NCBI GenBank assembly: GCA_038997165.1
Contig: JAWBAK010000001.1
Location: forward strand, 32,001 to 96,000
Direction of reading: 5' to 3'
DNA length: 64,000 nucleotides
Source of the DNA: Candidatus Aenigmatarchaeota archaeon
Lineage (GTDB): Archaea; Aenigmatarchaeota; Aenigmatarchaeia; CG10238-14; SpSt-28
Shown here: piece by piece, positions 1 to 64,000 of the stretch
Numbering within the stretch: position 1 is the first letter of the stretch
Layout of the letters: each line of letters opens with the position of its first letter
The notes under the pieces: model-generated
Databases searched by the model: none
What the model was told of the DNA's origin: nothing
Seen by the model: only the letters and a program-made list of their open reading frames with translations
Made by a program: the position numbers and the translations under genes

Positions 1-838
1 CCGCTTCTTTTCTAAAACAAGCAGTCCATGCAAGAATTTTAATAGGTAAATCCTTTGGATCAAATAATTTATCTTTGAAATATGCTATGATTGGATGTTC
101 AGACGTTGAAATTAATATTAAATTATCTTCAACATTAAATAATGCATCTTGAAAAGCTTCAAAATATGTAATTTTTTCTTCTACTTCTTTTCTCATCATA
201 TAAGGAGTTATCATTAATACATCTGAATAACCTTTATTTTTAAAAAATTCTATTGCATATAAACTTAAAGCTAAATCTAAAATTACTAATTCATTAAATA
301 AATAATAAAATCTTGATCCAGAAATTTCTCCTGCTTTTTCTTGATCAATATATTTTCCAACCAAGCTATAGTGATGCAATGGTTCATAATTTATTTTTTC
401 AAATTCAACATTTGGATACATTTTAATAAAATTTTCAATTTGATTTTCATAAACCTTTGGTCTACCAATATATTTTATTGGTTTTTCATATTCTTCACCA
501 ATCTTTAAAGGAACTTCTGGATGGATCCAATTTGGTAAAAGTAGTTCAATTTTTGAGATTTTTTCCTCGATATTTTTAACTTCCTCTTCTAACTTATTAA
601 TTTCCTCTTTTAATAGTTTGGCTTTTTTTAATAAGCTTTCTTCTTTTTTTTCTATATATTCTTTGTTAATTTTATTTAGTTCTGTTTTCTTTTCTTTAAG
701 AATTTTATTTAATTCTTTTAGTTCTTTAAATTCTTTTATTCCATTTTCAATTATTGGAATTAAATTATCTAAACCTCTATGAATTAAATTTTCTTTATAC
801 TTTTCAAAATTGTCGGCTATATCTTTAATTTTTGGCAT
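1..838 (-). CDS. serS: Seryl-tRNA synthetase (3' end runs off the window start)
   Basis: Not in the ORF track; translated by hand from the ATG at 838. MPKIKDIADN..., N-terminal coiled-coil arm, LPNWIHPEVP, SGSRFYYL, LISTSEHP and class II motif 2 ACFRKEA at the window edge. Confidence 0.93.
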   Translation of the reverse strand, partial: MPKIKDIADNFEKYKENLIHRGLDNLIPIIENGIKEFKELKELNKILKEKKTELNKINKEYIEKKEESLLKKAKLLKEEINKLEEEVKNIEEKISKIELLLPNWIHPEVPLKIGEEYEKPIKYIGRPKVYENQIENFIKMYPNVEFEKINYEPLHHYSLVGKYIDQEKAGEISGSRFYYLFNELVILDLALSLYAIEFFKNKGYSDVLMITPYMMRKEVEEKITYFEAFQDALFNVEDNLILISTSEHPIIAYFKDKLFDPKDLPIKILAWTACFRKEA

Positions 839-916
839 AAATTTTAAATTTTTGACCTAAAAATATTTATATATTAAAATTAAATGATTTATTTAACTTG
901 AAAAAGTTTAATTTTT

Positions 917-1444
917 ATGGATAAATTTGCTTTAACAGAAGTTCAAATAAAACCTTTACTTTTTACAGCTGCAATAGTTAAAAAATTTGATTTAACAATT
1001 TTACCTTTAACATTTACTTATGAAGGTCCAAATATTTCTATGATTTCAAAAAATTTCAAAAAAATTATATCAAGTGCTTTTGAAATTAAAGAAGAAGATA
1101 TAAAAGAGAGTTCTTTTAATCTAATAAGGGGGGAAAAAGAAAAGATGAATTCAGAATATAAATTAAATAAGAAAATAGATTCTTTTTGCTACTATAGATT
1201 TGAAATAAGAAGTTCATATGAAGCTGATATAAATGATAATGGAAAATTTGAAACTTCAATTAAAGGTTCCTTATATTTTGAACTTCCTCAAGAAACCTCT
1301 TTTCAAAGATCTATATTTTTTCATTTTTTCTTTTCTTTATATTGGAATTTTTATTATTCAAAAATTGTTGGAAAATACATTGAAGAAGGAAAAGGTTATT
1401 TAACAAAATTTATAAACTTGTTAAAAGCACAAACAAAAATTTAA
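917..1444 (+). CDS. Hypothetical protein, 175 aa (probable paralog of the next gene)
   Basis: ORF track; stop overlaps the next start; aromatic-rich C-terminal helix FFHFFFSLYWNFYYSK. Confidence 0.7.
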   Translation: MDKFALTEVQIKPLLFTAAIVKKFDLTILPLTFTYEGPNISMISKNFKKIISSAFEIKEEDIKESSFNLIRGEKEKMNSEYKLNKKIDSFCYYRFEIRSSYEADINDNGKFETSIKGSLYFELPQETSFQRSIFFHFFFSLYWNFYYSKIVGKYIEEGKGYLTKFINLLKAQTKI

Positions 1445-1938
1445 TGGAAGAGAAAATAATTAAAGAAATTATAATTCCAAAAGAAGAATATTTAGAATTT
1501 AATATAGAAACTTCTAATCCATTAAATGCCTATAAAAGACATTATGAAATTTTTGCAAGAATGCTTGAAATTAAAAGAAGTAGACATTATATTAGAGATT
1601 TAAGATTTGATGCAACAGATAATTCTTTTTTTATAAGAATTGATATTAGCGATATTTTTGATGATTCTAAATTTTTTAGAACTTATTATTTAATAGAAAC
1701 AATTTTAAGTGGTAATATTCCAAAAGAAGGAAAGTCTAATTTAAACATTAAACTTAGAGGCAAAATTATTTATGAACTAACTATAAGCGATGAAAATAAA
1801 TTACTCTTTTTTATTAAAAAATTATTCGCACATCTTCATTTTCAGCTTTTTTATAAAAAAGTTTTTGAAGATAGAATAAAAAGAATTGAGGAAGTTTTGG
1901 AAAAAGCAAAAAACGAATTTATAAGAATTTTATCTTAA
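1444..1938 (+). CDS. Hypothetical protein, 164 aa
   Basis: ORF track; coupled to both neighbours; C-terminal FFIKKLFAHLHFQLFYKK resembles the upstream gene. Confidence 0.7.
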   Translation: MEEKIIKEIIIPKEEYLEFNIETSNPLNAYKRHYEIFARMLEIKRSRHYIRDLRFDATDNSFFIRIDISDIFDDSKFFRTYYLIETILSGNIPKEGKSNLNIKLRGKIIYELTISDENKLLFFIKKLFAHLHFQLFYKKVFEDRIKRIEEVLEKAKNEFIRILS

Positions 1939-1940
1939 AT

Positions 1941-3029
1941 ATGATAAGAAAAGGGTTTGTTGAATTAAGATTAGCTAGTGGACCTGTACCACACTATAAA
2001 GAAATGGTTAAATTAGCAAGGCCTATTTTAGAAATTTTAGTCGAAGAATATGGAAGTTATGAAGTAATAAAAAGATTTAGCGATGCCTTATGGTTTCAAT
2101 GTTTCGCATGTTTATTAGGTTTTGAGTGGAATTATAGTGGGATGACTACAGTAACAATTAAAGCTATTAAAGATGCTTTAAAAGATTCAAATTTACCAAT
2201 AAAAGTTGTGGGAGGAAAAGGAAAAGAAGCCATTAATACTTTAGAAGAAATAGAAAAATTAGAAATAAAAAATAAAGATGAAATAAAAAAAGCTAGTATA
2301 TTAAGTGCAAAAGCAGATAATGTTGAATTGCAAGATGGTTATGATCTATATTTTCATTCATTAATAATTGATGAAAATGGAAATTTTTCTATAATAAATC
2401 AAAAAATGAATATTAATAATCAAAAAGTTAGAAGACTTCATTGGATAGCTAATACAAAAGTATTTGAAGAAGAACCACATAACGAAATAATTGGAATAAA
2501 AGAAAAAGTTGCTTTAAATTTATTTTCGAAAGATTCTAAAGAAACAAGAAAAGCTATTGTAGATATTGTTAAAGATTATAGTATTGAAAAAATTGAAAAA
2601 ACTTTAATAATGCTAAATAAAAAACAAAATCAAAAATTATTGGTAGATTATTTAAAAATGGAAAATTTTGAAATAGTTAAATTGCCTTATTATTTTAAAA
2701 TACCTAAAAAAATTGATAAAAAAGCTTTAGAAATAGCAAAAAATGCTGAAAATTTTGAAGATATACTAAAAATTAGAGGAATTGGAAAAGATACTATAAG
2801 AGGTTTAGCATATATTGCAAATATAATTTTTGGAACAAGAATTAGTTGGAAAGATCCAATTAAATTTACTTATGCTCATGGAACAAAAGCTGGTAAACCA
2901 TATTATGTTGATAAAGAAAGAATGTTGAAAGAAGCAGAAATATTAAGACAAGCTGTTGAAGAGGCAAAAATAGGAAATAAAGAAAAAATTTATGCATTAA
3001 AAAGATTATCGAAAATTATTGAAATGTGA
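1941..3029 (+). CDS. DUF763 family protein
   Basis: Motifs FSDALWFQCFACLLGFEWNYSGMTT, AKADNVELQDGYDLYFH, HhH-like IRGIGKDT and DPIKFTYAHGTKAGKPY match the DUF763 pattern. Confidence 0.88.
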   Translation: MIRKGFVELRLASGPVPHYKEMVKLARPILEILVEEYGSYEVIKRFSDALWFQCFACLLGFEWNYSGMTTVTIKAIKDALKDSNLPIKVVGGKGKEAINTLEEIEKLEIKNKDEIKKASILSAKADNVELQDGYDLYFHSLIIDENGNFSIINQKMNINNQKVRRLHWIANTKVFEEEPHNEIIGIKEKVALNLFSKDSKETRKAIVDIVKDYSIEKIEKTLIMLNKKQNQKLLVDYLKMENFEIVKLPYYFKIPKKIDKKALEIAKNAENFEDILKIRGIGKDTIRGLAYIANIIFGTRISWKDPIKFTYAHGTKAGKPYYVDKERMLKEAEILRQAVEEAKIGNKEKIYALKRLSKIIEM

Positions 3030-3898
3030 ATGTTGGAATTGATATAGGAGCTACTAAAACAAGAATTGGAATAGAAAAAGATGGAAAAATATTAATAGAA
3101 GAATTTTACACACCAAAAGAAAATTTAATAAATTTTTTATTTCAAAAACTTTCAAATATAAAATTTGAAAAAATAGTAATAGGAATTGCTGGAATTGTTA
3201 ATATAAAAAAAGGTGAAGTTATTTATTCTCCAAATCTCAAAATAAAAAATTTAAATTTAAAAGATATTCTAGAAAAAATATTTAAAAAAGAAGTAATTGT
3301 TGTTAATGACGCAATTGCCGCTTCAATTGGTGAAAAAATTTATGGAAAATATAAAGAAAAAAATTTTGTGTATATAACAATAAGTAGTGGAATAGGTGCT
3401 GGAATTTTTATAGATAATAAATTAATTTTAGGAAAAGATGGAAATGCTCATGAAGTTGGACATATTACGATAGATTTTAACTCTAGAATAAAATGTAGTT
3501 GTGGAAAATATGGGCACTGGGAAGCTTATTGTAGTGGAAATTCTATTCCAAATTTTGTAAAATATTATGCTAATTTAAAAGGATATAAAATTTTTGATAA
3601 AATAAAGGGTGCAGAAGAGTTTTTCAAAATTTATAAAAAATATGAAATAGGAAAAGAAATTTTCAAATTATTACAAATAATTAATGCAAAAGCAATAGCC
3701 TCTATTATACATCTTTATGATCCAGAAATAGTTGTTATTGGAGGTAGTGTAGCTGTTAATAATAAAAAGTTAATTAATAAAAAGTTAATAAAAAAAGAGT
3801 TATTAGTTAGAATGCCAAAAATTAGTTTTTCAAAAGTAAAAAATAATGGGGTTTTAGGCTGCTTAGAAATTTGTAAAAATAATTTAAAACTTAAATAG
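3026..3898 (+). CDS. ROK family sugar kinase (glucokinase-like)
   Basis: GIDIGATK, NDAIAA, SSGIGAG, EVGH and the Zn motif CSCGKYGHWEAYCSG; GTG start overlaps the DUF763 stop. Confidence 0.92.
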   Translation: MNVGIDIGATKTRIGIEKDGKILIEEFYTPKENLINFLFQKLSNIKFEKIVIGIAGIVNIKKGEVIYSPNLKIKNLNLKDILEKIFKKEVIVVNDAIAASIGEKIYGKYKEKNFVYITISSGIGAGIFIDNKLILGKDGNAHEVGHITIDFNSRIKCSCGKYGHWEAYCSGNSIPNFVKYYANLKGYKIFDKIKGAEEFFKIYKKYEIGKEIFKLLQIINAKAIASIIHLYDPEIVVIGGSVAVNNKKLINKKLIKKELLVRMPKISFSKVKNNGVLGCLEICKNNLKLK

Positions 3899-3918
3899 TT
3901 TTCGAAACTTCTTTTTTT

Positions 3919-4284
3919 ATGGCAACGAAAGGAAAAGCTAAAAAAGAGGAAATAGTAAATATTGGAGAAATAGCTTTTTTAGCAGGAATTTTAATAGCAA
4001 TAATTTCAGGAATACTAATAGTAGGTAACGTAATATCACAAGAATGGCTAGTAAATGCTTCATTAGCTCTATTAGGAACTATAGTTGGTTTATTAAATAT
4101 AAGAAAAGAAGAATATACAACATTTTTATTAGCAAGCTTAATTTTTCTATTACCGCTAGGAGTTGAAACTATAACAGGATTAGAATGGTTATCAAAAATA
4201 ATTAAATTAATAGGAGTTTTTGTATTACCAGCTGCATTAATAACAGCTTTTAAAGCAGTTTGGGATACAGCACACAAAAGATAG
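3919..4284 (+). CDS. Small integral membrane protein (about 4 TM)
   Basis: Four hydrophobic segments; normal codon style. The antisense ORF is judged a shadow. Confidence 0.75.
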   Translation: MATKGKAKKEEIVNIGEIAFLAGILIAIISGILIVGNVISQEWLVNASLALLGTIVGLLNIRKEEYTTFLLASLIFLLPLGVETITGLEWLSKIIKLIGVFVLPAALITAFKAVWDTAHKR

Positions 4285-4286
4285 TC

Positions 4287-4463
4287 CTATCCTATCACTT
4301 TTATTAATTTTTTTGGTCTTAAAGCTTTGCTCTTACAATATCTACATCTAACTTTTCCTTCGGCAACTTTACTAGCTAGTGCTCTAATTTTATGTTTACA
4401 ATTTTTACATACAAATACATTTTTGAATAATCTTTTTTCTACATCTGGATCTAACTTTTTCAT
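4287..4463 (-). CDS. rpl40e: 50S ribosomal protein L40e (58 aa, missed by the ORF track)
   Basis: Manual translation MKKLDPDVEKRLFKNVFVCKNCKHKIRALASKVAEGKVRCRYCKSKALRPKKLIKVIG*; CxxC...CxxC with the LRPKK tail typical of L40e. Confidence 0.88.
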   Translation of the reverse strand: MKKLDPDVEKRLFKNVFVCKNCKHKIRALASKVAEGKVRCRYCKSKALRPKKLIKVIG

Positions 4464-4486
4464 AAAAATATTAATTAAAAATATAT

Positions 4487-5056
4487 ATGGATAAAAAAGG
4501 TTATAGATTTTTAGGTATTGATGATTCCTATTTTAGCAGAAACGAAAAATTTTCTTATTTAGTTGGTTGTATTATGAGAAAAAATGAAATAATTGAAGGA
4601 TTTCTAATTGAAAAAATAGATGTTGATGGATTAGATTCTACAGAAAAAATTATAAAAATGATAAATAATAAAAGATTTTATCAACAAATTTTTGCTGTTT
4701 TCCTTGCAGGAATAACTTTTGCTGGATTTAATGTTGCTGATATTGAAGAAATATATCAAAAAACAAAAAAACCAATAATTGTTCTAATGAAAAAATATCC
4801 AAATTTTAATGGAATTGAAAATGCTCTTAAAAAATATTTTAATGATTGGAAAAAAAGATTAGAAATAATAAAAAAAGCTGGAGAAATTAAAAAAATTGAA
4901 AATTTTTATGTTCAATTAAAAGGAATTAGCGAAAAGGAAGCAGAAATTTTAATAAAAATGAGTAGAAAAAATAGTAAAGTACCGGAAGCATTAAGAATTG
5001 CTCATATGGTAGCTAGTGCAATTTCTTTAGGCTATAGTTCAAAAAAGATTTTATAA
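4487..5056 (+). CDS. DUF99 family protein (endonuclease V-like fold)
   Basis: RFLGIDDS, VDGLDST, GITFAGFNVAD, KVPEALRIAH. Confidence 0.9.
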   Translation: MDKKGYRFLGIDDSYFSRNEKFSYLVGCIMRKNEIIEGFLIEKIDVDGLDSTEKIIKMINNKRFYQQIFAVFLAGITFAGFNVADIEEIYQKTKKPIIVLMKKYPNFNGIENALKKYFNDWKKRLEIIKKAGEIKKIENFYVQLKGISEKEAEILIKMSRKNSKVPEALRIAHMVASAISLGYSSKKIL

Positions 5057-5935
5057 TTTTCTTATTTTAGCAATAAAAAACGCTTCTTGACCTTTATTTA
5101 AAATTCTTTTTGTTTTTGAAATTTCTTTACTAAATTCGTAATTATCGAATTTAGTAAAACCATCTATAAGACTTATACCTTTAATTTTAATGTTTTCTAA
5201 TTCTACATCAAAATTTTTAATAAACCAATCTATGATAGCTTCGTTTTCTTCAATTAATAATGAGCATGTTGAATAAACAATTATTCCATCCTTTTTTAAC
5301 ATATAGTATGCAGATTTTAATAATTGTTTTTGTAAATTCTGAAGTTTTTTAATTAAATTTTCATTAGTAAGTTTTATTGCATCTCTTTTAAATGTTCCAG
5401 TAGCACTACAAGGAACATCTAATAAAATTTTATCAAAAAAATTTTCAATTTTTTTATATAAAAATCTTCCATCTTCAATTGAAATTATTGTATTTAATAC
5501 TCCCATTTTTTGAATATTAGAAGCTAATGCTTTTATTCTATCTATTTTTATATCATTAGCTAAAATAAAGCCTTTATTATTCATCAACTGAGCTATTTCT
5601 GTAGTTTTCCCTCCAGGTGCTGCACATAAATCTAAAACATAATCTTTTTCATTTGGTTCTAAAACTAATGGAACTATCATGCTAGATGCATCATGACAAA
5701 AAATATAGCCAATTGCATGTTCTATTTCTTTTGTAATTATTTTATCCTTATTTAAAACTTTGAATGCAAAATCTGCAAAGGGTAATTTTTCTAATTCATA
5801 TCCTCTATTTTCTAGTTCTTTTATAACTTTATCTACTTCTATTTTTAAAGTATTTACCCTAAAATATGTTGCTAAAGATTTATAATATTCTTCAATATTT
5901 ATACTGAATTTTTTTTCTAATTCTCCTATTTTCAT
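5051..5935 (-). CDS. NOL1/NOP2/Sun family RNA cytosine-C5 methyltransferase
   Basis: VLDLCAAPGGKT, DKILLDVPCSATG, VYSTCS...ENE. Confidence 0.95.
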   Translation of the reverse strand: MKIGELEKKFSINIEEYYKSLATYFRVNTLKIEVDKVIKELENRGYELEKLPFADFAFKVLNKDKIITKEIEHAIGYIFCHDASSMIVPLVLEPNEKDYVLDLCAAPGGKTTEIAQLMNNKGFILANDIKIDRIKALASNIQKMGVLNTIISIEDGRFLYKKIENFFDKILLDVPCSATGTFKRDAIKLTNENLIKKLQNLQKQLLKSAYYMLKKDGIIVYSTCSLLIEENEAIIDWFIKNFDVELENIKIKGISLIDGFTKFDNYEFSKEISKTKRILNKGQEAFFIAKIRKL

Positions 5936-5944
5936 TAATTATTT

Positions 5945-8900
5945 ATGATAAGCAGCAAATTATATCCAATTTTTATTATTCTTATAATACTTTTTATTTT
6001 AAATTTATTTCCTAATATATCATTTTCCCAAGAAATAAAAATTTTTCATTTAAAACCTACTTCTATTTTAAATTGTATAAAAGCAGGTACAACTTCTACT
6101 TGTAGTCTAGCTAATATAAATGGAGATGATTCTGTTAATGAAACAATATCTATAACTTCAGCTCCTTCTAAAAATTATGGCTTAATAAATGTTAGTTTTG
6201 AAAAATTAAATAGATATGACATTAATCTAATAAATTTAACTGTTGGAGTTAAAGGTGCAAGATGCCGAGGATTAGCTTGTGATTCAGAAGACACTCATCT
6301 TGGAGATAATGCAAACGATAAATGTTATTTATTAATAAGAAGTAATAGATTATTAAACTCTTTTCCAAATTCTTATACTACCTGTAATTTATGGAATGCA
6401 GGTAGTTTTACTTATGTTGAATTACCGTTTTTATCTAACATTAGCTCTATTTTAGAATTAAATGAAATAAATTTAACGTCAGAATGGTATGGATATGACG
6501 ATGATGATAGGAATGTTTGGTTTGCAATGGATTATTTCTATATAAATTTAACGTATTTTGATTTGCTTTATTCAAATTGGAATTTCTATAACTTTACAGA
6601 TGGAAATGCTTTAAATGAACCTATAGAAATTAAAAGAGGGGATATAATAAAGGCAAGTGCATTATTTGATATTACAGAAGTTAAATATGCAAATGTAACT
6701 TTAGTTACACCAAATAATGAAAAAATAATTCTTAGTTCTATAGATTATCCAAACTTATTTAATATACAAAATATTTCAACTTATAAATATTGGATAAATT
6801 TTACGATTAATACATCTAATACCACTCTTTATAAATTTGCTGGAGCTTATAATATATCTATAACTGCAATTAATAAATTAGATGGCTATAATTCAACTAC
6901 ATTTAAAACTTTTTACTTATATGGTTTTTCAAAAATTTCTAAAATTTATGTTAACGATACTTATTTATATCCGAATCAAACAGCTTTAATAAGTTGTAAA
7001 GTAGAAGATGCAAATTCAAGTATTCCAATAAACAATTATATAGTAAATTTTTATGTAAATGATGATTTTATAGGATCAAATGTTTCAGATATTAATGGAT
7101 TTGCAACTATAAAATATAAATTTGATAATGAAGGAGATTACGCAATAAAATGTAATATAACAGATAATAAAACATTATATTATTACGCTTCAGAAGAAAA
7201 TTCAAAAATTATAAATTTAAAAGTTTTAAATCTAAGTTCTTCTGTATCATTAAAAAATTATTTAAATTTTGGAGAAGAGCAAATAATTTCAATAAATATT
7301 ACTAATGCTAGTGAAATTAAATTAGCGATTGTTAATATTTCTTTTGTAGAAATTAAAGATTATAATTTAGTAGAAACTTTTGAAATAAAAAATTTATCAG
7401 TTAATGAATGCTATGAACCATATCTATGCAATTACCAATTAAAATTTGTTCCAAGAAGAAGTGGAAATTATAACTTAACATTTTTTATTGATGCAGACAG
7501 TCCTTATGGTATTCTCATTAATATTTCTAATTTTTCTGTGAGTTTTGGAAATGCCTTAATTGATATTAAATTTCCAAGTTTTGATAAAATTTTAATAAAT
7601 CAAACATTTTTATTCAAATTTAATGTTTTAGCAATAAATGGGGATGTTTGGCTTGTAAATATAAGTTTAAATTCGACAAATACTAGTGTTATAAATGTTT
7701 TAGAAGAAATTTATAAGCCAAATTTATATTCAATAGCCAACGGTTCTTTAATAGAAATTAGCTATTTAGTTAAAACTGAAAATTTTGGAATTACAACAAT
7801 TAATATTTCTGCAATTCCTTTAAATGGTTCTAGCTATACTATTTCAAAAGATTATGAAGTTGTTGGCTTTAATAATTCAATTTTAAAAAATTATTTAAAT
7901 TTTGGTGAAATGCAAAAATATTTTGTTAATATTACTGGAAATGTTTCCGAAATTAAAAGAGTTTATGCAATAATAGAATTTTTCAATATTTCAAATTGCA
8001 AATTAAATAAAACCTTTTTAGAAATTAATTTTACGATAGAAAAAATATTAGAAAATATTTACATTTATTCTATTTCTTATATTCCACCAAGGAGTGGAAA
8101 TTATTTAACAAAAATTTTTGTAGAAAGTAATAGCGGAATTGCTATAAATGAAAGCAAAGAATATTTTGTTAGTTTTGGAAGTGCTGAAATTTTTGTTATT
8201 AATCCATATTATTTTGTTTTACCAAATCAAACCTTTAATATAATTGTTGAAATTAAAGCAATTAATGGAGATTTATGGAATATAAGCACAAACATATCTA
8301 TTTTAAATCAAATCCCAATTAATTTAACAAATGATGAAACTAATTATCATATAAATTCTATAGAAGCAATTGCTAGCGGAAGTTTTTGTGAAGATAAATG
8401 GAAAGCTTATTCAACATATACTTTAGGAAATGAAATTACAACAATAACCTTTTATGCATATCCACAAAATGGAAGTAGTAATGTTTATTCAGAAAGTTTT
8501 GAAATAATTTTACCATTAAGACCATATATAGAACCAAATATTAGTTTTATTGATGAATATGTAATTTTTAAAGTTCCTATTTTTGGAAATGCTTCTAACT
8601 TTAAAATAAATGCTTCTATTTTTAAACCAAATAACATTATTGAAAATATTTCATTCTTTACAGCTATTCCAAAAAATTATAGCGAATGTAATATAGAAAT
8701 AGAAACTGGAAACATTGCTCCAAAAGGTATTGCAAATGCCAATATTAATAATGAGTTTTCAATATTTGCTATAGATAATAATTCTAATACTTCATGGTTT
8801 AATCTCGATAGCAATGCAATTTCTCAACTAAACATTACATTACCTAAAATAATTACAGTAGATAGAATTGAAATCGAATGGATAGGATCTTCTACACTAG

Positions 8901-11653
8901 CAAATATTTCATATAGAGATACAAATAATAATTTAGTAATATTAGAAGAAAATGTTTTAGTAAATTCCACAAAAAGTTTATTAATTTTTAAAAAAGAATT
9001 GCCATTTAAAACAAATGAAATAATAATCGACATAGCTGGATCAATTGCAATTTTTGAAGTTAGAATAATTGCAATTACGCCAAAAATAGATTATTGTTAT
9101 GAATTTTATTTTAACTTTACAAATTTTACAAGAAGTGGAATTTATAATGTAAGTTTTTTAGCAATTACAGAATTTGAAGATAAAATTTTTTGTGATAATG
9201 TTTCGTTTTTTATAAATTTTGGAATTCCTGAAATTTTAATTTCAAAGGATACTTATCCAATAATGTTATCTGGCCAAACTCAAAATTATAGCATTATACT
9301 TAAAGCATACAAAGGAGATTTGATGAATATAACATTATTTTTTAATTCTGAAAATGAAGAATATATTAATATAACTTCTAATGAAAGTTTTTATAAAACA
9401 ATAGAAGAAGTTTTATGGAATGAGGAAAAAATTATTAATTGGGAAATTTTAGCTAAAATAAAAGGAGAACCAAACATAACAATTTCTACCTCTATAAATT
9501 CTAGCTGTTATTATTGCTATAAAAATAATTCAGCAGAATTTAATATAACTATTTATCCTTTAGATATTAATCCACCAACAATAAAAGATTTTTGGTTTGC
9601 AATAAAGAATAAAAATTCTAGCGTATTTAATTTAAATGATGAAATATTAATAGTTGCAAAAGTTATAGATGATATTTTTGTAAAAAAAGTTATAGCAGAA
9701 ATAACTTATTCAAATGAAACTTCTATAAATGTTTCTATGATACAAAATAATGACTTTTGGATATTTAAATTTTCAAAAGATAAATTAGAAGTTAATCAAA
9801 CTGGAAATTATTTAATAAAATTATATGCATTCGATTTAAATGAAACATATAATTATGATATTTCAGCTGATAAGAACTTTATAGTTTTAAATACTTATTT
9901 TATAGATTATGAACCAAAATATTTACTTTATAATTTTGGAGAAAAAATAACATTTTTTGCAAAAGATATAAATAATTTTATAGTAGAAAACGCAATTTGG
10001 AATGAAACTAACTATAATATTTCAAATGTATCAACTTATTTTGAAATATTATTAACAAAAGATTTATTTAATATAGGTAAAATAGAGTTGAATGTCTCAA
10101 TTTTTAAAAATGGAAATATTGGAAATAAAAATATTAGTTTTAATCTAACAGATTTATTAAATATAGAAATAATTTCTCCACCTTATAATTATATATTCGA
10201 AAAAGGTATTCAAATTACTGGTCCAGGATTATTACCATCTATTAAAGTTCAAAACGCAAGAAAAGATAAATATTTAGAAAATTTATATTCAGAAATATAT
10301 TGCTTAGATTCTGATTTTGTTTTTACAAAATTTGATAATTCTTATTTTTATTTTAATGCATGCGGAGCTTTAGCTAATACTTATAGTTTTAAAGATTGTA
10401 GCTCTCGCTGCTATTCTCCTAACATTTCAAATCAAAAGTTCAATATTTCTTTTTATGTTAAAGACAATTTTGGAAATGAAGGATTTGATTATGTAATTTT
10501 GTCTACAAAATCAGAAATTCTATTACCACAATCTATTGTATCTAGTGGAATTGGAGGTTTTCCTACCGCAACAGCAAACATAAAGCAATGTGAATGTACA
10601 AATTGGCAAGATATTGGTTGTGGAAAAGGAAAATGTTCATTAAATCAGCTTTATCAAATAAGAAGTTGTAAACCAGCTGGTTGTGATATTGAAGAAAGAT
10701 GTATAGAAAGTATTTTATGTACTCCAATAGAAATAGAATTTTTAATAGATGAAAAATTAGATTTAATTCAAGGCGAGACAAAAATGCTAGTAGGAATAAT
10801 CAAAAATATTGGTAAAAAACAAGCTTTTATAAAAATAGAATATAATTCAACATGTTGTGAAATAAATTTAAATGAAAATGAATTTAAATTAGATGTAGGA
10901 GAAATAAAAAGTTTAATTTTTGTTATTCATTCATATCTTAATGAAAGTATAGGAGAATATAAATTAGATATTAATATTTTTGATAAAATAGAGAAAAAGA
11001 AATTAATATCTAAAAGCGTAATAATAAATTTAAATTTAAATCAACTTTTTATTAAAAAAGCTAAATTAATAAATGAATTTGAAAAATTGAAACCAACAAT
11101 TCAGGAATATAAAATATATAACATTTTAAGTGCTGAAATATTGAATTTAATAGATAAAACTTCGAGGATTATTGAAGTTTTAGATAATTATATTAAAAAT
11201 GATGATTTAAAAAATTTTGAAATATCAATAATTGAAATTGAAAAAAATATAGAAAAAATTAAAGACTACTTAGAAAATAAAAAAATTAATTTATTCTTTG
11301 CTAAATATAAAGATGAAATTTTTGTAATAATTATTGTTTCGTTCATCTTATCATATATAATTTCACAAATTATTTTACCATACTTAAAAATTTCTAAAGA
11401 AATAAAAAAGCTAATTATTGAAGAAGAAGTTATCTTAAAACAAAGAAGAGAAATTCAAAAACAATTTTTTATGAGAAAAATTTCTGATGAAATTTTCAAA
11501 AAATTAATAACAGATACTCAAAACAAATTATTAGCAATTAGAGGAAAAATCAAAACACTAAATGAAGAAAAATCAAAATTATTAAAAGAAAGAATTAATC
11601 CGCTTTATATTATTAAAATTATAATAAATGCTGCTAAAAAAATTAAAAAATAA
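5945..11653 (+). CDS. Large surface protein, 1902 aa: signal peptide, Ig-like repeats, discoidin-like insert, Cys-rich motif, C-terminal TM and coiled-coil tail
   Basis: Hydrophobic N-terminus; many NxS/T sequons; internal repeats (LKNYLNFGE..RSGNY..SFG); TM IFVIIIVSFILSYIISQIILPYL at about 11317-11385. Confidence 0.85.
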   Translation: MISSKLYPIFIILIILFILNLFPNISFSQEIKIFHLKPTSILNCIKAGTTSTCSLANINGDDSVNETISITSAPSKNYGLINVSFEKLNRYDINLINLTVGVKGARCRGLACDSEDTHLGDNANDKCYLLIRSNRLLNSFPNSYTTCNLWNAGSFTYVELPFLSNISSILELNEINLTSEWYGYDDDDRNVWFAMDYFYINLTYFDLLYSNWNFYNFTDGNALNEPIEIKRGDIIKASALFDITEVKYANVTLVTPNNEKIILSSIDYPNLFNIQNISTYKYWINFTINTSNTTLYKFAGAYNISITAINKLDGYNSTTFKTFYLYGFSKISKIYVNDTYLYPNQTALISCKVEDANSSIPINNYIVNFYVNDDFIGSNVSDINGFATIKYKFDNEGDYAIKCNITDNKTLYYYASEENSKIINLKVLNLSSSVSLKNYLNFGEEQIISINITNASEIKLAIVNISFVEIKDYNLVETFEIKNLSVNECYEPYLCNYQLKFVPRRSGNYNLTFFIDADSPYGILINISNFSVSFGNALIDIKFPSFDKILINQTFLFKFNVLAINGDVWLVNISLNSTNTSVINVLEEIYKPNLYSIANGSLIEISYLVKTENFGITTINISAIPLNGSSYTISKDYEVVGFNNSILKNYLNFGEMQKYFVNITGNVSEIKRVYAIIEFFNISNCKLNKTFLEINFTIEKILENIYIYSISYIPPRSGNYLTKIFVESNSGIAINESKEYFVSFGSAEIFVINPYYFVLPNQTFNIIVEIKAINGDLWNISTNISILNQIPINLTNDETNYHINSIEAIASGSFCEDKWKAYSTYTLGNEITTITFYAYPQNGSSNVYSESFEIILPLRPYIEPNISFIDEYVIFKVPIFGNASNFKINASIFKPNNIIENISFFTAIPKNYSECNIEIETGNIAPKGIANANINNEFSIFAIDNNSNTSWFNLDSNAISQLNITLPKIITVDRIEIEWIGSSTLANISYRDTNNNLVILEENVLVNSTKSLLIFKKELPFKTNEIIIDIAGSIAIFEVRIIAITPKIDYCYEFYFNFTNFTRSGIYNVSFLAITEFEDKIFCDNVSFFINFGIPEILISKDTYPIMLSGQTQNYSIILKAYKGDLMNITLFFNSENEEYINITSNESFYKTIEEVLWNEEKIINWEILAKIKGEPNITISTSINSSCYYCYKNNSAEFNITIYPLDINPPTIKDFWFAIKNKNSSVFNLNDEILIVAKVIDDIFVKKVIAEITYSNETSINVSMIQNNDFWIFKFSKDKLEVNQTGNYLIKLYAFDLNETYNYDISADKNFIVLNTYFIDYEPKYLLYNFGEKITFFAKDINNFIVENAIWNETNYNISNVSTYFEILLTKDLFNIGKIELNVSIFKNGNIGNKNISFNLTDLLNIEIISPPYNYIFEKGIQITGPGLLPSIKVQNARKDKYLENLYSEIYCLDSDFVFTKFDNSYFYFNACGALANTYSFKDCSSRCYSPNISNQKFNISFYVKDNFGNEGFDYVILSTKSEILLPQSIVSSGIGGFPTATANIKQCECTNWQDIGCGKGKCSLNQLYQIRSCKPAGCDIEERCIESILCTPIEIEFLIDEKLDLIQGETKMLVGIIKNIGKKQAFIKIEYNSTCCEINLNENEFKLDVGEIKSLIFVIHSYLNESIGEYKLDINIFDKIEKKKLISKSVIINLNLNQLFIKKAKLINEFEKLKPTIQEYKIYNILSAEILNLIDKTSRIIEVLDNYIKNDDLKNFEISIIEIEKNIEKIKDYLENKKINLFFAKYKDEIFVIIIVSFILSYIISQIILPYLKISKEIKKLIIEEEVILKQRREIQKQFFMRKISDEIFKKLITDTQNKLLAIRGKIKTLNEEKSKLLKERINPLYIIKIIINAAKKIKK

Positions 11654-11655
11654 TT

Positions 11656-12390
11656 ATGGAAAGAGTTTCGAGTGGAATAATTGGTTTAGACGAATTAATA
11701 GAAGGTGGGTTTGTTAAAAATAGTGTAATATTAATTACTGGAAAAACTGGGACCGGAAAAACTCTATTTTGTGGAAGTTTTTTATATGCGGGAGCATTAA
11801 AAGGGGAAAATGGAATATATATTACAACCGAAGAGACTGAAGAAGATATAATTAATGATATTCAATCTACATTTAAAAATTGGAGATTTAGAGAAATAGT
11901 TAATAAAGGTTTAATAAGAATTTATTCTGTAAAACCTATGTTATTATCATATAGCGAAATAGATCCCTCAAAATTGATAAAAATATATATAAACTCTCTA
12001 TTAGAAAAAATTGATATAGCAAAAAGAGAACTAAATGTAAAAAGAGTAGTAATCGATAGTGTAAGTATGATTGAACAATTCTTAAAAGATATTTATTTAG
12101 CTAGAGTCGGATTAAGTTTATTAATAGATAAATTGAAAAGTTATGAAATTACAACAATATTAACTGGAACCATTGAAGAAGGAAGTGAAAAATTAAGTGG
12201 AAGTGGAATTGTTGAATTTTTAGTCGATGCAGTTATAAAATTAGATTTTGTACCAGTAAGTGAGGAATTTCAAAGAACATTAACAATAAGAAAAATGAGA
12301 AGAACAAATCATTCTACATATATTCATCCATTTAAAATTACACCTGAAGGTATAAAAGTATTTAAATTAGAAGAAATAGAAAAAGTTTAA
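11656..12390 (+). CDS. KaiC/RAD55-like RecA-superfamily ATPase (single domain)
   Basis: ERVSSGIIGLDELIEGGF, Walker A GKTGTGKT, Walker B RVVIDS, EFLVDAVI, IRKMRRTNH. Confidence 0.93.
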   Translation: MERVSSGIIGLDELIEGGFVKNSVILITGKTGTGKTLFCGSFLYAGALKGENGIYITTEETEEDIINDIQSTFKNWRFREIVNKGLIRIYSVKPMLLSYSEIDPSKLIKIYINSLLEKIDIAKRELNVKRVVIDSVSMIEQFLKDIYLARVGLSLLIDKLKSYEITTILTGTIEEGSEKLSGSGIVEFLVDAVIKLDFVPVSEEFQRTLTIRKMRRTNHSTYIHPFKITPEGIKVFKLEEIEKV

Positions 12391-13055
12391 ATTATTTTCT
12401 TTAATATTATTCCATTATCTGTAATTTCGAAAGGAACTAATTCTAATGAATGCTTAGTTTTTCTCATTTTCGTTATTTGCAATGCTCTTGGTAATGATTG
12501 AGCTAAATAATATAATTTTATTACTCCATCAACTAAAAATTCTTCAAAACCTATTTCATCTTTCTTTGCTTCAGACAACAACAATATTGTTATTTTTTTA
12601 CTTTTTAATTCTTTAATTAAAGAAAAAATGCTTCTTCTTAATTTTCCAATATCTTGATAAGTTTCCCATGCATTTTCCATCAAAGTTATACTATCTATTA
12701 CAATTCTTTGAGGCTGCAATAAATTTACATATCTTATAATTTCAGAAGATATTTTATCAATACTGCTTGGTAAAATATTATGAATTAAAAACTTACCTTC
12801 TTTTTCTTTTTCTAAAATAATTTCTTTCCAACCAAATCTTTCAATATCATCTAATAAATCTTCTCTCGTTTCCTCTAAAGAAAAATAAATTCCCTTTTCT
12901 CCTCTTTTTAATCCTTCTAATAAAAATTGGAATCCAAAAATTGTTTTTCCAGCTCCAGGATATCCAGAAATTAATATACAACTGCCTTTTACAAATCCTC
13001 CTTCTATTAATTCATCTAATTTTTGAATGCCAGATGGAATCCTTTCAATTACCAT
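12387..13055 (-). CDS. KaiC/RAD55-like RecA-superfamily ATPase (single domain)
   Basis: ERIPSGIQKLDELIEGGF, Walker A GYPGAGKT, RIVIDS, EFLVDGVI, ITKMRKTKH. Confidence 0.93.
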   Translation of the reverse strand: MVIERIPSGIQKLDELIEGGFVKGSCILISGYPGAGKTIFGFQFLLEGLKRGEKGIYFSLEETREDLLDDIERFGWKEIILEKEKEGKFLIHNILPSSIDKISSEIIRYVNLLQPQRIVIDSITLMENAWETYQDIGKLRRSIFSLIKELKSKKITILLLSEAKKDEIGFEEFLVDGVIKLYYLAQSLPRALQITKMRKTKHSLELVPFEITDNGIILKKII

Positions 13056-13300
13056 TCAATAAGATTTAAATTTCTTAAATTTTCTAAAATATTTAAAACA
13101 GCGCCTCTTACAATATCTCTATTTCCATTGATTGAAAATAAATCAACTAAATCCTCTAAATCTGTTTTTCCATCACATTGCATCCAAACTAAAAAAGAAA
13201 TTGCATCAAGCGTAAAAGTTTTATTATTCTTTTTATCTATTAAAATGTATAAATTTCCAACTTGTTGCCATTCCAATTCTCTTACTTTTCTTGGTTTCAT
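13049..13300 (-). CDS. PqqD/RRE-like small protein
   Basis: Three beta strands, then FTLDAISFLVWMQCDGKTDLEDLV...LENLRNLNLI, the PqqD winged-helix pattern. Confidence 0.75.
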   Translation of the reverse strand: MKPRKVRELEWQQVGNLYILIDKKNNKTFTLDAISFLVWMQCDGKTDLEDLVDLFSINGNRDIVRGAVLNILENLRNLNLIEW

Positions 13301-13590
13301 TCCTCTTTCGTTTCTTGAGTTACTTGTTCCTTTTGTAATTCGCTAAAATCATACTTTATTAATACTATATCACCAATAGAACTTATTAAGCTATATGGAA
13401 CAATTAAAGTTTTTTTACCACCTAAAATTGCTTCTAAGAAACTTCCTTTAGCAACTTCAACAGCTAAAGCTCTTACTCTTCCTCTGCTTAAATCTATTTC
13501 TACATCTTTTACTCTTCCAGCATATTGTCCTTTAGTTGTAAAAACGTCTCTATCATATAGCTCTACTATATTTTTTATCGTTATTGCCAT
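13297..13590 (-). CDS. PRC-barrel domain protein
   Basis: LYDRDVFTTKGQYAGRVKDVEID...IVPYSLISSIGDIVLI is the archaeal PRC-barrel signature. Confidence 0.9.
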   Translation of the reverse strand: MAITIKNIVELYDRDVFTTKGQYAGRVKDVEIDLSRGRVRALAVEVAKGSFLEAILGGKKTLIVPYSLISSIGDIVLIKYDFSELQKEQVTQETKEE

Positions 13591-13606
13591 AAATAAATAT
13601 TTAAAA

Positions 13607-14734
13607 TTATATTAATTTACTTCCTCTAGGAACATCCCTTTTTACTATAGATTTAGCAATCCAAGAATCGCTTCCAATTTTTACTCCTGGATAAATTGAA
13701 ACATTTATAGCAGTTTTAACATTATAACCTATTATCGCTCCGAATTTTCTTTTACCACTATCAACTCTTTTTTTATTTATTGTAAACTTAATATTTCTCT
13801 CATCAAATCTTAAATTTGCTATTATAGTTCCAGCACCAAGATTAACGTTCTCAGCAATTATAGAATCTGCAACATAATTTAAATGAGGAACTTTGCTATT
13901 ATTCATTAAAATACTCCTTTTTAAAACAGAAAATTCACCAACAACACAATTATTTCCAACTATGCTTTTCTCTATTACTGCATTTTTTATTTCACAATTT
14001 TCTCCAATAACGACTGGTTTTCTTATTATAGCGCTTTTCCAAATTTCTGTTCCTTCTCCTACGCTAAATTTTATTTTTTCTAAAACGTACATATTTACAT
14101 CTAAATAATCCCATGGATAACCAATATCTTTCCAATAACCTCTTAATTCTACAACATTTATTTGTTTTACTTTATTCATCATTAAAATAGAATCTGTTAA
14201 TTCAAACTCTCCTCTTGGACTTTTTTCTGTTTTTTCAGCAAATTCTATAATTGATGGATCAAAATGATAAATTCCTGCATTTATAAAACCTTTTCCTATA
14301 GATGATTTTTCCATTATTTCTACTAATTTTTTGTTCTCAAAAACAACTTTTCCAAACCTTGATACATCTTCAACATAAAATATTCCCATGCTATTTTTAT
14401 TTTTTACAATTTCCTCTAAACTTCCATCATAAAAAATATCGCCGTACATTAAAATAAAATCGTCATCTATAAAATTTCTAGCTGCTAAAAGTGCAGAAGC
14501 TGTTCCCATCATCATTTCATCTTTATAAAACTTTAGTTCTGAATAACGCTTTCTTATTTCATTTTCTAAATAACCAACAACAACTGCAATTTCATCAATT
14601 CCATATTTTTTGAGCAATTCTATTTGATAATCAAGTAAAGGTTTATTGCAAATTGGAAGCAAACATTTTGGTTTATAATCAGTTAGAGGTTCTAATCTCT
14701 CTCCTTTTCCTGCAGCAAGAATAACAGCCTTCAT
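13607..14734 (-). CDS. Bifunctional sugar-1-phosphate nucleotidyltransferase/acetyltransferase (archaeal GlmU-like)
   Basis: ILAAGKGERLEPLT..PK, SPRGEFELTD, WKDIGYPWD, hexapeptide repeats, HLNYVADS, GAGTIIANLRFD. Confidence 0.92.
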   Translation of the reverse strand: MKAVILAAGKGERLEPLTDYKPKCLLPICNKPLLDYQIELLKKYGIDEIAVVVGYLENEIRKRYSELKFYKDEMMMGTASALLAARNFIDDDFILMYGDIFYDGSLEEIVKNKNSMGIFYVEDVSRFGKVVFENKKLVEIMEKSSIGKGFINAGIYHFDPSIIEFAEKTEKSPRGEFELTDSILMMNKVKQINVVELRGYWKDIGYPWDYLDVNMYVLEKIKFSVGEGTEIWKSAIIRKPVVIGENCEIKNAVIEKSIVGNNCVVGEFSVLKRSILMNNSKVPHLNYVADSIIAENVNLGAGTIIANLRFDERNIKFTINKKRVDSGKRKFGAIIGYNVKTAINVSIYPGVKIGSDSWIAKSIVKRDVPRGSKLI

Positions 14735-14767
14735 ATAATATTAAAAGAGTTAATTTGAAAAAATATT

Positions 14768-16477
14768 ATGAATTTGGAAAAAATTGTTTTAAAGCATTTA
14801 ATATTAAATGCATTAAAATATGGAAAAGCCAATGAAAAAATTGTTATTTCTAAAATTATTGCCGAAAATAAAGAACTAAAAGATAAAATAAATGAAATTA
14901 AAGAAATAATAAATCAAAAAATAGATGAAATTAATAATTTATCGAAAGAAAAGTTAGAAGAGCTTGCAAAAGAATTTGAAATAATATTAGAAAAAAAAGA
15001 AGAAAAAGAATTTGAGTTACCATTTGCTGAAAAAGGAAAAGTAATTACAGCATTTCCACCAGAACCAAGTAAATATTTACATATTGGACACGCAAAAGCA
15101 GCATTTTTAAACTATTATTATGCTAAAAAATATGATGGAAAATTTATTCTAAGATTTGAAGATAGCAATCCAGAAAAAGTAAAAAGAGAATATTATAATG
15201 CAATAAGAGATGATTTAAAATGGTTAGGAATAAAGTGGGATGAAGAAGATGTTTTGAGCTTACATTTAGAAGAATATTATGAAGCTTTAAGACTATTAAT
15301 TTTAAGAGATAAAGCGTATGCATGTTTTTGCTCTAAAGATAAAATTAAAGAATATAGAGCGAAAGGAATAGAATGTGAACATAGAAATTTTTCAATTGAA
15401 AAAAACTTAAAAATTTTTGAAGATATGCTAAGTGGTAAATATAAAGAAAATGAAGTTCATATTAGAGCAAAAATAGATATGAAACATAAGAACTATGTAA
15501 TGAGAGATCCATCTTTAGTTAGAATTTCATTTAAAGAACATCCAATTGTTGGAAACAAATATTTTGTTTGGCCATTATACGATTTTGGAACTGCAATGTT
15601 AGATTATTGGGAAAAAATAACTCATAGATTTAGAAGTAAGGAATTTGAATTAAGAACAGAATTACAAAATTGGATAAGAGAAGCTTTAGGAATAAATAAA
15701 CATCCAATAATAATAGAAATTGCAAGATTTGAAATAAAAGATCAATTGACTTCTGGAAGAAAAATTAGAGAATTAATTCAAAAAGGAATTTTAAGCGATT
15801 ATGATGATATAAGATTAGTAACAATAAGAGCCTTAAAAAAAAGAGGATTTTTACCTAATGCAATTTTGGATTTTGTTAAAAGAACAGGAATTTCAAAATC
15901 AGAAAGTAAAATAGAAATTGAAGTATTGGAAAGTATTAATAGACAACATTTAGATAAATATGCAAATAGATATTTTTTTGTTGACAATCCAAAAAGATTA
16001 AAAGTTATTAATGCTACAACAAAATTTGCTAGAATAAAATTTCATCCGGATTTCGAAGATAGAGGATATAGAGAAATATTAACAAAAGGTGATTTCTTTA
16101 TTTCAGAAAGCGATTTTAAAGATTTGAAAGAAGGAGATGAAGTAAGATTAATAGATTTATATAACATTAAAATAATTCAAAAGAATGAAAATGAAATTAT
16201 TGCAGAAAAAATAGGTGAAGAATTAATAAAAGATATTAAAAAAATTCATTGGATTAGCTTAAACGATGATTTTGTTAAAGTTAAGGTTATTAAAGCAGAA
16301 AAATTAATTGAAAATGGAAAAATTAATGAAAATAGCTTAAGAGAAATTTTTGGATATGGAGAAAGTACAATAAAAAGAATTTTAATTGGAGAAAGAGTTC
16401 AATTTGTTAGATTTGGTTTTGTGAAATTAGAAAGCATTAAAGAAAACTTATATGAATTTATATTTATTCATAAATAA
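14768..16477 (+). CDS. gltX: Glutamyl-tRNA synthetase (archaeal type)
   Basis: FPPEPSKYLHIGH, LRFEDSNP, YACFC, MRDP, QFVRFGF. Confidence 0.95.
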   Translation: MNLEKIVLKHLILNALKYGKANEKIVISKIIAENKELKDKINEIKEIINQKIDEINNLSKEKLEELAKEFEIILEKKEEKEFELPFAEKGKVITAFPPEPSKYLHIGHAKAAFLNYYYAKKYDGKFILRFEDSNPEKVKREYYNAIRDDLKWLGIKWDEEDVLSLHLEEYYEALRLLILRDKAYACFCSKDKIKEYRAKGIECEHRNFSIEKNLKIFEDMLSGKYKENEVHIRAKIDMKHKNYVMRDPSLVRISFKEHPIVGNKYFVWPLYDFGTAMLDYWEKITHRFRSKEFELRTELQNWIREALGINKHPIIIEIARFEIKDQLTSGRKIRELIQKGILSDYDDIRLVTIRALKKRGFLPNAILDFVKRTGISKSESKIEIEVLESINRQHLDKYANRYFFVDNPKRLKVINATTKFARIKFHPDFEDRGYREILTKGDFFISESDFKDLKEGDEVRLIDLYNIKIIQKNENEIIAEKIGEELIKDIKKIHWISLNDDFVKVKVIKAEKLIENGKINENSLREIFGYGESTIKRILIGERVQFVRFGFVKLESIKENLYEFIFIHK

Positions 16478-16490
16478 ATTCAATTTTGAG

Positions 16491-16726
16491 GGTAGGTAGC
16501 TGTAATCTCCCTTCTGTTTTTAAGGCGGCATTCTTCTAAGCGCCTTAAAGGCTTGCATCTCATTTGCTGCTCGGGCAATTTCATCCTATGCATATCTCAT
16601 CAGCTTTTGGCATCATTATCATTGAGTATGCATAGGTTATTTTTCTGACGCCCGAGCAGGGTTTATTAGCCCCTTAGCATCGATGGGGAGAATTTCCTCC
16701 TTACGGTAGCCGCCCAGCTACCTACC
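16491..16726 (-). ncRNA. rnpB: RNase P RNA, compact (about 236 nt), type-M-like
   Basis: GC-rich intergenic island. On the minus strand: perfect 12-bp P1 (GGUAGGUAGCUG/CAGCUACCUACC), P2 GGCGGC/GCCGCC, CR-I GAGGAAAUUCUCCC, CAGAAA and UGAAA loops flanking P12, and CR-V AACAGAAGGGAGAUUA completing P4. Confidence 0.92.
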
Positions 16727-16746
16727 TATCCCATAAATTATTTTTT

Positions 16747-17694
16747 TTAAGAAATAATAAATCCCATTATTTGAGAAATAACAATTTGAATTGCAAAATA
16801 AAGTAATAAAGAAATGGTTAAAATTATTGGAAAATATTTAATACCTATTTTTTCATTTCCTTCTTTTAAAGCTCCTATTATCATGCTAGAGAAAAAAGAA
16901 GTTATTAATATAGATAAAATTGCAAAATTTCTTATAAAATTTACATCTATATCAATTCCTTTAAAAGATAATGGAATATTAATAGGAATTTTTGCTTCAA
17001 ATCCTTTTGGAGCAAGAGTTTGAATTGTATAAACAAAATATGTTGTTATTCCAAACAATATTGGCATACCAAAAGAAACAGCGAAAAATATAAACATTGT
17101 GTATAAACTTATTATTGAACTTAATTCTTTTTTTAATACATTTCTGCTTCTTAAATCTTCGCTAATTTCAAATAATAAATCAGAAATTTTGGAACCTTTT
17201 TTAATTCCTTCCTCAAGTAAATATAAAAATCTTTGAAGTGTCTCTATTTTATATTTTTTTGAATATTTTTTTAAAACTTCTTCTATAGGCTTTCCACTAT
17301 AAATCTCTTTTCCTATATTTCTAAATATCTTATCCAAAATCCCAAATTCTTTTCTACAACTAGCTAATATAGCTGCTTCTAACGTTAATCCGCTTTTAAT
17401 ATTTGATGAAAAAAGACTAATAAATTCTGGTAAATTAACTTCAACCTTTTTCTTTGAATTTTCAACGCTTAAATACAATAAAAAAACAAAAGTTAAAAAA
17501 CCTATTAAAAAAGAGAAAAAAGCTAAAAATAAATTTTTAGATAGAAAAAATATCAACGAAAAAAGAATAAGTGAAAAATAAATTTGAGAAATAACAAAAC
17601 TTTTTTCGTTAATTTCGGTTTCTAAATATTCTAATTTTTCTTTTATCCATCTTAAATAGCTTTTTGGAATAATTGCTTCTAATTTTAAACCCAT
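16747..17694 (-). CDS. T2SS-F/TadC-like pilus platform membrane protein
   Basis: NLPEFISLFSSNIKSGLTLEAAI..EFGIL plus several TM segments; in an operon with the pilus ATPase. Confidence 0.9.
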   Translation of the reverse strand: MGLKLEAIIPKSYLRWIKEKLEYLETEINEKSFVISQIYFSLILFSLIFFLSKNLFLAFFSFLIGFLTFVFLLYLSVENSKKKVEVNLPEFISLFSSNIKSGLTLEAAILASCRKEFGILDKIFRNIGKEIYSGKPIEEVLKKYSKKYKIETLQRFLYLLEEGIKKGSKISDLLFEISEDLRSRNVLKKELSSIISLYTMFIFFAVSFGMPILFGITTYFVYTIQTLAPKGFEAKIPINIPLSFKGIDIDVNFIRNFAILSILITSFFSSMIIGALKEGNEKIGIKYFPIILTISLLLYFAIQIVISQIMGFIIS

Positions 17695-18557
17695 GGTCTT
17701 TTTGATTTAATTATTCCAATAAAATTAAATTGAACAAAAGCAATTAAAGCTAATATTATATATAAAAACTCTTTTGGAATTTTAATTCCTATAAAACTTG
17801 TTAATAATAAAATTACTATTAAACCCATTGTTGGAAAAATTATACAAAACATCATAAATGATAGGGCAATTGGATTAAGAGAAGATGCATATTCTCTTAT
17901 TTCAGCTCTTTGTTCATTAACTATATTATTTACAATATCTTTTAATACATCAGAAATTTCTACTCCACTTCTCAAAGAATTTATTATTTGCCACATTACT
18001 TTTCTAAATTTTTGGGATGGAATTTTCAATGCTAATTCTTCTAAAACTTGAATTTCCGAATAGCCAGAAGAAATTTTTTTAACAGCTTCTTTAAATTCTT
18101 TACTTAATATTCCATAATCTTGAGATGAAATAGATAAAAAGGCATTATATAAGGAAACGCCACCCCTTAATTCTATTAATAAATGTCTTAAAACATGTGG
18201 TAAATTTTTTTCAACATCTCTAACTTTTCTAGATACTAAAAAAGATGGAAAAAGAATAAAATAAATAAATACAAAAGAGGAAAATACTAAAGAGAGTATA
18301 AGTGAAATTGAAAAAATGTTTGCTTTTGAAATGATTCCAATAAAAAATAAAATTGAAAATAAAGTTAAAAACCAGTGAATAGAAGAGTAAATTGCTAACG
18401 ATAACCATTCTCTTTCATCGTAAGAAATATCTGCTTGTTTTAAGGTAATTTCTAAAGGTAAAATTTTTGAAATTTTATCTGCTAATATAAAAATAAAAGA
18501 TTTTTTAGAAATTTTTAAAATTGTTTCAGGTTTCATAGGTAAAAATGGTATTCTCAT
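17685..18557 (-). CDS. T2SS-F/TadB-TadC-like pilus platform membrane protein
   Basis: NLPHVLRHLLIELRGGVSLYNAF..YGILSKEF, PSQKFRKVMWQIINSLRSG, IIFPTMG. Confidence 0.9.
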   Translation of the reverse strand: MRIPFLPMKPETILKISKKSFIFILADKISKILPLEITLKQADISYDEREWLSLAIYSSIHWFLTLFSILFFIGIISKANIFSISLILSLVFSSFVFIYFILFPSFLVSRKVRDVEKNLPHVLRHLLIELRGGVSLYNAFLSISSQDYGILSKEFKEAVKKISSGYSEIQVLEELALKIPSQKFRKVMWQIINSLRSGVEISDVLKDIVNNIVNEQRAEIREYASSLNPIALSFMMFCIIFPTMGLIVILLLTSFIGIKIPKEFLYIILALIAFVQFNFIGIIKSKRPWV

Positions 18558-18691
18558 AATAAGAATATGTGATATTGCAACAATTATAATTTTATTTTAA
18601 CAAATCTATTGTTGAATATTTTGAAAGAAGCTATCGAGATTTCTATTTAGATAAAAAATAGCTTGATACACTAAAATTAATGAAATTTAAA

Positions 18692-20167
18692 CTAAAGGAA
18701 AATTTTTGGAGATTTTTTATTGTTCAATGCGTTTAAAACTTCTTCTCTATTTCTATAATATAAAGCAATTATTTTTCCTATATTTTCAGTTCCATTTAAA
18801 TCGTTTTCAATCATCCATTTTAATATTTTTTTCTTTTCTTCCAAATCGTCCAATTGCTCTTTTTTAGATAATCCAGTAAATAATTCTAATTCTTCATGTA
18901 TTCTTAAGCTTTCATTAGCTTTTTTGATTTCATCAATTTTTGCATCCCATCTATATAAATCATTAACCTTTTGAGGTAAAAAGGGAACTACTTCACTAAT
19001 TTGTAATAACCTTCTTATTCCTTTTCTTCTTTCTCTAAACATTACAGCAAATAAATGTAAACTTTCCATTAAAGTTTCTGGAACATTAATTGGTTCATGA
19101 GTTAATCTTCTATATGCTTGCTCTGCAGTTTCTGCGTGTAAGGTTGCATATACACTATGACCAGTATGCATTGCTTCAAATAATACTTCAGCTTCTTCTG
19201 CCCTTCTTATTTCTCCAACAACTATTCTATCTGGACGCATTCTTAAACTATTTACTAACAAATCTAACATTTTTATTTCTCCTTTACCTTCTGCACCAGC
19301 AGCTCTAGTAACTAAAGGAACCCAATGATGAAAAGAAGAAATGGAAAGTTCTCTAGTATCTTCAATGCTAACAATTCTTTGATTTGGAGGAATAAATTCT
19401 AAAATTACATTTAATAATGAAGTCTTTCCACTACCTGTTCCACCTGCAATTATTATATTTAATTCGTATTGAACTGATTGCCATAAAAAAGCTGCAGCAT
19501 CTAATGAAATTGTTTTATTATTTATAAAATCAATAACAGTCCAAGGATTTCTTCTAAATTTTCTTATTGTTATAGTATTTCCAAAAGAACTTATTGGATA
19601 TAATGTTGCATTTACTCTATCTCCACTTAATAAATAAGCATCCATTAATGGATTTAAAATATTTATTTGTCTACCAACTCTTCTTCCAATAATACTTGCT
19701 ATATTGTAAATTTCTTGTTCGTTTTTTAAATAAATGTTCGTTTTCAACCAACCAAATTTTTTGTGATATACCCAAATTGGTTCTTTTGAATTATTAATTG
19801 CTATTTCTTCCAAATTTGGATCCTCTATCAACAAATCTATTATTCCACTACCAATCATTTCTATAGTAATTAAATTTGCTAAATAATTTGCATCACTTTC
19901 TTTAATTTTAATTAATTTTTTTATTTCTTCTTTAGCTTGTAAAAAAATTTCATTTTTTAGTTTTTCATATGCTTCTTTATCTAAATTTTCCCTAATAGGT
20001 ATTTTTGAAATTAATTTTTCTTTTATTTCTTCTTTTAAAATTTCTGTACCTCTTTCTAATTTTGGTAATTTAATTTCATAATAACTAACAAAATCTCCTC
20101 TATCAACAATTTCTACATCTGCAGAAATAAAATCTAAATTTATTTTATATTTTTCTAAAATTTTCAT
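18692..20167 (-). CDS. Type IV pilus assembly ATPase (CpaF/VirB11/ArlI family)
   Basis: DPNLEEIAIN, ITIRKF, Walker A GGTGSGKT, SIEDTREL, LRMRPDRIVVGEIR, His box MHTGHSVYATLHA. Confidence 0.96.
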   Translation of the reverse strand: MKILEKYKINLDFISADVEIVDRGDFVSYYEIKLPKLERGTEILKEEIKEKLISKIPIRENLDKEAYEKLKNEIFLQAKEEIKKLIKIKESDANYLANLITIEMIGSGIIDLLIEDPNLEEIAINNSKEPIWVYHKKFGWLKTNIYLKNEQEIYNIASIIGRRVGRQINILNPLMDAYLLSGDRVNATLYPISSFGNTITIRKFRRNPWTVIDFINNKTISLDAAAFLWQSVQYELNIIIAGGTGSGKTSLLNVILEFIPPNQRIVSIEDTRELSISSFHHWVPLVTRAAGAEGKGEIKMLDLLVNSLRMRPDRIVVGEIRRAEEAEVLFEAMHTGHSVYATLHAETAEQAYRRLTHEPINVPETLMESLHLFAVMFRERRKGIRRLLQISEVVPFLPQKVNDLYRWDAKIDEIKKANESLRIHEELELFTGLSKKEQLDDLEEKKKILKWMIENDLNGTENIGKIIALYYRNREEVLNALNNKKSPKIFL

Positions 20168-20760
20168 TTTTTCTTTATTATTATATTTCCTAAACTATAA
20201 CTTATTTCTATTATTCCATGTTTTTCTAAAATTTTTAAATTTTGCTCTAAATAGCTTAAATCCTCATTTAATTCTTTAGATAATTCGTTTAAACTAATTT
20301 GCTTTTTTTCTTCTAAAATTTTTAAAATTTTGTCTATTAAAGTAAAAATTTTTTCCTTTCTTTCTTCTTTTTCTTCTTTATAAAAAATTTTTAATATATC
20401 CAATTTACTAACTATTCCTATAACTTTATATTCTTTATCTACTATAGGAATTCTAGAAATATCATATTTTATCATTAATTTAATTAATCTTTTAATTGAT
20501 GTATTTTCTCTTGCAACTATTAATCTTCTTTTTCTTTTAATTATCTCTTTAACTTTTAATTTTTCCAATTCTTTCTCATTATACTTTTCAGAAAGTTTAA
20601 CTATATCTGTTTGAGAAATTATTCCAACAATTTTTCCACTATTATCAATAATTGGTAAACCAGAAATTTTATTTTTTAACATTTTTAAAGAAACTTCTTT
20701 AATTGTTTCATCTGGTCTTGCAAAAATAATATTTTTACTCATTATATCTTTAGCTTTCAT
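20164..20760 (-). CDS. CBS-pair protein with C-terminal winged-helix-like domain
   Basis: KAKDIMS, ISGLPIID..GKIVGIISQTD, ISRIPIVD..VIGIVSKLD, then TLIDKILKILEEKKQISLNELSKEL..LEKHGII. Confidence 0.88.
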   Translation of the reverse strand: MKAKDIMSKNIIFARPDETIKEVSLKMLKNKISGLPIIDNSGKIVGIISQTDIVKLSEKYNEKELEKLKVKEIIKRKRRLIVARENTSIKRLIKLMIKYDISRIPIVDKEYKVIGIVSKLDILKIFYKEEKEERKEKIFTLIDKILKILEEKKQISLNELSKELNEDLSYLEQNLKILEKHGIIEISYSLGNIIIKKK

Positions 20761-20786
20761 AAAAATAGTTTTTCGACATAATATTT

Positions 20787-21173
20787 ATGAAAATTCAAAG
20801 CGCATTAGAATATTTATTAATTTCAAGCTTTATATTAACAATAATAATAATTGGTTTTTCGTTTGCGTTTAGAGAAAGTACGCATCAAATTTTTCAAATA
20901 AATATTAGACAAATAGAAGTAAATCTTCAAAAAATAATATATTATTCAGAATTAGTATTTTCCCAGGATACTCCAGCAAAATATACTTTAAAATTAAATT
21001 TTCCAATAGAAACGAAAATATATAATATTTCAAATGTTTTAATAGCTGAATATTCAAACAATAAAATTTCCTATCCTTTAAATTTTAATATTTTTGTTAA
21101 TGAAAGTTTTTTTGGTTTTATTACTATAGAAATAAAAAATGAAGGAAATTATGTCAAAATTAAAAAAATTTAA
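20787..21173 (+). CDS. Pilin-like protein with class III signal peptide
   Basis: MKI-QSALEYLL followed by a hydrophobic helix (Q+1, E+5). Confidence 0.8.
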   Translation: MKIQSALEYLLISSFILTIIIIGFSFAFRESTHQIFQINIRQIEVNLQKIIYYSELVFSQDTPAKYTLKLNFPIETKIYNISNVLIAEYSNNKISYPLNFNIFVNESFFGFITIEIKNEGNYVKIKKI

Positions 21174-21534
21174 AAATCAGTTTTCACTAGAATATTTTGT
21201 CGGTTTTTTTGCCTTATTTTCATTACTCTATATATTTTTCTATGTTTATTTAGATTCTAATAAAAAGTTTGTAGAATTAATAAATTTTTTTAATGAAGAA
21301 AGTGAATGTTATTTTTTGGCTTCCAAATTTAATTCCTTATTTCCAATAATTGTTAGAAATATTACATATATTGAAGAATTTTATATAGATTTAAAAAATT
21401 TTGCAAAAATAGAAAATTATAGAATTTTTATTGGAAATGTTAGTTGTTTTACAAAAATTGAAAAAATTGAAGGAATAATAAAAAATGGAAAAAATATAAT
21501 AATAGTTGAAAATGGAAATGTTAAAGTTATTTAA
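21151..21534 (+). CDS. Pilin-like protein with class III signal peptide
   Basis: Likely start is the ATG at 21151 (track gives 21139): MSKLKKFKN-QFSLEYFVG plus a hydrophobic helix. Confidence 0.72.
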   Translation: MSKLKKFKNQFSLEYFVGFFALFSLLYIFFYVYLDSNKKFVELINFFNEESECYFLASKFNSLFPIIVRNITYIEEFYIDLKNFAKIENYRIFIGNVSCFTKIEKIEGIIKNGKNIIIVENGNVKVI

Positions 21535-21982
21535 ATTGCAAATTACATCAATAGAATTTTTAATAGCATTAATAATTTTTATTTTTTTAATTCTAACTCT
21601 TTTTACTATTCAAGTAAAAAAAATAAATGAATTTTTAGAGTATTATGAAGATTTAACTCTTTTAAGAGATTTAGATACAATAGAAGTTTTATTAGATATT
21701 GAAGGAAAACCAAAAGATTGGAATAGTAGTAATTTTGAAGTTTTAGGATTAAGAACGAATGGAAAAATTGATATGAAAAAAGTAAATTATTTAAGGGAAA
21801 TTGACTATAAAGATTTGAAAAAATATTTATTAATAAGAAATGAATTTTGTATAAAAAATTTTGAAGTAGGAAATTGTAGTTATGAAAATTCTCAAAAAAT
21901 TTTTGTTAGAAAAAAAATTGCTAGTATTCTAATTAATAATTTTTCTTATTTAGATGAAATAAAGATAATTGTTTGGAATTAA
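21518..21982 (+). CDS. Pilin-like (minor pilin) protein
   Basis: Likely start is the ATG at 21518 (track gives TTG at 21506): MLKLFKL-QITSIEFLIAL; GKPKDW..GL; ends KIIVWN. Confidence 0.72.
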   Translation: MLKLFKLQITSIEFLIALIIFIFLILTLFTIQVKKINEFLEYYEDLTLLRDLDTIEVLLDIEGKPKDWNSSNFEVLGLRTNGKIDMKKVNYLREIDYKDLKKYLLIRNEFCIKNFEVGNCSYENSQKIFVRKKIASILINNFSYLDEIKIIVWN

Positions 21983-21985
21983 ATT

Positions 21986-23965
21986 ATGAAAGCAATTTCT
22001 TTCTCATTAGATATAATTCTATCGTTAACAATTTTTTCTTTTTCATTAATTATATTTTTTTATTTTCTTTCTATAGAAAATATAGGTTTTAAAAATTTAA
22101 ATAATTTAACTATATATCAAGAATTAGAAAAGAAGAATTATGCAAATGAAATTTTATTATCTTTAATTTCTACAAAAGTAAAAGAAATTAATTTTTCAAT
22201 TCAAAATTTAAGTAATTATATTAGCAATGATGATTTTGAAAAATCTTTAGCAGAAATAATTTCATCTTTTTATCTTTCTGGAATTTATAGCTCTAATCAA
22301 ACATTAAAAAATATAGCTAAAGAAATTTTAGAGGAATTTTTAAAAGAAATAAACAATAAATATTGTATTGAAATAAAAATTGGTAATGAAAGTATTTACA
22401 AAAATTGTGAAAATTATTCATCCTTAATTCAAACTTCCTCTTTATTTATTAGTGGATTAGAATATGGAAGACCTATTAGTGGATATATTGCAAGAGCTTG
22501 GTTAACAAAGTATAAAAAAGTTACTACAGAAATTATTGATTTTTTAGTTAGTGGTTCTGGTTGGAAAGTTATTGCAAATAGAGGTGGGGATTTTGAATAT
22601 TATAAAAATTTTTATATTTCAGATGATAATGAAATTCTTAATGCAATTTTATTTGTCTCAATTCATGTTGGAAATATAAGAACAGAAACAGCTTTATTTA
22701 AAAATTTTTATGTAAACAATTGTAATATTAGAAACGATGTCTTAAATAATATATTATATTCTCAATGCGAAGGTAGTGGAACAGAAATTACATGTGCAAT
22801 ATTTTCAATAGTTAATATTACTAATTGTATTAAAAAAGGTAATAATATAGTTAGAATTGAAGTTGGTTCTCCTCAAACATATCATGCACATTTTCATCCT
22901 GGATTTAAAATTTCTTTAGATTTAAAGAAATCGGAAAAATTAAAAGAAGAAACAAATGAATTTAAAGAAAGGATTTATTTTGATAGAATAATTGGAAGAA
23001 CTGGTGCCTGGGTTATAATTCCATTCTTTATTCCAGAAAATGCAATCTATTATAATGCTACTTTAAATTTAATTGCTTTAAATGTTGAAGATACTTATCT
23101 AAAAAATAGAGGAATAAATACAAGTGATATAATAATTTTTTTAAATTCAAAAGATCCAATTTTTAAAGATGGTGAAGATAAAATTGATATTTTTTATCCA
23201 TACCAACCAAATTATTGTAATTCAATAGATAGTAGAAATTATTATTGTAGTAGAGATGTTGCTTCAACTAAAAATTTTGTTTTAACTTTAAATTTAACAC
23301 CATATTTAATTAAAGGAACAAATACTTTATCAATTTATATAAATTCTTTTGGTGATTTTCATTGGGGTATAGACTATGCAGAAATCTCTAATGAAAGTTA
23401 TATAGAAATTTATTATATACTTAATGAATCTAGCTTAAAATATGGAGAAATTGATATAAATAAAGAAATAATATTTGGAGGAAAAGCAGAAAATCCCAAA
23501 ATTTTTTATTATAATAGAAGTGAAGAAAAAATTATTTCTTCTTTTGTTCATTTAGTTCAAGGATTTAGCTCTATGATTAATGCATCTATTAATAATTTTT
23601 CTTTTTATATTTCTCCCTCTCCTAGAGCTGTACCTTCTCATTTCTATTTAACTCCAAGTTTAATAAAATTTGGAAATAATTCAATAGAAATTAAAGATAT
23701 TCAACCAAGCGGAAGTTTAAGTCCAAGTAATTATATTTTACCATGGACTTCTTTAGAAATAAAATATGTAGTAAAAGGTTTAGTTGGATATGGAAATGTT
23801 TTTGAAAATAAAGAAGATGCAATAAATGATGCAATAATAAGATTAAAAAATCAAATTGGTAATGTTGAAATAGAAGATATATATGTAGAAACTCAAGATG
23901 TTTTTGGAGTTAGATGGCTTATTGGACCAGAAATATTAAAAGTAATAGTATGGCCAAAGGATTAA
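21986..23965 (+). CDS. Large minor pilin/adhesin-like protein, 659 aa
   Basis: MKA-ISFSLDIILSL class III-like N-terminus; beta-rich Cys-containing middle; ends KVIVWPKD. Confidence 0.7.
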   Translation: MKAISFSLDIILSLTIFSFSLIIFFYFLSIENIGFKNLNNLTIYQELEKKNYANEILLSLISTKVKEINFSIQNLSNYISNDDFEKSLAEIISSFYLSGIYSSNQTLKNIAKEILEEFLKEINNKYCIEIKIGNESIYKNCENYSSLIQTSSLFISGLEYGRPISGYIARAWLTKYKKVTTEIIDFLVSGSGWKVIANRGGDFEYYKNFYISDDNEILNAILFVSIHVGNIRTETALFKNFYVNNCNIRNDVLNNILYSQCEGSGTEITCAIFSIVNITNCIKKGNNIVRIEVGSPQTYHAHFHPGFKISLDLKKSEKLKEETNEFKERIYFDRIIGRTGAWVIIPFFIPENAIYYNATLNLIALNVEDTYLKNRGINTSDIIIFLNSKDPIFKDGEDKIDIFYPYQPNYCNSIDSRNYYCSRDVASTKNFVLTLNLTPYLIKGTNTLSIYINSFGDFHWGIDYAEISNESYIEIYYILNESSLKYGEIDINKEIIFGGKAENPKIFYYNRSEEKIISSFVHLVQGFSSMINASINNFSFYISPSPRAVPSHFYLTPSLIKFGNNSIEIKDIQPSGSLSPSNYILPWTSLEIKYVVKGLVGYGNVFENKEDAINDAIIRLKNQIGNVEIEDIYVETQDVFGVRWLIGPEILKVIVWPKD

Positions 23966-25146
23966 CTTTTTCGTTTTTAATTTTTTTATTTGCTAGCATT
24001 TCTTTTCTAATAATATTTTTCCTTTTGGGTATTCAAGAAATTTCAATAAAAAGAATTAGTACTGAAAGAGATATAGAATTTATATTAAATACTTTAGAAT
24101 TTATAAAAAGCGATTTATTAAATTTTATTGAAATATCTATTCCAAGAATTTTGAATTCTATAATAAGCTATGAAATTGAAAATGGTATTTTTGTTAATGA
24201 TGTGAAAAATACAATAAAAAATGCATTTTTTTATTCAATTTTTTTAGATGAAAATTATCTTATCAAAAATTCCTCTTTAATTGATTATGAAAAAAGAATA
24301 AATTCTTTTTTAAATAAATATGGCTTTAATATTTCTATTTTTCCAATAAATTTTGATGTTTTTCATTATACTTCTTTTAAAATTTATGTTAATACAACTT
24401 TAATGATTAACATATCTTATAAAAATAAGTTTATTTCTTCAATAGAAAAATTTGAAAAAAATATTTCAATAATAAATTTTGAAGACCCATTTTATATAAT
24501 AAATTCTAATGGTTTAGCAACAAATTTTATAAAAACTAAAAATTTTGATTTTTTTGTTAGAAAAGATGTTATAGGAAATGGAAGCGGAATTGCAATGGCT
24601 AAATCAATTATTTTCTTTGATAAAAATTCGATATTAAATTTAGATAATAAACAAAATTATATTTTAGTAACTAATAATGATTCAGAAATTATTAATATAA
24701 TAAATCAATTTGCAGGTATTATATTAGAAAAAAATTCTACTATAATTAATATTCCACATGTAATTGGAAATATTTCAAACGTTTTAAATAATACTTATTA
24801 TTTAATTAAAAATGGTAAAGCTTATAATGTTGAAAATTTAAAGTATGCATTAGAAAATCAGCTTTGTTTTAGTAGCTCAGAAGGTGCAACATTTTTAGAT
24901 AGATTAGAAGGAAGAAATAGAAATAGCAATAAATATAATTTAACAGCCTTTGATGGAATTGAATGTTTTGTTAATAAAGAATATTTAGCTTTAAGCGGTT
25001 TAAATGTTTATACTAATAAAACAAATATTGACTATATTTATTTTTCTTTTGAAAATCCAAAAAGTTATAAAGTTTCTGGTTTTAAAAATTTTTATATCGA
25101 TGAAAATCATATATTAAAATATCAGCTAGAAGAAATAATAGAATAA
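23950..25146 (+). CDS. Pilin-like/pilus accessory protein
   Basis: Likely start is the ATG at 23950: MAKG-LTFSFLIFL; FEDPFY and GATFLDRLEG..GIECFVN motifs; overlaps the previous gene. Confidence 0.68.
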   Translation: MAKGLTFSFLIFLFASISFLIIFFLLGIQEISIKRISTERDIEFILNTLEFIKSDLLNFIEISIPRILNSIISYEIENGIFVNDVKNTIKNAFFYSIFLDENYLIKNSSLIDYEKRINSFLNKYGFNISIFPINFDVFHYTSFKIYVNTTLMINISYKNKFISSIEKFEKNISIINFEDPFYIINSNGLATNFIKTKNFDFFVRKDVIGNGSGIAMAKSIIFFDKNSILNLDNKQNYILVTNNDSEIINIINQFAGIILEKNSTIINIPHVIGNISNVLNNTYYLIKNGKAYNVENLKYALENQLCFSSSEGATFLDRLEGRNRNSNKYNLTAFDGIECFVNKEYLALSGLNVYTNKTNIDYIYFSFENPKSYKVSGFKNFYIDENHILKYQLEEIIE

Positions 25147-25156
25147 ATTTTAATTT

Positions 25157-25897
25157 ATGGAACTAAAAAAGATTTTAATTTCTTTATTTTTAACGTTTTT
25201 TGTTATTTTTCTATCTTATTTAACTTCTAAATCTATAGTTCAAATAGCAAAGATAGAAAAAAATATAGATAATAAAACCAACGAAAATATAAATATTAGT
25301 AATATTATTTCTGAAGAAAAAAACGAAAGCAAAAATATTATAAATATAAATAATGAAAGTTTTGAAAATAAAACAGAAAAAGAAATTTTTATAGAAAAAA
25401 TAGAAAAAAATAAAGATATTTCTTATGAAAATAATAAAATAAAAATTGTTAATTATACTAAATTTGAAGAAGCCTATATATATGATATTTGCTATACAAA
25501 AGAAATTTTAAGCATAGAAGGAAAAAATTTTGTTTGTTTGAATGAAATTCCAAAAAATATAGGAATTTTTGTTGAAGATAGTAATTTAAAAATAATATAT
25601 AATGATATATTAATAAGGGAAGAAAAATTAAGCGATAAAATATTGTTAGGATATGCTTATGCAAAAGATTTTTATGGTGTTGAAGGTGAAATAGAGAAAT
25701 TTTATACTAATTCTACTATAGCTTATATAGAAGATTTTGGTTTAGGGAATATAGAATATTTTGGCTATAAAATTGTTTATGCATACTTTCCAATTTATTT
25801 AAATTCTATATATATTAAAAATGAAACAATACATATTTTTGTTAAAACTTCTATGAAAGATTATCTTATTTCCTCTATAAATATCGACAAAAAATAA
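25157..25897 (+). CDS. Membrane-anchored hypothetical protein
   Basis: N-terminal hydrophobic helix, N/E/K-rich linker, beta-rich C-terminal domain. Confidence 0.7.
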   Translation: MELKKILISLFLTFFVIFLSYLTSKSIVQIAKIEKNIDNKTNENINISNIISEEKNESKNIININNESFENKTEKEIFIEKIEKNKDISYENNKIKIVNYTKFEEAYIYDICYTKEILSIEGKNFVCLNEIPKNIGIFVEDSNLKIIYNDILIREEKLSDKILLGYAYAKDFYGVEGEIEKFYTNSTIAYIEDFGLGNIEYFGYKIVYAYFPIYLNSIYIKNETIHIFVKTSMKDYLISSINIDKK

Positions 25898-26059
25898 TTA
25901 TCTAAACATTTTATTTTAAAATCGACAGTTAAGATAAATTTTTAAATTATATTTTATTTAAAATTTTTTTCTAGTTTTTTGTTCATAAGTTCGACAAAAA
26001 CTTTACTCGAATATTAAAATATAGTGGTTTCAGATTATAATTAATTTTAGTAGTATAAT

Positions 26060-29000
26060 ATGTTATTTAACATAAAAGTAAAGCTACAAACAGCAAGTAT
26101 TTTTAGTATAGCTCTATTTCTACTATCTATTTTAGGATATTTAAATTATACTGGATTCTTTGTATTAGAAAATGATATAAACATTTCTGCAGAAATTACA
26201 AATAATTGTGCTGGGGAAGAAAGTACTATAAGAATTTTGTTTGAAAAAGAAATAAATGAAGTAGAAATAAGTTTTTTAAATTTTACAGAGATTTGTTATA
26301 ATTGCAAATATTTTGAGAAAAATATTTTATTACCTGAAGATGAAAAAATAGAAATTAAAGTAAAGTATGAAAATAATGAAAAGTTTTTTGAATTTCCGAT
26401 TTATAAAAAAGAGTTTAGCTTTGAAGTTAATGTTTCAGAAAATATTTTAAAAGTTTTTGGAGAGGCAAAATGCTATAATAGCTTAAATTTAAAAATATAT
26501 TTTGAAAATGAAACAATAAAAGAAAATTATTTAGAAGTTAAAGATGGAAAGTTTTATTTTGAAACTTATTTAGAAAAGGCTGGAAAGTATAATATCGAAA
26601 TTGAAAACATTTCTAAGGAAATTGAATTAAAGCCAAAAATAAAAATAGAAAAAATAGAATTTCCGCAAGAAATTTTTGAGGATTTTGAAATAAAAGTTTA
26701 TGTTAAAGCTTTGTATGGAAATATTTTAAATGCAAGCATTACTCTAAAAAATGTAGAAGAGAATTTTATTTTTAGCGAACCATTGCAAAAAGTTATAGAA
26801 GAGATTAATGAAAATGAGTTCGCAATAATTTCTTGGAATTTAAAAGCTAAAAATTGTGGAAATTATAGCTTAGAGGTTTTTGCTGAAAGTTCTGAAAGTT
26901 ATGATTATAAAAAGATTGATTTGCTAGTTAAATGTTTGGAAAATATTACAAAACAAAATATTAATCTAAATGCTTTTCTCCTTATAGAAAATGTTACTAA
27001 AGGAAAAAAGGAGTTTAAGTTAATTAAAATTTTTGGAAATGTAAGCTTAGATGAAAAGTTGATTACTTCAAATGTAAATGTTAAAATAAAAGATCCAAAA
27101 GGAAATGTTATTTTTGAAAATAAAAGCTATAGCGAAAGTTTTGAGTTTGTTTTTGAATTTTTGCCAAAAATTTTTGGAAAATACTATGCAGAAATTTATG
27201 CTGAAAATGAATATGGAAATATTAGTAAAACTTTGAGTTTTGAAATTACTGGAGAAATTAAAGCTAAATTAAAAATTAAAAAGGAAAAATTCAATTATAA
27301 TTTAGGGGAAAAAGCTACATTTGAAATAGAATTTGAAGAAGAATTAAGTGAAAATATTAAAATAAAAGCTTATTTAGTAGATGCAGAAGGGAATGAAAAA
27401 GAGGTTGAAATTTATGAAAAAGATGGTAAATATTTTGTTGATTTAGATTTTGGAAGAAGTTTTAGGCCAGGTTTGTATAAGTTGAAAGTCAAAACAATTG
27501 AAGAAAAGTTTGTAGAAAAAGGTAAAGGTTTGTTTAAAATTTTAGAAAAGCAAGAAGAAATATTAAGCGAAGAAGAAGTTGAATTTGGGGTTGGATTAGT
27601 TGTTGTTAACACGCCAAAATCAATTTACTTAGTTAATGAAACGGCCAGAATTATAATTGGTGTTGTAAATGAAGTTGGAAAAAGAGTTACTGATGCCAAG
27701 ATTGATATATTAATTCGTTCTCCTTCTGAAAAAATTTATAGATTTTCAACCTCTACAAACTCTGTAATTAATAATGAAGATGGAACTTATGAAGCTTATT
27801 TAAAAGATTTAGATGAAGTTGGTAATTATACTATTTTTGTAGTTGTTAACGCTGATAATTTTATTGTTAATCAAAGTTCTTTTTTTGAAGTTAGAAACTT
27901 TGTTGAAATTGATGTAGAAAGAGAAATGCCAACATTAAGTGATATAGCATCAATATTTGAAGTTAAACTTAAGATTATTCCAAAAATTAACATTTCAAAC
28001 GTTTCAGTAATAGAAACAGTCCCAAAAGGCTTTCCACATATTACAGCTAAAAATGCAAAAATAGAATCTGGAGAAAAAGAATATAAAATTGTTTGGAATT
28101 TCGATAAATTAATTGCAAATGAAAAAATAGAGTTAATATATTCTGTGGAAAATTATTTTGAATCTCCAATAATATTTGAGTTTGGACCACTAATAATAAA
28201 TTCTTCAGAGAGTAATTTTGTTGAGCTAAAAGAATGGAGTTTAATAGTTACTGATGTTATTTATTACGCAATTTTCTGGGAATTTTATAGAGGTTCAGAA
28301 GCTGCACATCATATGGCTTTGTGTAGAGGAATGAATTATACTATAAGATTTTCTATTGTTGATACCGCAATGGACGAAGATATGGCAGCTGATCAACTAG
28401 GATATTTAAGGATAAAATTAGAAAGTGAAGGTAGCTTTCAAACATTACCATACAAAGGCTTTATCTCTCAAAATCCACAAACAGTTGAAGGAACAAAAAA
28501 TGATGCAAATACTTGTTCAGCAACAGGTGGTACTGATCCTTGTGTTTATAACTTGGTATGGCATCTAAATATATCTAAAGACGCACCAGTTGGATTGCAC
28601 ATGCTACAATTGTATTTGTCTTCTACACCGCAGGCACCAAGATATTTAACTGATAGAATTAACATCTATGTAACAGATTGCGATCCTATAGGTTTAGTAA
28701 GAGATGCATTAATTTTAGGTCCACAAGATAGTGTTGAAGTTAATCAAAAAGCTCCAAACTTTTATTCCTATAGAGTTATTGCTGGAAGTTTAGCTAGATT
28801 TGTTTTACCTTTAAAAAATTATGGCTCAGAAACTGTAAATGCCAATGTATCAATAAGAATACTAAGTGGGGAAAATGAAGTTAATTGGTACTTTCCTGAA
28901 GGAAATACACAATCAATAACTCTCTCGCCCAATGAAGAAAAAATTGTTGTATGGAAAACTTGGGTTCCAGATGATGCAAGCGGAACTTATACAGCTTTAT

Positions 29001-32000
29001 TTACTATTCAAGCGAAAGATAAAACCATAACAATAAAAAGAGATTTCAATGTCTATACTTTTCCTATTGTTATTTATCAAGCATCACCAGATTGGATTAT
29101 AGCTAGAAGAGGAGGTATAAAATATAGAACTGTTTCTATTTGCAATTATGGTGATTATAACCTTACAGCTAACATTACTGAAATTAATTCTATGCAAGGA
29201 GGTACTTCAGTAACTGTCTCTCCTAGCGCAAATATTTCTACTGCTACTAGAATAGAGTGGTGGCAAAGAAGTATACCAACGTCTCGATGTTTTATATATA
29301 ATGTAACTTATAGAAACCCTAGCACCACTGAGATAGATCCAGGTTACGAGGAGTTTGTTGTTATGGTTACCTATTTTAATCCTTCTAACAATTTAATCGA
29401 AACTCTATCAGATATTTTTTCAACAATTCAAATAGACGCTAATGATAAACCGCTACTTAATGTAAGATTATTTCCAACTCTTATAATCGCCAATGATACT
29501 CAAGTCTCACTAGTTATTAGTAATAATGGAAGAAATGTTGGCATTAATATTGGCCAAATAAGACTTTATATACCAGCAGGATTTATACCTTATCAATTCT
29601 CTTTAACCCCAGATCAAGGATATCCAATTGGATCTGCTGAAGAAGGTTGGATTGTAACATGGACTCCCTATTCAACAAACAGCTATCTTTATTCTATAGA
29701 TGCTACAAGTTCAGTAACTTTAACTTTTAGAGTTAATGTATCTGACATTAGAAATTTTTCACCTGGAGGTAAAATTTTTACTGTCACTATATCTGGATAT
29801 CCAACTGCTACAAATACTGGCACCCTTAGAATGCTTCATTTTCCAACAGCAAAATTTGCAGTTGTAAGAGAAGGTCCTCTTTTAAAAACAGTAAGATATT
29901 ACAACACTACTCCAACAGATGAACAACTAAATTTCCCATTATTTTTTGCTTGTGGTAATTTTTCAACTAAGTTACAAGTTTTTAATAAAGGTAATTTACC
30001 TGCTTATAACTTTAGAATAAATGAAACAAAAAGTGATATACTTAAAACTCATCCTGGAGATTTAATTTTCTACGGTTTTAATCCTTCTAATCCTTATTTA
30101 GAACAATCAAAACTAATTAGCTGGGATGGAGGAATAAATTTCATAGCTACAGGTAAAGATAATGCAATAAACTTTACTTATTCAATTTTTGTACCATATC
30201 AAACTAATGGTACTTTTAGTTTTCAAGCCTTAGCACTTAATAATACCTTTAGCTTTTTCGACGAAGAATATATAATTTCAATTTCTTGTGGAGCTTCTTT
30301 AAGCATAGACCAAATTAGAATAAGAAAAGGAGAATATCCAGAACCAACTATATATGTTAACGATATTTTTAACATTTCGGCAAACATTTATAATGATGGT
30401 CCAGGAAATGCAAGTAATGTAATAGTTTGGATTAATTATACAAATGTAACTCAAATAAGAGGATTAGAAAATTTAAAAATTTATAATTCTAATGGAGAAG
30501 AAAGCAATATTATTTATTTAGGAAATATTTTACCAAAGGAAACAAAAATTGCCTTTAATGACTATTATTTTACAGTAAATACTTCAGGAGTTTCTCCAGG
30601 AATAATAAGATTTTGTATTAATGCAAACGCTACTGAAAATTCTACAATAGTTTCTTCTTGCAGAGATATTACAATAAATGCTCCACCAGCATTAATTGAA
30701 TTAGAAAATCCCATTGCTATTTCAAAAGAAACAGGCTCATCTTTTGGCTCTTGGAGCTTTAATTTTACTTTTAACGTTTCTGTAAGAGTTTCGAATTCAG
30801 AAAATGATGTTCAAATATGTGCATGGTTTAGCAAAACTGGAATGGAACCATTTAAACTAATTGGTTGTGATATTTATCCTGCTCCAGGAAATAATATCGG
30901 AAGTTGGAGAAATTATTCTTTTGAATATTCTCCAAGCTGTGAAGATATTGGTAATCCTGTATTTATTAAGTTTAATGCAACAAACTTTGCAGGATCTTCT
31001 AATTCTACAACATTACCATTTACTATCACTAAAAGTAAAATAGTATTCGATGAAATTTTAGGAAATAATACAGAAACTAGAAGAGGGAAAATGCCTACAA
31101 TTCTTGGTGTTAGAGTAAAAGATATAAATGGAACTTATATTTCTAACTTACCATTAAGATTTTACGTAAGTTTAAACGAAATTGTTTTTGATGCAGGTAA
31201 TACAGTTTATACAAATGAAAGTGGTTATGCAAACTATAACTTTTTAGCAGTTTGTACTCCAAAATACTTAGTTGGATATCAAAAATGGAAAGCTGAATTA
31301 AAAGATAACGAATGTTATTTTGATAATTCTACAGAAAATTATTTCGATTTAAGAGTTTTAGTAACTGGAGATATTTTACTATATATAGTTAGGCCAGATG
31401 GTAGTACAAACTATACTCAAGAAGATACTATTACATTCTTAGGTTATGTAACAGATGATTGTGGAGATCCTTTAACGGCAAGCGTTATATTTTTTGCAAA
31501 TCATAGCATAGAAAGCTTTGAATGTTCAGATGTAACTCAAGTAGGTTCTAATGCATATACTTGCGATTGGCATACAGAAATTACTACACCAATGGGTTGG
31601 TATAATGTTTCTATGTATGTAGAAAAAGAGTTTCATTATTCGAATTGGAGTATAAAAGCTAAAGATCCAGGACTATTCTATTTAGAACCTATTTATAAAT
31701 TAGAAGATCCACAAGCATATCCAATAAGAGAAGGATGGGGATATAAAAACTGGAATTTTAGTGTATTTGCATCTAGTGGAGATAGTGAAAATGAGTTTGA
31801 CGTAAATATATATTTAGGAGATTTGTGGCCACCAGCAAAGCCTTGTGAAGAGTGTATAAATATTACTCCAAAAACATGCTTTAATTGTTATAAGCAATTG
31901 GTTGTATTTTTAAGAAATTTCACTGCATATGAAATAGGTACTTGGTACTATAGATTTTCCTTAGGACCAACATCAACTACTCAAGTTAAATATGTAATAG

Positions 32001-35000
32001 TTGAAAAAGATGACACAACAATGGAATATGTTAGTGGAAATAATTCTATAGTAATAAGAAATTCTCAACCAGCATTACTTTCTGTTAGAGTTTTTGACTT
32101 AGATGCAAATACTTATGAATTAAATCCGCCTGCATTAGTTACTTTTAAATTATACGATGAAAAATATCCAAATGGATATAAGGTTATTGGAAGTGTTTAT
32201 ACAAATTCTTCTGGATATGCAAATCTATTGCTAAACATAACAGAATGTACTGGTTGGCTTGAAGGAATTCAAAAATGGAGTGCAGAAATAGATGATAATG
32301 ATAACTATTACAAAAAATCTTCCATAGGAAACTTTACAATAGAAATTCAATTACCAGGATGCCAGCCGCAAGTATATATTTATTCGATAGAATTACCAAA
32401 AGAAGCATTTCAATATAAAAATTTCACAATAGTAACATATGTTACTTCTTGGGTAGGAGATGCTGAAGGTGTTTATATAAATATTACTTTACCAGATGGT
32501 TGGTATACTGATGAGCAAACTAAATATTTGGGAAAAATATATGCTAACGAATTCAAAAAAATTTATTGGAATGTTTATGCTAGTACATTTGGAGAGGGAA
32601 AAGCAATTTTCTATATAAACTCAAGTAATGCTGGTTATAAAAGATTGGAAAGTAATAATATTGTCGTTTATAAATTTTCTCAATCAACAATAAACTCGAT
32701 AATTAATATTAATAGTAATGATTTTGAAATTTTAGAATTTGATTGCGAAACTGGTAACTATAGAATTGCAAACTTAACAATAAAAATTTCAGAGAATTCA
32801 AATAATTCAACTCTAAAAATTGAATCTTTTAACTCTTCTAACTGGATAAAAATTGAAAATAATTTAGAAGTTATTAGCAATAGCTTCTATTTTATTCCAA
32901 TATTAGCTAATCAAATTTCAAGCAATTCTGATGGAAAATGTTTAGTAAAAATAACAAATGTTGGAGATAAAAATGTAATTATAGAAAGTGCAACCCTTAC
33001 TTCTTACTATAATGAAACTTTAAAAATAGATGGTATAAAAGTTTTAGTTAATAATTTTGAAGTAGAAAGCATAGATAAAACAGAAAGTTCATTTAATATT
33101 TCTGTTAGAATAGGAAATTCCTTAGATATAAATAAAGATGGTAATTTAACTTTAAAGATTTTGAAAGATGGAAAGGAAATTTATTCGAATTATAAAGAAT
33201 TTACAATAAATGCAAATAGCTTTACTTTTATTAATTTTACTGATATTCAAACAAGCAATTGGGAAGAAGGAATTTATGAAATAATTGCAATACTCAATTC
33301 TTCAAACGAAATTAAATTATTAAAAAGAGAAATAGTTTTTAGTGAAATAAAAATCGATATAACTTCTCCAAAATATCAATGTAATTCTTCAACAGAAAAA
33401 ATTTATTTAGAAATTTATCAGCCATTAGAAGATTATATTTCTTATAACATTTCTTTACAAATTCCAAATAATTGGGATTATAATCCTAAATACATATACT
33501 TAGAGCCAAAAGGTAAAGGATTTTATTTTGCCGAATTTAATTTAACAGCATTTTCTGAAATTGAAGAAGATTATCAAATAATAATTGTAATTAATTACAC
33601 TTACGCAAACAATACAAAAAGTTTAATTAAACCTATAAACATAAAAGTTTCTCCAAACATTCCAATTTTAGAAATTATAAGAGAATTACCAAGTTTAGTT
33701 TCCACATCAATTGTTTTTAAGCCAAGAATAGTTATTCATAACAAAGGTTGTGGGATTGCTAATAATGTAACTATTAAAGAATATATTTCAGCCGGTTGGA
33801 TAGGGGCAAACCCAAGCATTGCAAAGAACGAATATGCTAATGATCCAGAAGTTTCTGATAAAGATGTTGATTTAATTTATTCTGAAACGGACTTAATAAA
33901 TAATATACTAACTTGGCAATTAAGCGATATTAAGCCAAATAAATATGCTGTACTAACATATCAAATAAAAGCTCCTCCAACATTATTTACAGCTGGTTAC
34001 TTAAAGTATAATATAAGCTGGAATAATGAATATTATATTGAAGAAAAAATACCATCAAAAGTTTATACATATAGATATCCAGAAGAATCTCATTTAGAAT
34101 TTGATTTAATTGCTATTCAAACCTTAGAATATCCATGGCCAGAAGTAAGAAGCATTCAAGTTAATAGAGAATATAACTTTACTTTAAAAGTTACAAATAT
34201 TGGAGATATAAATACTAATAATGATTGGACTATTAAGCTTTATATTCCAAAAGAATGCGAAGTTATTAATGTAGAAAATGGAATATGGAATGAAAGTGAA
34301 AGAAAAATAGTTTGGAGTTTACCAAATATTTCAACTTATCAAACATCATATTTTAACTTTACTTTGAAATGTAATGAAGAAAAACAATATGTTTTAATTG
34401 CTGAAGGAATAAGAGATACTAGAAGTAAAGTAAGCTTTGAAAATTCTACATCAATTTATTGCGAATCTTATTCAAAACCTGCATATTGTTATTCTAAATT
34501 AGATTATATCTTAGCAAAACCAACAAATGCTAGATATGAAAAATTATCCAATATAACTATTGAGTTTTTGAATAAATATTCTGGAAATAATTTAACAATT
34601 GGAAATTCTTACATAAAAATTTTTGACGATTTGCTTAATGAGCATATAATATGGCAAGACTATTCTTTCGAAGAGAAAAATGAAATAAAAACAAAGCAGC
34701 TAATAATTTATGAAAATCAAGAAAATTTTGTTAGTAATATAAAAACTTTTGAAATTAGCTCATATTCTGATGCAACAGAAAATACTTATACTAACATTTC
34801 AATACTTAAAATTTATTATACTTGGGATTTAGGAAAATTGTTTAATGAAACTCAAAACCTATTTATAAAATCTAAGGTTTATGATTATACACCTCTATTC
34901 AGAAACGCAAAGCTCTATATTAATGGTAACGATTCTATAAAAGTTGGAGGCTGGGGAGAAAAATTTGAATTTAGTGTAGAGGTTAGAGATAGATTTGGAA

Positions 35001-38000
35001 GAGATGTTATAGTTAGAATGTATCATAGAAAAGTAGGTGGTGAGTGGAGTTTAGTAGATGAAAAAGTTTGCTATTCTTGCTTAGAATGGACTCAATTTAA
35101 TTTTAGCTATGATTACGATTATACAGATATATCAAATTGGGAATTCAAATTTGAAGGAATAAATTCAGATGGTATTAGCGAATATTATGGATTTGTATAT
35201 ACTGTTGAAAAAGATGATGTTGAATTAACACCAATTCAACCACAATGGAACGAAACTGTTTTAAGAGCTTATGGATATAACTTTACGATTTACGCTTTCG
35301 ATATTGATAATAAAACTATTCCATATGTTTTGGAAGATTATAAAGCTTTTGTTGCCTTAGGTCAATATGGAAATAACTTAACTTATAAAATATATACATT
35401 ATCTCCATCAATTAATGAAAGTGGCTACATAATTTTAAAAGTTACTAATACAGAGTTTTGTAATCCAGCAAACAACTATTATTTAGGTCAAAACTACTGG
35501 TTTGGTGGAATTCAAGGATCTGCATATTATAAAGATGTTAATACAAGAATTCCACCATATAATGCATTACCATATGTATTAATAGGAAGCTTATATAATA
35601 ACATAATTTATCCAATTAATGTTAACTTTAGTTTCGAATTAGATACAATTACTTTAAGAGGAGTTGTTTACGACGATTGTGGAAATATAAGAGCTGATGA
35701 AGATATGTATGTATATTTCAATTTAACTAATGGAGATTATAATTATCAATGCATAGCTACAAGAGTTGGAAATGAATTCCAATGTACATTTAATCCAAGA
35801 AGTTTAAATGCACCCTTAGGTTGGTATAACATATCTATGTATTCTTCAAAGCCATTACATACAGATGGTATTTATAGTGTAAATAATGCATTCTTCTTAG
35901 CAAGCATACCAAAAATAATTAATATATCTATTAATCCTTTTGGCGGTCCTTGGGGTTTAAGTCCATTTAATTTTAGTGCATACATTATTGATGAAGATGG
36001 AAATTTTGTTAATATAACTCATTATTTAAGAAAAGTTCCAGAACAATATTTTGTTGCTTATATTGATAATTGCACAAATTGTAATTATTATTTAACTTCT
36101 TTCCTTAGAAATTTTGTTTGTGATTATGAAAATATTGAAGTTGGAGAATGGAGATATAAAATTGAAACTAAGGATGAAGCTGGTTTTTCAAATACATCTC
36201 AAGAAATTTCATTTACAATAGAAAAAGAACCAATTAATATATCGCTATTTGAAAGCGTTCCGTTAATTAACAGAAGTAATGTACCAAATTCGAAAGCATA
36301 CAATTTATCGGTTACTATATTCGATACTATTTTAAATAGAAATGTAACAGAAATACCTTTTGTATATTTAAAATTAGAAGGTCCAGCAACTTTTACATAT
36401 GAAATGGAAAAGGATGAAACTCAAGAAAAATATTATTATGAATTTCTTCCAGGTTGTAGTTATCCTGTAGGAGAATATAAATGGTATTCTTATGTTTTAA
36501 ACGATTATTGCTATCAAAATGCAAGAAGTGAAAATTATACAATAAACATTTATGGAAGCCTTTCTGTTAACATAATTTCTCCAACAGATTATCAGATTAT
36601 TCCAGAAGGACAAAGTGTAACTATAAGATCTAATATTATAGATGATTGTGGTGTTTCAATAACCAATGCTAATGTTTATTATATTTTAAGAAATGAAAGA
36701 ACTCAAGAAGAATTTAGATGTCCAGAAAGTGGGTTTGCAAATTATGATGGAACTTCTTATGTTTGCAATTTTAATACTAGTGGCAAACCTGGAGGAAATT
36801 ATACTATAATAGCTTACGCATCAAGAAATTATTATTGGGATTCCTTAGCTATAAAAGAAAATGCATTCTTTCTAGTAACTCCAGTAAGAATTATAAATGT
36901 TACTATGAATTATGAGCATGATGGTAGCTGGGGTGAAATTCATAATTTTACAGCTCTAATAGATCATTATAATGATGTTATTGTATGTTTATTAGAAAAA
37001 CCAATAGATGCACAAGAATACCAAGTTACTGAATGTAAATATGTAGAAAATCCATCTGGAGGAAAAAAAGTAACATTTAATAGAAGATATACATGTTCAA
37101 ATTTTGTTAGAAGTCAATTCTGGAATTATAAAATTAATGCTACAGAGCCAGGAGTACCTTCTTCTTATAGCGAAAGTCAAGAATATCAACATATGCTACA
37201 AAAAAATGATTTATCGCTAATAATTTATTATAACGATTCTGAAGCAAAAAGATATGGAGATCAAAGGGCAAGATTAATAGTATATGCATATGATTTAGAT
37301 CAAAAACAAGCTGCATATGTTAGTGCATATAATTCACCAAATATTAAATTTAATGTATATAATGGAAGTTCTTTTGTTTTTGTTGGTGCAAACTCAACAA
37401 ATTCTTCTGGATATTCGACTCTATTTTTCAAACCTGATTGTAGCTTTGATGTAGGAATTAAGGAATGGTATGCTTATACAGAGGCTGATGCATGTTATAA
37501 AAATGTAATTTCTGATAGATCAAATATTACAATAGTTGGTCTGTTAAATCCATATTTAGTTTCTCCGATTAATGAAGAATATACAAGATATGCTGAACTA
37601 TACATAAATCTTTCTGCAATTGTTAAAGATGAATGTAATTTAATTACATTTGAAAATGCCACTGTTACATTTATTGCAAAAAGTGTTGCTTTTGGAAGCG
37701 AATACTTATGTTCAGACGTTACTTATTCTAATGGTTATTATAATTGTAGCTTAAATGCAACTTTAATAGAGGAAGGTTGGTATAATGTAAACGTTACAGC
37801 ATCGAACGTTTTATATTATGATGATTACTATTATCTTCAAACAAATTCCTTCAAAATAATTCATAGCTTAGTTCCTCCAGTATTAAGCAATGAGTATGCT
37901 TATCCTGAGCAAGATGGAGGTTGGGGAGAAAGATGGTATTTTAGAGTTAATGTTAGTGATTTGAATGGAGACGATGTAAATATTTATCTTTGGATTTCAA

Positions 38001-41000
38001 GAGATAGAAGCAATTGGGAACTAGTAAATCAAACTATTTGCTATAATTGTGGATATGAAAGAACCATAGAACTATCTTATAAAGGATTTACATGCGAAGA
38101 TTATTTAAATCGGCCAATATACTTCAAATTCAATGCAACAGATGCTTATAATTCAACAGATAGAAATCCCATAGCTTTATATCTTGATAAAAATGATTTA
38201 AGAATTGAGTATTATAGTGGAAATGAAAGCAAAATAATAAGAAATGTTGGTGGAATATTACAAGCTAGAATTTATGATTTAGATTTTGGAGATTATGCAG
38301 ATTCTCAAGTTGCTCTATACGTAACTACTGATAGAAATAATTATAAGCTTGTAGCAATAAATAATTCATTAAATTCTATAGCTACATTATTCTTTAATCC
38401 AACATGCGAATTTGATGTTGGTTTGCAATATTGGAAAATAGGAAGTTATAATGATGCATGCTATAAAAATGTAAACTCAAGCGATTTCAATTTATATGTA
38501 ATAGGAAATATCGATGCAAACATAACTTATCCAAAAGGAGATAAATTCTTAAGAGGCTCTAATGTAACTTTAAATATTTCAATTTTTGATGAATGTTCAG
38601 AAAACATTCCACTAGAAAATACAAAAATAAATATAACGATGATAAGTAATAGAGATAAAAGCATAAGATATTGTACTGAAATAATTGAATTAGGAAATGG
38701 ATTATACTCCTGTACATTTAATTCTTCTAACTTCACTCCAAATTATTATAACGTAACTCTAAATATTTCTAAAGAATTATATACGAATAAAACAAAAACA
38801 TTTTCTAATGTATTTTGGATTGAAACAAATCCAATACTATTTAATTTAAGAGCAATTCCAAATGTTTTAGGCTGGGGAGAAACTTTAACAATAAAAGTTA
38901 ACTTTACTGATGAAGATTTAGATACTCATACTATAAATGTTTATTTAATTAAAAGTGATTATTCAAGAGTAAGAACTAGAAATATTTTAAATGTTCAAGG
39001 AATAAATGTTGAAGCCTCTACACAATTTACTTTCACATCTGCAGATATTGGAGATTGGTTTGTAATTGTTAATGTAACCGATGATTTTGGCATTGCTGAA
39101 ATAAATACTTCAATTACAATTGAAAAAGACGATACTATTATTGAATATATTAGTGGAAATAATAGTATAGTTCATAGGATTCATAATACAACAACTTTTG
39201 AATTAAGAGCTATAGATATAGATAATCCATCAAACAATATTTATTATCAGCCAGCTGGTTTTTGGGTTACTTCAGATTATGTTAATTATATTTATATTGG
39301 AACTGTATATACTGGAAATAATGGATATTTTAATATAACTTTTGATCCTGATTGTAGATTTGAAACAGGAATTCAAAAATGGAAAGGAGGATTATTAGAA
39401 AATCCGAATTGGAAGACGTCGAATTCTTCAGAATATTTTGTTATAATAGTTTCTGATTTAAGTGGAAATATTATTCAGCCAGATGGAAACATTCTTTTAA
39501 GAGGCGTAGATTCTTTAAATATTAGAGCTACTGTTAGCGATGAATGTAAATATGTAAATGGTGCTGATGTTTACTTTGTTGTAGGAAATGAAAACATAAA
39601 TATTACATGCGATAATGTTATAAATGATAATCTAGGAAATTATACTTGTAGTTTATCTTCTAGTACACTTGAAATATTGCCATATGGTTGGAATAATATA
39701 ACTATGTTTGCAAGGAAAGATTTTTATGAAAATGAGTTAGTAATTACTAAACAAAACGCTTTCTACTTAGCAGATAAGCCAAAAATTGAAGATGTTTATG
39801 TAACTTCAGCAACTTGGAGATGGGGGACTGTTTTTGAATTCGTAGGTAAACTATATGATTTGGATCCAGATAATAAAACTGTTTATTTATGGATTAGTAG
39901 AGATGGTAGTAATTGGAGATTAATAAATCAAACAACATATTATGGCCCAACACCACCAGGAGGAGTAGATATTAAATTGAGTTTTATTCCTACTTGCAAT
40001 GATGTAGGAAATTGGTACTTTAAATTTAATGTTACCGATACTAGTGGATATTCGAGCGAAACATTTGGATATCAATTTGAAATACTCAAAAGACCAGCAG
40101 TTATAAGCGCTATAAGTGGATTAAACAAAATAATTCAAAGAGAGGGTTCTGTTTCCACAACACTAAGAATAAAAGCTATAGATGCAATAGATGGAGCAAA
40201 TATAAATAATGCAAAAATAAAATTTATAACTATTAATAAAACTGGTCACGAAGTAACTTATGAAACTTGGACAAACCAATCTGGTATTGCATCTTACATT
40301 TTTGATCCAGATTGTTCTTACGGTGCTAATAAAACATATTGGAAAGCAATTCTATATAATAATTCATGTTATGAAGATACAGTTTCTCCAAATTTTGATA
40401 TATACATTTATGGAAAATTGTATAATAACCTTGTAGCTCCTTCACAAGGATCAACATTTCCATCTAGAACAACATTTAATATTTCTTATTATATAACTTC
40501 AGATTGTAGTGATGAAGGATTAATTGAGAACGCAAACGCAGAGATTAAAGTGTATGATCCGTTAAATCAAGAAATTATATGTACTCCAATAATTGAGGAA
40601 AACGGATATTATAATTGTACTTTTGATACTACAGGCAAAAGAGCTGGTGTATATTCGATAACTCTAAACTCAACAAAACAATATTACTTCGGAAGTTATA
40701 CTAATTATCCAAACTGGTTTAGCATATATAATTCTCCACCAACATATTCAAACATATCTGTCTCTCCATCTATTGCTCCATGGACATCAATACTAAACTT
40801 TAGTGTTTATGTTTCAGATGCTGATAATGATGTAGTAAGATGTTCTCTAGAAATTAAAAAAGGTTACTCGTATATAGAAGTTGCAACTATGGAAATAAAT
40901 GGAAATGGTCTTTGTAGTTTTTTGATTAGCGATTTTAGCTGTGATGATATAGGAACTAATTACTTTAGATTCTCTTTAAGCGATGGATATAACGATATAG

Positions 41001-44000
41001 TCTATACAGAAGAGCAATCTTTTGAATTAACTAAAAGTCCAGTAGTTCTTAATTTGATTAGTGGAAATGGAACAAGTGTAAGAAGAAATATAGCCTCGAC
41101 AAACTTAAGAATTAGCGTTTTTGATTTAGTTAAAAATTCATTAGTCGGAACTTCAATATTGCCAGAAGCATATGTGAAATTTAATATTACATTTGACAGC
41201 TTAAATTATATAAACTTAGATGAAGTTTCTACAACATCAGGATATGCAGAAGTTATGTTTTCTCCAGATTGTTCTTTCTCAGCCGGAACTCAATATTGGT
41301 ATGCCTACATTAGTGAAAACGATGTTTGCTACGAATTCAATCAAACAAATAATTTTGAAGTATATGTAATAGGTAGTTTAAACCCATCTATCATTGAACC
41401 TACCAATTTATTTAAAGTATATAAAGGGAATAACGTAAGCATTAGAGCGAATATTCAAGATGATTGCAATGAAAATGTTAGCGTAGATTTTATACAAATT
41501 AATCCAATAAGCAGAATTACAGGTCAAATGTTTAATTGTATTGTTTCAGAAGAAAATATAGGAATCTATAACTGTAGTTTTGAAACTGTAGATAAACCAG
41601 CTGGAGCATACGATATTAGAGTAAATGTTTCTAAACAATATCATGTCTCAGCAATATATACAGAAAGTAATGCGTTTTTCATAGAAACCTATCCTTCATT
41701 AACAAACCCATCTGTTACACCAATAGTTGAGGGTTGGGGTAAAACAAGAACATTTAGTATTACAGCAAGTGATGAAGATAGAGATGCTTTATATGTCTGC
41801 TTATATTATAGACCGAAAGGAAGTGAAGATTGGAGCTTAGCGTCTTGTAGAACGAAACCTTCTGGCATTGCTTCACAAACATTAACATTTTCTAGAACAT
41901 TTAGCTGCGATAATTTATTAGGACAAGAAAGTATAGAATATGAATTTTTCTTTAATGTTACGGATGATGACAATAATATAGCGGAAAGTGAAATAAAAAA
42001 CTTTACTCTTGAAAGAGATGATATTTCAGTCAGTTTAGCAGAGAGTTATGTAGAGTATAATAGAAGTAGTACAGAAAAGGCTTCTCTAATAATTTCAATA
42101 AGAGATTTAGATGCAAATTCCTATGCAACGAGAGCTGTTAATGCAACATTATATGTAACTAGAATTCCAGGAACAACAAACTACTTTATAGATAACGTTT
42201 ACATAAATAGAAATCCTGTTCTAGGAAACATAACATTTTACTTTCCACAACAAAACAAATGTTTATATAAAGTAGGGCCACAAAAATGGTATGTAAGTAT
42301 AAATTCAAGTTGCTATAAACCAGCGAATTCTCCAATAGGAACTCTTAATATCACGAGCTTGCCTCTAAATTCGACATTAATATATCCTATAGGAGAATAT
42401 TTCCCACAAGGATATAATATACCAATAACTGTAGAAGTTTATGATGATTGCGAAAAAGTTGATGGTGCATCTCTTTCAATAGAAGTTATAAATCCAAACA
42501 ACGAAACTATTGAATGTTATCCTGTTTCGAATCTTGGAAATGGAGGCTATAGGTGCTCGTTTAGCGATACTTATTTATTGGGAAGCTACACAATTAAAAC
42601 ACAAGCAAATAAGCAATACTATCCTGAAGGGTATATTAATGAATTTCCAAACGCCTTTTTCATTACTTCAGCACCTTTCATAGATTCCACAGAAGTCTAT
42701 GCAAGTAGAACATCAAGCGAAGAGGGTGGATGGGGAGACACATGGTTCTTTAAAATAAGAGTTTATGACGAAGATCAAAGTTTTATAGAGTTTGAAAAAC
42801 TAAATATTAGTTTATACATAGATTTTGGTAATGGATACGAATACATATCTTCGCAAATATGTGAAGCTCCAGAATGTGCAAGTCTAAAAGAATTTGTTTT
42901 TACGCATACATTTGATTGTTCAAAGATTGGTGATAATAAGAAATTTAAGTTTATAGTTAGAGATTTCTTCAATAATACTGTTGAATCTGCCGAAGGGTAT
43001 TTTAACATATTACCAGATGAACCGCAAATAACAATTCTAAGAAAGCCAACAAGAATTAATAGAGAAGGGAATTTTGCTGATATGTTTAACATTTCTGTTA
43101 TAGATGTAGATAGAGGAGTTCCAGCAAATGCTACTCTTACATTATTTATTACAACGGATTCTTCGAACTTTAATTTCTATGTTAATCTAAATTCCGTAAA
43201 TGGAATTGCTACATATAGCTTTGATCCTGATTGTAGATTTAGCGCTGGAATTCAATATTTCAAAGTAAGCACAAACGATTCTTGCTATAAGCTCAAAACT
43301 AGCGATATTGACGAATTCGAAATTATAGGAAGTTTACAAAACTATATTATTTATCCATATAGAAATTCGGATATTTTAATAGAATTTGGAAAAATCGAAA
43401 ATATAACTTTAAATGTTAAAGATGAGTGTGAAAATGATATTGAAAATGCTAATGTTAATCTAAATGCTATTTGGCCAAATAATTATATAGAAAATATTCC
43501 TGTTTATGAAGAAAATAGTGGAATTTATAATGCAACTTGGAATTTAAGTAGAAAAATTGGTGGATATTATTCTTTTGTTTTTAATTCTTCCAAGGAATAT
43601 TATAATTCTAATTCAACATTATTCTTAAATTGGATTTATCTAAATAATACTCCACCAATAATTGAAAATATAAGTGTTAATCCATTAGTTGGTGGATGGG
43701 GAGAAACGTTTACATTTAGCGCAGATGTTTTTGATATTCAAAGAGATGATGTTGTTTGTAAGCTATATGTTTATACAGGGAAAAATACTTGGTTATATAA
43801 AGGAAGTGTAACTATTAAAGATGGGGTTGGAAAGTGTATAATAAATGTTAGTGATTTTGATTGCTCAGATATTAATGTTACTTCTTTGAATATGTTTAAG
43901 TTTGAAATTTCTGATGTAAACAATGTTTTTAATACTACAGAAATTTTTGCACCAGCAATAGGTAAAAATGATGTTGAAATTTATTATGTATTTGGAAATA

Positions 44001-47000
44001 ATAGTTTCGTTAATAGAGCGTATTACAACACAACCTTATTATCTTTAAGGATATTTGATAAAATTAAGAATACATTTGTAGGTTCTAATGTTAGAGGTTT
44101 TGTAAAAGTTACTAAAGATGGAAGTAATTATGGAGAAGAAATTATAAACTATACCAATTCTTCTGGATATCTAAATGTTTATTTCGATCCAAGCGGAGAT
44201 TATGAAGTAGGTATTCAAAAATGGCTTGGAGGAGTTTTGAACGATAATTGTTATTTAGATAAAAATAGTGAAGAGTATTATTTAACTATCTTAGGAGAAA
44301 TAGCTCTTAGTTATTTTGGAATAGATAGAGAAGATGCTCGATACCTTAAGCCAAAAGATGATATTACAATTACTATAGCGCTTCAAGATGATAGGGGCTC
44401 GTATATAAATGATGCAAACGTTAATATAACTTTAATAGATGAGTTTAATAATAAATATATTTGCCCTATAAGTAATCTTGGCGGTGGAACTTATCAATGT
44501 TCTATTAGCACATCTGTCTTAGCTGCTAGATGGTATAACGTTTCTATATTAGCTAAAAAAGAATATCATTTAGATCTAAATGTTACATTTTCCAACGTAT
44601 TTTTCATAGAAACAGAGCCAAAAGTATATAATATAAGTGCTATTAGCGAGGAAAACTCAAATATTGGTGGATGGGGAGAAACGTGGAAATTCGTTGCAAT
44701 TTTTGAAGATGAAGATTTAGATAGAAATGAAATTTGGATTCAAATCAAGCCAGAAAACTCTGAAAATTGGTATACTGTCAATAGTACTATAATTTCTGGA
44801 ATTAATAAGACAACTATTGAACTTATAGTGAAAGATCCAGGATTACTACAACAATATTTAGGCATATGGAATGCTCAATTCTATTCAATCGATAATAGAG
44901 GATATATAAGTTATAGTGAAATTATTAATTTCACTGTAGAGAAAAATGATGTAAGAATAGAATTAGTTGAAGGAAATAATTCAACTGTATGGCGAAATAA
45001 TACAGAATCTGTAACTTTAAAAGTTAGAATTTACGATTTAGATCAAAAGATATATGTATCTTCTCCTTCAGCAAAAACATATTTCTTTATAACTTATGAT
45101 GGAAATGTTTTTGATGAAGGAAGAGAAACTTATACAGATAATGAAGGTTATTCATACATTGATTTCGATCCAGATTGTAGATATAAGACAGGTGTTCAAA
45201 AATGGGTTGTGAAGATTATTAACGATACTTATTATAAAGATTCTTCATCTCAAAACTTCACATTAAACATTTACTCTACTTTAATTCCGAATGTAACATT
45301 TCCAGATGGACATGCATTTTTAGTTGGGGAATTAGTACCTATAAATGTTAGCCTAAGAGATGAATGTGAATATGTAAATAAAGCAAGTGTAACAATAAGA
45401 GTTAGATATTTAGCAACTACATATACTTGCACTCCAGTAAATAATATTGATAATGGAATTTATAACTGTGTTTGGGACTCTAGTGGAAAAGCATATGGAG
45501 GTTATGATGTAATAGCTATTGCTTCGAAATCTTTCTACGCATCTAATTCAACGACAAAACCTCTAGCATTTTATTTAGCATCAATACCACAGCTTTCTAA
45601 CGCATCTGTTAATCCATTAGTTGGTGGATGGGGAGAAACGTTTACATTTAGCGTAAGATTAACTGATTTAGATAGAAATCAAAATAATGTTACCTTATGG
45701 AAAAGTTATGATAATCAAAGTTGGATTTATGTAACAAGTAAATTAGTTACACCAACATATGCAGGATATTTAGTAAGTTTTGTTGTAACGTTTGATTGCG
45801 AAGATTTATTAAATGGTCCTCTAGTATATTTCAAGTTTTCATCAAAAGATCAATTCGGTTATTATAATGAAAGTGGAATAATTAATGTTACATTTGAGCA
45901 AAACGATGCTTCATTAAGTATTATAGAATATAATTCAAGCGTTAGAAGGCTAGAAAACAATATATCGTATTTCTTACTTAGAGTTTACGATAGCGATAGA
46001 AAAGTTTATCCAAATAATACAGAAGTCACTTTATATATAACTGAAAATGGAAATGACTATACAATAGAAATTATTAATCAAACATATTTAGGAAATGTAT
46101 CTTTCTATTACGATCCTACATGCTCTTCAAACGTAGGAATTCAAAAATGGTATGCGAAAATCACAGATGTTTGTTATAAAAATGTTAATACAACAGAAAG
46201 AGCTTTAACTGTTATTGGACAATTATATATAGACATCTTGAATCCAAAAAACAATCAAATCTTAAACAGAAATACTACTTATTACTTTAATTCTAGCGTA
46301 TATGATGAATGTAATTTAATAATCGATAATGCAAATGTTAGCTGGTTCTTTGGAAATACAAGAATTGGTACTACGTATAACGTTACATATACCATTCCAT
46401 TTAACTATAAGTTAGGATTAGAAAATGTAAAAGCAAACACTTCTAGGATTTATTACGATCCAAATGAAAAGGTTATAAATGTTTATGTTTATGGATTTGC
46501 AGATTTAACAGAAATTTATCCACAAACAAATTCAAAATTCTTAGCTGGAGAAATAGTAAATTTAGTTTGCAGAGTTATGGATAAAAATCTAAATGTACCA
46601 ATCGAAGGATATACAGTATATTTCTATAGAAACGATACATTAATAGGAAGCTCGCTAACAAATTCTAGTGGATATGCAACATTCAGCTGGTCAACAGTTA
46701 ACGAATTAGCTGGATTTGTAGAGATGAAATGTAGGATAACTAACGACGATATTAAATATTATAATGCATCTATTTCAGAAATTTCTTCTTTAATAAGAAT
46801 TAGAAGACCTATAACAATAAGAGAGATTTCTGTTACACCAAATGAAATTTATAGAAATGATACTTTTTCACCAAACATAGCTACTATAAAAGTGAGAACA
46901 TATGATTCAATAATAGCGGCAACAAGTAATGCAATAGTTTATTTCTATAACGAAACAGATTTAATTGGAAACTGCACACCAGATTCTTTTGGCTATTGTT

Positions 47001-50000
47001 CGATAACATATAATCCACCCAACGAAACTAATGTTGGAATTAAATACATTTACATAAACGCAACACCAACGATAGAAGGTAGAGAAAACTCAGATACATA
47101 TATCACATCTTTTATAGCAAAAGGTAAATTATATATTCAAATATTAGAACCTTCGAACTCTAGCATATTTGCAAAATCTTCAACAGTTAATATAAGAACT
47201 TATGTAACTAGTGAAAATGGCGAAAATATTCCTGCATTATATCCAAATTCAAGAGTAAATATTACAAACTCTTCGAGCATAATTGGTTTCGCTTATCCAA
47301 CAGGGGAGGCAAATATTTATGCTGGAAGCTTTAACTTATTAGATCAAAAAACTGGATGGTTAAATATATCTACTATAATAAACATTCCATATTATGATTC
47401 TGCAGTAGATTCTATATGGATATTAGTAACTGGTTTAGCTGGAGTAGAATTTACATTTCCAAGCAATAACCAAGAAATAACTTATCCTTCAACAATATAT
47501 CCAACTTGCTTAGTTAAAGATTTAGATAGTGAAATCGGAATAGAGAATTATCCTGTAGAATTCTATTATAAAACGTCAAGTAGCGATTGGATATATGTAT
47601 CTACAGAAATAACGAATTCTAGTGGATTAGCAAACATATCTTTTACAACCCCATCAAAGGGAGAGTTTTACTTTAAATGTGTTATTAGCGATAATGCAAC
47701 TTTGGTATATTCTGCTATATATAATGAAAGCATTGTTAGAATTTTAGTTAAAGATCTTACCCCACCAGAAATTTTAGAAACTTCAATAAGTCCGACATAT
47801 GATATAGAGGCAAATAGAGATTTTGTAAATATTTCTGCAGTAGTATCTGATAACATAGGAATTAGTGAAGTCTGGGCAATGATTGGCTTGCCAAATGGTA
47901 GTTCAGTAAGAGTAAATATGAATAAAATATCTGGAAATTTAACATATGGATTTTATTCAGCCATTTATATTCCTCCAATAGGCGGAGAATATAATGTAAC
48001 AGTATTTGCAAAAGATTTGCCACCAGAAGCAAATGTTAACTCATCTTTTGCAGGAATTTTCTACGTATTTGGAAAAACTAATCTTGAGCTTAACGTATTT
48101 CCAGAAAACATTATTGCAGATGGTATTACAATATATAATGGCTATCCTTTTGAAATAATAATAAATGTTAGTAATTTAGGTCCCGCGACAGCATACGATT
48201 TAAACATAACACTATTTGATGACAGTGGAAGAATTGAATATTCAACTAATATTATTACTATTTCTAACATAAGCAGGTATATAAACATCTCGCAAATGAT
48301 TATGGCAAGAGTAAAAGAAGCTACACCAGCACAAACCATTAATATATTCGTTAACCTAAGCTGGAGAAATCCAGATTTAACATATAACTATACTGTTAAA
48401 AGAATATTCGTAATAGTTGCAGAAAATCCAAAATTAGAAATTAAGCCAGAATATATCAATGAAGTTGTTGAACACGACACAATAAAGATTATAGGTAGTG
48501 TAAACATTACAAATATTGGAAACGTGCCAATTACCGAAATTTTACTCTCTACAGATTTAAACACTCCGTTTTATATGTATTGTTTGAATTGTTCCATATC
48601 ACTATTTCCAACATATCAAGGATTCTTAGCAATGGGTCAAAGCTTTATTAGTGAAATTACTGTTAGTATTCCTGCGGGCCAAGATCCTGGAAGTTATTGG
48701 AGTAGGATATTAGTTTCTTCAAAAGAGGCAGCCACTGTTTATTCAATAATAAATATAACTGTACCTATAAATAATTCTTGGATTATTGATAAAGAGATTA
48801 GTGGAATAATTCTAGCTCCATTAGGAACTAAAAAAGAAATTGACAAAATTAACTTTTCGAATATTGGAAATGTTAATGTAACTATCTCTATATACTTAAG
48901 TGGAAGAGGTGCCGAATTAGTAAGAGTAGAAAATAGAAGTTCATTTTCTTTTGTATTACCAAAACAAAAAGAAAGATTAGTTTCATTTAGTTACGATATA
49001 CCAAAAACTAAAAATGAAGGACTTTATGATGTAAGAGTAGTAATGGTAAGTACAGATGGTTATCCGAATCTAAGAGAATTTATATTTACGTTAAATGTAA
49101 CAGATATTCCACCAATAATAGAGAATGTAACATTTTCAAAAACAGATTTTGAAATAAACGAAACTATAAATGTAACTGCAAAAATATATGATAACATTGA
49201 ATTAGATAAAGCTTGGATAAACATATCTTATCCAAACAATACTTATGAAATTAAATTGCTGAAGAAATTGCAAGACGATATATTCTACGAAAATATTTCA
49301 TCTAGAATTGCTGGAGAAATTAAGATATCAATCTGTGCAAACGATACTAAAGGTTTAACCAGTTGTACAGAAGAGTTTATAATTAGAGCTCATTCAAAAA
49401 CTATTTTAGATGTTCTATCAGAAAAAATAGTTTTTGAAAACGTTACATTAAGAAATTCTCAAACAAAAACAGTTATACTAAACTTAACTAACTTAGGTTT
49501 TGCAAGAGCATTTAACGTTAGTATAAAAGGTGAAGATGAAATTTTTGATATTACTTTAACTAATGTATCATTAATTTTGGCTAGAGAAATAATTCCAGTA
49601 ATTGTTAATATAACAGCATTAAATGGAACCTATAGTGGAAATTATTCTGCAAAAATAAATATAACTTGGATTAATTTAGATGGAAGCATTGAAAGTAAAA
49701 TATCTTTAATTCCAATAGAAGTTTTGCCAGTTCATTTGATAGAAATAGAAAATAAAACAGAATATATTAAAAACAATGAAGAAAGAATTGTTAATATATC
49801 TTTATCTGCTGTAGGAAATGTTAACGAAACTAATATAACATTAATTTGTTCTGCAAACTGCGAATTGTTTAAAATAGATCTAAACGAAACTATTGATAAT
49901 ATAGCACTTGGAGAAACCATAGAAATTCCAATAAGAGTTTTTGTTCCTTCTGATTTAGAAAGTGGGGAATATATGGTTGAGTTAAAGGCTTATAATGAAT

Positions 50001-53000
50001 TTACTTCAGCAACCGGATATCTAAAAATAATCGTTCCTATAAACATTTCTTGGGAAATTTATCCAATTTATGAAGAAATAGAAAGCGTACAGGGAGAAGA
50101 ATTATTTAGAAATATAACAATAAGAAATACAGGAAATTTAAGATTGTTATTGAATTTGTCTTCAATAGCAATAAACGGATCTAACTTTATATATTTTGAA
50201 AATGATAAAAACTTTACTACAATAAGTTTAAGAGTTGGTGAAACAAAAATTATTCCAATAAAAATAGTTGTTCCTATAGTTTACGATTATTCCATTTTTG
50301 AAAACAGAATAGTTTCGCTTAACTTTACAACTCAATCTGGCTTAATAACTAAGAATTCTACATTTATACTTAAAATACATCCATTATTTGTAAAAATAAT
50401 CGAACCTACAGAATCGAATCCACTAAAAAGAGTTGTTGCTGGTGATACTATTTATGCTAAGGTAAATGTAAGTTATGGAAATGAAACTTTAACATCTAAT
50501 GTTAGTTTTCAAATATTTTTATCGAATGAAACATATAGGCATGAAATAGAAAATTTCACAGCTCAATTCTTAGTAATTGAAAAATTATGGTTATTAACAT
50601 TCATAGCTCCTAATTTAACAGAAGGAATAGGATATGATTTAATCGTTAATGCTACATATTTATTAAAAAATGTTTCAAAAATAGATGTAGAACCAAAATC
50701 AATAATTTATCTTGACACTATTCCGCCAGAAATTGAAATAATTATTCCGGCTAGAATTAGAGTTAATACATCAGCTATATTCTGGTTTAATATAACAGAT
50801 TTAGGTGGAGTAGAAAGTGCTAATGCTATAATAATTAAACCAGATAGCAATATTAGTGAATATAATTTAACGTTTGTAAAAAGAATAGGAAGTACATATA
50901 TATACAAATTAGAGTTTAATGAAACAGATCAAATTGGAAGATATGTAATAAATGTAATTGCTTATGATAAAAGTGGTAACAAAGCTGAAAAATCTGCAAT
51001 TTTTGATGTTAGGCCGCTAATTTTCTTTAGTGGTATTGCAAAAGATGAAGAAAGCATAGATTATGTTCCATTAAACGTTACTTTCGAATTATATCCAGCA
51101 GGAAGGTATGAAATGTTATACAGAATAGTTCCTGACGAAGAAGGATATTATAATGAAACAATAGAAGCGATGTATTACGATATTGTATATAAATTCTTTA
51201 ATGAAAGCTTAGTAATCTCTAATATTGGATTGTTTGATGATGTATTTAATCCGATAGTATTAGGAATACCGAGAGAAGTTATTTTACCAAGAGAAGCAAT
51301 TAAAGGTTATGTTTTAGATAGTATTCTTAAATCATCCTCTACCTTAATATTCGATATAAGCAATTTAGATGCTAGAAAGCATGATTTAAGATTATTAGGA
51401 ATTTATCATTGCGCAAACTGGACAAGATATATTGGCTGCAATTCAACTTGGATTAGACTAAACTCTATAGTTTCTTTACAAAGCTTAAAAGTTTATGCAA
51501 CAAACATAAGCGAAATTAAGGGTGCGTATATTTTAGCTCAATATGTTTGTGGAAATGGAATATGTGAAGATAGATTTGGTGAAAGTAATGCAATTTGTCC
51601 ATTAGATTGTCCAGCTGCTGGAGCTCCAGGAATTCCAGCTCCAGGAATTGGAGCACCTGGAATAGGGGCTGGAGTAGGAATTCCTGCAGTTCCAGCTGCT
51701 CCTGGAGTAGGAATAGGAGTTGGTGCTGGTGCACCAACAATAACCATTCCACCCTATGAAATATTTACTAAGGAAATTAGTGTAACATTAAAGCCAAAAG
51801 AACATATAATTGTAAGTGTTGATATAGGAAACAATAGAAATAAAGATATTAAAGTAAAGTTTAAGCCAGAAGGATTAATTTGGGAATTTGTTCAATTAGA
51901 AGCAAACGAAATTGAAATTAAAGCAAGTCAAAGAGGCACGATAAAAATGAAAATATTTGCTCCAGAAGAAAAAATGCCAGGAATCTATACAGGAGATTTG
52001 GTTGTTTATATTGAAAATGAAACATATAGAATTCCAGTAACAATTAAAATAGAGTTACCACCAGAACCTTTGCTTGACGTAATAATAAATGTATTAAGAA
52101 AAACAATAGAACCCAACGAAACTTTAAAGGTATTTGTTAGAGTAGTCAATATGGGTCAAACAGAAAAAGTAGAAGATATTGTTTTAACTTACATAATAAA
52201 AGATTTATTAACTGGAGAATTATACAATGTTTATAAAGAAACTATAGCTGTAGAGACAGCAACTTCATTTACAAGAGAAATTACCTTACCAGAAGGAATT
52301 AAATTAGATAGAAAATATCTAATAGAGGTTAATGCAAGTTATTGGTATGGAAGAAAATATGCATATGCAGCAGATACTTTTGAAGTAGTTTCATTACCCA
52401 TACCTTTAAAAATACTTAGAAGCCTATTACTAAATCCAGTAACTTATATTGTTACTTTTGGAATTGCACCAACCGCTTATTTAGCTCAAAAAGCACTACA
52501 AGCCTATAAATTAAGAAAATTAAAAGAAAAGAGATATGCATTACCAATAGATTTTGATAAATTACCAAAAGCAGGTCCTAATAGTATTGAAGTTGGAAAA
52601 ATTGCAGAAACGGATGTAAAGGCATATTTTGATATGAAGCAATTAATAATGCATACTATTGCAGCTGGTGGTACTGGAAGTGGTAAAACTATAAGTGCTA
52701 TGGTTGTTGCAGAAGAATTATTAAAAAGAAATATTCCAGTAATAGTTTTTGATCCTACAGCACAATGGACTGGCTTCATAAAACCAAATAAAGATCCTAC
52801 TATGCAAGCCTTTTATAAACAATTTGGATTAAAACCAGAAGATGCTAGAGGATTCAAAACAAATATAATTGTTGTAGAAGATGTGGATATGCCACTAGAT
52901 ATTAAAAAGTATATGAATCCAGGAGAAATAACTGTTTTTGTATTAAATAGATTAAAAGCAGATGAATTAGATAAATTTATTAGAAGAAGTATTGAAGCTG

Positions 53001-53608
53001 TTTTTGAAATGAAACCACCAGAATCGAAAGAACTCAAACTATTATTAATATACGATGAAATTCATAGAACTTTACCAAAATATGGAGGTAAAGGTGGTTA
53101 TATAGCTATTGAAAGGGGAGCAAGAGAATTTAGAAAATGGGGAATTGGATTATTCTTAATATCTCAAGTATTGTTAGACTTTAAAGGAGCAATTAGAGCA
53201 AATGTTGCTACAGAAATTCAATTAAGAACAAAATATGAAGGAGATATAAATAGAGTAAAGCAAAAATATGGAACAGATTATGCAAGCAAAGTTACTAAAT
53301 TGACAATTGGTACTGGAATTGTTCAAAATCCTGAATATAACAATGGTAAGCCTTGGATAATTCAATTTAGACCTATTTTACATTCAACTTTCGCATTATC
53401 AAAAGAAGAGCTAGATACTTATATGAATTTAAGAAAGAAGTTGGAAGCATTTGAAAAAGAAGTTGAAAATCTTAAGGCAAGAGGAATTGATACTTTCGAT
53501 ATAGAAAATGAAATAAAACTTGCTTGGGATAGATTGAAGCAAGGAATGTTTAGAATGGTTGAAACATATATTGAAAGTATTGAAACAAATCTCAAACGTT
53601 ATAAATAA
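26060..53608 (+). CDS. Giant surface protein (9182 aa) with C-terminal HerA/DUF87-like P-loop ATPase
   Basis: Uninterrupted 27.5-kb ORF with an N-terminal signal helix, repeat array and probable TM near 52420-52490. ATPase motifs: MHTIAAGGTGSGKT, VIVFDP, LLIYDEIHR, REFRKWGIGLFLISQ. Confidence 0.92.
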   Translation: MLFNIKVKLQTASIFSIALFLLSILGYLNYTGFFVLENDINISAEITNNCAGEESTIRILFEKEINEVEISFLNFTEICYNCKYFEKNILLPEDEKIEIKVKYENNEKFFEFPIYKKEFSFEVNVSENILKVFGEAKCYNSLNLKIYFENETIKENYLEVKDGKFYFETYLEKAGKYNIEIENISKEIELKPKIKIEKIEFPQEIFEDFEIKVYVKALYGNILNASITLKNVEENFIFSEPLQKVIEEINENEFAIISWNLKAKNCGNYSLEVFAESSESYDYKKIDLLVKCLENITKQNINLNAFLLIENVTKGKKEFKLIKIFGNVSLDEKLITSNVNVKIKDPKGNVIFENKSYSESFEFVFEFLPKIFGKYYAEIYAENEYGNISKTLSFEITGEIKAKLKIKKEKFNYNLGEKATFEIEFEEELSENIKIKAYLVDAEGNEKEVEIYEKDGKYFVDLDFGRSFRPGLYKLKVKTIEEKFVEKGKGLFKILEKQEEILSEEEVEFGVGLVVVNTPKSIYLVNETARIIIGVVNEVGKRVTDAKIDILIRSPSEKIYRFSTSTNSVINNEDGTYEAYLKDLDEVGNYTIFVVVNADNFIVNQSSFFEVRNFVEIDVEREMPTLSDIASIFEVKLKIIPKINISNVSVIETVPKGFPHITAKNAKIESGEKEYKIVWNFDKLIANEKIELIYSVENYFESPIIFEFGPLIINSSESNFVELKEWSLIVTDVIYYAIFWEFYRGSEAAHHMALCRGMNYTIRFSIVDTAMDEDMAADQLGYLRIKLESEGSFQTLPYKGFISQNPQTVEGTKNDANTCSATGGTDPCVYNLVWHLNISKDAPVGLHMLQLYLSSTPQAPRYLTDRINIYVTDCDPIGLVRDALILGPQDSVEVNQKAPNFYSYRVIAGSLARFVLPLKNYGSETVNANVSIRILSGENEVNWYFPEGNTQSITLSPNEEKIVVWKTWVPDDASGTYTALFTIQAKDKTITIKRDFNVYTFPIVIYQASPDWIIARRGGIKYRTVSICNYGDYNLTANITEINSMQGGTSVTVSPSANISTATRIEWWQRSIPTSRCFIYNVTYRNPSTTEIDPGYEEFVVMVTYFNPSNNLIETLSDIFSTIQIDANDKPLLNVRLFPTLIIANDTQVSLVISNNGRNVGINIGQIRLYIPAGFIPYQFSLTPDQGYPIGSAEEGWIVTWTPYSTNSYLYSIDATSSVTLTFRVNVSDIRNFSPGGKIFTVTISGYPTATNTGTLRMLHFPTAKFAVVREGPLLKTVRYYNTTPTDEQLNFPLFFACGNFSTKLQVFNKGNLPAYNFRINETKSDILKTHPGDLIFYGFNPSNPYLEQSKLISWDGGINFIATGKDNAINFTYSIFVPYQTNGTFSFQALALNNTFSFFDEEYIISISCGASLSIDQIRIRKGEYPEPTIYVNDIFNISANIYNDGPGNASNVIVWINYTNVTQIRGLENLKIYNSNGEESNIIYLGNILPKETKIAFNDYYFTVNTSGVSPGIIRFCINANATENSTIVSSCRDITINAPPALIELENPIAISKETGSSFGSWSFNFTFNVSVRVSNSENDVQICAWFSKTGMEPFKLIGCDIYPAPGNNIGSWRNYSFEYSPSCEDIGNPVFIKFNATNFAGSSNSTTLPFTITKSKIVFDEILGNNTETRRGKMPTILGVRVKDINGTYISNLPLRFYVSLNEIVFDAGNTVYTNESGYANYNFLAVCTPKYLVGYQKWKAELKDNECYFDNSTENYFDLRVLVTGDILLYIVRPDGSTNYTQEDTITFLGYVTDDCGDPLTASVIFFANHSIESFECSDVTQVGSNAYTCDWHTEITTPMGWYNVSMYVEKEFHYSNWSIKAKDPGLFYLEPIYKLEDPQAYPIREGWGYKNWNFSVFASSGDSENEFDVNIYLGDLWPPAKPCEECINITPKTCFNCYKQLVVFLRNFTAYEIGTWYYRFSLGPTSTTQVKYVIVEKDDTTMEYVSGNNSIVIRNSQPALLSVRVFDLDANTYELNPPALVTFKLYDEKYPNGYKVIGSVYTNSSGYANLLLNITECTGWLEGIQKWSAEIDDNDNYYKKSSIGNFTIEIQLPGCQPQVYIYSIELPKEAFQYKNFTIVTYVTSWVGDAEGVYINITLPDGWYTDEQTKYLGKIYANEFKKIYWNVYASTFGEGKAIFYINSSNAGYKRLESNNIVVYKFSQSTINSIININSNDFEILEFDCETGNYRIANLTIKISENSNNSTLKIESFNSSNWIKIENNLEVISNSFYFIPILANQISSNSDGKCLVKITNVGDKNVIIESATLTSYYNETLKIDGIKVLVNNFEVESIDKTESSFNISVRIGNSLDINKDGNLTLKILKDGKEIYSNYKEFTINANSFTFINFTDIQTSNWEEGIYEIIAILNSSNEIKLLKREIVFSEIKIDITSPKYQCNSSTEKIYLEIYQPLEDYISYNISLQIPNNWDYNPKYIYLEPKGKGFYFAEFNLTAFSEIEEDYQIIIVINYTYANNTKSLIKPINIKVSPNIPILEIIRELPSLVSTSIVFKPRIVIHNKGCGIANNVTIKEYISAGWIGANPSIAKNEYANDPEVSDKDVDLIYSETDLINNILTWQLSDIKPNKYAVLTYQIKAPPTLFTAGYLKYNISWNNEYYIEEKIPSKVYTYRYPEESHLEFDLIAIQTLEYPWPEVRSIQVNREYNFTLKVTNIGDINTNNDWTIKLYIPKECEVINVENGIWNESERKIVWSLPNISTYQTSYFNFTLKCNEEKQYVLIAEGIRDTRSKVSFENSTSIYCESYSKPAYCYSKLDYILAKPTNARYEKLSNITIEFLNKYSGNNLTIGNSYIKIFDDLLNEHIIWQDYSFEEKNEIKTKQLIIYENQENFVSNIKTFEISSYSDATENTYTNISILKIYYTWDLGKLFNETQNLFIKSKVYDYTPLFRNAKLYINGNDSIKVGGWGEKFEFSVEVRDRFGRDVIVRMYHRKVGGEWSLVDEKVCYSCLEWTQFNFSYDYDYTDISNWEFKFEGINSDGISEYYGFVYTVEKDDVELTPIQPQWNETVLRAYGYNFTIYAFDIDNKTIPYVLEDYKAFVALGQYGNNLTYKIYTLSPSINESGYIILKVTNTEFCNPANNYYLGQNYWFGGIQGSAYYKDVNTRIPPYNALPYVLIGSLYNNIIYPINVNFSFELDTITLRGVVYDDCGNIRADEDMYVYFNLTNGDYNYQCIATRVGNEFQCTFNPRSLNAPLGWYNISMYSSKPLHTDGIYSVNNAFFLASIPKIINISINPFGGPWGLSPFNFSAYIIDEDGNFVNITHYLRKVPEQYFVAYIDNCTNCNYYLTSFLRNFVCDYENIEVGEWRYKIETKDEAGFSNTSQEISFTIEKEPINISLFESVPLINRSNVPNSKAYNLSVTIFDTILNRNVTEIPFVYLKLEGPATFTYEMEKDETQEKYYYEFLPGCSYPVGEYKWYSYVLNDYCYQNARSENYTINIYGSLSVNIISPTDYQIIPEGQSVTIRSNIIDDCGVSITNANVYYILRNERTQEEFRCPESGFANYDGTSYVCNFNTSGKPGGNYTIIAYASRNYYWDSLAIKENAFFLVTPVRIINVTMNYEHDGSWGEIHNFTALIDHYNDVIVCLLEKPIDAQEYQVTECKYVENPSGGKKVTFNRRYTCSNFVRSQFWNYKINATEPGVPSSYSESQEYQHMLQKNDLSLIIYYNDSEAKRYGDQRARLIVYAYDLDQKQAAYVSAYNSPNIKFNVYNGSSFVFVGANSTNSSGYSTLFFKPDCSFDVGIKEWYAYTEADACYKNVISDRSNITIVGLLNPYLVSPINEEYTRYAELYINLSAIVKDECNLITFENATVTFIAKSVAFGSEYLCSDVTYSNGYYNCSLNATLIEEGWYNVNVTASNVLYYDDYYYLQTNSFKIIHSLVPPVLSNEYAYPEQDGGWGERWYFRVNVSDLNGDDVNIYLWISRDRSNWELVNQTICYNCGYERTIELSYKGFTCEDYLNRPIYFKFNATDAYNSTDRNPIALYLDKNDLRIEYYSGNESKIIRNVGGILQARIYDLDFGDYADSQVALYVTTDRNNYKLVAINNSLNSIATLFFNPTCEFDVGLQYWKIGSYNDACYKNVNSSDFNLYVIGNIDANITYPKGDKFLRGSNVTLNISIFDECSENIPLENTKINITMISNRDKSIRYCTEIIELGNGLYSCTFNSSNFTPNYYNVTLNISKELYTNKTKTFSNVFWIETNPILFNLRAIPNVLGWGETLTIKVNFTDEDLDTHTINVYLIKSDYSRVRTRNILNVQGINVEASTQFTFTSADIGDWFVIVNVTDDFGIAEINTSITIEKDDTIIEYISGNNSIVHRIHNTTTFELRAIDIDNPSNNIYYQPAGFWVTSDYVNYIYIGTVYTGNNGYFNITFDPDCRFETGIQKWKGGLLENPNWKTSNSSEYFVIIVSDLSGNIIQPDGNILLRGVDSLNIRATVSDECKYVNGADVYFVVGNENINITCDNVINDNLGNYTCSLSSSTLEILPYGWNNITMFARKDFYENELVITKQNAFYLADKPKIEDVYVTSATWRWGTVFEFVGKLYDLDPDNKTVYLWISRDGSNWRLINQTTYYGPTPPGGVDIKLSFIPTCNDVGNWYFKFNVTDTSGYSSETFGYQFEILKRPAVISAISGLNKIIQREGSVSTTLRIKAIDAIDGANINNAKIKFITINKTGHEVTYETWTNQSGIASYIFDPDCSYGANKTYWKAILYNNSCYEDTVSPNFDIYIYGKLYNNLVAPSQGSTFPSRTTFNISYYITSDCSDEGLIENANAEIKVYDPLNQEIICTPIIEENGYYNCTFDTTGKRAGVYSITLNSTKQYYFGSYTNYPNWFSIYNSPPTYSNISVSPSIAPWTSILNFSVYVSDADNDVVRCSLEIKKGYSYIEVATMEINGNGLCSFLISDFSCDDIGTNYFRFSLSDGYNDIVYTEEQSFELTKSPVVLNLISGNGTSVRRNIASTNLRISVFDLVKNSLVGTSILPEAYVKFNITFDSLNYINLDEVSTTSGYAEVMFSPDCSFSAGTQYWYAYISENDVCYEFNQTNNFEVYVIGSLNPSIIEPTNLFKVYKGNNVSIRANIQDDCNENVSVDFIQINPISRITGQMFNCIVSEENIGIYNCSFETVDKPAGAYDIRVNVSKQYHVSAIYTESNAFFIETYPSLTNPSVTPIVEGWGKTRTFSITASDEDRDALYVCLYYRPKGSEDWSLASCRTKPSGIASQTLTFSRTFSCDNLLGQESIEYEFFFNVTDDDNNIAESEIKNFTLERDDISVSLAESYVEYNRSSTEKASLIISIRDLDANSYATRAVNATLYVTRIPGTTNYFIDNVYINRNPVLGNITFYFPQQNKCLYKVGPQKWYVSINSSCYKPANSPIGTLNITSLPLNSTLIYPIGEYFPQGYNIPITVEVYDDCEKVDGASLSIEVINPNNETIECYPVSNLGNGGYRCSFSDTYLLGSYTIKTQANKQYYPEGYINEFPNAFFITSAPFIDSTEVYASRTSSEEGGWGDTWFFKIRVYDEDQSFIEFEKLNISLYIDFGNGYEYISSQICEAPECASLKEFVFTHTFDCSKIGDNKKFKFIVRDFFNNTVESAEGYFNILPDEPQITILRKPTRINREGNFADMFNISVIDVDRGVPANATLTLFITTDSSNFNFYVNLNSVNGIATYSFDPDCRFSAGIQYFKVSTNDSCYKLKTSDIDEFEIIGSLQNYIIYPYRNSDILIEFGKIENITLNVKDECENDIENANVNLNAIWPNNYIENIPVYEENSGIYNATWNLSRKIGGYYSFVFNSSKEYYNSNSTLFLNWIYLNNTPPIIENISVNPLVGGWGETFTFSADVFDIQRDDVVCKLYVYTGKNTWLYKGSVTIKDGVGKCIINVSDFDCSDINVTSLNMFKFEISDVNNVFNTTEIFAPAIGKNDVEIYYVFGNNSFVNRAYYNTTLLSLRIFDKIKNTFVGSNVRGFVKVTKDGSNYGEEIINYTNSSGYLNVYFDPSGDYEVGIQKWLGGVLNDNCYLDKNSEEYYLTILGEIALSYFGIDREDARYLKPKDDITITIALQDDRGSYINDANVNITLIDEFNNKYICPISNLGGGTYQCSISTSVLAARWYNVSILAKKEYHLDLNVTFSNVFFIETEPKVYNISAISEENSNIGGWGETWKFVAIFEDEDLDRNEIWIQIKPENSENWYTVNSTIISGINKTTIELIVKDPGLLQQYLGIWNAQFYSIDNRGYISYSEIINFTVEKNDVRIELVEGNNSTVWRNNTESVTLKVRIYDLDQKIYVSSPSAKTYFFITYDGNVFDEGRETYTDNEGYSYIDFDPDCRYKTGVQKWVVKIINDTYYKDSSSQNFTLNIYSTLIPNVTFPDGHAFLVGELVPINVSLRDECEYVNKASVTIRVRYLATTYTCTPVNNIDNGIYNCVWDSSGKAYGGYDVIAIASKSFYASNSTTKPLAFYLASIPQLSNASVNPLVGGWGETFTFSVRLTDLDRNQNNVTLWKSYDNQSWIYVTSKLVTPTYAGYLVSFVVTFDCEDLLNGPLVYFKFSSKDQFGYYNESGIINVTFEQNDASLSIIEYNSSVRRLENNISYFLLRVYDSDRKVYPNNTEVTLYITENGNDYTIEIINQTYLGNVSFYYDPTCSSNVGIQKWYAKITDVCYKNVNTTERALTVIGQLYIDILNPKNNQILNRNTTYYFNSSVYDECNLIIDNANVSWFFGNTRIGTTYNVTYTIPFNYKLGLENVKANTSRIYYDPNEKVINVYVYGFADLTEIYPQTNSKFLAGEIVNLVCRVMDKNLNVPIEGYTVYFYRNDTLIGSSLTNSSGYATFSWSTVNELAGFVEMKCRITNDDIKYYNASISEISSLIRIRRPITIREISVTPNEIYRNDTFSPNIATIKVRTYDSIIAATSNAIVYFYNETDLIGNCTPDSFGYCSITYNPPNETNVGIKYIYINATPTIEGRENSDTYITSFIAKGKLYIQILEPSNSSIFAKSSTVNIRTYVTSENGENIPALYPNSRVNITNSSSIIGFAYPTGEANIYAGSFNLLDQKTGWLNISTIINIPYYDSAVDSIWILVTGLAGVEFTFPSNNQEITYPSTIYPTCLVKDLDSEIGIENYPVEFYYKTSSSDWIYVSTEITNSSGLANISFTTPSKGEFYFKCVISDNATLVYSAIYNESIVRILVKDLTPPEILETSISPTYDIEANRDFVNISAVVSDNIGISEVWAMIGLPNGSSVRVNMNKISGNLTYGFYSAIYIPPIGGEYNVTVFAKDLPPEANVNSSFAGIFYVFGKTNLELNVFPENIIADGITIYNGYPFEIIINVSNLGPATAYDLNITLFDDSGRIEYSTNIITISNISRYINISQMIMARVKEATPAQTINIFVNLSWRNPDLTYNYTVKRIFVIVAENPKLEIKPEYINEVVEHDTIKIIGSVNITNIGNVPITEILLSTDLNTPFYMYCLNCSISLFPTYQGFLAMGQSFISEITVSIPAGQDPGSYWSRILVSSKEAATVYSIINITVPINNSWIIDKEISGIILAPLGTKKEIDKINFSNIGNVNVTISIYLSGRGAELVRVENRSSFSFVLPKQKERLVSFSYDIPKTKNEGLYDVRVVMVSTDGYPNLREFIFTLNVTDIPPIIENVTFSKTDFEINETINVTAKIYDNIELDKAWINISYPNNTYEIKLLKKLQDDIFYENISSRIAGEIKISICANDTKGLTSCTEEFIIRAHSKTILDVLSEKIVFENVTLRNSQTKTVILNLTNLGFARAFNVSIKGEDEIFDITLTNVSLILAREIIPVIVNITALNGTYSGNYSAKINITWINLDGSIESKISLIPIEVLPVHLIEIENKTEYIKNNEERIVNISLSAVGNVNETNITLICSANCELFKIDLNETIDNIALGETIEIPIRVFVPSDLESGEYMVELKAYNEFTSATGYLKIIVPINISWEIYPIYEEIESVQGEELFRNITIRNTGNLRLLLNLSSIAINGSNFIYFENDKNFTTISLRVGETKIIPIKIVVPIVYDYSIFENRIVSLNFTTQSGLITKNSTFILKIHPLFVKIIEPTESNPLKRVVAGDTIYAKVNVSYGNETLTSNVSFQIFLSNETYRHEIENFTAQFLVIEKLWLLTFIAPNLTEGIGYDLIVNATYLLKNVSKIDVEPKSIIYLDTIPPEIEIIIPARIRVNTSAIFWFNITDLGGVESANAIIIKPDSNISEYNLTFVKRIGSTYIYKLEFNETDQIGRYVINVIAYDKSGNKAEKSAIFDVRPLIFFSGIAKDEESIDYVPLNVTFELYPAGRYEMLYRIVPDEEGYYNETIEAMYYDIVYKFFNESLVISNIGLFDDVFNPIVLGIPREVILPREAIKGYVLDSILKSSSTLIFDISNLDARKHDLRLLGIYHCANWTRYIGCNSTWIRLNSIVSLQSLKVYATNISEIKGAYILAQYVCGNGICEDRFGESNAICPLDCPAAGAPGIPAPGIGAPGIGAGVGIPAVPAAPGVGIGVGAGAPTITIPPYEIFTKEISVTLKPKEHIIVSVDIGNNRNKDIKVKFKPEGLIWEFVQLEANEIEIKASQRGTIKMKIFAPEEKMPGIYTGDLVVYIENETYRIPVTIKIELPPEPLLDVIINVLRKTIEPNETLKVFVRVVNMGQTEKVEDIVLTYIIKDLLTGELYNVYKETIAVETATSFTREITLPEGIKLDRKYLIEVNASYWYGRKYAYAADTFEVVSLPIPLKILRSLLLNPVTYIVTFGIAPTAYLAQKALQAYKLRKLKEKRYALPIDFDKLPKAGPNSIEVGKIAETDVKAYFDMKQLIMHTIAAGGTGSGKTISAMVVAEELLKRNIPVIVFDPTAQWTGFIKPNKDPTMQAFYKQFGLKPEDARGFKTNIIVVEDVDMPLDIKKYMNPGEITVFVLNRLKADELDKFIRRSIEAVFEMKPPESKELKLLLIYDEIHRTLPKYGGKGGYIAIERGAREFRKWGIGLFLISQVLLDFKGAIRANVATEIQLRTKYEGDINRVKQKYGTDYASKVTKLTIGTGIVQNPEYNNGKPWIIQFRPILHSTFALSKEELDTYMNLRKKLEAFEKEVENLKARGIDTFDIENEIKLAWDRLKQGMFRMVETYIESIETNLKRYK
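30690..46480 (+). repeat. Degenerate protein-level repeat array of about 14 units of ~325 aa in the giant ORF
   Basis: GGWGE-like motif near 30745, 31730, 34945, 35942, 36920, 37915, 38868, 39815, 40775, 41729, 42724, 43691, 44665 and 45621 (approximate). Spacing is about 950-1000 nt except for one ~3.2-kb gap. Confidence 0.85.
43675..45653 (+). repeat. 47-bp identical direct repeat (43675-43721 and 45607-45653)
   Basis: TGTTAATCCATTAGTTGGTGGATGGGGAGAAACGTTTACATTTAGCG in both copies; a 21-bp core also occurs at 44664-44684. Confidence 0.9.
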
Positions 53609-53610
53609 TT

Positions 53611-54843
53611 ATGAAAGAAGAATTATTAAAACAAAAAAAAGAGATTGAAGATTTATTAAATGAAATTGAAAATAGTTATAGAAAAGGTGAAATAAGTGAA
53701 GAATCCTACAAAGAAATTATTGAAGAAAATAAGAAAAAATTGGAAGAAATAGAAAAGAAATTAAAAGAAATAGGAGAAAAAAGAGAGGAGAAAAAAGAGA
53801 AAAAAAGTAGAATAGAAGAAATTATTGAAAGAGTCTTTAAAGTAGAGAAAGAAGTTTCTTCAAAAGAAATTAAAAAGGTTCAAGAAGATTTATCAAAAGT
53901 TAGTGTAGAATTAGAAAAAACAAAAGCATTGATCGATACACTTAAAGAAATGAAACAAACAACAGATGAAAAAATTATAAGAATTACAGAAAATATTGGT
54001 GAGTTGAGATCTATGTTAGTTGCGAGAGAATCTAAGGTTAGAGAGTTAGAAGCTAATGTTGAAAGAATGAAAGAAGTTATAAAGGAAATTGAGCCTGAAA
54101 AGTATATGAAAGAATTGAATAAAATAAGAAAAGAAATTGAGTTATTTAGAGCTAAGGTTGAAAAAGTTGAATATTTAAGTGGAGAAGCTGCGAAAGCTGT
54201 TAAAGAATTGCAAATGCAATTAAAGATAATAGGAAATGTTGAAAATTTAGCAAAATTAAACAAAGAATTGCAAGATAAATTAAAAGAAATTCAACTGATC
54301 TCACAAAAAATCGAAAATATGTCGGCTAAAATCGAATCTATATTTGTTGAGCTTAACAAAAAAATGAGAGATATAGAAATTTTAAAGGATAAAGTCGACG
54401 TACTATTTCAAAATTACAATGAGCTTAGTAGAAATGTTAACGATGCAATTAATAAATTAGAGAATTTTGTTACAAAAAACGAATTTAATAGCTTTAGAGA
54501 TTATGTAGGTAATTTAGAAAAGCAAATAGTTGAAGCTGAAAAGAAAAAAGAGAAAAAAATAGAAGAGGAAGCAACAAAAAGAATTAAAGAAATTGAGGAA
54601 GAAATTGAGGGAATTAACTTATTAATTCAAAGTTTAGAAGAAATGTTAAATGAAGGAAAAATTTCTAAAGAAGAATATGAAAGCTTAAAAAATACGCATA
54701 TTCAAAAAATTAGAAAACTAGAAGAGGAAAAGGAAAAAATATTGAATGATAGAAAAATGAGCAAAATTGAAATGAAATTAAGAGAACTATATGAAAGAGG
54801 AATAATAAGTGAGGAGCTTTATAAAAAACTTACTAAAAAATGA
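53611..54843 (+). CDS. Soluble coiled-coil protein with three SHOCT-like motifs
   Basis: E/K-rich heptads; YRKGEISEESY, LNEGKISKEEY, YERGIISEELY; no TM. Confidence 0.82.
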   Translation: MKEELLKQKKEIEDLLNEIENSYRKGEISEESYKEIIEENKKKLEEIEKKLKEIGEKREEKKEKKSRIEEIIERVFKVEKEVSSKEIKKVQEDLSKVSVELEKTKALIDTLKEMKQTTDEKIIRITENIGELRSMLVARESKVRELEANVERMKEVIKEIEPEKYMKELNKIRKEIELFRAKVEKVEYLSGEAAKAVKELQMQLKIIGNVENLAKLNKELQDKLKEIQLISQKIENMSAKIESIFVELNKKMRDIEILKDKVDVLFQNYNELSRNVNDAINKLENFVTKNEFNSFRDYVGNLEKQIVEAEKKKEKKIEEEATKRIKEIEEEIEGINLLIQSLEEMLNEGKISKEEYESLKNTHIQKIRKLEEEKEKILNDRKMSKIEMKLRELYERGIISEELYKKLTKK

Positions 54844-57800
54844 AAAAAATATTAATAATAGCTATATTTTTGTTTTTTGGTTTATTAATATCCTTTTTTA
54901 TTTCAAATTTCACAGGATTTTTTGTTTATAGATATGTAGAAGATAAATGGTGGAATTCTAGTTATAATTTTAGAATTAAAATAGAAATTGATAGTAGTGA
55001 TTATGTTAGAACTAATTGGCCAATAGAGATTTTTATAAATTTTACCAAAAAGTTAGAAGAATTAAATATAAGCGGAAACTTAGATTTAAATTCTTTAAGA
55101 TTAGTTGAATATGATAACAACGGCAATCCAATAGGAATTATTCCATTTCAATTCGATATAGAAGAAAATTTTAACAAATCAAATAATGCAGTTGGAGAGC
55201 TAGTTTTCATTTTAAACGGAACAAACAATGCAAAAAGAAAATTTTATTTATATTTTGACATAGAAGAAAATGGCTTAAAAGAAAGAGTAGAATTTCCAAC
55301 AAATCTTTCTTATTCCATAGAAAACAATTTAATTAAAATTAACACAACCGGATTTATTTTTACATTAGCAAATACATCTAATAAATTTGGTTTTGTAAAT
55401 ATTGAAAGAAAAGAAGAGTTTGGCGGCTTATATATATTTTATCCATCCGATATCCCTTTTGAATATTCAACAACATATAATCAATCCCATCAGTTTTTCT
55501 ATATTCCATATGATTTAGAAATTATTGAAGGTCCAATAAGATTGGGGATAAAAGTAAAAATGGTTGAAATAGATAATTTTGGAAATATAACTGGAATAAA
55601 CTATACGAAGACATATTACTTCTATAATTATGCTGGCCCCGGAAGTTTAGAAGATGTAGCTGCTAATTTAGTTAAGATTAAGCAAAAGTTCTTAGGTAAT
55701 GCTATAAGGTTTTCAAACTATTCTTTTGGATTCGAAGTATCTAATTTATATGGAGATCCTCAAGTAAATATTGGATTTGATGTAAATCTAAACAATCCAT
55801 ACTCATATGCTTATGCATTTAGAGGTTCTTTTAGCGCCATGATAATTAACCTAAATTATTCTAATATAGAATTTTTTGCAAATAGCGATAGCGAAAGTTT
55901 TATAGGTTTTTACTTTAATGAAAATGAAATAAATAATGCTGAGCATATTGGCTTAGCTTTTTTTGGTATATTATCTACACCAGAAGAACAAGAATATCCA
56001 TATAAAATCTTAAATGGATTTTCAAATCCAATAAGTATCAATATTTATAGTACTGAAAATAGAGAAGTTATATTTGGAGTTCATACTGAATTTGATATAT
56101 ATAATAGAGGGGAAAATGTAAAAATTGTTGCATATAACATTTCAGATCCATACAATCTTGTATCTTATGTAATTGCAAGAATTGATAGAGGAACAGAAAA
56201 TGAAAACGATGATATAATTTTAGAATTATTCGATGATGGGCAACATAACGATAATTTACCAAATGATAAAATCTTTGGAAACAACTTTACTATTTTACCT
56301 ATTGATGAAATTGGAATTTGGAAAATAAAAATTTATGTTTTCGATTCTAATAATGTATTGCTAGCAACTAATGAAACTTATTTTAATGTTACAAATATTT
56401 TGCGCGTAGAAACCAATATAATTAATAAACATGGAGATGTTAATAGAATTTTACAAGCTTTAGTTAATGTAAAGAATTTTAGAGAAGATGAAAACATAAC
56501 AAATGCAGAAATAAAATGTTTTGATAATGGAATTGAAAAAGAAATAGATGTATTAAATTTTAATAACGGAACTTATTTAATTTCTATTAATTCCTCTAGT
56601 AATCCAGGATATAATATTTTAAACTGTTCGGCATCATATTTAAATAATAGCGGATATGATTTCGATATATATGATTCCACAGATGTTATAACTTATCTTT
56701 CTATAGAAGCTATTCCAAATTCGTATTTTGCTGAAAACATTACATTTTATTCTAGTGAAAGCTTCAAAGTAATTATAAATGTTACTAATTTACACATAGG
56801 TTACGCTTATGATGTTAACATAACATTTAATACTTCAAATTCCATTGAAGTAATCCCAGAAATAGAATATTGTGATAATATTTACATCGAAGAATATTGT
56901 ACAAAAGAATTTATAGTAATAATAAAAAATGCAACTTTACCTAACGTATATAATATAACTGCTATAGTAAATTGGAGAAATCATGACGAAAGCTATAGCT
57001 CTAACACAACAAATATAACTATTGAAGTAAAGAGTAATAAAATTTTAGAAATTTATCCAGATGAAATTTTTAGTGTGAATCCTCCTGGAAAGGAAACATA
57101 CTTAGGCAAAATAATTCTTAATTCTACTGGAAATGATTTTGTTTATAACATTTCTTTTTCTTCTAATATTACTGATTTAGAGTTTATATTTAATCCAAAT
57201 ATAAGTTATATAGAGCCTGGAAAAATAGTTGAAATAAATGTTAATGTTAGTATTCCATTAGGATATCCTGCTGGAACTTATTATGGAATTATAAATGTTA
57301 GTAGTGAAATTGGATATAAAGAAATTAATTTAACTTTAAAGGTTAGCGGAACAAATGCAACAATAGAAATTTATCCAAATTATTATTTTGCCGAAAATAT
57401 TACAACTTTAACATCGGAAAGCTTTGAAGTTATAATAAATGTTACTAATATAGGAAATGTAGATGCCTTCTTTTCAAACATTTCTATAGAATTGCCAAAT
57501 GACAATTTTTCTTCTAACATAACTTTTTTTGATTGTGGAAATCTATCTGCAAAAGAAAGTTGTATTATATTTGTAAAAATAAATATAAAGGAATTAACAT
57601 TACCAAACATATATGAAATAATTTATTTCTTCAATTGGACTGATATAGGTTTAGAAAGTAGAAGCATAAGTAATAAAACTATTGTTGAAGTAAAGAGTAA
57701 TAAATTTTTAGAAATTTATCCAGATGAATTTATAGTAAGTGCTAATCATAACGAAACTAAAAATATAGGCAAAATAATTCTTAATTCTACTGGAAATGAT

Positions 57801-60566
57801 TTTGTTTATAACATTTCTTTTTCTTCTAATATTACTGATTTAGAGTTTATATTTAATCCAAATATAAGTTATATAGAGCCTGGAAAAATAGTTGAAATAA
57901 ATGTTAATGTTAGTATTCCATTAGGATATCCTGCTGGAACTTATTATGGAATTATAAATGTTAGTAGTGAAATTGGATATAAGGAAATATTGCTTAACAT
58001 AACTATTTTGAGAGATGGGTTTTGGATTATAGATAAGGATTATTGTGAAGCTACGTTTTATCCACCTATTGGAATAGTTTGTGAAATAAATATAGAAAAT
58101 TTGGGAAATATACCATTAAACTTTAATATTACACCAAAAGAAGTAAATTATACCTGGATTAATGTAACTGATTTTACTATTTATCCACAAACAAACTATA
58201 GTTTTGAAATTTATTATGATGTTAGAAATGCTCCATTAGAGTTTATTTATGCTACATATAATATAAGCGCTATAGAAGTGGATGCAATACCTAAGTTTAG
58301 ATTAATAAACATAAGCTTAAGACCATTTATTGGTGCAATAGCAAACCTAACTATTTTTCCAAATATAACTTCGCAATCCTCTAACATAACAATTAATGCT
58401 TCTGTATTCGATAGAAGTGGAATTGGTATGGATTATGTAATTGCAATAATACAAAAACCAGATGGTTTAACAGAGAATATAACATTAACTAAAATCTCGG
58501 AAATCAATAGAACTTCTGTTTGGATAGGAAATTTTAGTAATACTACACTAAGCGGAAAATATTTTGTAATTTTGGAGATGAAGGATAATGCAAACATAAC
58601 TACTTATGCCTATGGTAATTTTTCTGTATATAAAATTCTGTTTCCAAACATATACATTAATAAAGATGAATATGAAAGAGGGGAAAGCATTTCTATATAT
58701 TTTAATTTAGTTGATTATGCCAATATTGGTATTGATAATGCAAGCGTAAGATTAAGAGTATTTAATCCAAGCGGATACAAAATATTCGATGAAATATATG
58801 TAACTGAAAATGGGAAAATTCCTATAGCAGTTATTAATATACCGACAGATGCAGAATTAGGTAGCTATTCTATTATTGCTAACATAAGCTATTACGACGA
58901 AATCAAAGAAGATTTTTCTTATTCGAGTGATTTAAAAAGTTTCTTAGTTGTTGAAAAACCAAAAATTTCTCTTTTTGCAGATTTAGAAACGAGTGTAGTA
59001 TGGTATCCAGAAAATGTAATAAAATTTGCAATGACTTTCTATGATAATAGAGGAAATCTTTTTGATCCAGATTATGCAGAGCTAAACGTTTTTGATCCCG
59101 CAGAAAACTTATATTTTTCAAAAAATATAAGCGAATTTAAAAAAGAAAGCTTAGGTTTCTATACTTTAAAGTATGCAATGCATCCCTATACTGCTACAGG
59201 TGCATACTTAGCTATTTTGAATTTTAGTAAAATGAATATTTCTTCAATAAAAACAAAAATGTTTAGGGTAAGTGCTGGTGGACCTTTTGACTTAAAAGTT
59301 AATCTTCTAAAAAAAGAGGTAGAAAGAGGAGATTTGCTACCTTTTGAAATTACAATAATTAACATGGGTGAAGTTAGTATGGATGTTTTTATTGAATATT
59401 ATGTAAGTGATAAAGATGGTGAAGTTTATTATTATTCTAGTGAATGGATTTATTCGCCAGCAGCATCAAATAAAACAATTTTAAGAAATGTTTATATATT
59501 TTCTAATCAGCCGCTAGGCTTACATTATTTAAATGTTATTATGACTTATGATACTATAAAACCTCCACTAAAAGTTAATGAAAGTTTTATTGTAATTGAG
59601 AAAATTGAAAAACCTGCACCAATACATAAACCGGTTCAACCAACGATACCAATTGTTGAAATTGCTCCAATAACTCCAAATATAACTAAAAATTATAGTA
59701 TCGAATTTTTATATATACCTAAAGAGGTAAGAGTTGCTGCTGGTGAAGAAAAAAGTTTTTTAGTTGTAATAAAAAATGATGGAAATCAACCATTAACTAA
59801 TGTTGAAGTCAAATTATTAGGAATTGATACTAGCTGGTATAAAATAAAAAATGAATCATTAAAGTTTTTTGATGTAAATCAGACTATTATTTTTGAAATA
59901 ATTTTACTAATTCCAAAAAATATAAAGCAACAAGAAATTAACGTTGTGTTTTATTTTAAATCTTTTGAATTTTTTACATCTAAAGAATTTATATTAAAAA
60001 TATTTCCATCTTTAGAAGAAATGTTACTAGATGAATTAAAAGAATTAAAATCAAAATTAATAGATTTAAAAATTAAAACTTATGAAGCAAAAATACAAAA
60101 TAAAAATGTTAGTGAAGTAGAAAAAATAATAACTAAATGCGAAGAATTAATTAAATTAATAGAAGATTTAATCAAATCTAAAGAATATACAGAAGCTAGT
60201 ATAAAACTATATGAATTAAGAAGTTTAATAGATAAAGGTTATTATTTGCTAGAAATTGCTACATTTATAATAAAATTTGAATGGGAAAAATTTTTGTTCA
60301 TCATTACTTTAATAACTATTATTTCTGGAATAATCTCAATAATTATACTCTATGTATTAAATACTAGAAAACTACAAAAAATAACTTATAAAGCTGTCGA
60401 AAGTACAATTCAAGAACTTAAAAAGATAAAATTCGAAAATAAAAAAGAGGAAATAGAAAAAACTAAAAAAATTTTAGATATTCTAGAAAAAGAATATAAA
60501 GAAGGAATTATTTCAAAAGAAACTTACGAAGAATTAAAAAAGAAATATGAAGAAAAATTGAAATAA
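54840..60566 (+). CDS. Large surface protein, 1908 aa: signal, DUF2341-like N-domain, Ig/CARDB-like repeats, TM, SHOCT-like tail
   Basis: WWNSSYNFRIKIEI..FYLYFD; LFDDGQHND..NDKIFG acidic loop; TM FLFIITLITIISGIISIIILYVL; tail EYKEGIISKETYEEL. Confidence 0.85.
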   Translation: MKKILIIAIFLFFGLLISFFISNFTGFFVYRYVEDKWWNSSYNFRIKIEIDSSDYVRTNWPIEIFINFTKKLEELNISGNLDLNSLRLVEYDNNGNPIGIIPFQFDIEENFNKSNNAVGELVFILNGTNNAKRKFYLYFDIEENGLKERVEFPTNLSYSIENNLIKINTTGFIFTLANTSNKFGFVNIERKEEFGGLYIFYPSDIPFEYSTTYNQSHQFFYIPYDLEIIEGPIRLGIKVKMVEIDNFGNITGINYTKTYYFYNYAGPGSLEDVAANLVKIKQKFLGNAIRFSNYSFGFEVSNLYGDPQVNIGFDVNLNNPYSYAYAFRGSFSAMIINLNYSNIEFFANSDSESFIGFYFNENEINNAEHIGLAFFGILSTPEEQEYPYKILNGFSNPISINIYSTENREVIFGVHTEFDIYNRGENVKIVAYNISDPYNLVSYVIARIDRGTENENDDIILELFDDGQHNDNLPNDKIFGNNFTILPIDEIGIWKIKIYVFDSNNVLLATNETYFNVTNILRVETNIINKHGDVNRILQALVNVKNFREDENITNAEIKCFDNGIEKEIDVLNFNNGTYLISINSSSNPGYNILNCSASYLNNSGYDFDIYDSTDVITYLSIEAIPNSYFAENITFYSSESFKVIINVTNLHIGYAYDVNITFNTSNSIEVIPEIEYCDNIYIEEYCTKEFIVIIKNATLPNVYNITAIVNWRNHDESYSSNTTNITIEVKSNKILEIYPDEIFSVNPPGKETYLGKIILNSTGNDFVYNISFSSNITDLEFIFNPNISYIEPGKIVEINVNVSIPLGYPAGTYYGIINVSSEIGYKEINLTLKVSGTNATIEIYPNYYFAENITTLTSESFEVIINVTNIGNVDAFFSNISIELPNDNFSSNITFFDCGNLSAKESCIIFVKINIKELTLPNIYEIIYFFNWTDIGLESRSISNKTIVEVKSNKFLEIYPDEFIVSANHNETKNIGKIILNSTGNDFVYNISFSSNITDLEFIFNPNISYIEPGKIVEINVNVSIPLGYPAGTYYGIINVSSEIGYKEILLNITILRDGFWIIDKDYCEATFYPPIGIVCEINIENLGNIPLNFNITPKEVNYTWINVTDFTIYPQTNYSFEIYYDVRNAPLEFIYATYNISAIEVDAIPKFRLINISLRPFIGAIANLTIFPNITSQSSNITINASVFDRSGIGMDYVIAIIQKPDGLTENITLTKISEINRTSVWIGNFSNTTLSGKYFVILEMKDNANITTYAYGNFSVYKILFPNIYINKDEYERGESISIYFNLVDYANIGIDNASVRLRVFNPSGYKIFDEIYVTENGKIPIAVINIPTDAELGSYSIIANISYYDEIKEDFSYSSDLKSFLVVEKPKISLFADLETSVVWYPENVIKFAMTFYDNRGNLFDPDYAELNVFDPAENLYFSKNISEFKKESLGFYTLKYAMHPYTATGAYLAILNFSKMNISSIKTKMFRVSAGGPFDLKVNLLKKEVERGDLLPFEITIINMGEVSMDVFIEYYVSDKDGEVYYYSSEWIYSPAASNKTILRNVYIFSNQPLGLHYLNVIMTYDTIKPPLKVNESFIVIEKIEKPAPIHKPVQPTIPIVEIAPITPNITKNYSIEFLYIPKEVRVAAGEEKSFLVVIKNDGNQPLTNVEVKLLGIDTSWYKIKNESLKFFDVNQTIIFEIILLIPKNIKQQEINVVFYFKSFEFFTSKEFILKIFPSLEEMLLDELKELKSKLIDLKIKTYEAKIQNKNVSEVEKIITKCEELIKLIEDLIKSKEYTEASIKLYELRSLIDKGYYLLEIATFIIKFEWEKFLFIITLITIISGIISIIILYVLNTRKLQKITYKAVESTIQELKKIKFENKKEEIEKTKKILDILEKEYKEGIISKETYEELKKKYEEKLK
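57103..57982 (+). repeat. 217-bp perfect direct repeat (57103-57319 and 57766-57982), offset 663 nt = 221 codons
   Basis: Base-by-base identical; encodes GKIILNSTGNDFVYN...SSEIGYK twice. Confidence 0.93.
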
Positions 60567-60599
60567 ACCATATTTGTTATTTATAGTGATAAATTATTT

Positions 60600-61367
60600 A
60601 TGGCAGAAATTATAGCCTTTTTATCTGGAAAAGGTGGTGTTGGTAAGACTACTATTGCAATTAACATAGCAAACGTTTTGTCGACATATTTTAGAAGAAA
60701 AGTATTAATTGTCGATACAAATTTTACAACCTCTCATTTGGGTTTAAGTTTAGGAATTTTTTATCCAGAAGGAAATTTAAATAAAGTATTAAGAGGAGAA
60801 ATGAATGTTGAAGATGCTATACATAATTATTCTTTAGGTCTTGACTTATTGCCGCTATCTTTATCTATTAGAGATTTAGAAGGGATTGATATATTAAAAT
60901 TTCCAAGAGTTTTAGAAAGTGTTAATTACCGATATGATTATATAATTTTAGATGCAGCTCCAGGACTCGGAAGAGAAGCTATTTTATCTATTAAAAATGC
61001 TAATAAAATAGTTTATATTGCTCTGCCTATAATGCAAAGTGTTGTAGATATAGTTAGAACTCAAGAAGTTGTAAGAGAGTTTGAAAAAAAAGAATTAGGA
61101 ATTATATTAAACATGGTTAGAAACAAACCTTATGAAATGAGAGATAACGATATTGAAGGATTAACAAATTTAAAAATAATTGGAAAAATTCCATATGATG
61201 AAAGATTTTTAATTTCAAATGCACATAAATTGCCCTATACAACCCTTTATCAAAATAACAAAACTTATGAAGAATTTCTAAAGATTTGTAGTATTTTAAC
61301 AAATCAAAAAATAGAAATTAAAAAAAGTTTGTTTGGAAGAATATTAGAATTTTTATTTAAAAAATAA
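60600..61367 (+). CDS. MinD/ParA family ATPase
   Basis: Deviant Walker A SGKGGVGKTT, YDYIILDAAPG, GIILNMV, GKIPYD; amphipathic C-terminus SLFGRILEFLFKK resembles the MinD membrane-targeting sequence. Confidence 0.93.
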   Translation: MAEIIAFLSGKGGVGKTTIAINIANVLSTYFRRKVLIVDTNFTTSHLGLSLGIFYPEGNLNKVLRGEMNVEDAIHNYSLGLDLLPLSLSIRDLEGIDILKFPRVLESVNYRYDYIILDAAPGLGREAILSIKNANKIVYIALPIMQSVVDIVRTQEVVREFEKKELGIILNMVRNKPYEMRDNDIEGLTNLKIIGKIPYDERFLISNAHKLPYTTLYQNNKTYEEFLKICSILTNQKIEIKKSLFGRILEFLFKK

Positions 61368-61379
61368 TATATATTAATT

Positions 61380-61607
61380 ATGGTTTACAATATAAGTTTA
61401 ACATTAATATTAGCTATATTACTAATTAGTATCTCTTTTTTATTTTTATTAATATATAAAAAAAGAAAGAAGAGTATAGATGAATTAATACAAGAAATTG
61501 AAAATAATCTATTAGATATTAAAAAAAATCTAGAAAATATTCGTTTAATTTTAAAAAAAGAGCAAAAAGAAATAAAGAGAAAACATGCCAGAAAGAGGAG
61601 CATTTGA
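61380..61607 (+). CDS. Small single-TM coiled-coil protein
   Basis: N-terminal hydrophobic helix, KKRKK stop-transfer, short coiled coil. Confidence 0.65.
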   Translation: MVYNISLTLILAILLISISFLFLLIYKKRKKSIDELIQEIENNLLDIKKNLENIRLILKKEQKEIKRKHARKRSI

Positions 61608-63486
61608 AGAATTATTAATAGAAGTTGCTACTAAAATAGCTGAATTAGAAAAAAAAATAAAGAGTGGAAGTTCTGAAGAAATAAAAAGAGTTGAAGAAAA
61701 TCTTCAAAATCAAATAAATGAGCTATCAAAAGTATTAAACGAAATTGCAAACGAAGTTAAGAAAAAAAGAAGAGAAAAAGATCAAACAATAGATTTAATT
61801 AGGTCAAATATTGAAGAAAAATTGAAATTATTCGAGGAAAAACTAAAAAATTTAGAAAGAATTGATTCTATAGAAAGCGAATTAAGAAAATTAAGAGAAG
61901 AAAGAGAAAAAAAAGATGATTTTTTTGGAGATTTGATTAGTGCTTATGAAAAAGAAAAACAATTAAAAATAAGTGATAAAATTGAAGAAATAGATAATAG
62001 ATTAAAAAATTTAGAAGATGTAATAAAATTCGTTAAAGATGAAATCCATAAAATTAGAGAATTGGAAGAAATAAAAAAATCTAATTTAGAACATGAAAGA
62101 AGAATTTCATATTTAGAAAATTTTCTTAAACCAGATAAAATTATAAAATTTGAACAAATAGATAACTTTTTCAACAAGGAACTTCCAAAAAGATTAGATA
62201 AAGAATTTCAAATAAGAGCTGAAGTGCTAATAAAAGATATAAAAAATCTAGAAAACGAAATAAATAAATTAAAAAGTTTTTTATTGAGCAAGTCTGGAGA
62301 AATTGGATTTCTACTAAAAGAGGTTAAAAAAATTTCTGATATAGAAAATAAAATAGAAGAAATTTCAAAAAATACTTATAAACTAAATAATATATTAAAA
62401 GAATTAGAAAACGTAAATCTTATAAATAAAAATGAAGTTGAAATATTAAAATTAAAAATTAATGAAATAGATAAATATGTAAATGAAAATTTAAAAATTT
62501 TTGAAAAAATTAAAAATAACATACATCTATTTCAAAAGATTTTAGATGAACATGAAGATATAAAGAAAAATATTGAAAAAGTAAATGAAAAAATTATTGA
62601 ATATGCAAACGAAATAAAAATATTTGAGGAAAAAATAGAAGAAATTAAAAAAAATCTAAAGAATTTAGTCAGTGAAGATTTATTAAAAGTTGAAATTGAA
62701 AAAAATGAAAACAATTTTAATGAAATAAATAAAAATTTTGAAAAGCTCAAATTAGATTTAAGTTTGATTAAAAAAGAAATTGATAATTTAAAAACATTTT
62801 TTGAAATTAATAAAATACAAAACATTGTAAATAATTTTAATGGAATTTTAAGAAATTTATCTTTAATAAATCAAAGAATTGCAAAACTCGAAAATATTAT
62901 TAATTTAGAAAAAATAGAAGAAAATGAAAAAAATTATAAAAAACTAGATAATAGAATTATAAATTGCGAATTAGAAATAGAAAATATTAAAGAAGCTTTT
63001 CTAAATATTGAGAAATATTATAAAGAAAATATATCTTTTTTAGAGAATGTTAATATAAATTTAAATGCTTTGAAAAAAATATTAGCTGAAACAACCGAAA
63101 AAATAAGAAACTTTGAAAATTTTGTAAATACTAATAATCAAAAATCCAACCAAATTTTAAGTGAATCAGTAAAAATTTTAAAGATTATAAAATCTATTGA
63201 AAAAGAAATAAATGAAAAATTGTTTGAAATAACGAGTATAGAAAATAAAATTAAATCGCTTGAAAATTTAAAAAGAGATGTTGAAGAAATGAAAAAAGTT
63301 TATAGCAATTTTGATGCCAAAAAAATTGAGGAAAAAATATCTAGTATTATCGAAAAAATTAGATATATACAAGAGTTTGATAAAAACGAAATTGAAAGAA
63401 TAAAATTAGATGTAATAAATTTAGAAAAAGAAATAAAAGCACTAGAAAAAAAATATTTAGAAATTATTCAATTTCTTAAAGAATGA
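61585..63486 (+). CDS. Long coiled-coil protein, 633 aa
   Basis: Continuous E/K/I/L/N heptads; no ATPase head or hinge motifs seen. Confidence 0.82.
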   Translation: MPERGAFEELLIEVATKIAELEKKIKSGSSEEIKRVEENLQNQINELSKVLNEIANEVKKKRREKDQTIDLIRSNIEEKLKLFEEKLKNLERIDSIESELRKLREEREKKDDFFGDLISAYEKEKQLKISDKIEEIDNRLKNLEDVIKFVKDEIHKIRELEEIKKSNLEHERRISYLENFLKPDKIIKFEQIDNFFNKELPKRLDKEFQIRAEVLIKDIKNLENEINKLKSFLLSKSGEIGFLLKEVKKISDIENKIEEISKNTYKLNNILKELENVNLINKNEVEILKLKINEIDKYVNENLKIFEKIKNNIHLFQKILDEHEDIKKNIEKVNEKIIEYANEIKIFEEKIEEIKKNLKNLVSEDLLKVEIEKNENNFNEINKNFEKLKLDLSLIKKEIDNLKTFFEINKIQNIVNNFNGILRNLSLINQRIAKLENIINLEKIEENEKNYKKLDNRIINCELEIENIKEAFLNIEKYYKENISFLENVNINLNALKKILAETTEKIRNFENFVNTNNQKSNQILSESVKILKIIKSIEKEINEKLFEITSIENKIKSLENLKRDVEEMKKVYSNFDAKKIEEKISSIIEKIRYIQEFDKNEIERIKLDVINLEKEIKALEKKYLEIIQFLKE

Positions 63487-64000
63487 GTGAAATTCTCGAA
63501 ATATTGAAAAAGAAAAAAGAATATGAAAAAATTAGAGAAGAAATTAAGAATGTATCAAACAAATTAAGTCAATTAGAAAATAATTTTATTTATTTAAATA
63601 GAGAATTTAATAATCTAAAAGAGGAATTTAATAAACTTAAAGAATTAGATCCTATACTTTCAAAATTATTAGAAACTATAAAAAAAATTGAGGAATTTGA
63701 AACAAATATAAAAGAAATTAAAGATTTAAAAGAGAAATTGAAAATAGATTTAGAGAAAAAAACAAAAAAGAAAATAATTAAACTAATAGAAAAATTAAAC
63801 TTAAAAGAAAATATTAAAAAAGATATAGAAAAAGAAATGAATAAAATTTTAAATGAAAAAATTAATGAAATTGAGAAAAAATATTGGAAGGATTTATCTG
63901 AAATAAAGGAATTGAGAAAAAACATTGAAAATTTAAAAATTGAAAAGAATAGATTGAATGAAAAAATTTTTGAGTTTGGAAAAATTGAAAATTATTTAAA
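63483..64000 (+). CDS. Coiled-coil protein (partial, runs off the window)
   Basis: ATG at 63483 overlaps the previous stop (ATGA); MSEILEILKKKKEYEKIREEIKN... stays open to the window end. Confidence 0.78.
   Translation, partial: MSEILEILKKKKEYEKIREEIKNVSNKLSQLENNFIYLNREFNNLKEEFNKLKELDPILSKLLETIKKIEEFETNIKEIKDLKEKLKIDLEKKTKKKIIKLIEKLNLKENIKKDIEKEMNKILNEKINEIEKKYWKDLSEIKELRKNIENLKIEKNRLNEKIFEFGKIENYL

Follow-up and report, generated by a model that had tools for sequence, protein, structure and literature searches.

The analysed stretch of DNA (64,000 nucleotides, referred to as the window) probably carries two surface machines side by side, separable modules and not one apparatus. Positions 16747-25897 appear to be an Epd-like 'system 1' archaeal type IV filament locus, and positions 26060 to ~68025, past the window end, are likely to form a SPEARE-type module that includes a giant ATPase-tailed surface protein. 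On balance, the two modules are neighbours in the present species. The initial annotation had read them as a single candidate undescribed apparatus; the part consisting of giant protein, coiled coil, second membrane-anchored protein and MinD was borne out, while the membership of the pilus, the argument from paired ATPases and, in part, the label 'undescribed' were not.

Gene map

All genes mapped previously in this DNA, which comes from a tiny hot-spring archaeon, were recovered at their positions. MinD/ParA, two T2SSF, T2SSE, CBS plus HTH and DUF87/HerA were detected with Pfam, and VirB11-class, HerA/VirB4-class, MinD and two KaiC genes are present as reported, the KaiC pair (11656-13055) lying outside 16747-64000. 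The divergent gap between the pilus ATPase side and the pilin side was confirmed at 26 bp (20761-20786). From 20787 all genes lie on the same strand, and this run extends beyond the window end to ~68025. Its junctions overlap or measure at most 33 bp with one exception; a 162-bp gap (25898-26059), said to be that sole exception, is so only if a 75-residue ORF is counted, and otherwise there is a second gap of 217 bp. KaiC and an upstream 1,902-residue protein were considered as module parts and rejected as unlinked, because a near-identical congener lacks the 1,902-residue gene and one of the KaiC genes at the corresponding position.

Pilus locus

The following features were assigned between 16747 and 26059:

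16747-18557, minus strand: two TadC/FlaJ-type platform genes, a split platform (315 and 290 residues; Pfam T2SSF, 47 and 68 bits)
18692-20167, minus strand: type IV filament assembly ATPase, FlaI/TadA class, 491 residues (Pfam T2SSE, 130 bits)
20164-20760, minus strand: CBS pair plus winged-helix protein (Pfam CBS, 104 bits; weak HTH matches)
20787-25146, plus strand: five pilin-like genes (128, 131, 158, 659 and 410 residues) with N-termini consisting of a basic stretch, Q/small residue and hydrophobic helix
25157-25897, plus strand: secreted protein, 246 residues, signal-like N-terminus, closing the pilin block
25898-26059, no strand: 162-bp spacer containing T-runs and, twice, the rare hexamer TCGACA

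In the reading that we favour, the locus would thus encode an assembly ATPase with its split platform, a regulator, minor pilins, an adhesin-like pilin of jelly-roll type and a secreted protein; the gene for the major pilin probably lies elsewhere in the genome. The locus is a self-contained unit conserved across the order, with identical gene order in 5 other genera, where the platform-gene orthologues also stand in unchanged order; orthologues of the filament ATPase (at least 52% identity) were found in 24 of 41 genomes, and its match to the NCBIfam FlaI model reached 286 bits, under the cut-off of 550. Since this VirB11-class ATPase sits with TadC-type platform genes and pilins, the locus encodes a type IV filament, and the secretion-type pairing of VirB11-like with VirB4-like ATPases invoked by the initial annotation does not apply. 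The CBS and winged-helix protein, whose gene adjoins the ATPase gene in other genera too, is the probable regulator of the locus.

Class III-like starts (K-x-Q...E) are present in three of the five pilin-like genes, and the 659- and 410-residue proteins start with K-A and K-G. In the model of the 659-residue pilin (pLDDT 78.9), beta-sandwich domains come after an N-terminal helix (2-30), and the top Foldseek rows were carbohydrate-binding-type modules and viral jelly rolls with low TM-scores; judged by this model, the protein is adhesin-like. The gene for the 246-residue secreted protein moves with the pilin block in two congeners (G004 and G005), and a secreted gene of 230-255 residues, unlinked by BLAST, occupies the equivalent position in 4 other genera. 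Three of the 6 intergenic TCGACA sites of the genome fall in the 162-bp spacer and the 26-bp divergent gap.

Archaeal type IV filament system 1 is defined by two platform genes and occurs in many Nanobdellati (DPANN) genomes (PMC13705601, 2026). As far as the available text of that paper describes it, Epd/system 1 shares with the present locus an ATPase with two platform genes, several pilins with Q past the cleavage site, a large adhesin-like pilin and a major pilin encoded elsewhere. Unlike Epd/system 1, the locus lacks a dedicated prepilin peptidase and has a CBS-wHTH gene at the head of the ATPase operon, and Q is preceded by I, L or N in the pilins here, as against G, A or S in relatives.

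Giant surface protein and its ATPase tail

Between 26060 and the window end the following features were assigned:

26060-53608, plus strand: giant surface protein, probably SPEARE-type, 9,182 residues, single open frame
30905-45694, plus strand: tandem ~320-residue repeat modules in the ectodomain, residues ~1616-6545 (330-residue seed search)
52406-52483, plus strand: single membrane helix, residues ~8783-8808, then a basic stretch (sequence, hydropathy)
52532-53605, plus strand: predicted cytoplasmic HerA/VirB4-class P-loop ATPase core (to ~53398) and three-helix C-terminal tail (AF2 model)
53611-54843, plus strand: coiled-coil partner, 410 residues, three SHOCT-like helices (alignment of 34 sequences)
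54840-60566, plus strand: second surface protein, 1,908 residues, C-terminal membrane helix (1815-1845) and ~60-residue cytoplasmic tail
60600-61367, plus strand: MinD/ParA-family ATPase, basic amphipathic C-terminus (Pfam AAA_31, CbiA and ParA above cut-off)
61380-64000, plus strand: membrane anchor (75 residues), then two coiled coils of 633 and 218 residues, the latter running past the window end (to 64139)

The giant gene is an uninterrupted 27.5-kb frame in DNA of 24% G+C, which is no chance product, and orthologous frames in relatives reach 13,242 codons. Ig-like and CARDB-like Pfam matches are spread along the ectodomain, and 10 more repeat copies (24-28% identity) were found with the 330-residue seed. 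N-x-S/T sequons number 310 in the ectodomain versus 0 in the tail. Judged by its sequence, the protein is predicted to expose ~8,750 glycosylated residues outside the cell, to cross the membrane with one helix and to have an ATPase tail of ~370 residues inside. A hydrophobic match at residue 7836 was rejected as a membrane helix owing to charged residues within it; the cytoplasmic part is only ~370 residues long because the true membrane helix is that at ~8783-8808, which corresponds to helix 3-47 of the tail model.

A DUF87/HerA match (Pfam) lies at the 3' end of the 9,182-residue ORF. The AF2 model of the tail (pLDDT 90.4) matched Sulfolobus solfataricus HerA (4d2i) with a Foldseek E of 1e-13, and the VIA Z-scores were 25.6 for HerA (257 aligned residues), 24.2 for DndH-C, 23.0 for VirB4 (4ag5; 237 aligned residues), 18.4 for TrwB and 17.1 for FtsK. 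Among 30 tail sequences of 45-69% identity, Walker A (G-x-x-G-x-G-K), Walker B (D-E) and several Arg do not vary, by which the tail is a strongly conserved putative HerA/VirB4-class ATPase with intact catalytic motifs. It resembles HerA and VirB4 in its HerA-FtsK RecA-like core and intact Walker A/B; unlike HerA and VirB4, it is membrane-tethered behind a giant ectodomain and shares only 14-19% sequence identity with them, and, unlike for HerA, a NurA partner is absent from the locus. HerA equivalog models scored 25-31 bits against cut-offs of 800-970.

Partner genes and their conservation

An invariant E..E.R core motif was found in the alignment of the 410-residue coiled-coil partner family (34 sequences). 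Profile searches of Pfam and PDB gave the partner no named family, only coiled-coil noise. It had been called a SHOCT adaptor: its helices are SHOCT-like, but the SHOCT label itself scored 21.5 bits, under the Pfam cut-off of 27, and PF09851 was matched at E ≤ 0.01 by just 4 of the 34 members. The cytoplasmic tail of the 1,908-residue protein likewise terminates in a SHOCT-like motif. A regex matched this motif in 27 of 31 complete homologues of the second anchor, the remaining 4 having near-variants, and nowhere in 75,192 residues of control sequence.

The MinD protein scored 152 bits against minD_arch, under the cut-off of 202. GKGGxGK[TS] was found in 18 of 26 linked MinDs by a regex that missed visible AKGG/GNGG forms and one long start, and the C-termini of the linked MinDs were judged by eye to be amphipathic. 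The 75-residue ORF (61380-61607) has an N-terminal membrane helix and 36% identity to the congener copy, the gene order of 61380-64000 is kept in G004, and a 203-residue protein and then a 1,045-residue coiled coil follow past the window end.

Neighbourhoods were surveyed in the best 80 of 591 confirmed genome loci, i.e. the most similar ones. Among these, 74 loci have at least 1.5 kb of downstream sequence, and in all 74 the coiled-coil partner is encoded there on the same strand (gap to the giant gene at most 100 bp in 61); of the loci with at least 9 kb downstream, 36 of 47 have the second anchor (~1,900 residues) and 21 of 47 MinD, these being absent within 10 kb from 11 and 26 loci, respectively. 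The ATPase tail was found in 25 of 41 related genomes and was absent from 16; the partner was found in 24, all tail-bearing and each with the partner gene adjacent to the tail gene, and in 0 of the 16 others. The giant ATPase-tailed protein, coiled coil, 1,908-residue protein and MinD thus form a module kept together across DPANN lineages, which supports this part of the initial annotation.

Relation to SPEARE proteins

SPEARE proteins were described by Hamm et al. in 2019 (PMC6642349) and re-read in 2023 (PMC10266531), and a host-contact role has already been proposed for them in print. According to the available text, they resemble the giant protein in that a very long region outside the cytoplasm carries adhesion-type Ig-like domains, a single membrane helix lies close to the C-terminus, and a conserved cytoplasmic P-loop domain is followed by coiled-coil helices. 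SPEARE-like sequences were reported from Aenigmarchaeota, Woesearchaeota, Micrarchaeota and Altiarchaeales (PMC6642349), the same lineages in which giant homologues were found here, and the precomputed ResIII Pfam matches of many of these homologues agree with the 'restriction enzyme' label in that paper. A laminin-G domain is described there for all SPEARE ectodomains; unlike these, the giant protein gave no laminin-G, protease or toxin-like domain with Pfam. The SPEARE-type assignment is one by description, and its sole bridge is a Nanohaloarchaea-labelled protein of 7,378 residues with 57% tail identity. The protein type is therefore not undescribed, having been published in 2019; for the conserved partner set (the coiled coil, the second anchor with its matching tail, and MinD) no published description was found in the papers searched, and in the available portions of PMC6642349 and PMC10266531 MinD is unmentioned and 'coiled' occurs once, in the latter.

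Relation of the pilus to the giant protein

The pilus was not found to be part of a conserved unit with the giant protein, as it is unlinked to it outside the genus and relocated within it. It adjoins the giant gene in 2 of 3 informative genomes of the genus; in the third, G004, the whole pilus block, with another gene after it, lies 28 kb downstream of the giant gene, and in G012, of another genus, the two are 320 kb apart on the same contig. The initial annotation had named scattered and independently distributed components as contrary to its reading, and such a separation in position was found in relatives for the pilus versus the module.

Pilus and giant protein are weakly linked by genome co-occurrence, the pilin-like start of the giant and one rare DNA motif, and one integrated host-contact organelle, in which for example the filament machinery would process or deploy the giant protein, is unlikely. 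In G000 and G005 the giant gene comes immediately after the pilin block (the G001 contig stops just past the block), but G012, G007 and G022 have no filament genes in the 20 kb immediately before the giant gene, and G009 has none from 4 kb upstream of it onward; within 10 kb downstream, filament genes occur in 1 of 47 loci (best 80 of 591). Of the 25 genomes with an ATPase-tailed protein, 20 have the filament ATPase orthologue, versus 4 of the 16 without, and for the 659-residue pilin the counts are 19 of 25 versus 3 of 16, an association overstated because related genomes are non-independent; the module occurs without this pilus in 5 genomes and the pilus without the module in 3-4. The giant N-terminus shares the K-[I/L/N]-Q start of the pilins of the present genome and is among only 13 class III-like starts in 626 ORFs, most others being pilins, and giants of three other genera start with a basic stretch, G-Q and a hydrophobic helix; short members of the giant family, on the other hand, have ordinary cleavable signal peptides. 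In the present species TCGACA stands ahead of the pilin operon and of the giant gene alike, and it occurs three times upstream of the giant gene in G005, but G004 and G005 have no such site ahead of the pilins. A paralogous ATPase-tailed gene lies ~11 kb from a second pilus locus in the present genome.

Proposed working of the SPEARE-type module and other readings

By analogy with solved relatives, the ATPase tails would form a hexameric ring beneath the membrane, by which six ectodomains would be bundled into one long fibre that may attach to the host cell. The coiled-coil protein would join the ring to the second-anchor tail via SHOCT-like helices, and MinD with the long coiled coils would position and hold the assembly at a single site; we infer the ring, this link through SHOCT-like helices and the task of MinD. 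ATP hydrolysis might move a polymer across the membrane at this site or remodel the fibre, between which homology cannot discriminate.

A type-IV-secretion-like 'straw', already in print for nanohaloarchaeal homologues (PMC10266531), would make the giant with its VirB4-like tail a channel injecting effectors into the host, which we consider improbable. Thermoanaerobacter VirB4 (Z 23.0) is only ~2.6 Z units below the best match, and the coupling proteins TrwB and TcpA and the type VII ATPase EccC align to the tail with Z 17-18; NCBIfam TraC/VirB4-type models, however, scored 14-22 bits against cut-offs of 366-567, each chain has one membrane helix only, no other type IV secretion family was detected in the module (Pfam, NCBIfam), and no candidate effector was identified. 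In cultured nanohaloarchaea the giant is reportedly followed by a gene for a second VirB4-like ATPase (PMC10266531), whereas the gene in this position here encodes the coiled-coil protein with SHOCT-like helices.

Somewhat less probable again is an envelope-organising or division-linked scaffold, with MinD and long coiled coils as the core and the giants as envelope or sheath components. G004 keeps the succession of MinD, a small membrane anchor and then several long coiled coils, a second MinD lies in another surface-protein operon just past the window, and archaeal MinD proteins position surface machines (PMC13705601); but MinD is found near the ATPase-tailed gene in fewer than half of the loci assessed (from the best 80 of 591), in contrast to the coiled-coil partner, which is never missing, and absence of the module from 16 of 41 related genomes (incomplete assemblies) is awkward for an essential envelope role. 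Least likely is a Ced-like DNA or nucleotide uptake motor drawing in host nucleic acid at the contact site: the nearest solved fold to the tail is a DNA translocase, DNA entry was speculated on in 2019 (PMC6642349) and CedD is the best NCBIfam match of the tail (E 1.5e-11; CedB, TraB and TraD also listed), but this match covers 65 residues around the P-loop at 44 bits against a cut-off of 600, and the module showed no polytopic channel protein.

As to the coiled coils of the SPEARE-type module, pilus ATPase and platform genes of cluster-2 DPANN, including Aenigmarchaeota, are described as linked to long coiled-coil proteins (Hamm et al., preprint 10.1101/2023.02.24.529834). Unlike in those loci, to which the present one is likened by description, the coiled coils here are 40 kb off, behind the giant module; in G022, which is closer to the cluster-2 loci in this respect, a coiled-coil gene comes after the platform genes.

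Gene organization

The gene map first described for the window was borne out by ORF listing and Pfam searches, and comprised the following features (window coordinates); G+C across the window was 22–30%.

16747–25897, pilus locus, − strand part: two T2SSF platform genes, a T2SSE ATPase gene and a CBS-HTH gene (ORF listing, Pfam)
26-bp gap separating the − strand pilus genes from the + strand genes
Pilus locus, + strand part: five pilin-like genes, then a gene for a 246-residue secreted protein (ORF listing)
25898–26059: 162-bp gap
26060–53608, +: 9,182-residue ORF (the giant surface protein)
53611–54843, +: 410-residue coiled coil
54840–60566, +: 1,908-residue surface protein (the second anchor)
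60600–61367, +: MinD
61380–61607: 75-residue membrane-anchored ORF, which closes an otherwise second long gap
Downstream of these, +: further coiled coils

The run of co-directional genes extends ~4 kb past the window and ends with a gene for a 1,045-residue coiled coil. The sequencing runs listed as containing the stretch 51001–61000 were hot-spring DNA runs from several studies, with no RNA run among them. At 5945–12390, two genes lie 3 bp apart, one for a surface protein of 1,902 residues that has its membrane helix at the C-terminal end and, after it, one for a KaiC-like ATPase; at the same spot, the near-identical congener G001 lacks both this pair and the nucleotidyltransferase gene at 13607–14734.

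Conserved neighbourhood of the giant gene

A strong match to the tail of the giant protein (the last ~370 residues, a cytoplasmic ATPase) was found in 25 of 41 related genomes, the longest open frame concerned having 13,242 codons, and in eight genomes of several families a coiled coil, MinD and a protein of ~1,950 residues were encoded 3′ of the giant gene. The tail alignment was then used to scan one genome per prokaryote species, which gave at least 591 confirmed stretches; neighbourhoods were taken from the best 80 of these, that is, the most similar ones, most of which are labelled Aenigmatarchaeota and the rest Micrarchaeota, Nanoarchaeota/Woesearchaeota, Altiarchaeota, Parvarchaeota and others.

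Table. Genes near the tail-bearing gene, in the best 80 of at least 591 loci
Same-strand homologue of the coiled coil, downstream: 74 of 74 loci with at least 1.5 kb downstream
Gap of at most 100 bp to the coiled-coil homologue: 61 of 74 loci
Anchor of ~1,900 residues: 36 of 47 loci with at least 9 kb downstream
MinD: 21 of 47 loci with at least 9 kb downstream
KaiC: 2 of 47 loci with at least 9 kb downstream, near the second anchor
Type IV filament genes: 1 of 47 loci with at least 9 kb downstream

When the 41 genomes were searched with a coiled-coil family profile, 24 matched, all of them among the 25 tail-bearing ones and each time adjoining the tail gene; none of the 16 genomes without a tail was matched at E ≤ 1e-30, and G003 gave a weak match only, at a contig edge. 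Short complete family members of ~725 residues have the same neighbour genes as the giants, so the conserved core is the membrane and cytoplasmic part, to which an expandable ectodomain is joined.

ATPase tail

The tail was modelled with a pLDDT of 90.4 as a HerA/VirB4-class fold followed by three C-terminal helices. Foldseek placed Sulfolobus HerA (4d2i) on top (E 1e-13), with SIR2-HerA and HerA-NurA complexes next, and an independent structure scan of 48,161 chains gave HerA (Z 25.6), DndH-C (24.2), VirB4 (23.0) and TrwB (18.4), with TcpA (17.3), FtsK (17.1) and EccC (17.0) as lower matches. On the basis of these structure matches, the labels ‘HerA-like’ and ‘VirB4-like’ are both fair at fold level. 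At family level, no curated NCBIfam model came near its cut-off, the top one being CedD with 44 bits versus 600. The HerA models scored 25–31 bits against cut-offs of 800–970, so that the tail does not score as a HerA equivalog, and no NurA-like gene was found within the window; nor does the tail score as VirB4/TraC (TraC-F-type 14 bits versus 567, TraD 22 versus 366), and Pfam and NCBIfam revealed no further type IV secretion families in the module (giant, coiled-coil partner, second anchor and MinD), although the VirB4 fold is close (Z 23.0).

Walker A, Walker B and several arginines were invariant in 30 tail sequences of 45–69% identity drawn from across phyla, which argues that the tail is an active ATPase under strong constraint. 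Homologues carry PF01935 and many also PF04851. In a protein atlas, the tail and the coiled-coil partner led to compact DUF87 ATPases of phages and to unnamed archaeal clusters, and neither was given a name. Complex prediction for the tail (residues 32–404 of the alignment) with the coiled-coil partner returned a score of 0.00 against a mark of 0.32, which speaks neither for nor against contact.

Partner proteins

In the coiled-coil family, the central core is conserved and contains an invariant E..E.R motif; besides it there are three helices with the pattern L-x-x-L-x-x-x-Y-x-x-G-x-I-S-x-x-x-Y, and linkers that are variable and of low complexity. A PDB profile search with the family returned coiled-coil noise only (top E 0.049). 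The same kind of helix stands at the C-terminal end of the 1,908-residue protein, past its membrane helix. A strict regular expression detected this motif in 27 of the 31 homologues whose C-termini are complete, and not once in the remaining ORFs of these loci (75,192 residues); four homologues that it missed show near-variants by eye. Pfam SHOCT (PF09851) matched the coiled-coil partner with 21.5 bits versus a gathering score of 27, and at E ≤ 0.01 PF09851 was found in 4 and SHOCT_2 in 2 of 34 family members; because the Pfam match is sub-threshold, the helices, whose motif is well conserved, are named SHOCT-like. We infer ring formation by the ATPase tails and a SHOCT-linked scaffold, and likewise the mode of action.

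The MinD of the window has a deviant Walker A motif, S-G-K-G-G-V-G-K-T-T, at residues 9–18; Pfam AAA_31, CbiA and ParA were above cut-off, and the archaeal MinD subfamily model scored 152 bits versus a cut-off of 202. A strict regular expression found the deviant Walker A in 18 of 26 linked MinDs; AKGG/GNGG variants that are plain to see, and one MinD with too long a start, escaped it. The C-termini of the linked MinDs look basic and amphipathic by eye; a basic amphipathic C-terminus is a trait of membrane-binding MinD.

Further small proteins recur in gaps of the module. One is cytosolic, of ~200–220 residues, starts with F-W-L-I-W-x-N-C-A...S-L-F-x-I-Q and is encoded between second anchor and MinD in eight loci (L059, L060, L063, L065, L067, L072, L074, L085); here it lies just past the window (64271–64882, window numbering), after a 218-residue coiled coil. 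Another is a multi-pass membrane protein of ~150 residues with an H-E-x-x-H motif, found inside the module in other genera (L028–L030, L033, L038, L040, L041, L045, L050, L051, L055, L098), often together with a small P-loop protein or with two coiled coils of ~100 residues that bear the SHOCT-like motif; in the window none was seen.

Ectodomain and comparison with SPEARE

By hydropathy and sequence, the N-terminus of the giant is hydrophobic at residues 7–36, and a membrane helix at ~8783–8808 is followed by a basic stretch. N-x-S/T sequons number 310 in the ectodomain (3.55 per 100 residues) and zero in the 372-residue tail, with 0.43 per 100 residues in twelve cytosolic proteins of the window; this distribution supports an ectodomain outside and a tail inside the cell. 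The stronger hydropathy peak at 7836 was rejected as membrane anchor since R and E lie within it and sequon-rich Ig-like sequence comes after it. Pfam matches along the giant were confined to Ig-like and CARDB-like families. A module of ~320 residues is repeated: one 330-residue seed retrieved ten more copies between residues 1616 and 6545 (24–28% identity), and a Cys-rich motif and a Gly/Pro/Ala linker lie close to the membrane. The motif N-x-T-G-[F/R]-F-V right behind the N-terminal hydrophobic helix is common to the giant (26060–26170) and the 1,908-residue protein (54840–54940), and is present in the giant of G012 (L111) as well.

For the way in which DPANN archaea attach to hosts and obtain material from them, the main published candidate is the nanohaloarchaeal giant surface protein type SPEARE. 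In passages of PMC6642349, SPEARE is described as very long and mostly extracellular, carrying a membrane helix close to the C-terminus and a conserved part inside the cell, and as detected by proteomics; relatives are named there in Aenigmarchaeota, Woesearchaeota, Micrarchaeota and Altiarchaeales. The intracellular P-loop domain was first published as ResIII-like and later as VirB4/TraG-like with a coiled coil; a secretion ‘straw’ has been put forward, and a second VirB4-like ATPase gene noted downstream (passages of PMC10266531). The giant is likewise very long and mostly extracytoplasmic; it has an export signal at its N-terminus, a single membrane helix close to its C-terminus, a conserved intracellular P-loop domain and coiled-coil-type C-terminal helices. 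It differs in its domains: at least one laminin-G domain is stated for every SPEARE ectodomain (passage of PMC6642349), whereas four overlapping Pfam scans of the whole giant gave no laminin-G match at E ≤ 0.01; some giant homologues have PF13385 or PF02210. The tail is 57% identical to that of a 7,378-residue protein labelled Nanohaloarchaea; Ca. Nanohaloarchaeum antarcticus and Ca. Nanohalococcus occultus were compared by description. The giant fits the SPEARE layout and is probably a new, very long member of this published kind.

Discussion of SPEARE has so far been confined to the giant protein itself. Neither the coiled-coil partner nor MinD nor the second anchor and its matching tail is mentioned in passages of PMC6642349 and PMC10266531, and the partner genes are not described in passages of PMC4158269, PMC6393860, PMC8784108, PMC11329633, 10.1101/2023.10.27.564410, PMC9563170 and PMC9765267; pilus loci with coiled-coil proteins are reported for cluster-2 DPANN in part of a preprint (10.1101/2023.02.24.529834). 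On these passages, the conserved partner set appears to be undescribed in print. It yields testable predictions: the constant coiled-coil partner, the matching tail motif of the second anchor and the frequent MinD lead to binding and activity experiments on small soluble pieces, which avoid the handling of a 1-MDa protein.

Pilus locus

The T2SSE ATPase and two T2SSF platform genes (Pfam) agree with ‘system 1’, an Epd-like type defined by two platform genes and reported for many DPANN genomes (in part of PMC13705601). Three pilin genes encode class III signal peptides (K-x-Q...E-[YF] followed by a hydrophobic helix) and two have K-A and K-G starts; Pfam gave no match on the pilin-like genes. 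The single Peptidase_A24 match in the genome, on another contig, scored 23.6 bits versus a cut-off of 26.5. In five other genera the order is kept (ATPase, split platform, CBS-HTH, three small pilins, two large pilins of 640–860 and 320–670 residues, secreted protein of ~250 residues), and in four of the five a probable major pilin of 125–137 residues is encoded inside the locus, G022 having no such gene there; the probable major pilin of this genome lies on another contig (C2:24981–25445, start M-K-S-K-A-Q-A-A-L-E-F). The 659-residue pilin was modelled (pLDDT 78.9, nine sequences) as several beta-sandwich domains together with an N-terminal helix and a helical domain; top structural matches were carbohydrate-binding-type modules and viral jelly rolls at TM-scores of 0.1–0.2, so that an adhesin-like role is one we infer from the model. 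On contig 15 of G003 (1323–4316), the filament ATPase orthologue was matched as two pieces in one 1,012-codon open frame, which may hold an inserted element such as an intein.

Relation of pilus locus and module

In the initial annotation, pilus and giant formed a single apparatus, a reading that finds partial support. The partner set of the giant was indeed conserved, but the pilus locus is separable, moves and is unlinked elsewhere, which corrects the tempting idea that the neighbouring pilus is part of the giant's machine. Over the 20 kb that lead directly up to the giant gene, G012, G007 and G022 have no filament genes, and G009 has none from 4 kb upstream onward. The pilus locus of G012 lies 320 kb from the giant gene on the same contig; in the congener G004, 28 kb separate the giant gene from the entire block (platform gene to secreted protein), which is downstream of it and is followed by a helicase-like gene. 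Adjacency of pilins and giant was seen only in the congener G005 and in this genome, the G001 contig stopping just past the block. We read pilus and module as two machines, which may share a peptidase or a lifestyle, and not as one operon.

An improbable alternative is that the giant is a pilin-type substrate with a class III signal, cut by prepilin peptidase and deployed by the filament machine as a motor-anchored line that catches hosts and moves material. Prepilin peptidase would cut the N-terminus of the giant and the type IV filament machine would take this end to the outside, launching the far end of a tether with a length of some hundreds of nm (a rough estimate from ~85 Ig-sized domains); the near end would be the ring ATPase, held by the SHOCT-linked scaffold. 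Three results are compatible with it and favour a link of pilus and giant. The giant has a class III-like N-terminus (K-V-K-L-Q and a hydrophobic helix), one of 13 such starts among 626 ORFs, most of the others being pilins. The residue before Q apparently covaries between pilins and giant: in three other genera the N-termini of orthologous giants run from a basic stretch over G-Q into a hydrophobic helix, and pilins in the corresponding lineages carry K-[S/A/G]-Q. Filament locus and module also co-occur across genomes, with a filament ATPase orthologue in 20 of 25 genomes with the module versus 4 of 16 without, a contrast inflated by kinship; in one of these four, G001, the giant gene is probably merely unassembled.

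The hexamer TCGACA occurs at 49 sites in the 652-kb genome, six of them intergenic, and three of these six precede the pilin operon (20773–20778) and the giant gene (25884–25996); sites also lie at L108:3640–3755 in a related locus. The cluster upstream of the giant gene has three copies each here and in G005, one of them in the last codons of the preceding gene. The sequence may be a regulator site; as proof of co-regulation of pilins and giant it was rejected, since only this species has the copy that precedes the pilins, which G004 and G005 lack.

A paralogous gene for an ATPase-tailed protein in this genome, ~11 kb away from a second pilus locus, also speaks for a link. It belongs to a second, shorter system outside the window (C1:406100–434705), in which the ATPase-tailed surface protein has at least 3,109 residues, MinD is encoded upstream, the second type IV filament locus lies downstream, and two convergent genes encode coiled coils of 536 and 348 residues, the latter akin to the partner family.

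Follow-up and report, generated by a model that had tools for sequence, protein, structure and literature searches.

Does a single archaeal gene join a giant surface protein to a cytoplasmic ATPase, and what would such a protein do for the cell? DPANN archaea depend on contact with a host, and the molecules that make this contact are hardly known. The question is raised by a locus of a thermophilic member of the Aenigmatarchaeota (DPANN) from a hot spring (24.5% G+C). The window, i.e. the whole stretch of DNA that was analysed, comprises 64,000 nucleotides (positions 32,001 to 96,000 of contig JAWBAK010000001.1, assembly GCA_038997165.1), and all coordinates given here are positions within it. 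An earlier note on this DNA had claimed a single in-frame fusion of 9182 aa, and every element that it listed was found at its place (Table 1).

Table 1. Features of the giant gene and of the genes that follow it in the window.
Feature	Position	Strand	Remarks
Giant gene	26060..53608	+	9182 aa; 4.2% of the 651,930-base genome
N-terminal hydrophobic helix, aa 7-36	26078..26167	+	Sec-type signal or signal anchor, then NYTGFF; Kyte-Doolittle 19-residue mean 1.86
Ectodomain	26168..52423	+	313 sequons, 132 Cys; weak Pfam matches to Ig-like families
Thirteenth supermodule copy	30752-31636	+	Outside the twelve-copy array
Twelve ∼320-aa supermodules, aa 2964-6761	34949..46342	+	One-module BLAST, alignment A3, structure model
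Gly/Ala/Pro-rich linker	51611..51733	+	After Cys-rich knot CGNGICEDRF...CPLDCP; membrane-proximal Ig-like domains next
Transmembrane helix LLLNPVTYIVTFGIAPTAYLA, aa 8789-8809	52424..52486	+	Hydrophobicity
Basic cluster KLRKLKEKR	52508..52534	+	Cytoplasmic side of the transmembrane helix (positive-inside)
P-loop ATPase core, HerA/VirB4 branch of the FtsK-HerA superfamily	52577..53401	+	Pfam, sequence search, model, fold alignment
Walker A GGTGSGKT, aa 8870 (Lys 8876)	52667..52690	+	Invariant, 21/21 in alignment A1
Walker B region IYDEIHR, aa 8997 (Asp 8999, Glu 9000)	53048..53068	+	Family-wide
REFRKWGIGLFLISQ block, aa 9022	53123..53167	+	Aligns with the AREGRKFGVGLTIVSQ block of Sulfolobus HerA
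C-terminal helical hairpin / coiled coil	53402..53605	+	Model helices 335-360, 366-380, 384-401
Coiled-coil partner, 410 aa, cytoplasmic	53611..54843	+	Starts 2 nt past the stop of the giant gene
Second surface protein, 1908 aa	54840..60566	+	Start overlaps the stop of the partner by 4 nt
MinD/ParA-type ATPase	60600..61367	+	Archaeal MinD TIGR01969, 151.8 bits, under the cut-off of 201.75

The frame runs through 9182 codons with zero internal stops. The base composition of the gene predicts stops at 9.1% of codons, so that the log10 of the chance of 9182 open codons is ∼−381. An assembly artefact, in which a misassembly joined two genes or repeats inflated the length, could be suspected from the source, a four-contig metagenome-type assembly with runs of N, and from contigs of two other runs that stop at 52423-52440. 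However, an 8379-nt contig from an independent study spans positions 47330-54900 gap-free and bridges the junction of ectodomain and ATPase, and the longest DNA repeat within the giant gene is 52 nt. Indels between assemblies all keep the frame; a 3-nt in-frame deletion variant at 51614 is present in three other assemblies. The same fusion is also found in a paralogue and in hundreds of homologues. With this independent coverage, the search for a stop or misassembly ahead of the ATPase revealed no break, and the probability of an artefact is practically negligible.

The giant protein is a type-I membrane glycoprotein, with a signal helix, ∼8,750 residues outside, one transmembrane helix and a cytoplasmic tail. 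All N-x-S/T sequons and all Cys precede the membrane segment: no sequon occurs in the final 352 residues (beyond aa 8830), and no Cys in the final 379, past the hydrophobic window. The 19-residue hydrophobicity of LLLNPVTYIVTFGIAPTAYLA is 1.48, the third highest peak in the giant protein. Among 150 family members, the transmembrane helix ∼78 aa ahead of Walker A reaches a Kyte-Doolittle value of ≥1.6 in 142 and of ≥1.4 in 148, net positive charge follows it in 149, and sequon density is 5.2 per 100 aa outside vs. 0.22 inside. The earlier note had described a signal helix, sequon-rich beta/Cys modules on the outside and a modestly hydrophobic segment followed by KLRKLKEKR, and had asked whether a transmembrane segment separates the two domains. 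All of these elements were recovered, as the hydrophobic helix at aa 7-36 (Kyte-Doolittle 1.86), as ∼8,750 Ig-like residues with 313 sequons and 132 Cys, and as a transmembrane helix at aa 8789-8809 that is present between ectodomain and ATPase across the family.

The ectodomain has weak Pfam matches to the Ig-like families Big_1, Big_7, DUF11, Filamin, MG2 and NPCBM_assoc. Judged by the structure model, it is largely made of tandem Ig/FnIII-like beads, including 13 three-bead supermodules. The supermodule copies have 21-31% identity to the reference copy, and their Cys are conserved. Modelling covered one region (the supermodule) of the many in the ectodomain, and predicted three Ig/FnIII-like beta-sandwiches (pLDDT 88.0) with Foldseek likenesses to contactin FN1-3, the Ig-like region of PrgB, titin and SiiE. 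The three-bead model gives no hint of a conduit. Pfam detected no laminin-G (E ≤ 0.01), protease or WD40/PQQ domains in the giant protein; some homologues carry PF02210/PF13385. The KLQTASIF of the giant protein resembles pilin-like genes upstream. A pilin-like N-terminus was rejected as a family trait, because the N-termini of the 82 other full-length homologues listed look like ordinary signals.

The tail is a complete P-loop ATPase of the HerA/VirB4 clade, with Walker A and Walker B kept across the family and a helical hairpin at its end. An HMM search of the C-terminus returned the DUF87/HerA central domain (E 1.6e-10) and HerA_C (E 2.2e-5). The Walker motifs had been placed near 52667 and 53050, ∼130 aa apart, and were found at 52667 and 53048 with a spacing of 127 aa. 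The Walker B Asp is present in 196 and the Glu in 193 of 197 aligned family sequences (query included), and 196 of the 197 fetched matches have both Walker A and RExRKWG. The REFRKWGIGLFLISQ block is the putative site of the arginine finger.

To which branch of the superfamily is the tail closest? Searched by sequence against the PDB, it matched HerA proteins only, down to E 0.01, with a phmmer E value of 2.6e-5 for Sulfolobus HerA 4d2i. The same HerA was the best Foldseek match (E 1.3e-13) of the AF2 model of the tail (pLDDT 91.9). VIA-align of the model gave Z scores of 26.6 for HerA 4d2i (rmsd 2.8, 254 residues), 23.9 for VirB4 4ag5, 20.3 for TrwB, 18.3 for FtsK and 18.0 for TcpA. The tail is thus nearer to HerA than to VirB4, both by sequence and by fold. 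NCBIfam scores stayed far under their cut-offs (CedD 43.7 bits vs. 600, E 1.5e-11; CedB 21.4 vs. 700, E 8.2e-5; HerA_Thermprot 31.4 vs. 800; SXT_TraD 22.3 vs. 366), and the CedD, HerA and CedB matches covered the ATPase domain partially. The Pfam score for T4SS-DNA_transf was 17.0 bits vs. a cut-off of 20.1.

A different identity for the tail is in print. In the accessible part of their paper, Hamm et al. (2019; PMC6642349) read the cytoplasmic domain as a type III restriction enzyme with which the cell would break down imported DNA, and a weak ResIII match (E 0.0019, 18.6 bits, below the cut-off of 22.5) is indeed present in our tail. However, ResIII represents the helicase/P-loop part, a nuclease domain was not found with Pfam or NCBIfam, and the fold is that of HerA/VirB4. 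Reva et al. (2023) re-analysed the published protein and rejected this reading (PMC10266531, accessible text). A restriction-type tail is therefore highly improbable.

Is the fusion peculiar to this genome? The same tail occurs in hundreds of DPANN archaeal proteins. A tail search of representative clusters gave 1151 clusters at E ≤ 1e-3 and 368 at E ≤ 1e-30; the proteins of the best 150 of the 1151 clusters are 356-7665 aa long, and in most of 40 among these best 150 Walker A lies ∼313 aa from the C-terminus. At least 604 loci among the species-representative genomes of archaea have the family tail. Homologous ATPases mostly belong to long fused proteins, and the ATPase frame is still open at the start of the locus in 72 of 80 genome loci. 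The tail is 57% identical to that of NOQ55827.1 (7378 aa, 'Nanohaloarchaea archaeon'), and in the phylum of a Nanohalarchaeota-labelled record full-length matches in large frames were found in 28 of 42 genomes. Within this genome, the tail of the paralogue is 49% identical to that of the giant protein. The locus of the paralogue has its own coiled-coil partner and MinD-like genes, and an assembly gap near position 408819 of the assembly cuts the paralogue short. The giant ectodomain fused through one transmembrane helix to a cytoplasmic HerA/VirB4-like ATPase, as proposed in the earlier note, is both real and conserved.

The giant gene sits in a conserved cassette, in which it is translationally coupled to a coiled-coil protein and a second surface protein, with a MinD-like ATPase after them. 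Downstream DNA of 2.5 kb or more was available for 66 loci. A homologue of the partner lies downstream on the same strand in all of them (66/66), a second surface protein (∼1,900 aa) in 51 and a MinD-like ATPase in 25. The 'one-gene' device suggested previously does not hold in view of these companions. The 410-aa partner has a conserved core motif (ESIGELRS) and three GxISxExY (SHOCT-like) motifs, and has no P-loop. The 1908-aa protein has a signal helix, 83 sequons, a transmembrane segment at aa 1810-1845 and a short coiled-coil/SHOCT-like cytoplasmic tail. No T4SS, Ced or nuclease components were found among the 17 neighbouring proteins scanned. The four upstream proteins had no match in 80 loci; in 72 of these the locus starts within the open giant frame, so that little or no upstream DNA is present there. 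A complex prediction with the tail (aa 45-402 of alignment A1) and the 410-aa partner gave 0.01 vs. a mark of 0.32, a value that is uninformative either way.

What would this assembly do? The most likely answer, in our view, is a fibre for host contact whose chains are bundled by a ring of ATPase domains in the cytoplasm. The ectodomain would be the fibre, with a length of the order of 300 nm if ∼80 beads extend ∼4 nm each. The ATPases HerA, VirB4, TrwB and FtsK form rings, and by analogy with these relatives the ATPase domains of the giant protein are likely to form a ring under the membrane. Such a ring would bundle several chains and spend ATP at the base of the fibre. Positioning or anchoring the assembly would fall to the coiled-coil partner, the SHOCT-like tails and the MinD-like ATPase. 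Type IV coupling proteins (TrwB/VirD4) and CedB have an N-terminal membrane anchor directly before the motor domain. From this shared topology, with the transmembrane helix followed by the motor, we tentatively suggest that the foremost candidate job is to thread a polymer, either DNA or an unfolded protein, towards the membrane or away from it where the cell touches its host. A single transmembrane helix per chain is a poor pore.

Alternatively, the attachment apparatus may be what the motor works on. In this case the fibres would be assembled, clustered, tensioned or dismantled by the ATPase ring together with the partner and the MinD-like ATPase, and no separate substrate would cross the membrane. 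This possibility, which we hold to be on the unlikely side, draws on the invariably linked partner being a long cytoplasmic coiled coil whose SHOCT-like motifs are found again in the tail of the second surface protein, and on a MinD-type positioning ATPase travelling with the cassette. The neighbourhood has no channel, nuclease or secretion component among the proteins scanned, and the ectodomain is modelled as solid Ig-like beads. However, the closest solved relatives (HerA, VirB4, TrwB and FtsK) are polymer translocases or secretion ATPases, and we know of no precedent for a HerA-type ring that is a mere scaffold.

A second proposal takes the giant protein for a secretion 'straw', as put forward by Reva et al. 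(2023) in the accessible text of PMC10266531. In this case the protein would be part of a T4SS, and effectors would be injected through or along the ectodomain with the VirB4-like domain driving them. The likeness of the tail to VirB4 (Z 23.9) and TrwB (Z 20.3) is consistent with it, but HerA is ahead of VirB4 by sequence and fold, and the tail lacks the VirB4 N-terminal domain (CagE_TrbE_VirB is absent from its Pfam matches). Furthermore, no other T4SS family was found among the 17 neighbours scanned, the supermodule is modelled as three beta-sandwich beads, and the second VirB4/TraG gene that supports the proposal of Reva et al. is missing at the giant-gene locus. A straw is very unlikely for this protein.

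If polymer threading by the fibre-bundling ring is taken further, the four-gene cassette could build a coupling-protein/Ced-like hexameric gate under a six-stranded ∼300 nm glycoprotein fibre, moving DNA or protein between the DPANN cell and its host. This detailed scheme is speculative, and we judge it unlikely as a whole. If true, archaea would have a new type of machine for transfer between cells, one that differs from both T4SS and Ced.

The giant-protein family is the most conspicuous candidate for DPANN host contact. It takes up 4.2% of the genome studied here, which also encodes a second copy, and it occurs in at least 604 loci. To the published description these data add that (i) HerA, not VirB4, is the nearest relative of the tail, which lacks the HAS-barrel and keeps its catalytic motifs family-wide; and (ii) a constant coiled-coil partner, and often a second surface protein and a MinD-like ATPase, accompany it. 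These points define a minimal set for biochemistry and cryo-ET.

How does the giant protein compare with known systems? It is probably an Aenigmatarchaeota member of the published 'SPEARE' giant membrane-anchored proteins, the named members of which were compared by description. The earlier note knew of no characterised protein with such an architecture; the layout is, however, already in print (PMC6642349, PMC10266531, accessible text of both). In the accessible text of Hamm et al. (2019; PMC6642349), SPEARE proteins have the same layout, with relatives in Aenigmarchaeota and other DPANN, a SPEARE protein was found in a proteome, and laminin-G is described in all SPEARE ectodomains. Reva et al. 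(2023) give the order signal peptide, Ig repeats, transmembrane segment, VirB4/TraG-like ATPase and coiled coil, and report a second VirB4/TraG ATPase gene next to the giant gene in nanohaloarchaea (PMC10266531, accessible text). Members described in Nanohaloarchaeota are NAR1_1133 of Ca. Nanohaloarchaeum antarcticus (5,998 aa), a protein of Ca. Nanopetramus SG9 (8,553 aa) and SVXNc_0300 (9,409 aa) (accessible text of PMC6642349 and PMC10266531). No functional study of SPEARE was among the titles listed by a literature search, a search on the Aenigmatarchaeota case gave nothing specific, and the accessible text of two cryo-ET papers on DPANN contact sites (PMC11329633, PMC11420986) has no mention of SPEARE, HerA or giant proteins.

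Like the SPEARE proteins, the giant protein is extremely long, has an export signal at its N-terminus, exposes adhesion-type repeats over most of its length, crosses the membrane once close to the C-terminus, and carries a P-loop ATPase and then a coiled coil in the cytoplasm. In both cases the gene takes a large share of a tiny DPANN genome. In contrast to the SPEARE proteins of Nanohaloarchaeota, it belongs to a thermophilic Aenigmatarchaeota host and has no detected laminin-G, protease or WD40/PQQ domains. The loci are not identical, since the nanohaloarchaeal one has a second VirB4/TraG gene and the one studied here a coiled-coil gene without a P-loop.

The three-bead supermodule is predicted to resemble in fold SiiE and the Ig-like region of PrgB, which are giant bacterial Ig-repeat adhesins. 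Adhesins of this kind are secreted or wall-anchored and are not known to carry a cytoplasmic motor.

The ATPase core matches Sulfolobus HerA (4d2i) best, both by sequence and by fold, and shares with it the Walker A, Walker B and RE(G/F)RK(F/W)G blocks. Unlike HerA, the tail has no HAS-barrel (no Pfam match) and has the transmembrane helix and a juxtamembrane helix in its place; its insert between Walker A and Walker B is shorter, and it has no NurA neighbour. The same genome has a canonical NurA-HerA pair elsewhere, in which the HAS-barrel of HerA is recognized with an E value of 2.9e-13.

VirB4, TrwB and TcpA have a core fold like that of the tail, and in these translocases, as in CedB/CedD, the motor domain comes immediately after a membrane anchor at the N-terminus. 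The giant protein differs from the T4SS and Ced translocases in having one transmembrane helix per chain and no other T4SS or Ced components nearby. The extracellular part of TrwB/VirD4, TcpA, VirB4 and CedB/CedD amounts to a few residues, whereas that of the giant protein comprises ∼8,750.

The giant gene comprises 9,182 codons and is open throughout, in a window whose G+C varies from 17 to 32% (2-kb windows). At its base composition a stop would be expected at 9.1% of random codons, and chance does not account for the frame (log10 P ~ -381). The gene accounts for 4.2% of the source genome (651,930 bases in 4 contigs, 24.5% G+C, completeness rating 94.5%). An earlier note had read its product as a giant surface protein fused to a HerA/VirB4-like ATPase, and every motif that it named was found in the protein where it had been placed. 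The hydrophobic segment preceding the ATPase is moderate: its 19-residue mean of 1.48 ranks third among the peaks of the protein. N-terminal of it lie 313 N-x-S/T sequons and 132 Cys; on the C-terminal side the final 352 residues lack sequons and the final 379 lack Cys. A motif, (N/K)(Y/F)(T/I)G(F/Y)(A/V/F), recurs directly after the N-terminal hydrophobic helix in the giant protein, a 1,908-aa surface protein and many full-length homologues, and may mark a conserved site of signal processing or sorting.

Table. Positions of the features discussed, in the window and in the encoded proteins
Feature	Window (nt)	Residues (aa)	Carrier or content
Giant gene	26060..53608 (+)		
Signal helix		7-36	giant protein
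NYTGFF, post-helix motif	26144-26161	29-34	giant protein
Hydrophobic segment LLLNPVTYIVTFGIAPTAYLA	52424	8789-8809	giant protein
Walker A GGTGSGKT	52667		giant gene
IYDEIHR	53048		giant gene
REFRKWGIGLFLISQ	53123		giant gene
NFTGFFV, post-helix motif	54840+	~23-29	1,908-aa surface protein
Pilin-like locus	20787-25897 (+) and 16747-20167 (-)		N-terminal helices, FlaJ/FlaI-like genes
1,902-aa surface protein locus	5945-13055		
KaiC-like ATPase gene	11656-12390		
Second KaiC-like gene	12387-13055 (-)		
All-coiled-coil protein gene	61585-63486		633-aa protein

An assembly artefact could in principle have joined ectodomain and ATPase. DNA repeats within the giant gene do not exceed 52 nt, leaving nothing longer to mislead an assembler. 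Contigs from four runs of four different hot-spring studies were compared over 35000-54900. The 8,379-nt contig of X10, a metagenome run from an independent study, was gap-free over 47330-54900, and thus crosses ectodomain, TM/ATPase junction and gene end. The indels listed among the contigs of the four runs all keep the frame: a 1-nt deletion and a 1-nt insertion are paired within 37108-37117 in each of two runs, and a 3-nt in-frame deletion at 51614, in a Gly/Ala/Pro linker, is present in three. Contigs from two other independent runs stop at 52423-52440, inside the TM-coding stretch, and no alternative join is listed there among the contigs of those two runs; this stretch and 51614 may be hot spots of strain-level variation at the membrane-proximal base. 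The repeat check and the bridging contig, together with the same fusion in a paralogue and in homologues, uphold the fusion and come close to excluding an artefact.

The paralogue (G000:C1:408819-418751, on contig 1 of the source genome) is 49% identical to the giant protein over its last 400 residues, and has a TM helix at the equivalent place; its 118 sequons all lie N-terminal of this helix. The protein must be longer than 3,278 aa, because its frame opens inside an assembly gap (a stretch of N), which a tandem Gly-rich repeat, GGSGGISTGIYLLNSFNNTFFSNSIF..., adjoins. The locus (G000:C1:408819-421419, L002 in part) also encodes homologues of the giant gene's coiled-coil partner (348 aa, 30% identity) and MinD-like ATPase (252 aa, 33% identity), both on the opposite strand.

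When the tail (aa 8781-9182) was searched by HMMER against 1.84 billion representatives, 1151 clusters matched at E <= 1e-3, 368 of them at E <= 1e-30. In the best 150 matches (356-7,665 aa long) the matched region lies at or near the C-terminus. Topology was compared in 150 proteins, namely the query and 149 matches, a 356-aa fragment being omitted as too short. A hydrophobic peak lies a median of 78 aa N-terminal of Walker A, reaching >=1.6 in 142, >=1.4 in 148 and >=1.2 in all 150. The charge C-terminal of the peak is net positive in 149/150, and sequons fall from 5.2 per 100 aa on its N-terminal side to 0.22 on its C-terminal side. Among the best 80 genome loci, with fetched DNA reaching up to 10 kb upstream of the ATPase, 72 have no stop between the ATPase and the upstream end of that DNA, and in eight the frame closes upstream, at a distance of 41-2,380 residues from the ATPase match (L021, L076, L081, L055, L030, L050, L036 and L027). 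L021, with only 41 residues of open frame upstream of the match, may be a split form in which a TM + ATPase gene is separate from the ectodomain gene.

The tail matched Pfam DUF87 (E 1.6e-10) and HerA_C (E 2.2e-5), with weak, sub-threshold matches to ResIII and T4SS-DNA_transf; among PDB sequences it matched HerA proteins exclusively, down to E 0.01. Modelled by AlphaFold2 from an alignment of 21 sequences (mean pLDDT 91.9), the tail ends in a helical hairpin. With this model, Foldseek ranked Sulfolobus HerA 4d2i first (E 1.3e-13), and VIA-align Z was 26.6 for HerA, 24.4 for DndH-C, 23.9 for VirB4, 20.3 for TrwB and 18.3 for FtsK. By sequence and predicted structure, the tail thus belongs to the HerA/VirB4 branch of the FtsK-HerA superfamily, closest to HerA. 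HerA proper was ruled out: the tail has neither a HAS-barrel nor a NurA neighbour, and its NCBIfam scores are far under every cut-off (CedD 43.7 bits vs 600, HerA 31.4 vs 800). A canonical NurA-HerA operon, whose HerA carries HAS-barrel, full DUF87 and HerA_C, is kept elsewhere in the genome (G000:C1 ~167898-170197; L003 314-2613), so that the DNA-repair HerA of the organism is separate from the surface-protein tail. Across the 21 sequences aligned without a filter, the Walker A Lys, Walker B Asp-Glu and RE(F)RKWG block do not vary. Walker A and RExRKWG were both present in 196/197 fetched matches, which counts only as a pass rate, since these two motifs served as the filter; of the 197 aligned sequences, query included, 196 retain the Walker B Asp and 193 the Glu. 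The catalytic motifs look intact.

The partner, a 410-aa cytoplasmic coiled-coil protein with a conserved core motif (ESIGELRS) and three GxISxExY (SHOCT-like) motifs, begins 2 nt past the stop of the giant gene. Its own stop overlaps the start of the 1,908-aa surface protein gene, after which comes a MinD-type ATPase gene. The 1,908-aa protein, with a signal helix and 83 sequons, crosses the membrane by a TM helix at aa 1810-1845 and bears the GxISxExY motif of the partner on its short tail. Among 66 related loci with >=2.5 kb of downstream DNA, the partner is downstream on the same strand in all 66, a second surface protein in 51 and a MinD-like gene in 25. Beyond the MinD-like gene lies the 633-aa all-coiled-coil protein, with a homologue in the equivalent position in 1/80 loci, only the closest relative (L005).

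Directly upstream of the giant gene are six genes (128-659 aa) with an N-terminal hydrophobic helix behind a pilin-like motif (e.g., MKIQSALEYL, KNQFSLEYF, KLQITSIEF), and beyond them, on the other strand, two FlaJ/T2SSF-like genes and a FlaI-like ATPase. What looks like a type-IV-pilus-like locus thus adjoins the cassette. The 1,902-aa surface protein has a signal helix, 85 sequons, a TM helix (aa 1783-1816) and a coiled-coil tail; one KaiC-like ATPase gene directly follows its gene and a second converges on the first. Over a stretch of 97 aa this surface protein and the giant protein are 39% identical. The two have in common the pairing of a surface protein with a cytoplasmic ATPase, but at the 1,902-aa protein locus these are separate genes.

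The ectodomain contains 13 copies of a ~320-aa supermodule (aa 1565-1859 and 2964-6761, 21-31% identity), modelled as three beta-sandwich beads (pLDDT 88.0) with best fold matches to FnIII/Ig tandems of contactins, PrgB, titin and SiiE. Its membrane-proximal part has a Cys-rich knot, the Gly/Ala/Pro linker and more Ig-like domains. With the topology, the intact motor domain and the conserved cassette established for the giant protein, the ectodomain would act as a host-contact fibre, and the ATPase tails, by analogy with solved relatives, would form a ring that bundles several chains and spends ATP at the fibre base. The TM-then-motor order is that of coupling proteins and CedB, and for this reason translocation of a polymer (DNA or protein) at the contact site is tentatively favoured. 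The alternative, nearly as probable, is that the motor acts on the fibre apparatus, which it would assemble, position or remodel.

The pattern scan, with one genome per prokaryotic species, gave at least 604 confirmed related loci. By record titles, the best 80 of these comprise 27 from Aenigmatarchaeota, 4 from Micrarchaeota, 3 from Nanoarchaeota, one each from Nanohalarchaeota, Woesearchaeota, Parvarchaeota, Altiarchaeota, Haiyanarchaeum and Heimdallarchaeota, and 40 from unlabelled archaea. The closest among the loci listed is in an Aenigmatarchaeota MAG (89% identity), and the DNA of the giant gene recurs in hot-spring metagenomes from 9 studies. As indirect links to the named SPEARE proteins discussed below, the tail is 57% identical to that of a 7,378-aa 'Nanohaloarchaea archaeon' protein, and full-length matches occur in 28/42 genomes of the phylum to which a record titled Nanohalarchaeota belongs.

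Hamm et al. (2019; PMC6642349) describe 'SPEARE' proteins of Nanohaloarchaeota that reach 8,553 aa and lie for the most part outside the cytoplasm. A TM domain is placed towards the C-terminus; the cytoplasmic region is their most conserved part and was read there as a type III restriction enzyme. Proteomics detected the protein, and Woesearchaeota, Aenigmarchaeota, Micrarchaeota and Altiarchaeales were reported to contain similar sequences. Reva et al. (2023; PMC10266531) reinterpreted the tail, assigning it a VirB4/TraG-like ATPase with a coiled coil behind it, and found no nuclease. For the giant protein a restriction nuclease tail is close to excluded. As for the secretion 'straws' that Reva et al. 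proposed, a hollow one made of Ig-like beads seems unlikely. The observation and the fusion described in the earlier note thus stand, and its interpretation is supported in part; its claim of an architecture without precedent falls, since the layout is that published for SPEARE proteins. Set beside the named SPEARE proteins by published description, the giant protein is a new member, from a thermophilic Aenigmatarchaeota lineage, of that published family, whose function is putative. Unlike the published proteins, the giant protein gave no Pfam match to a laminin-G, protease or WD40 domain, and the next gene here encodes a coiled-coil protein, whereas there it encodes a second VirB4/TraG ATPase.
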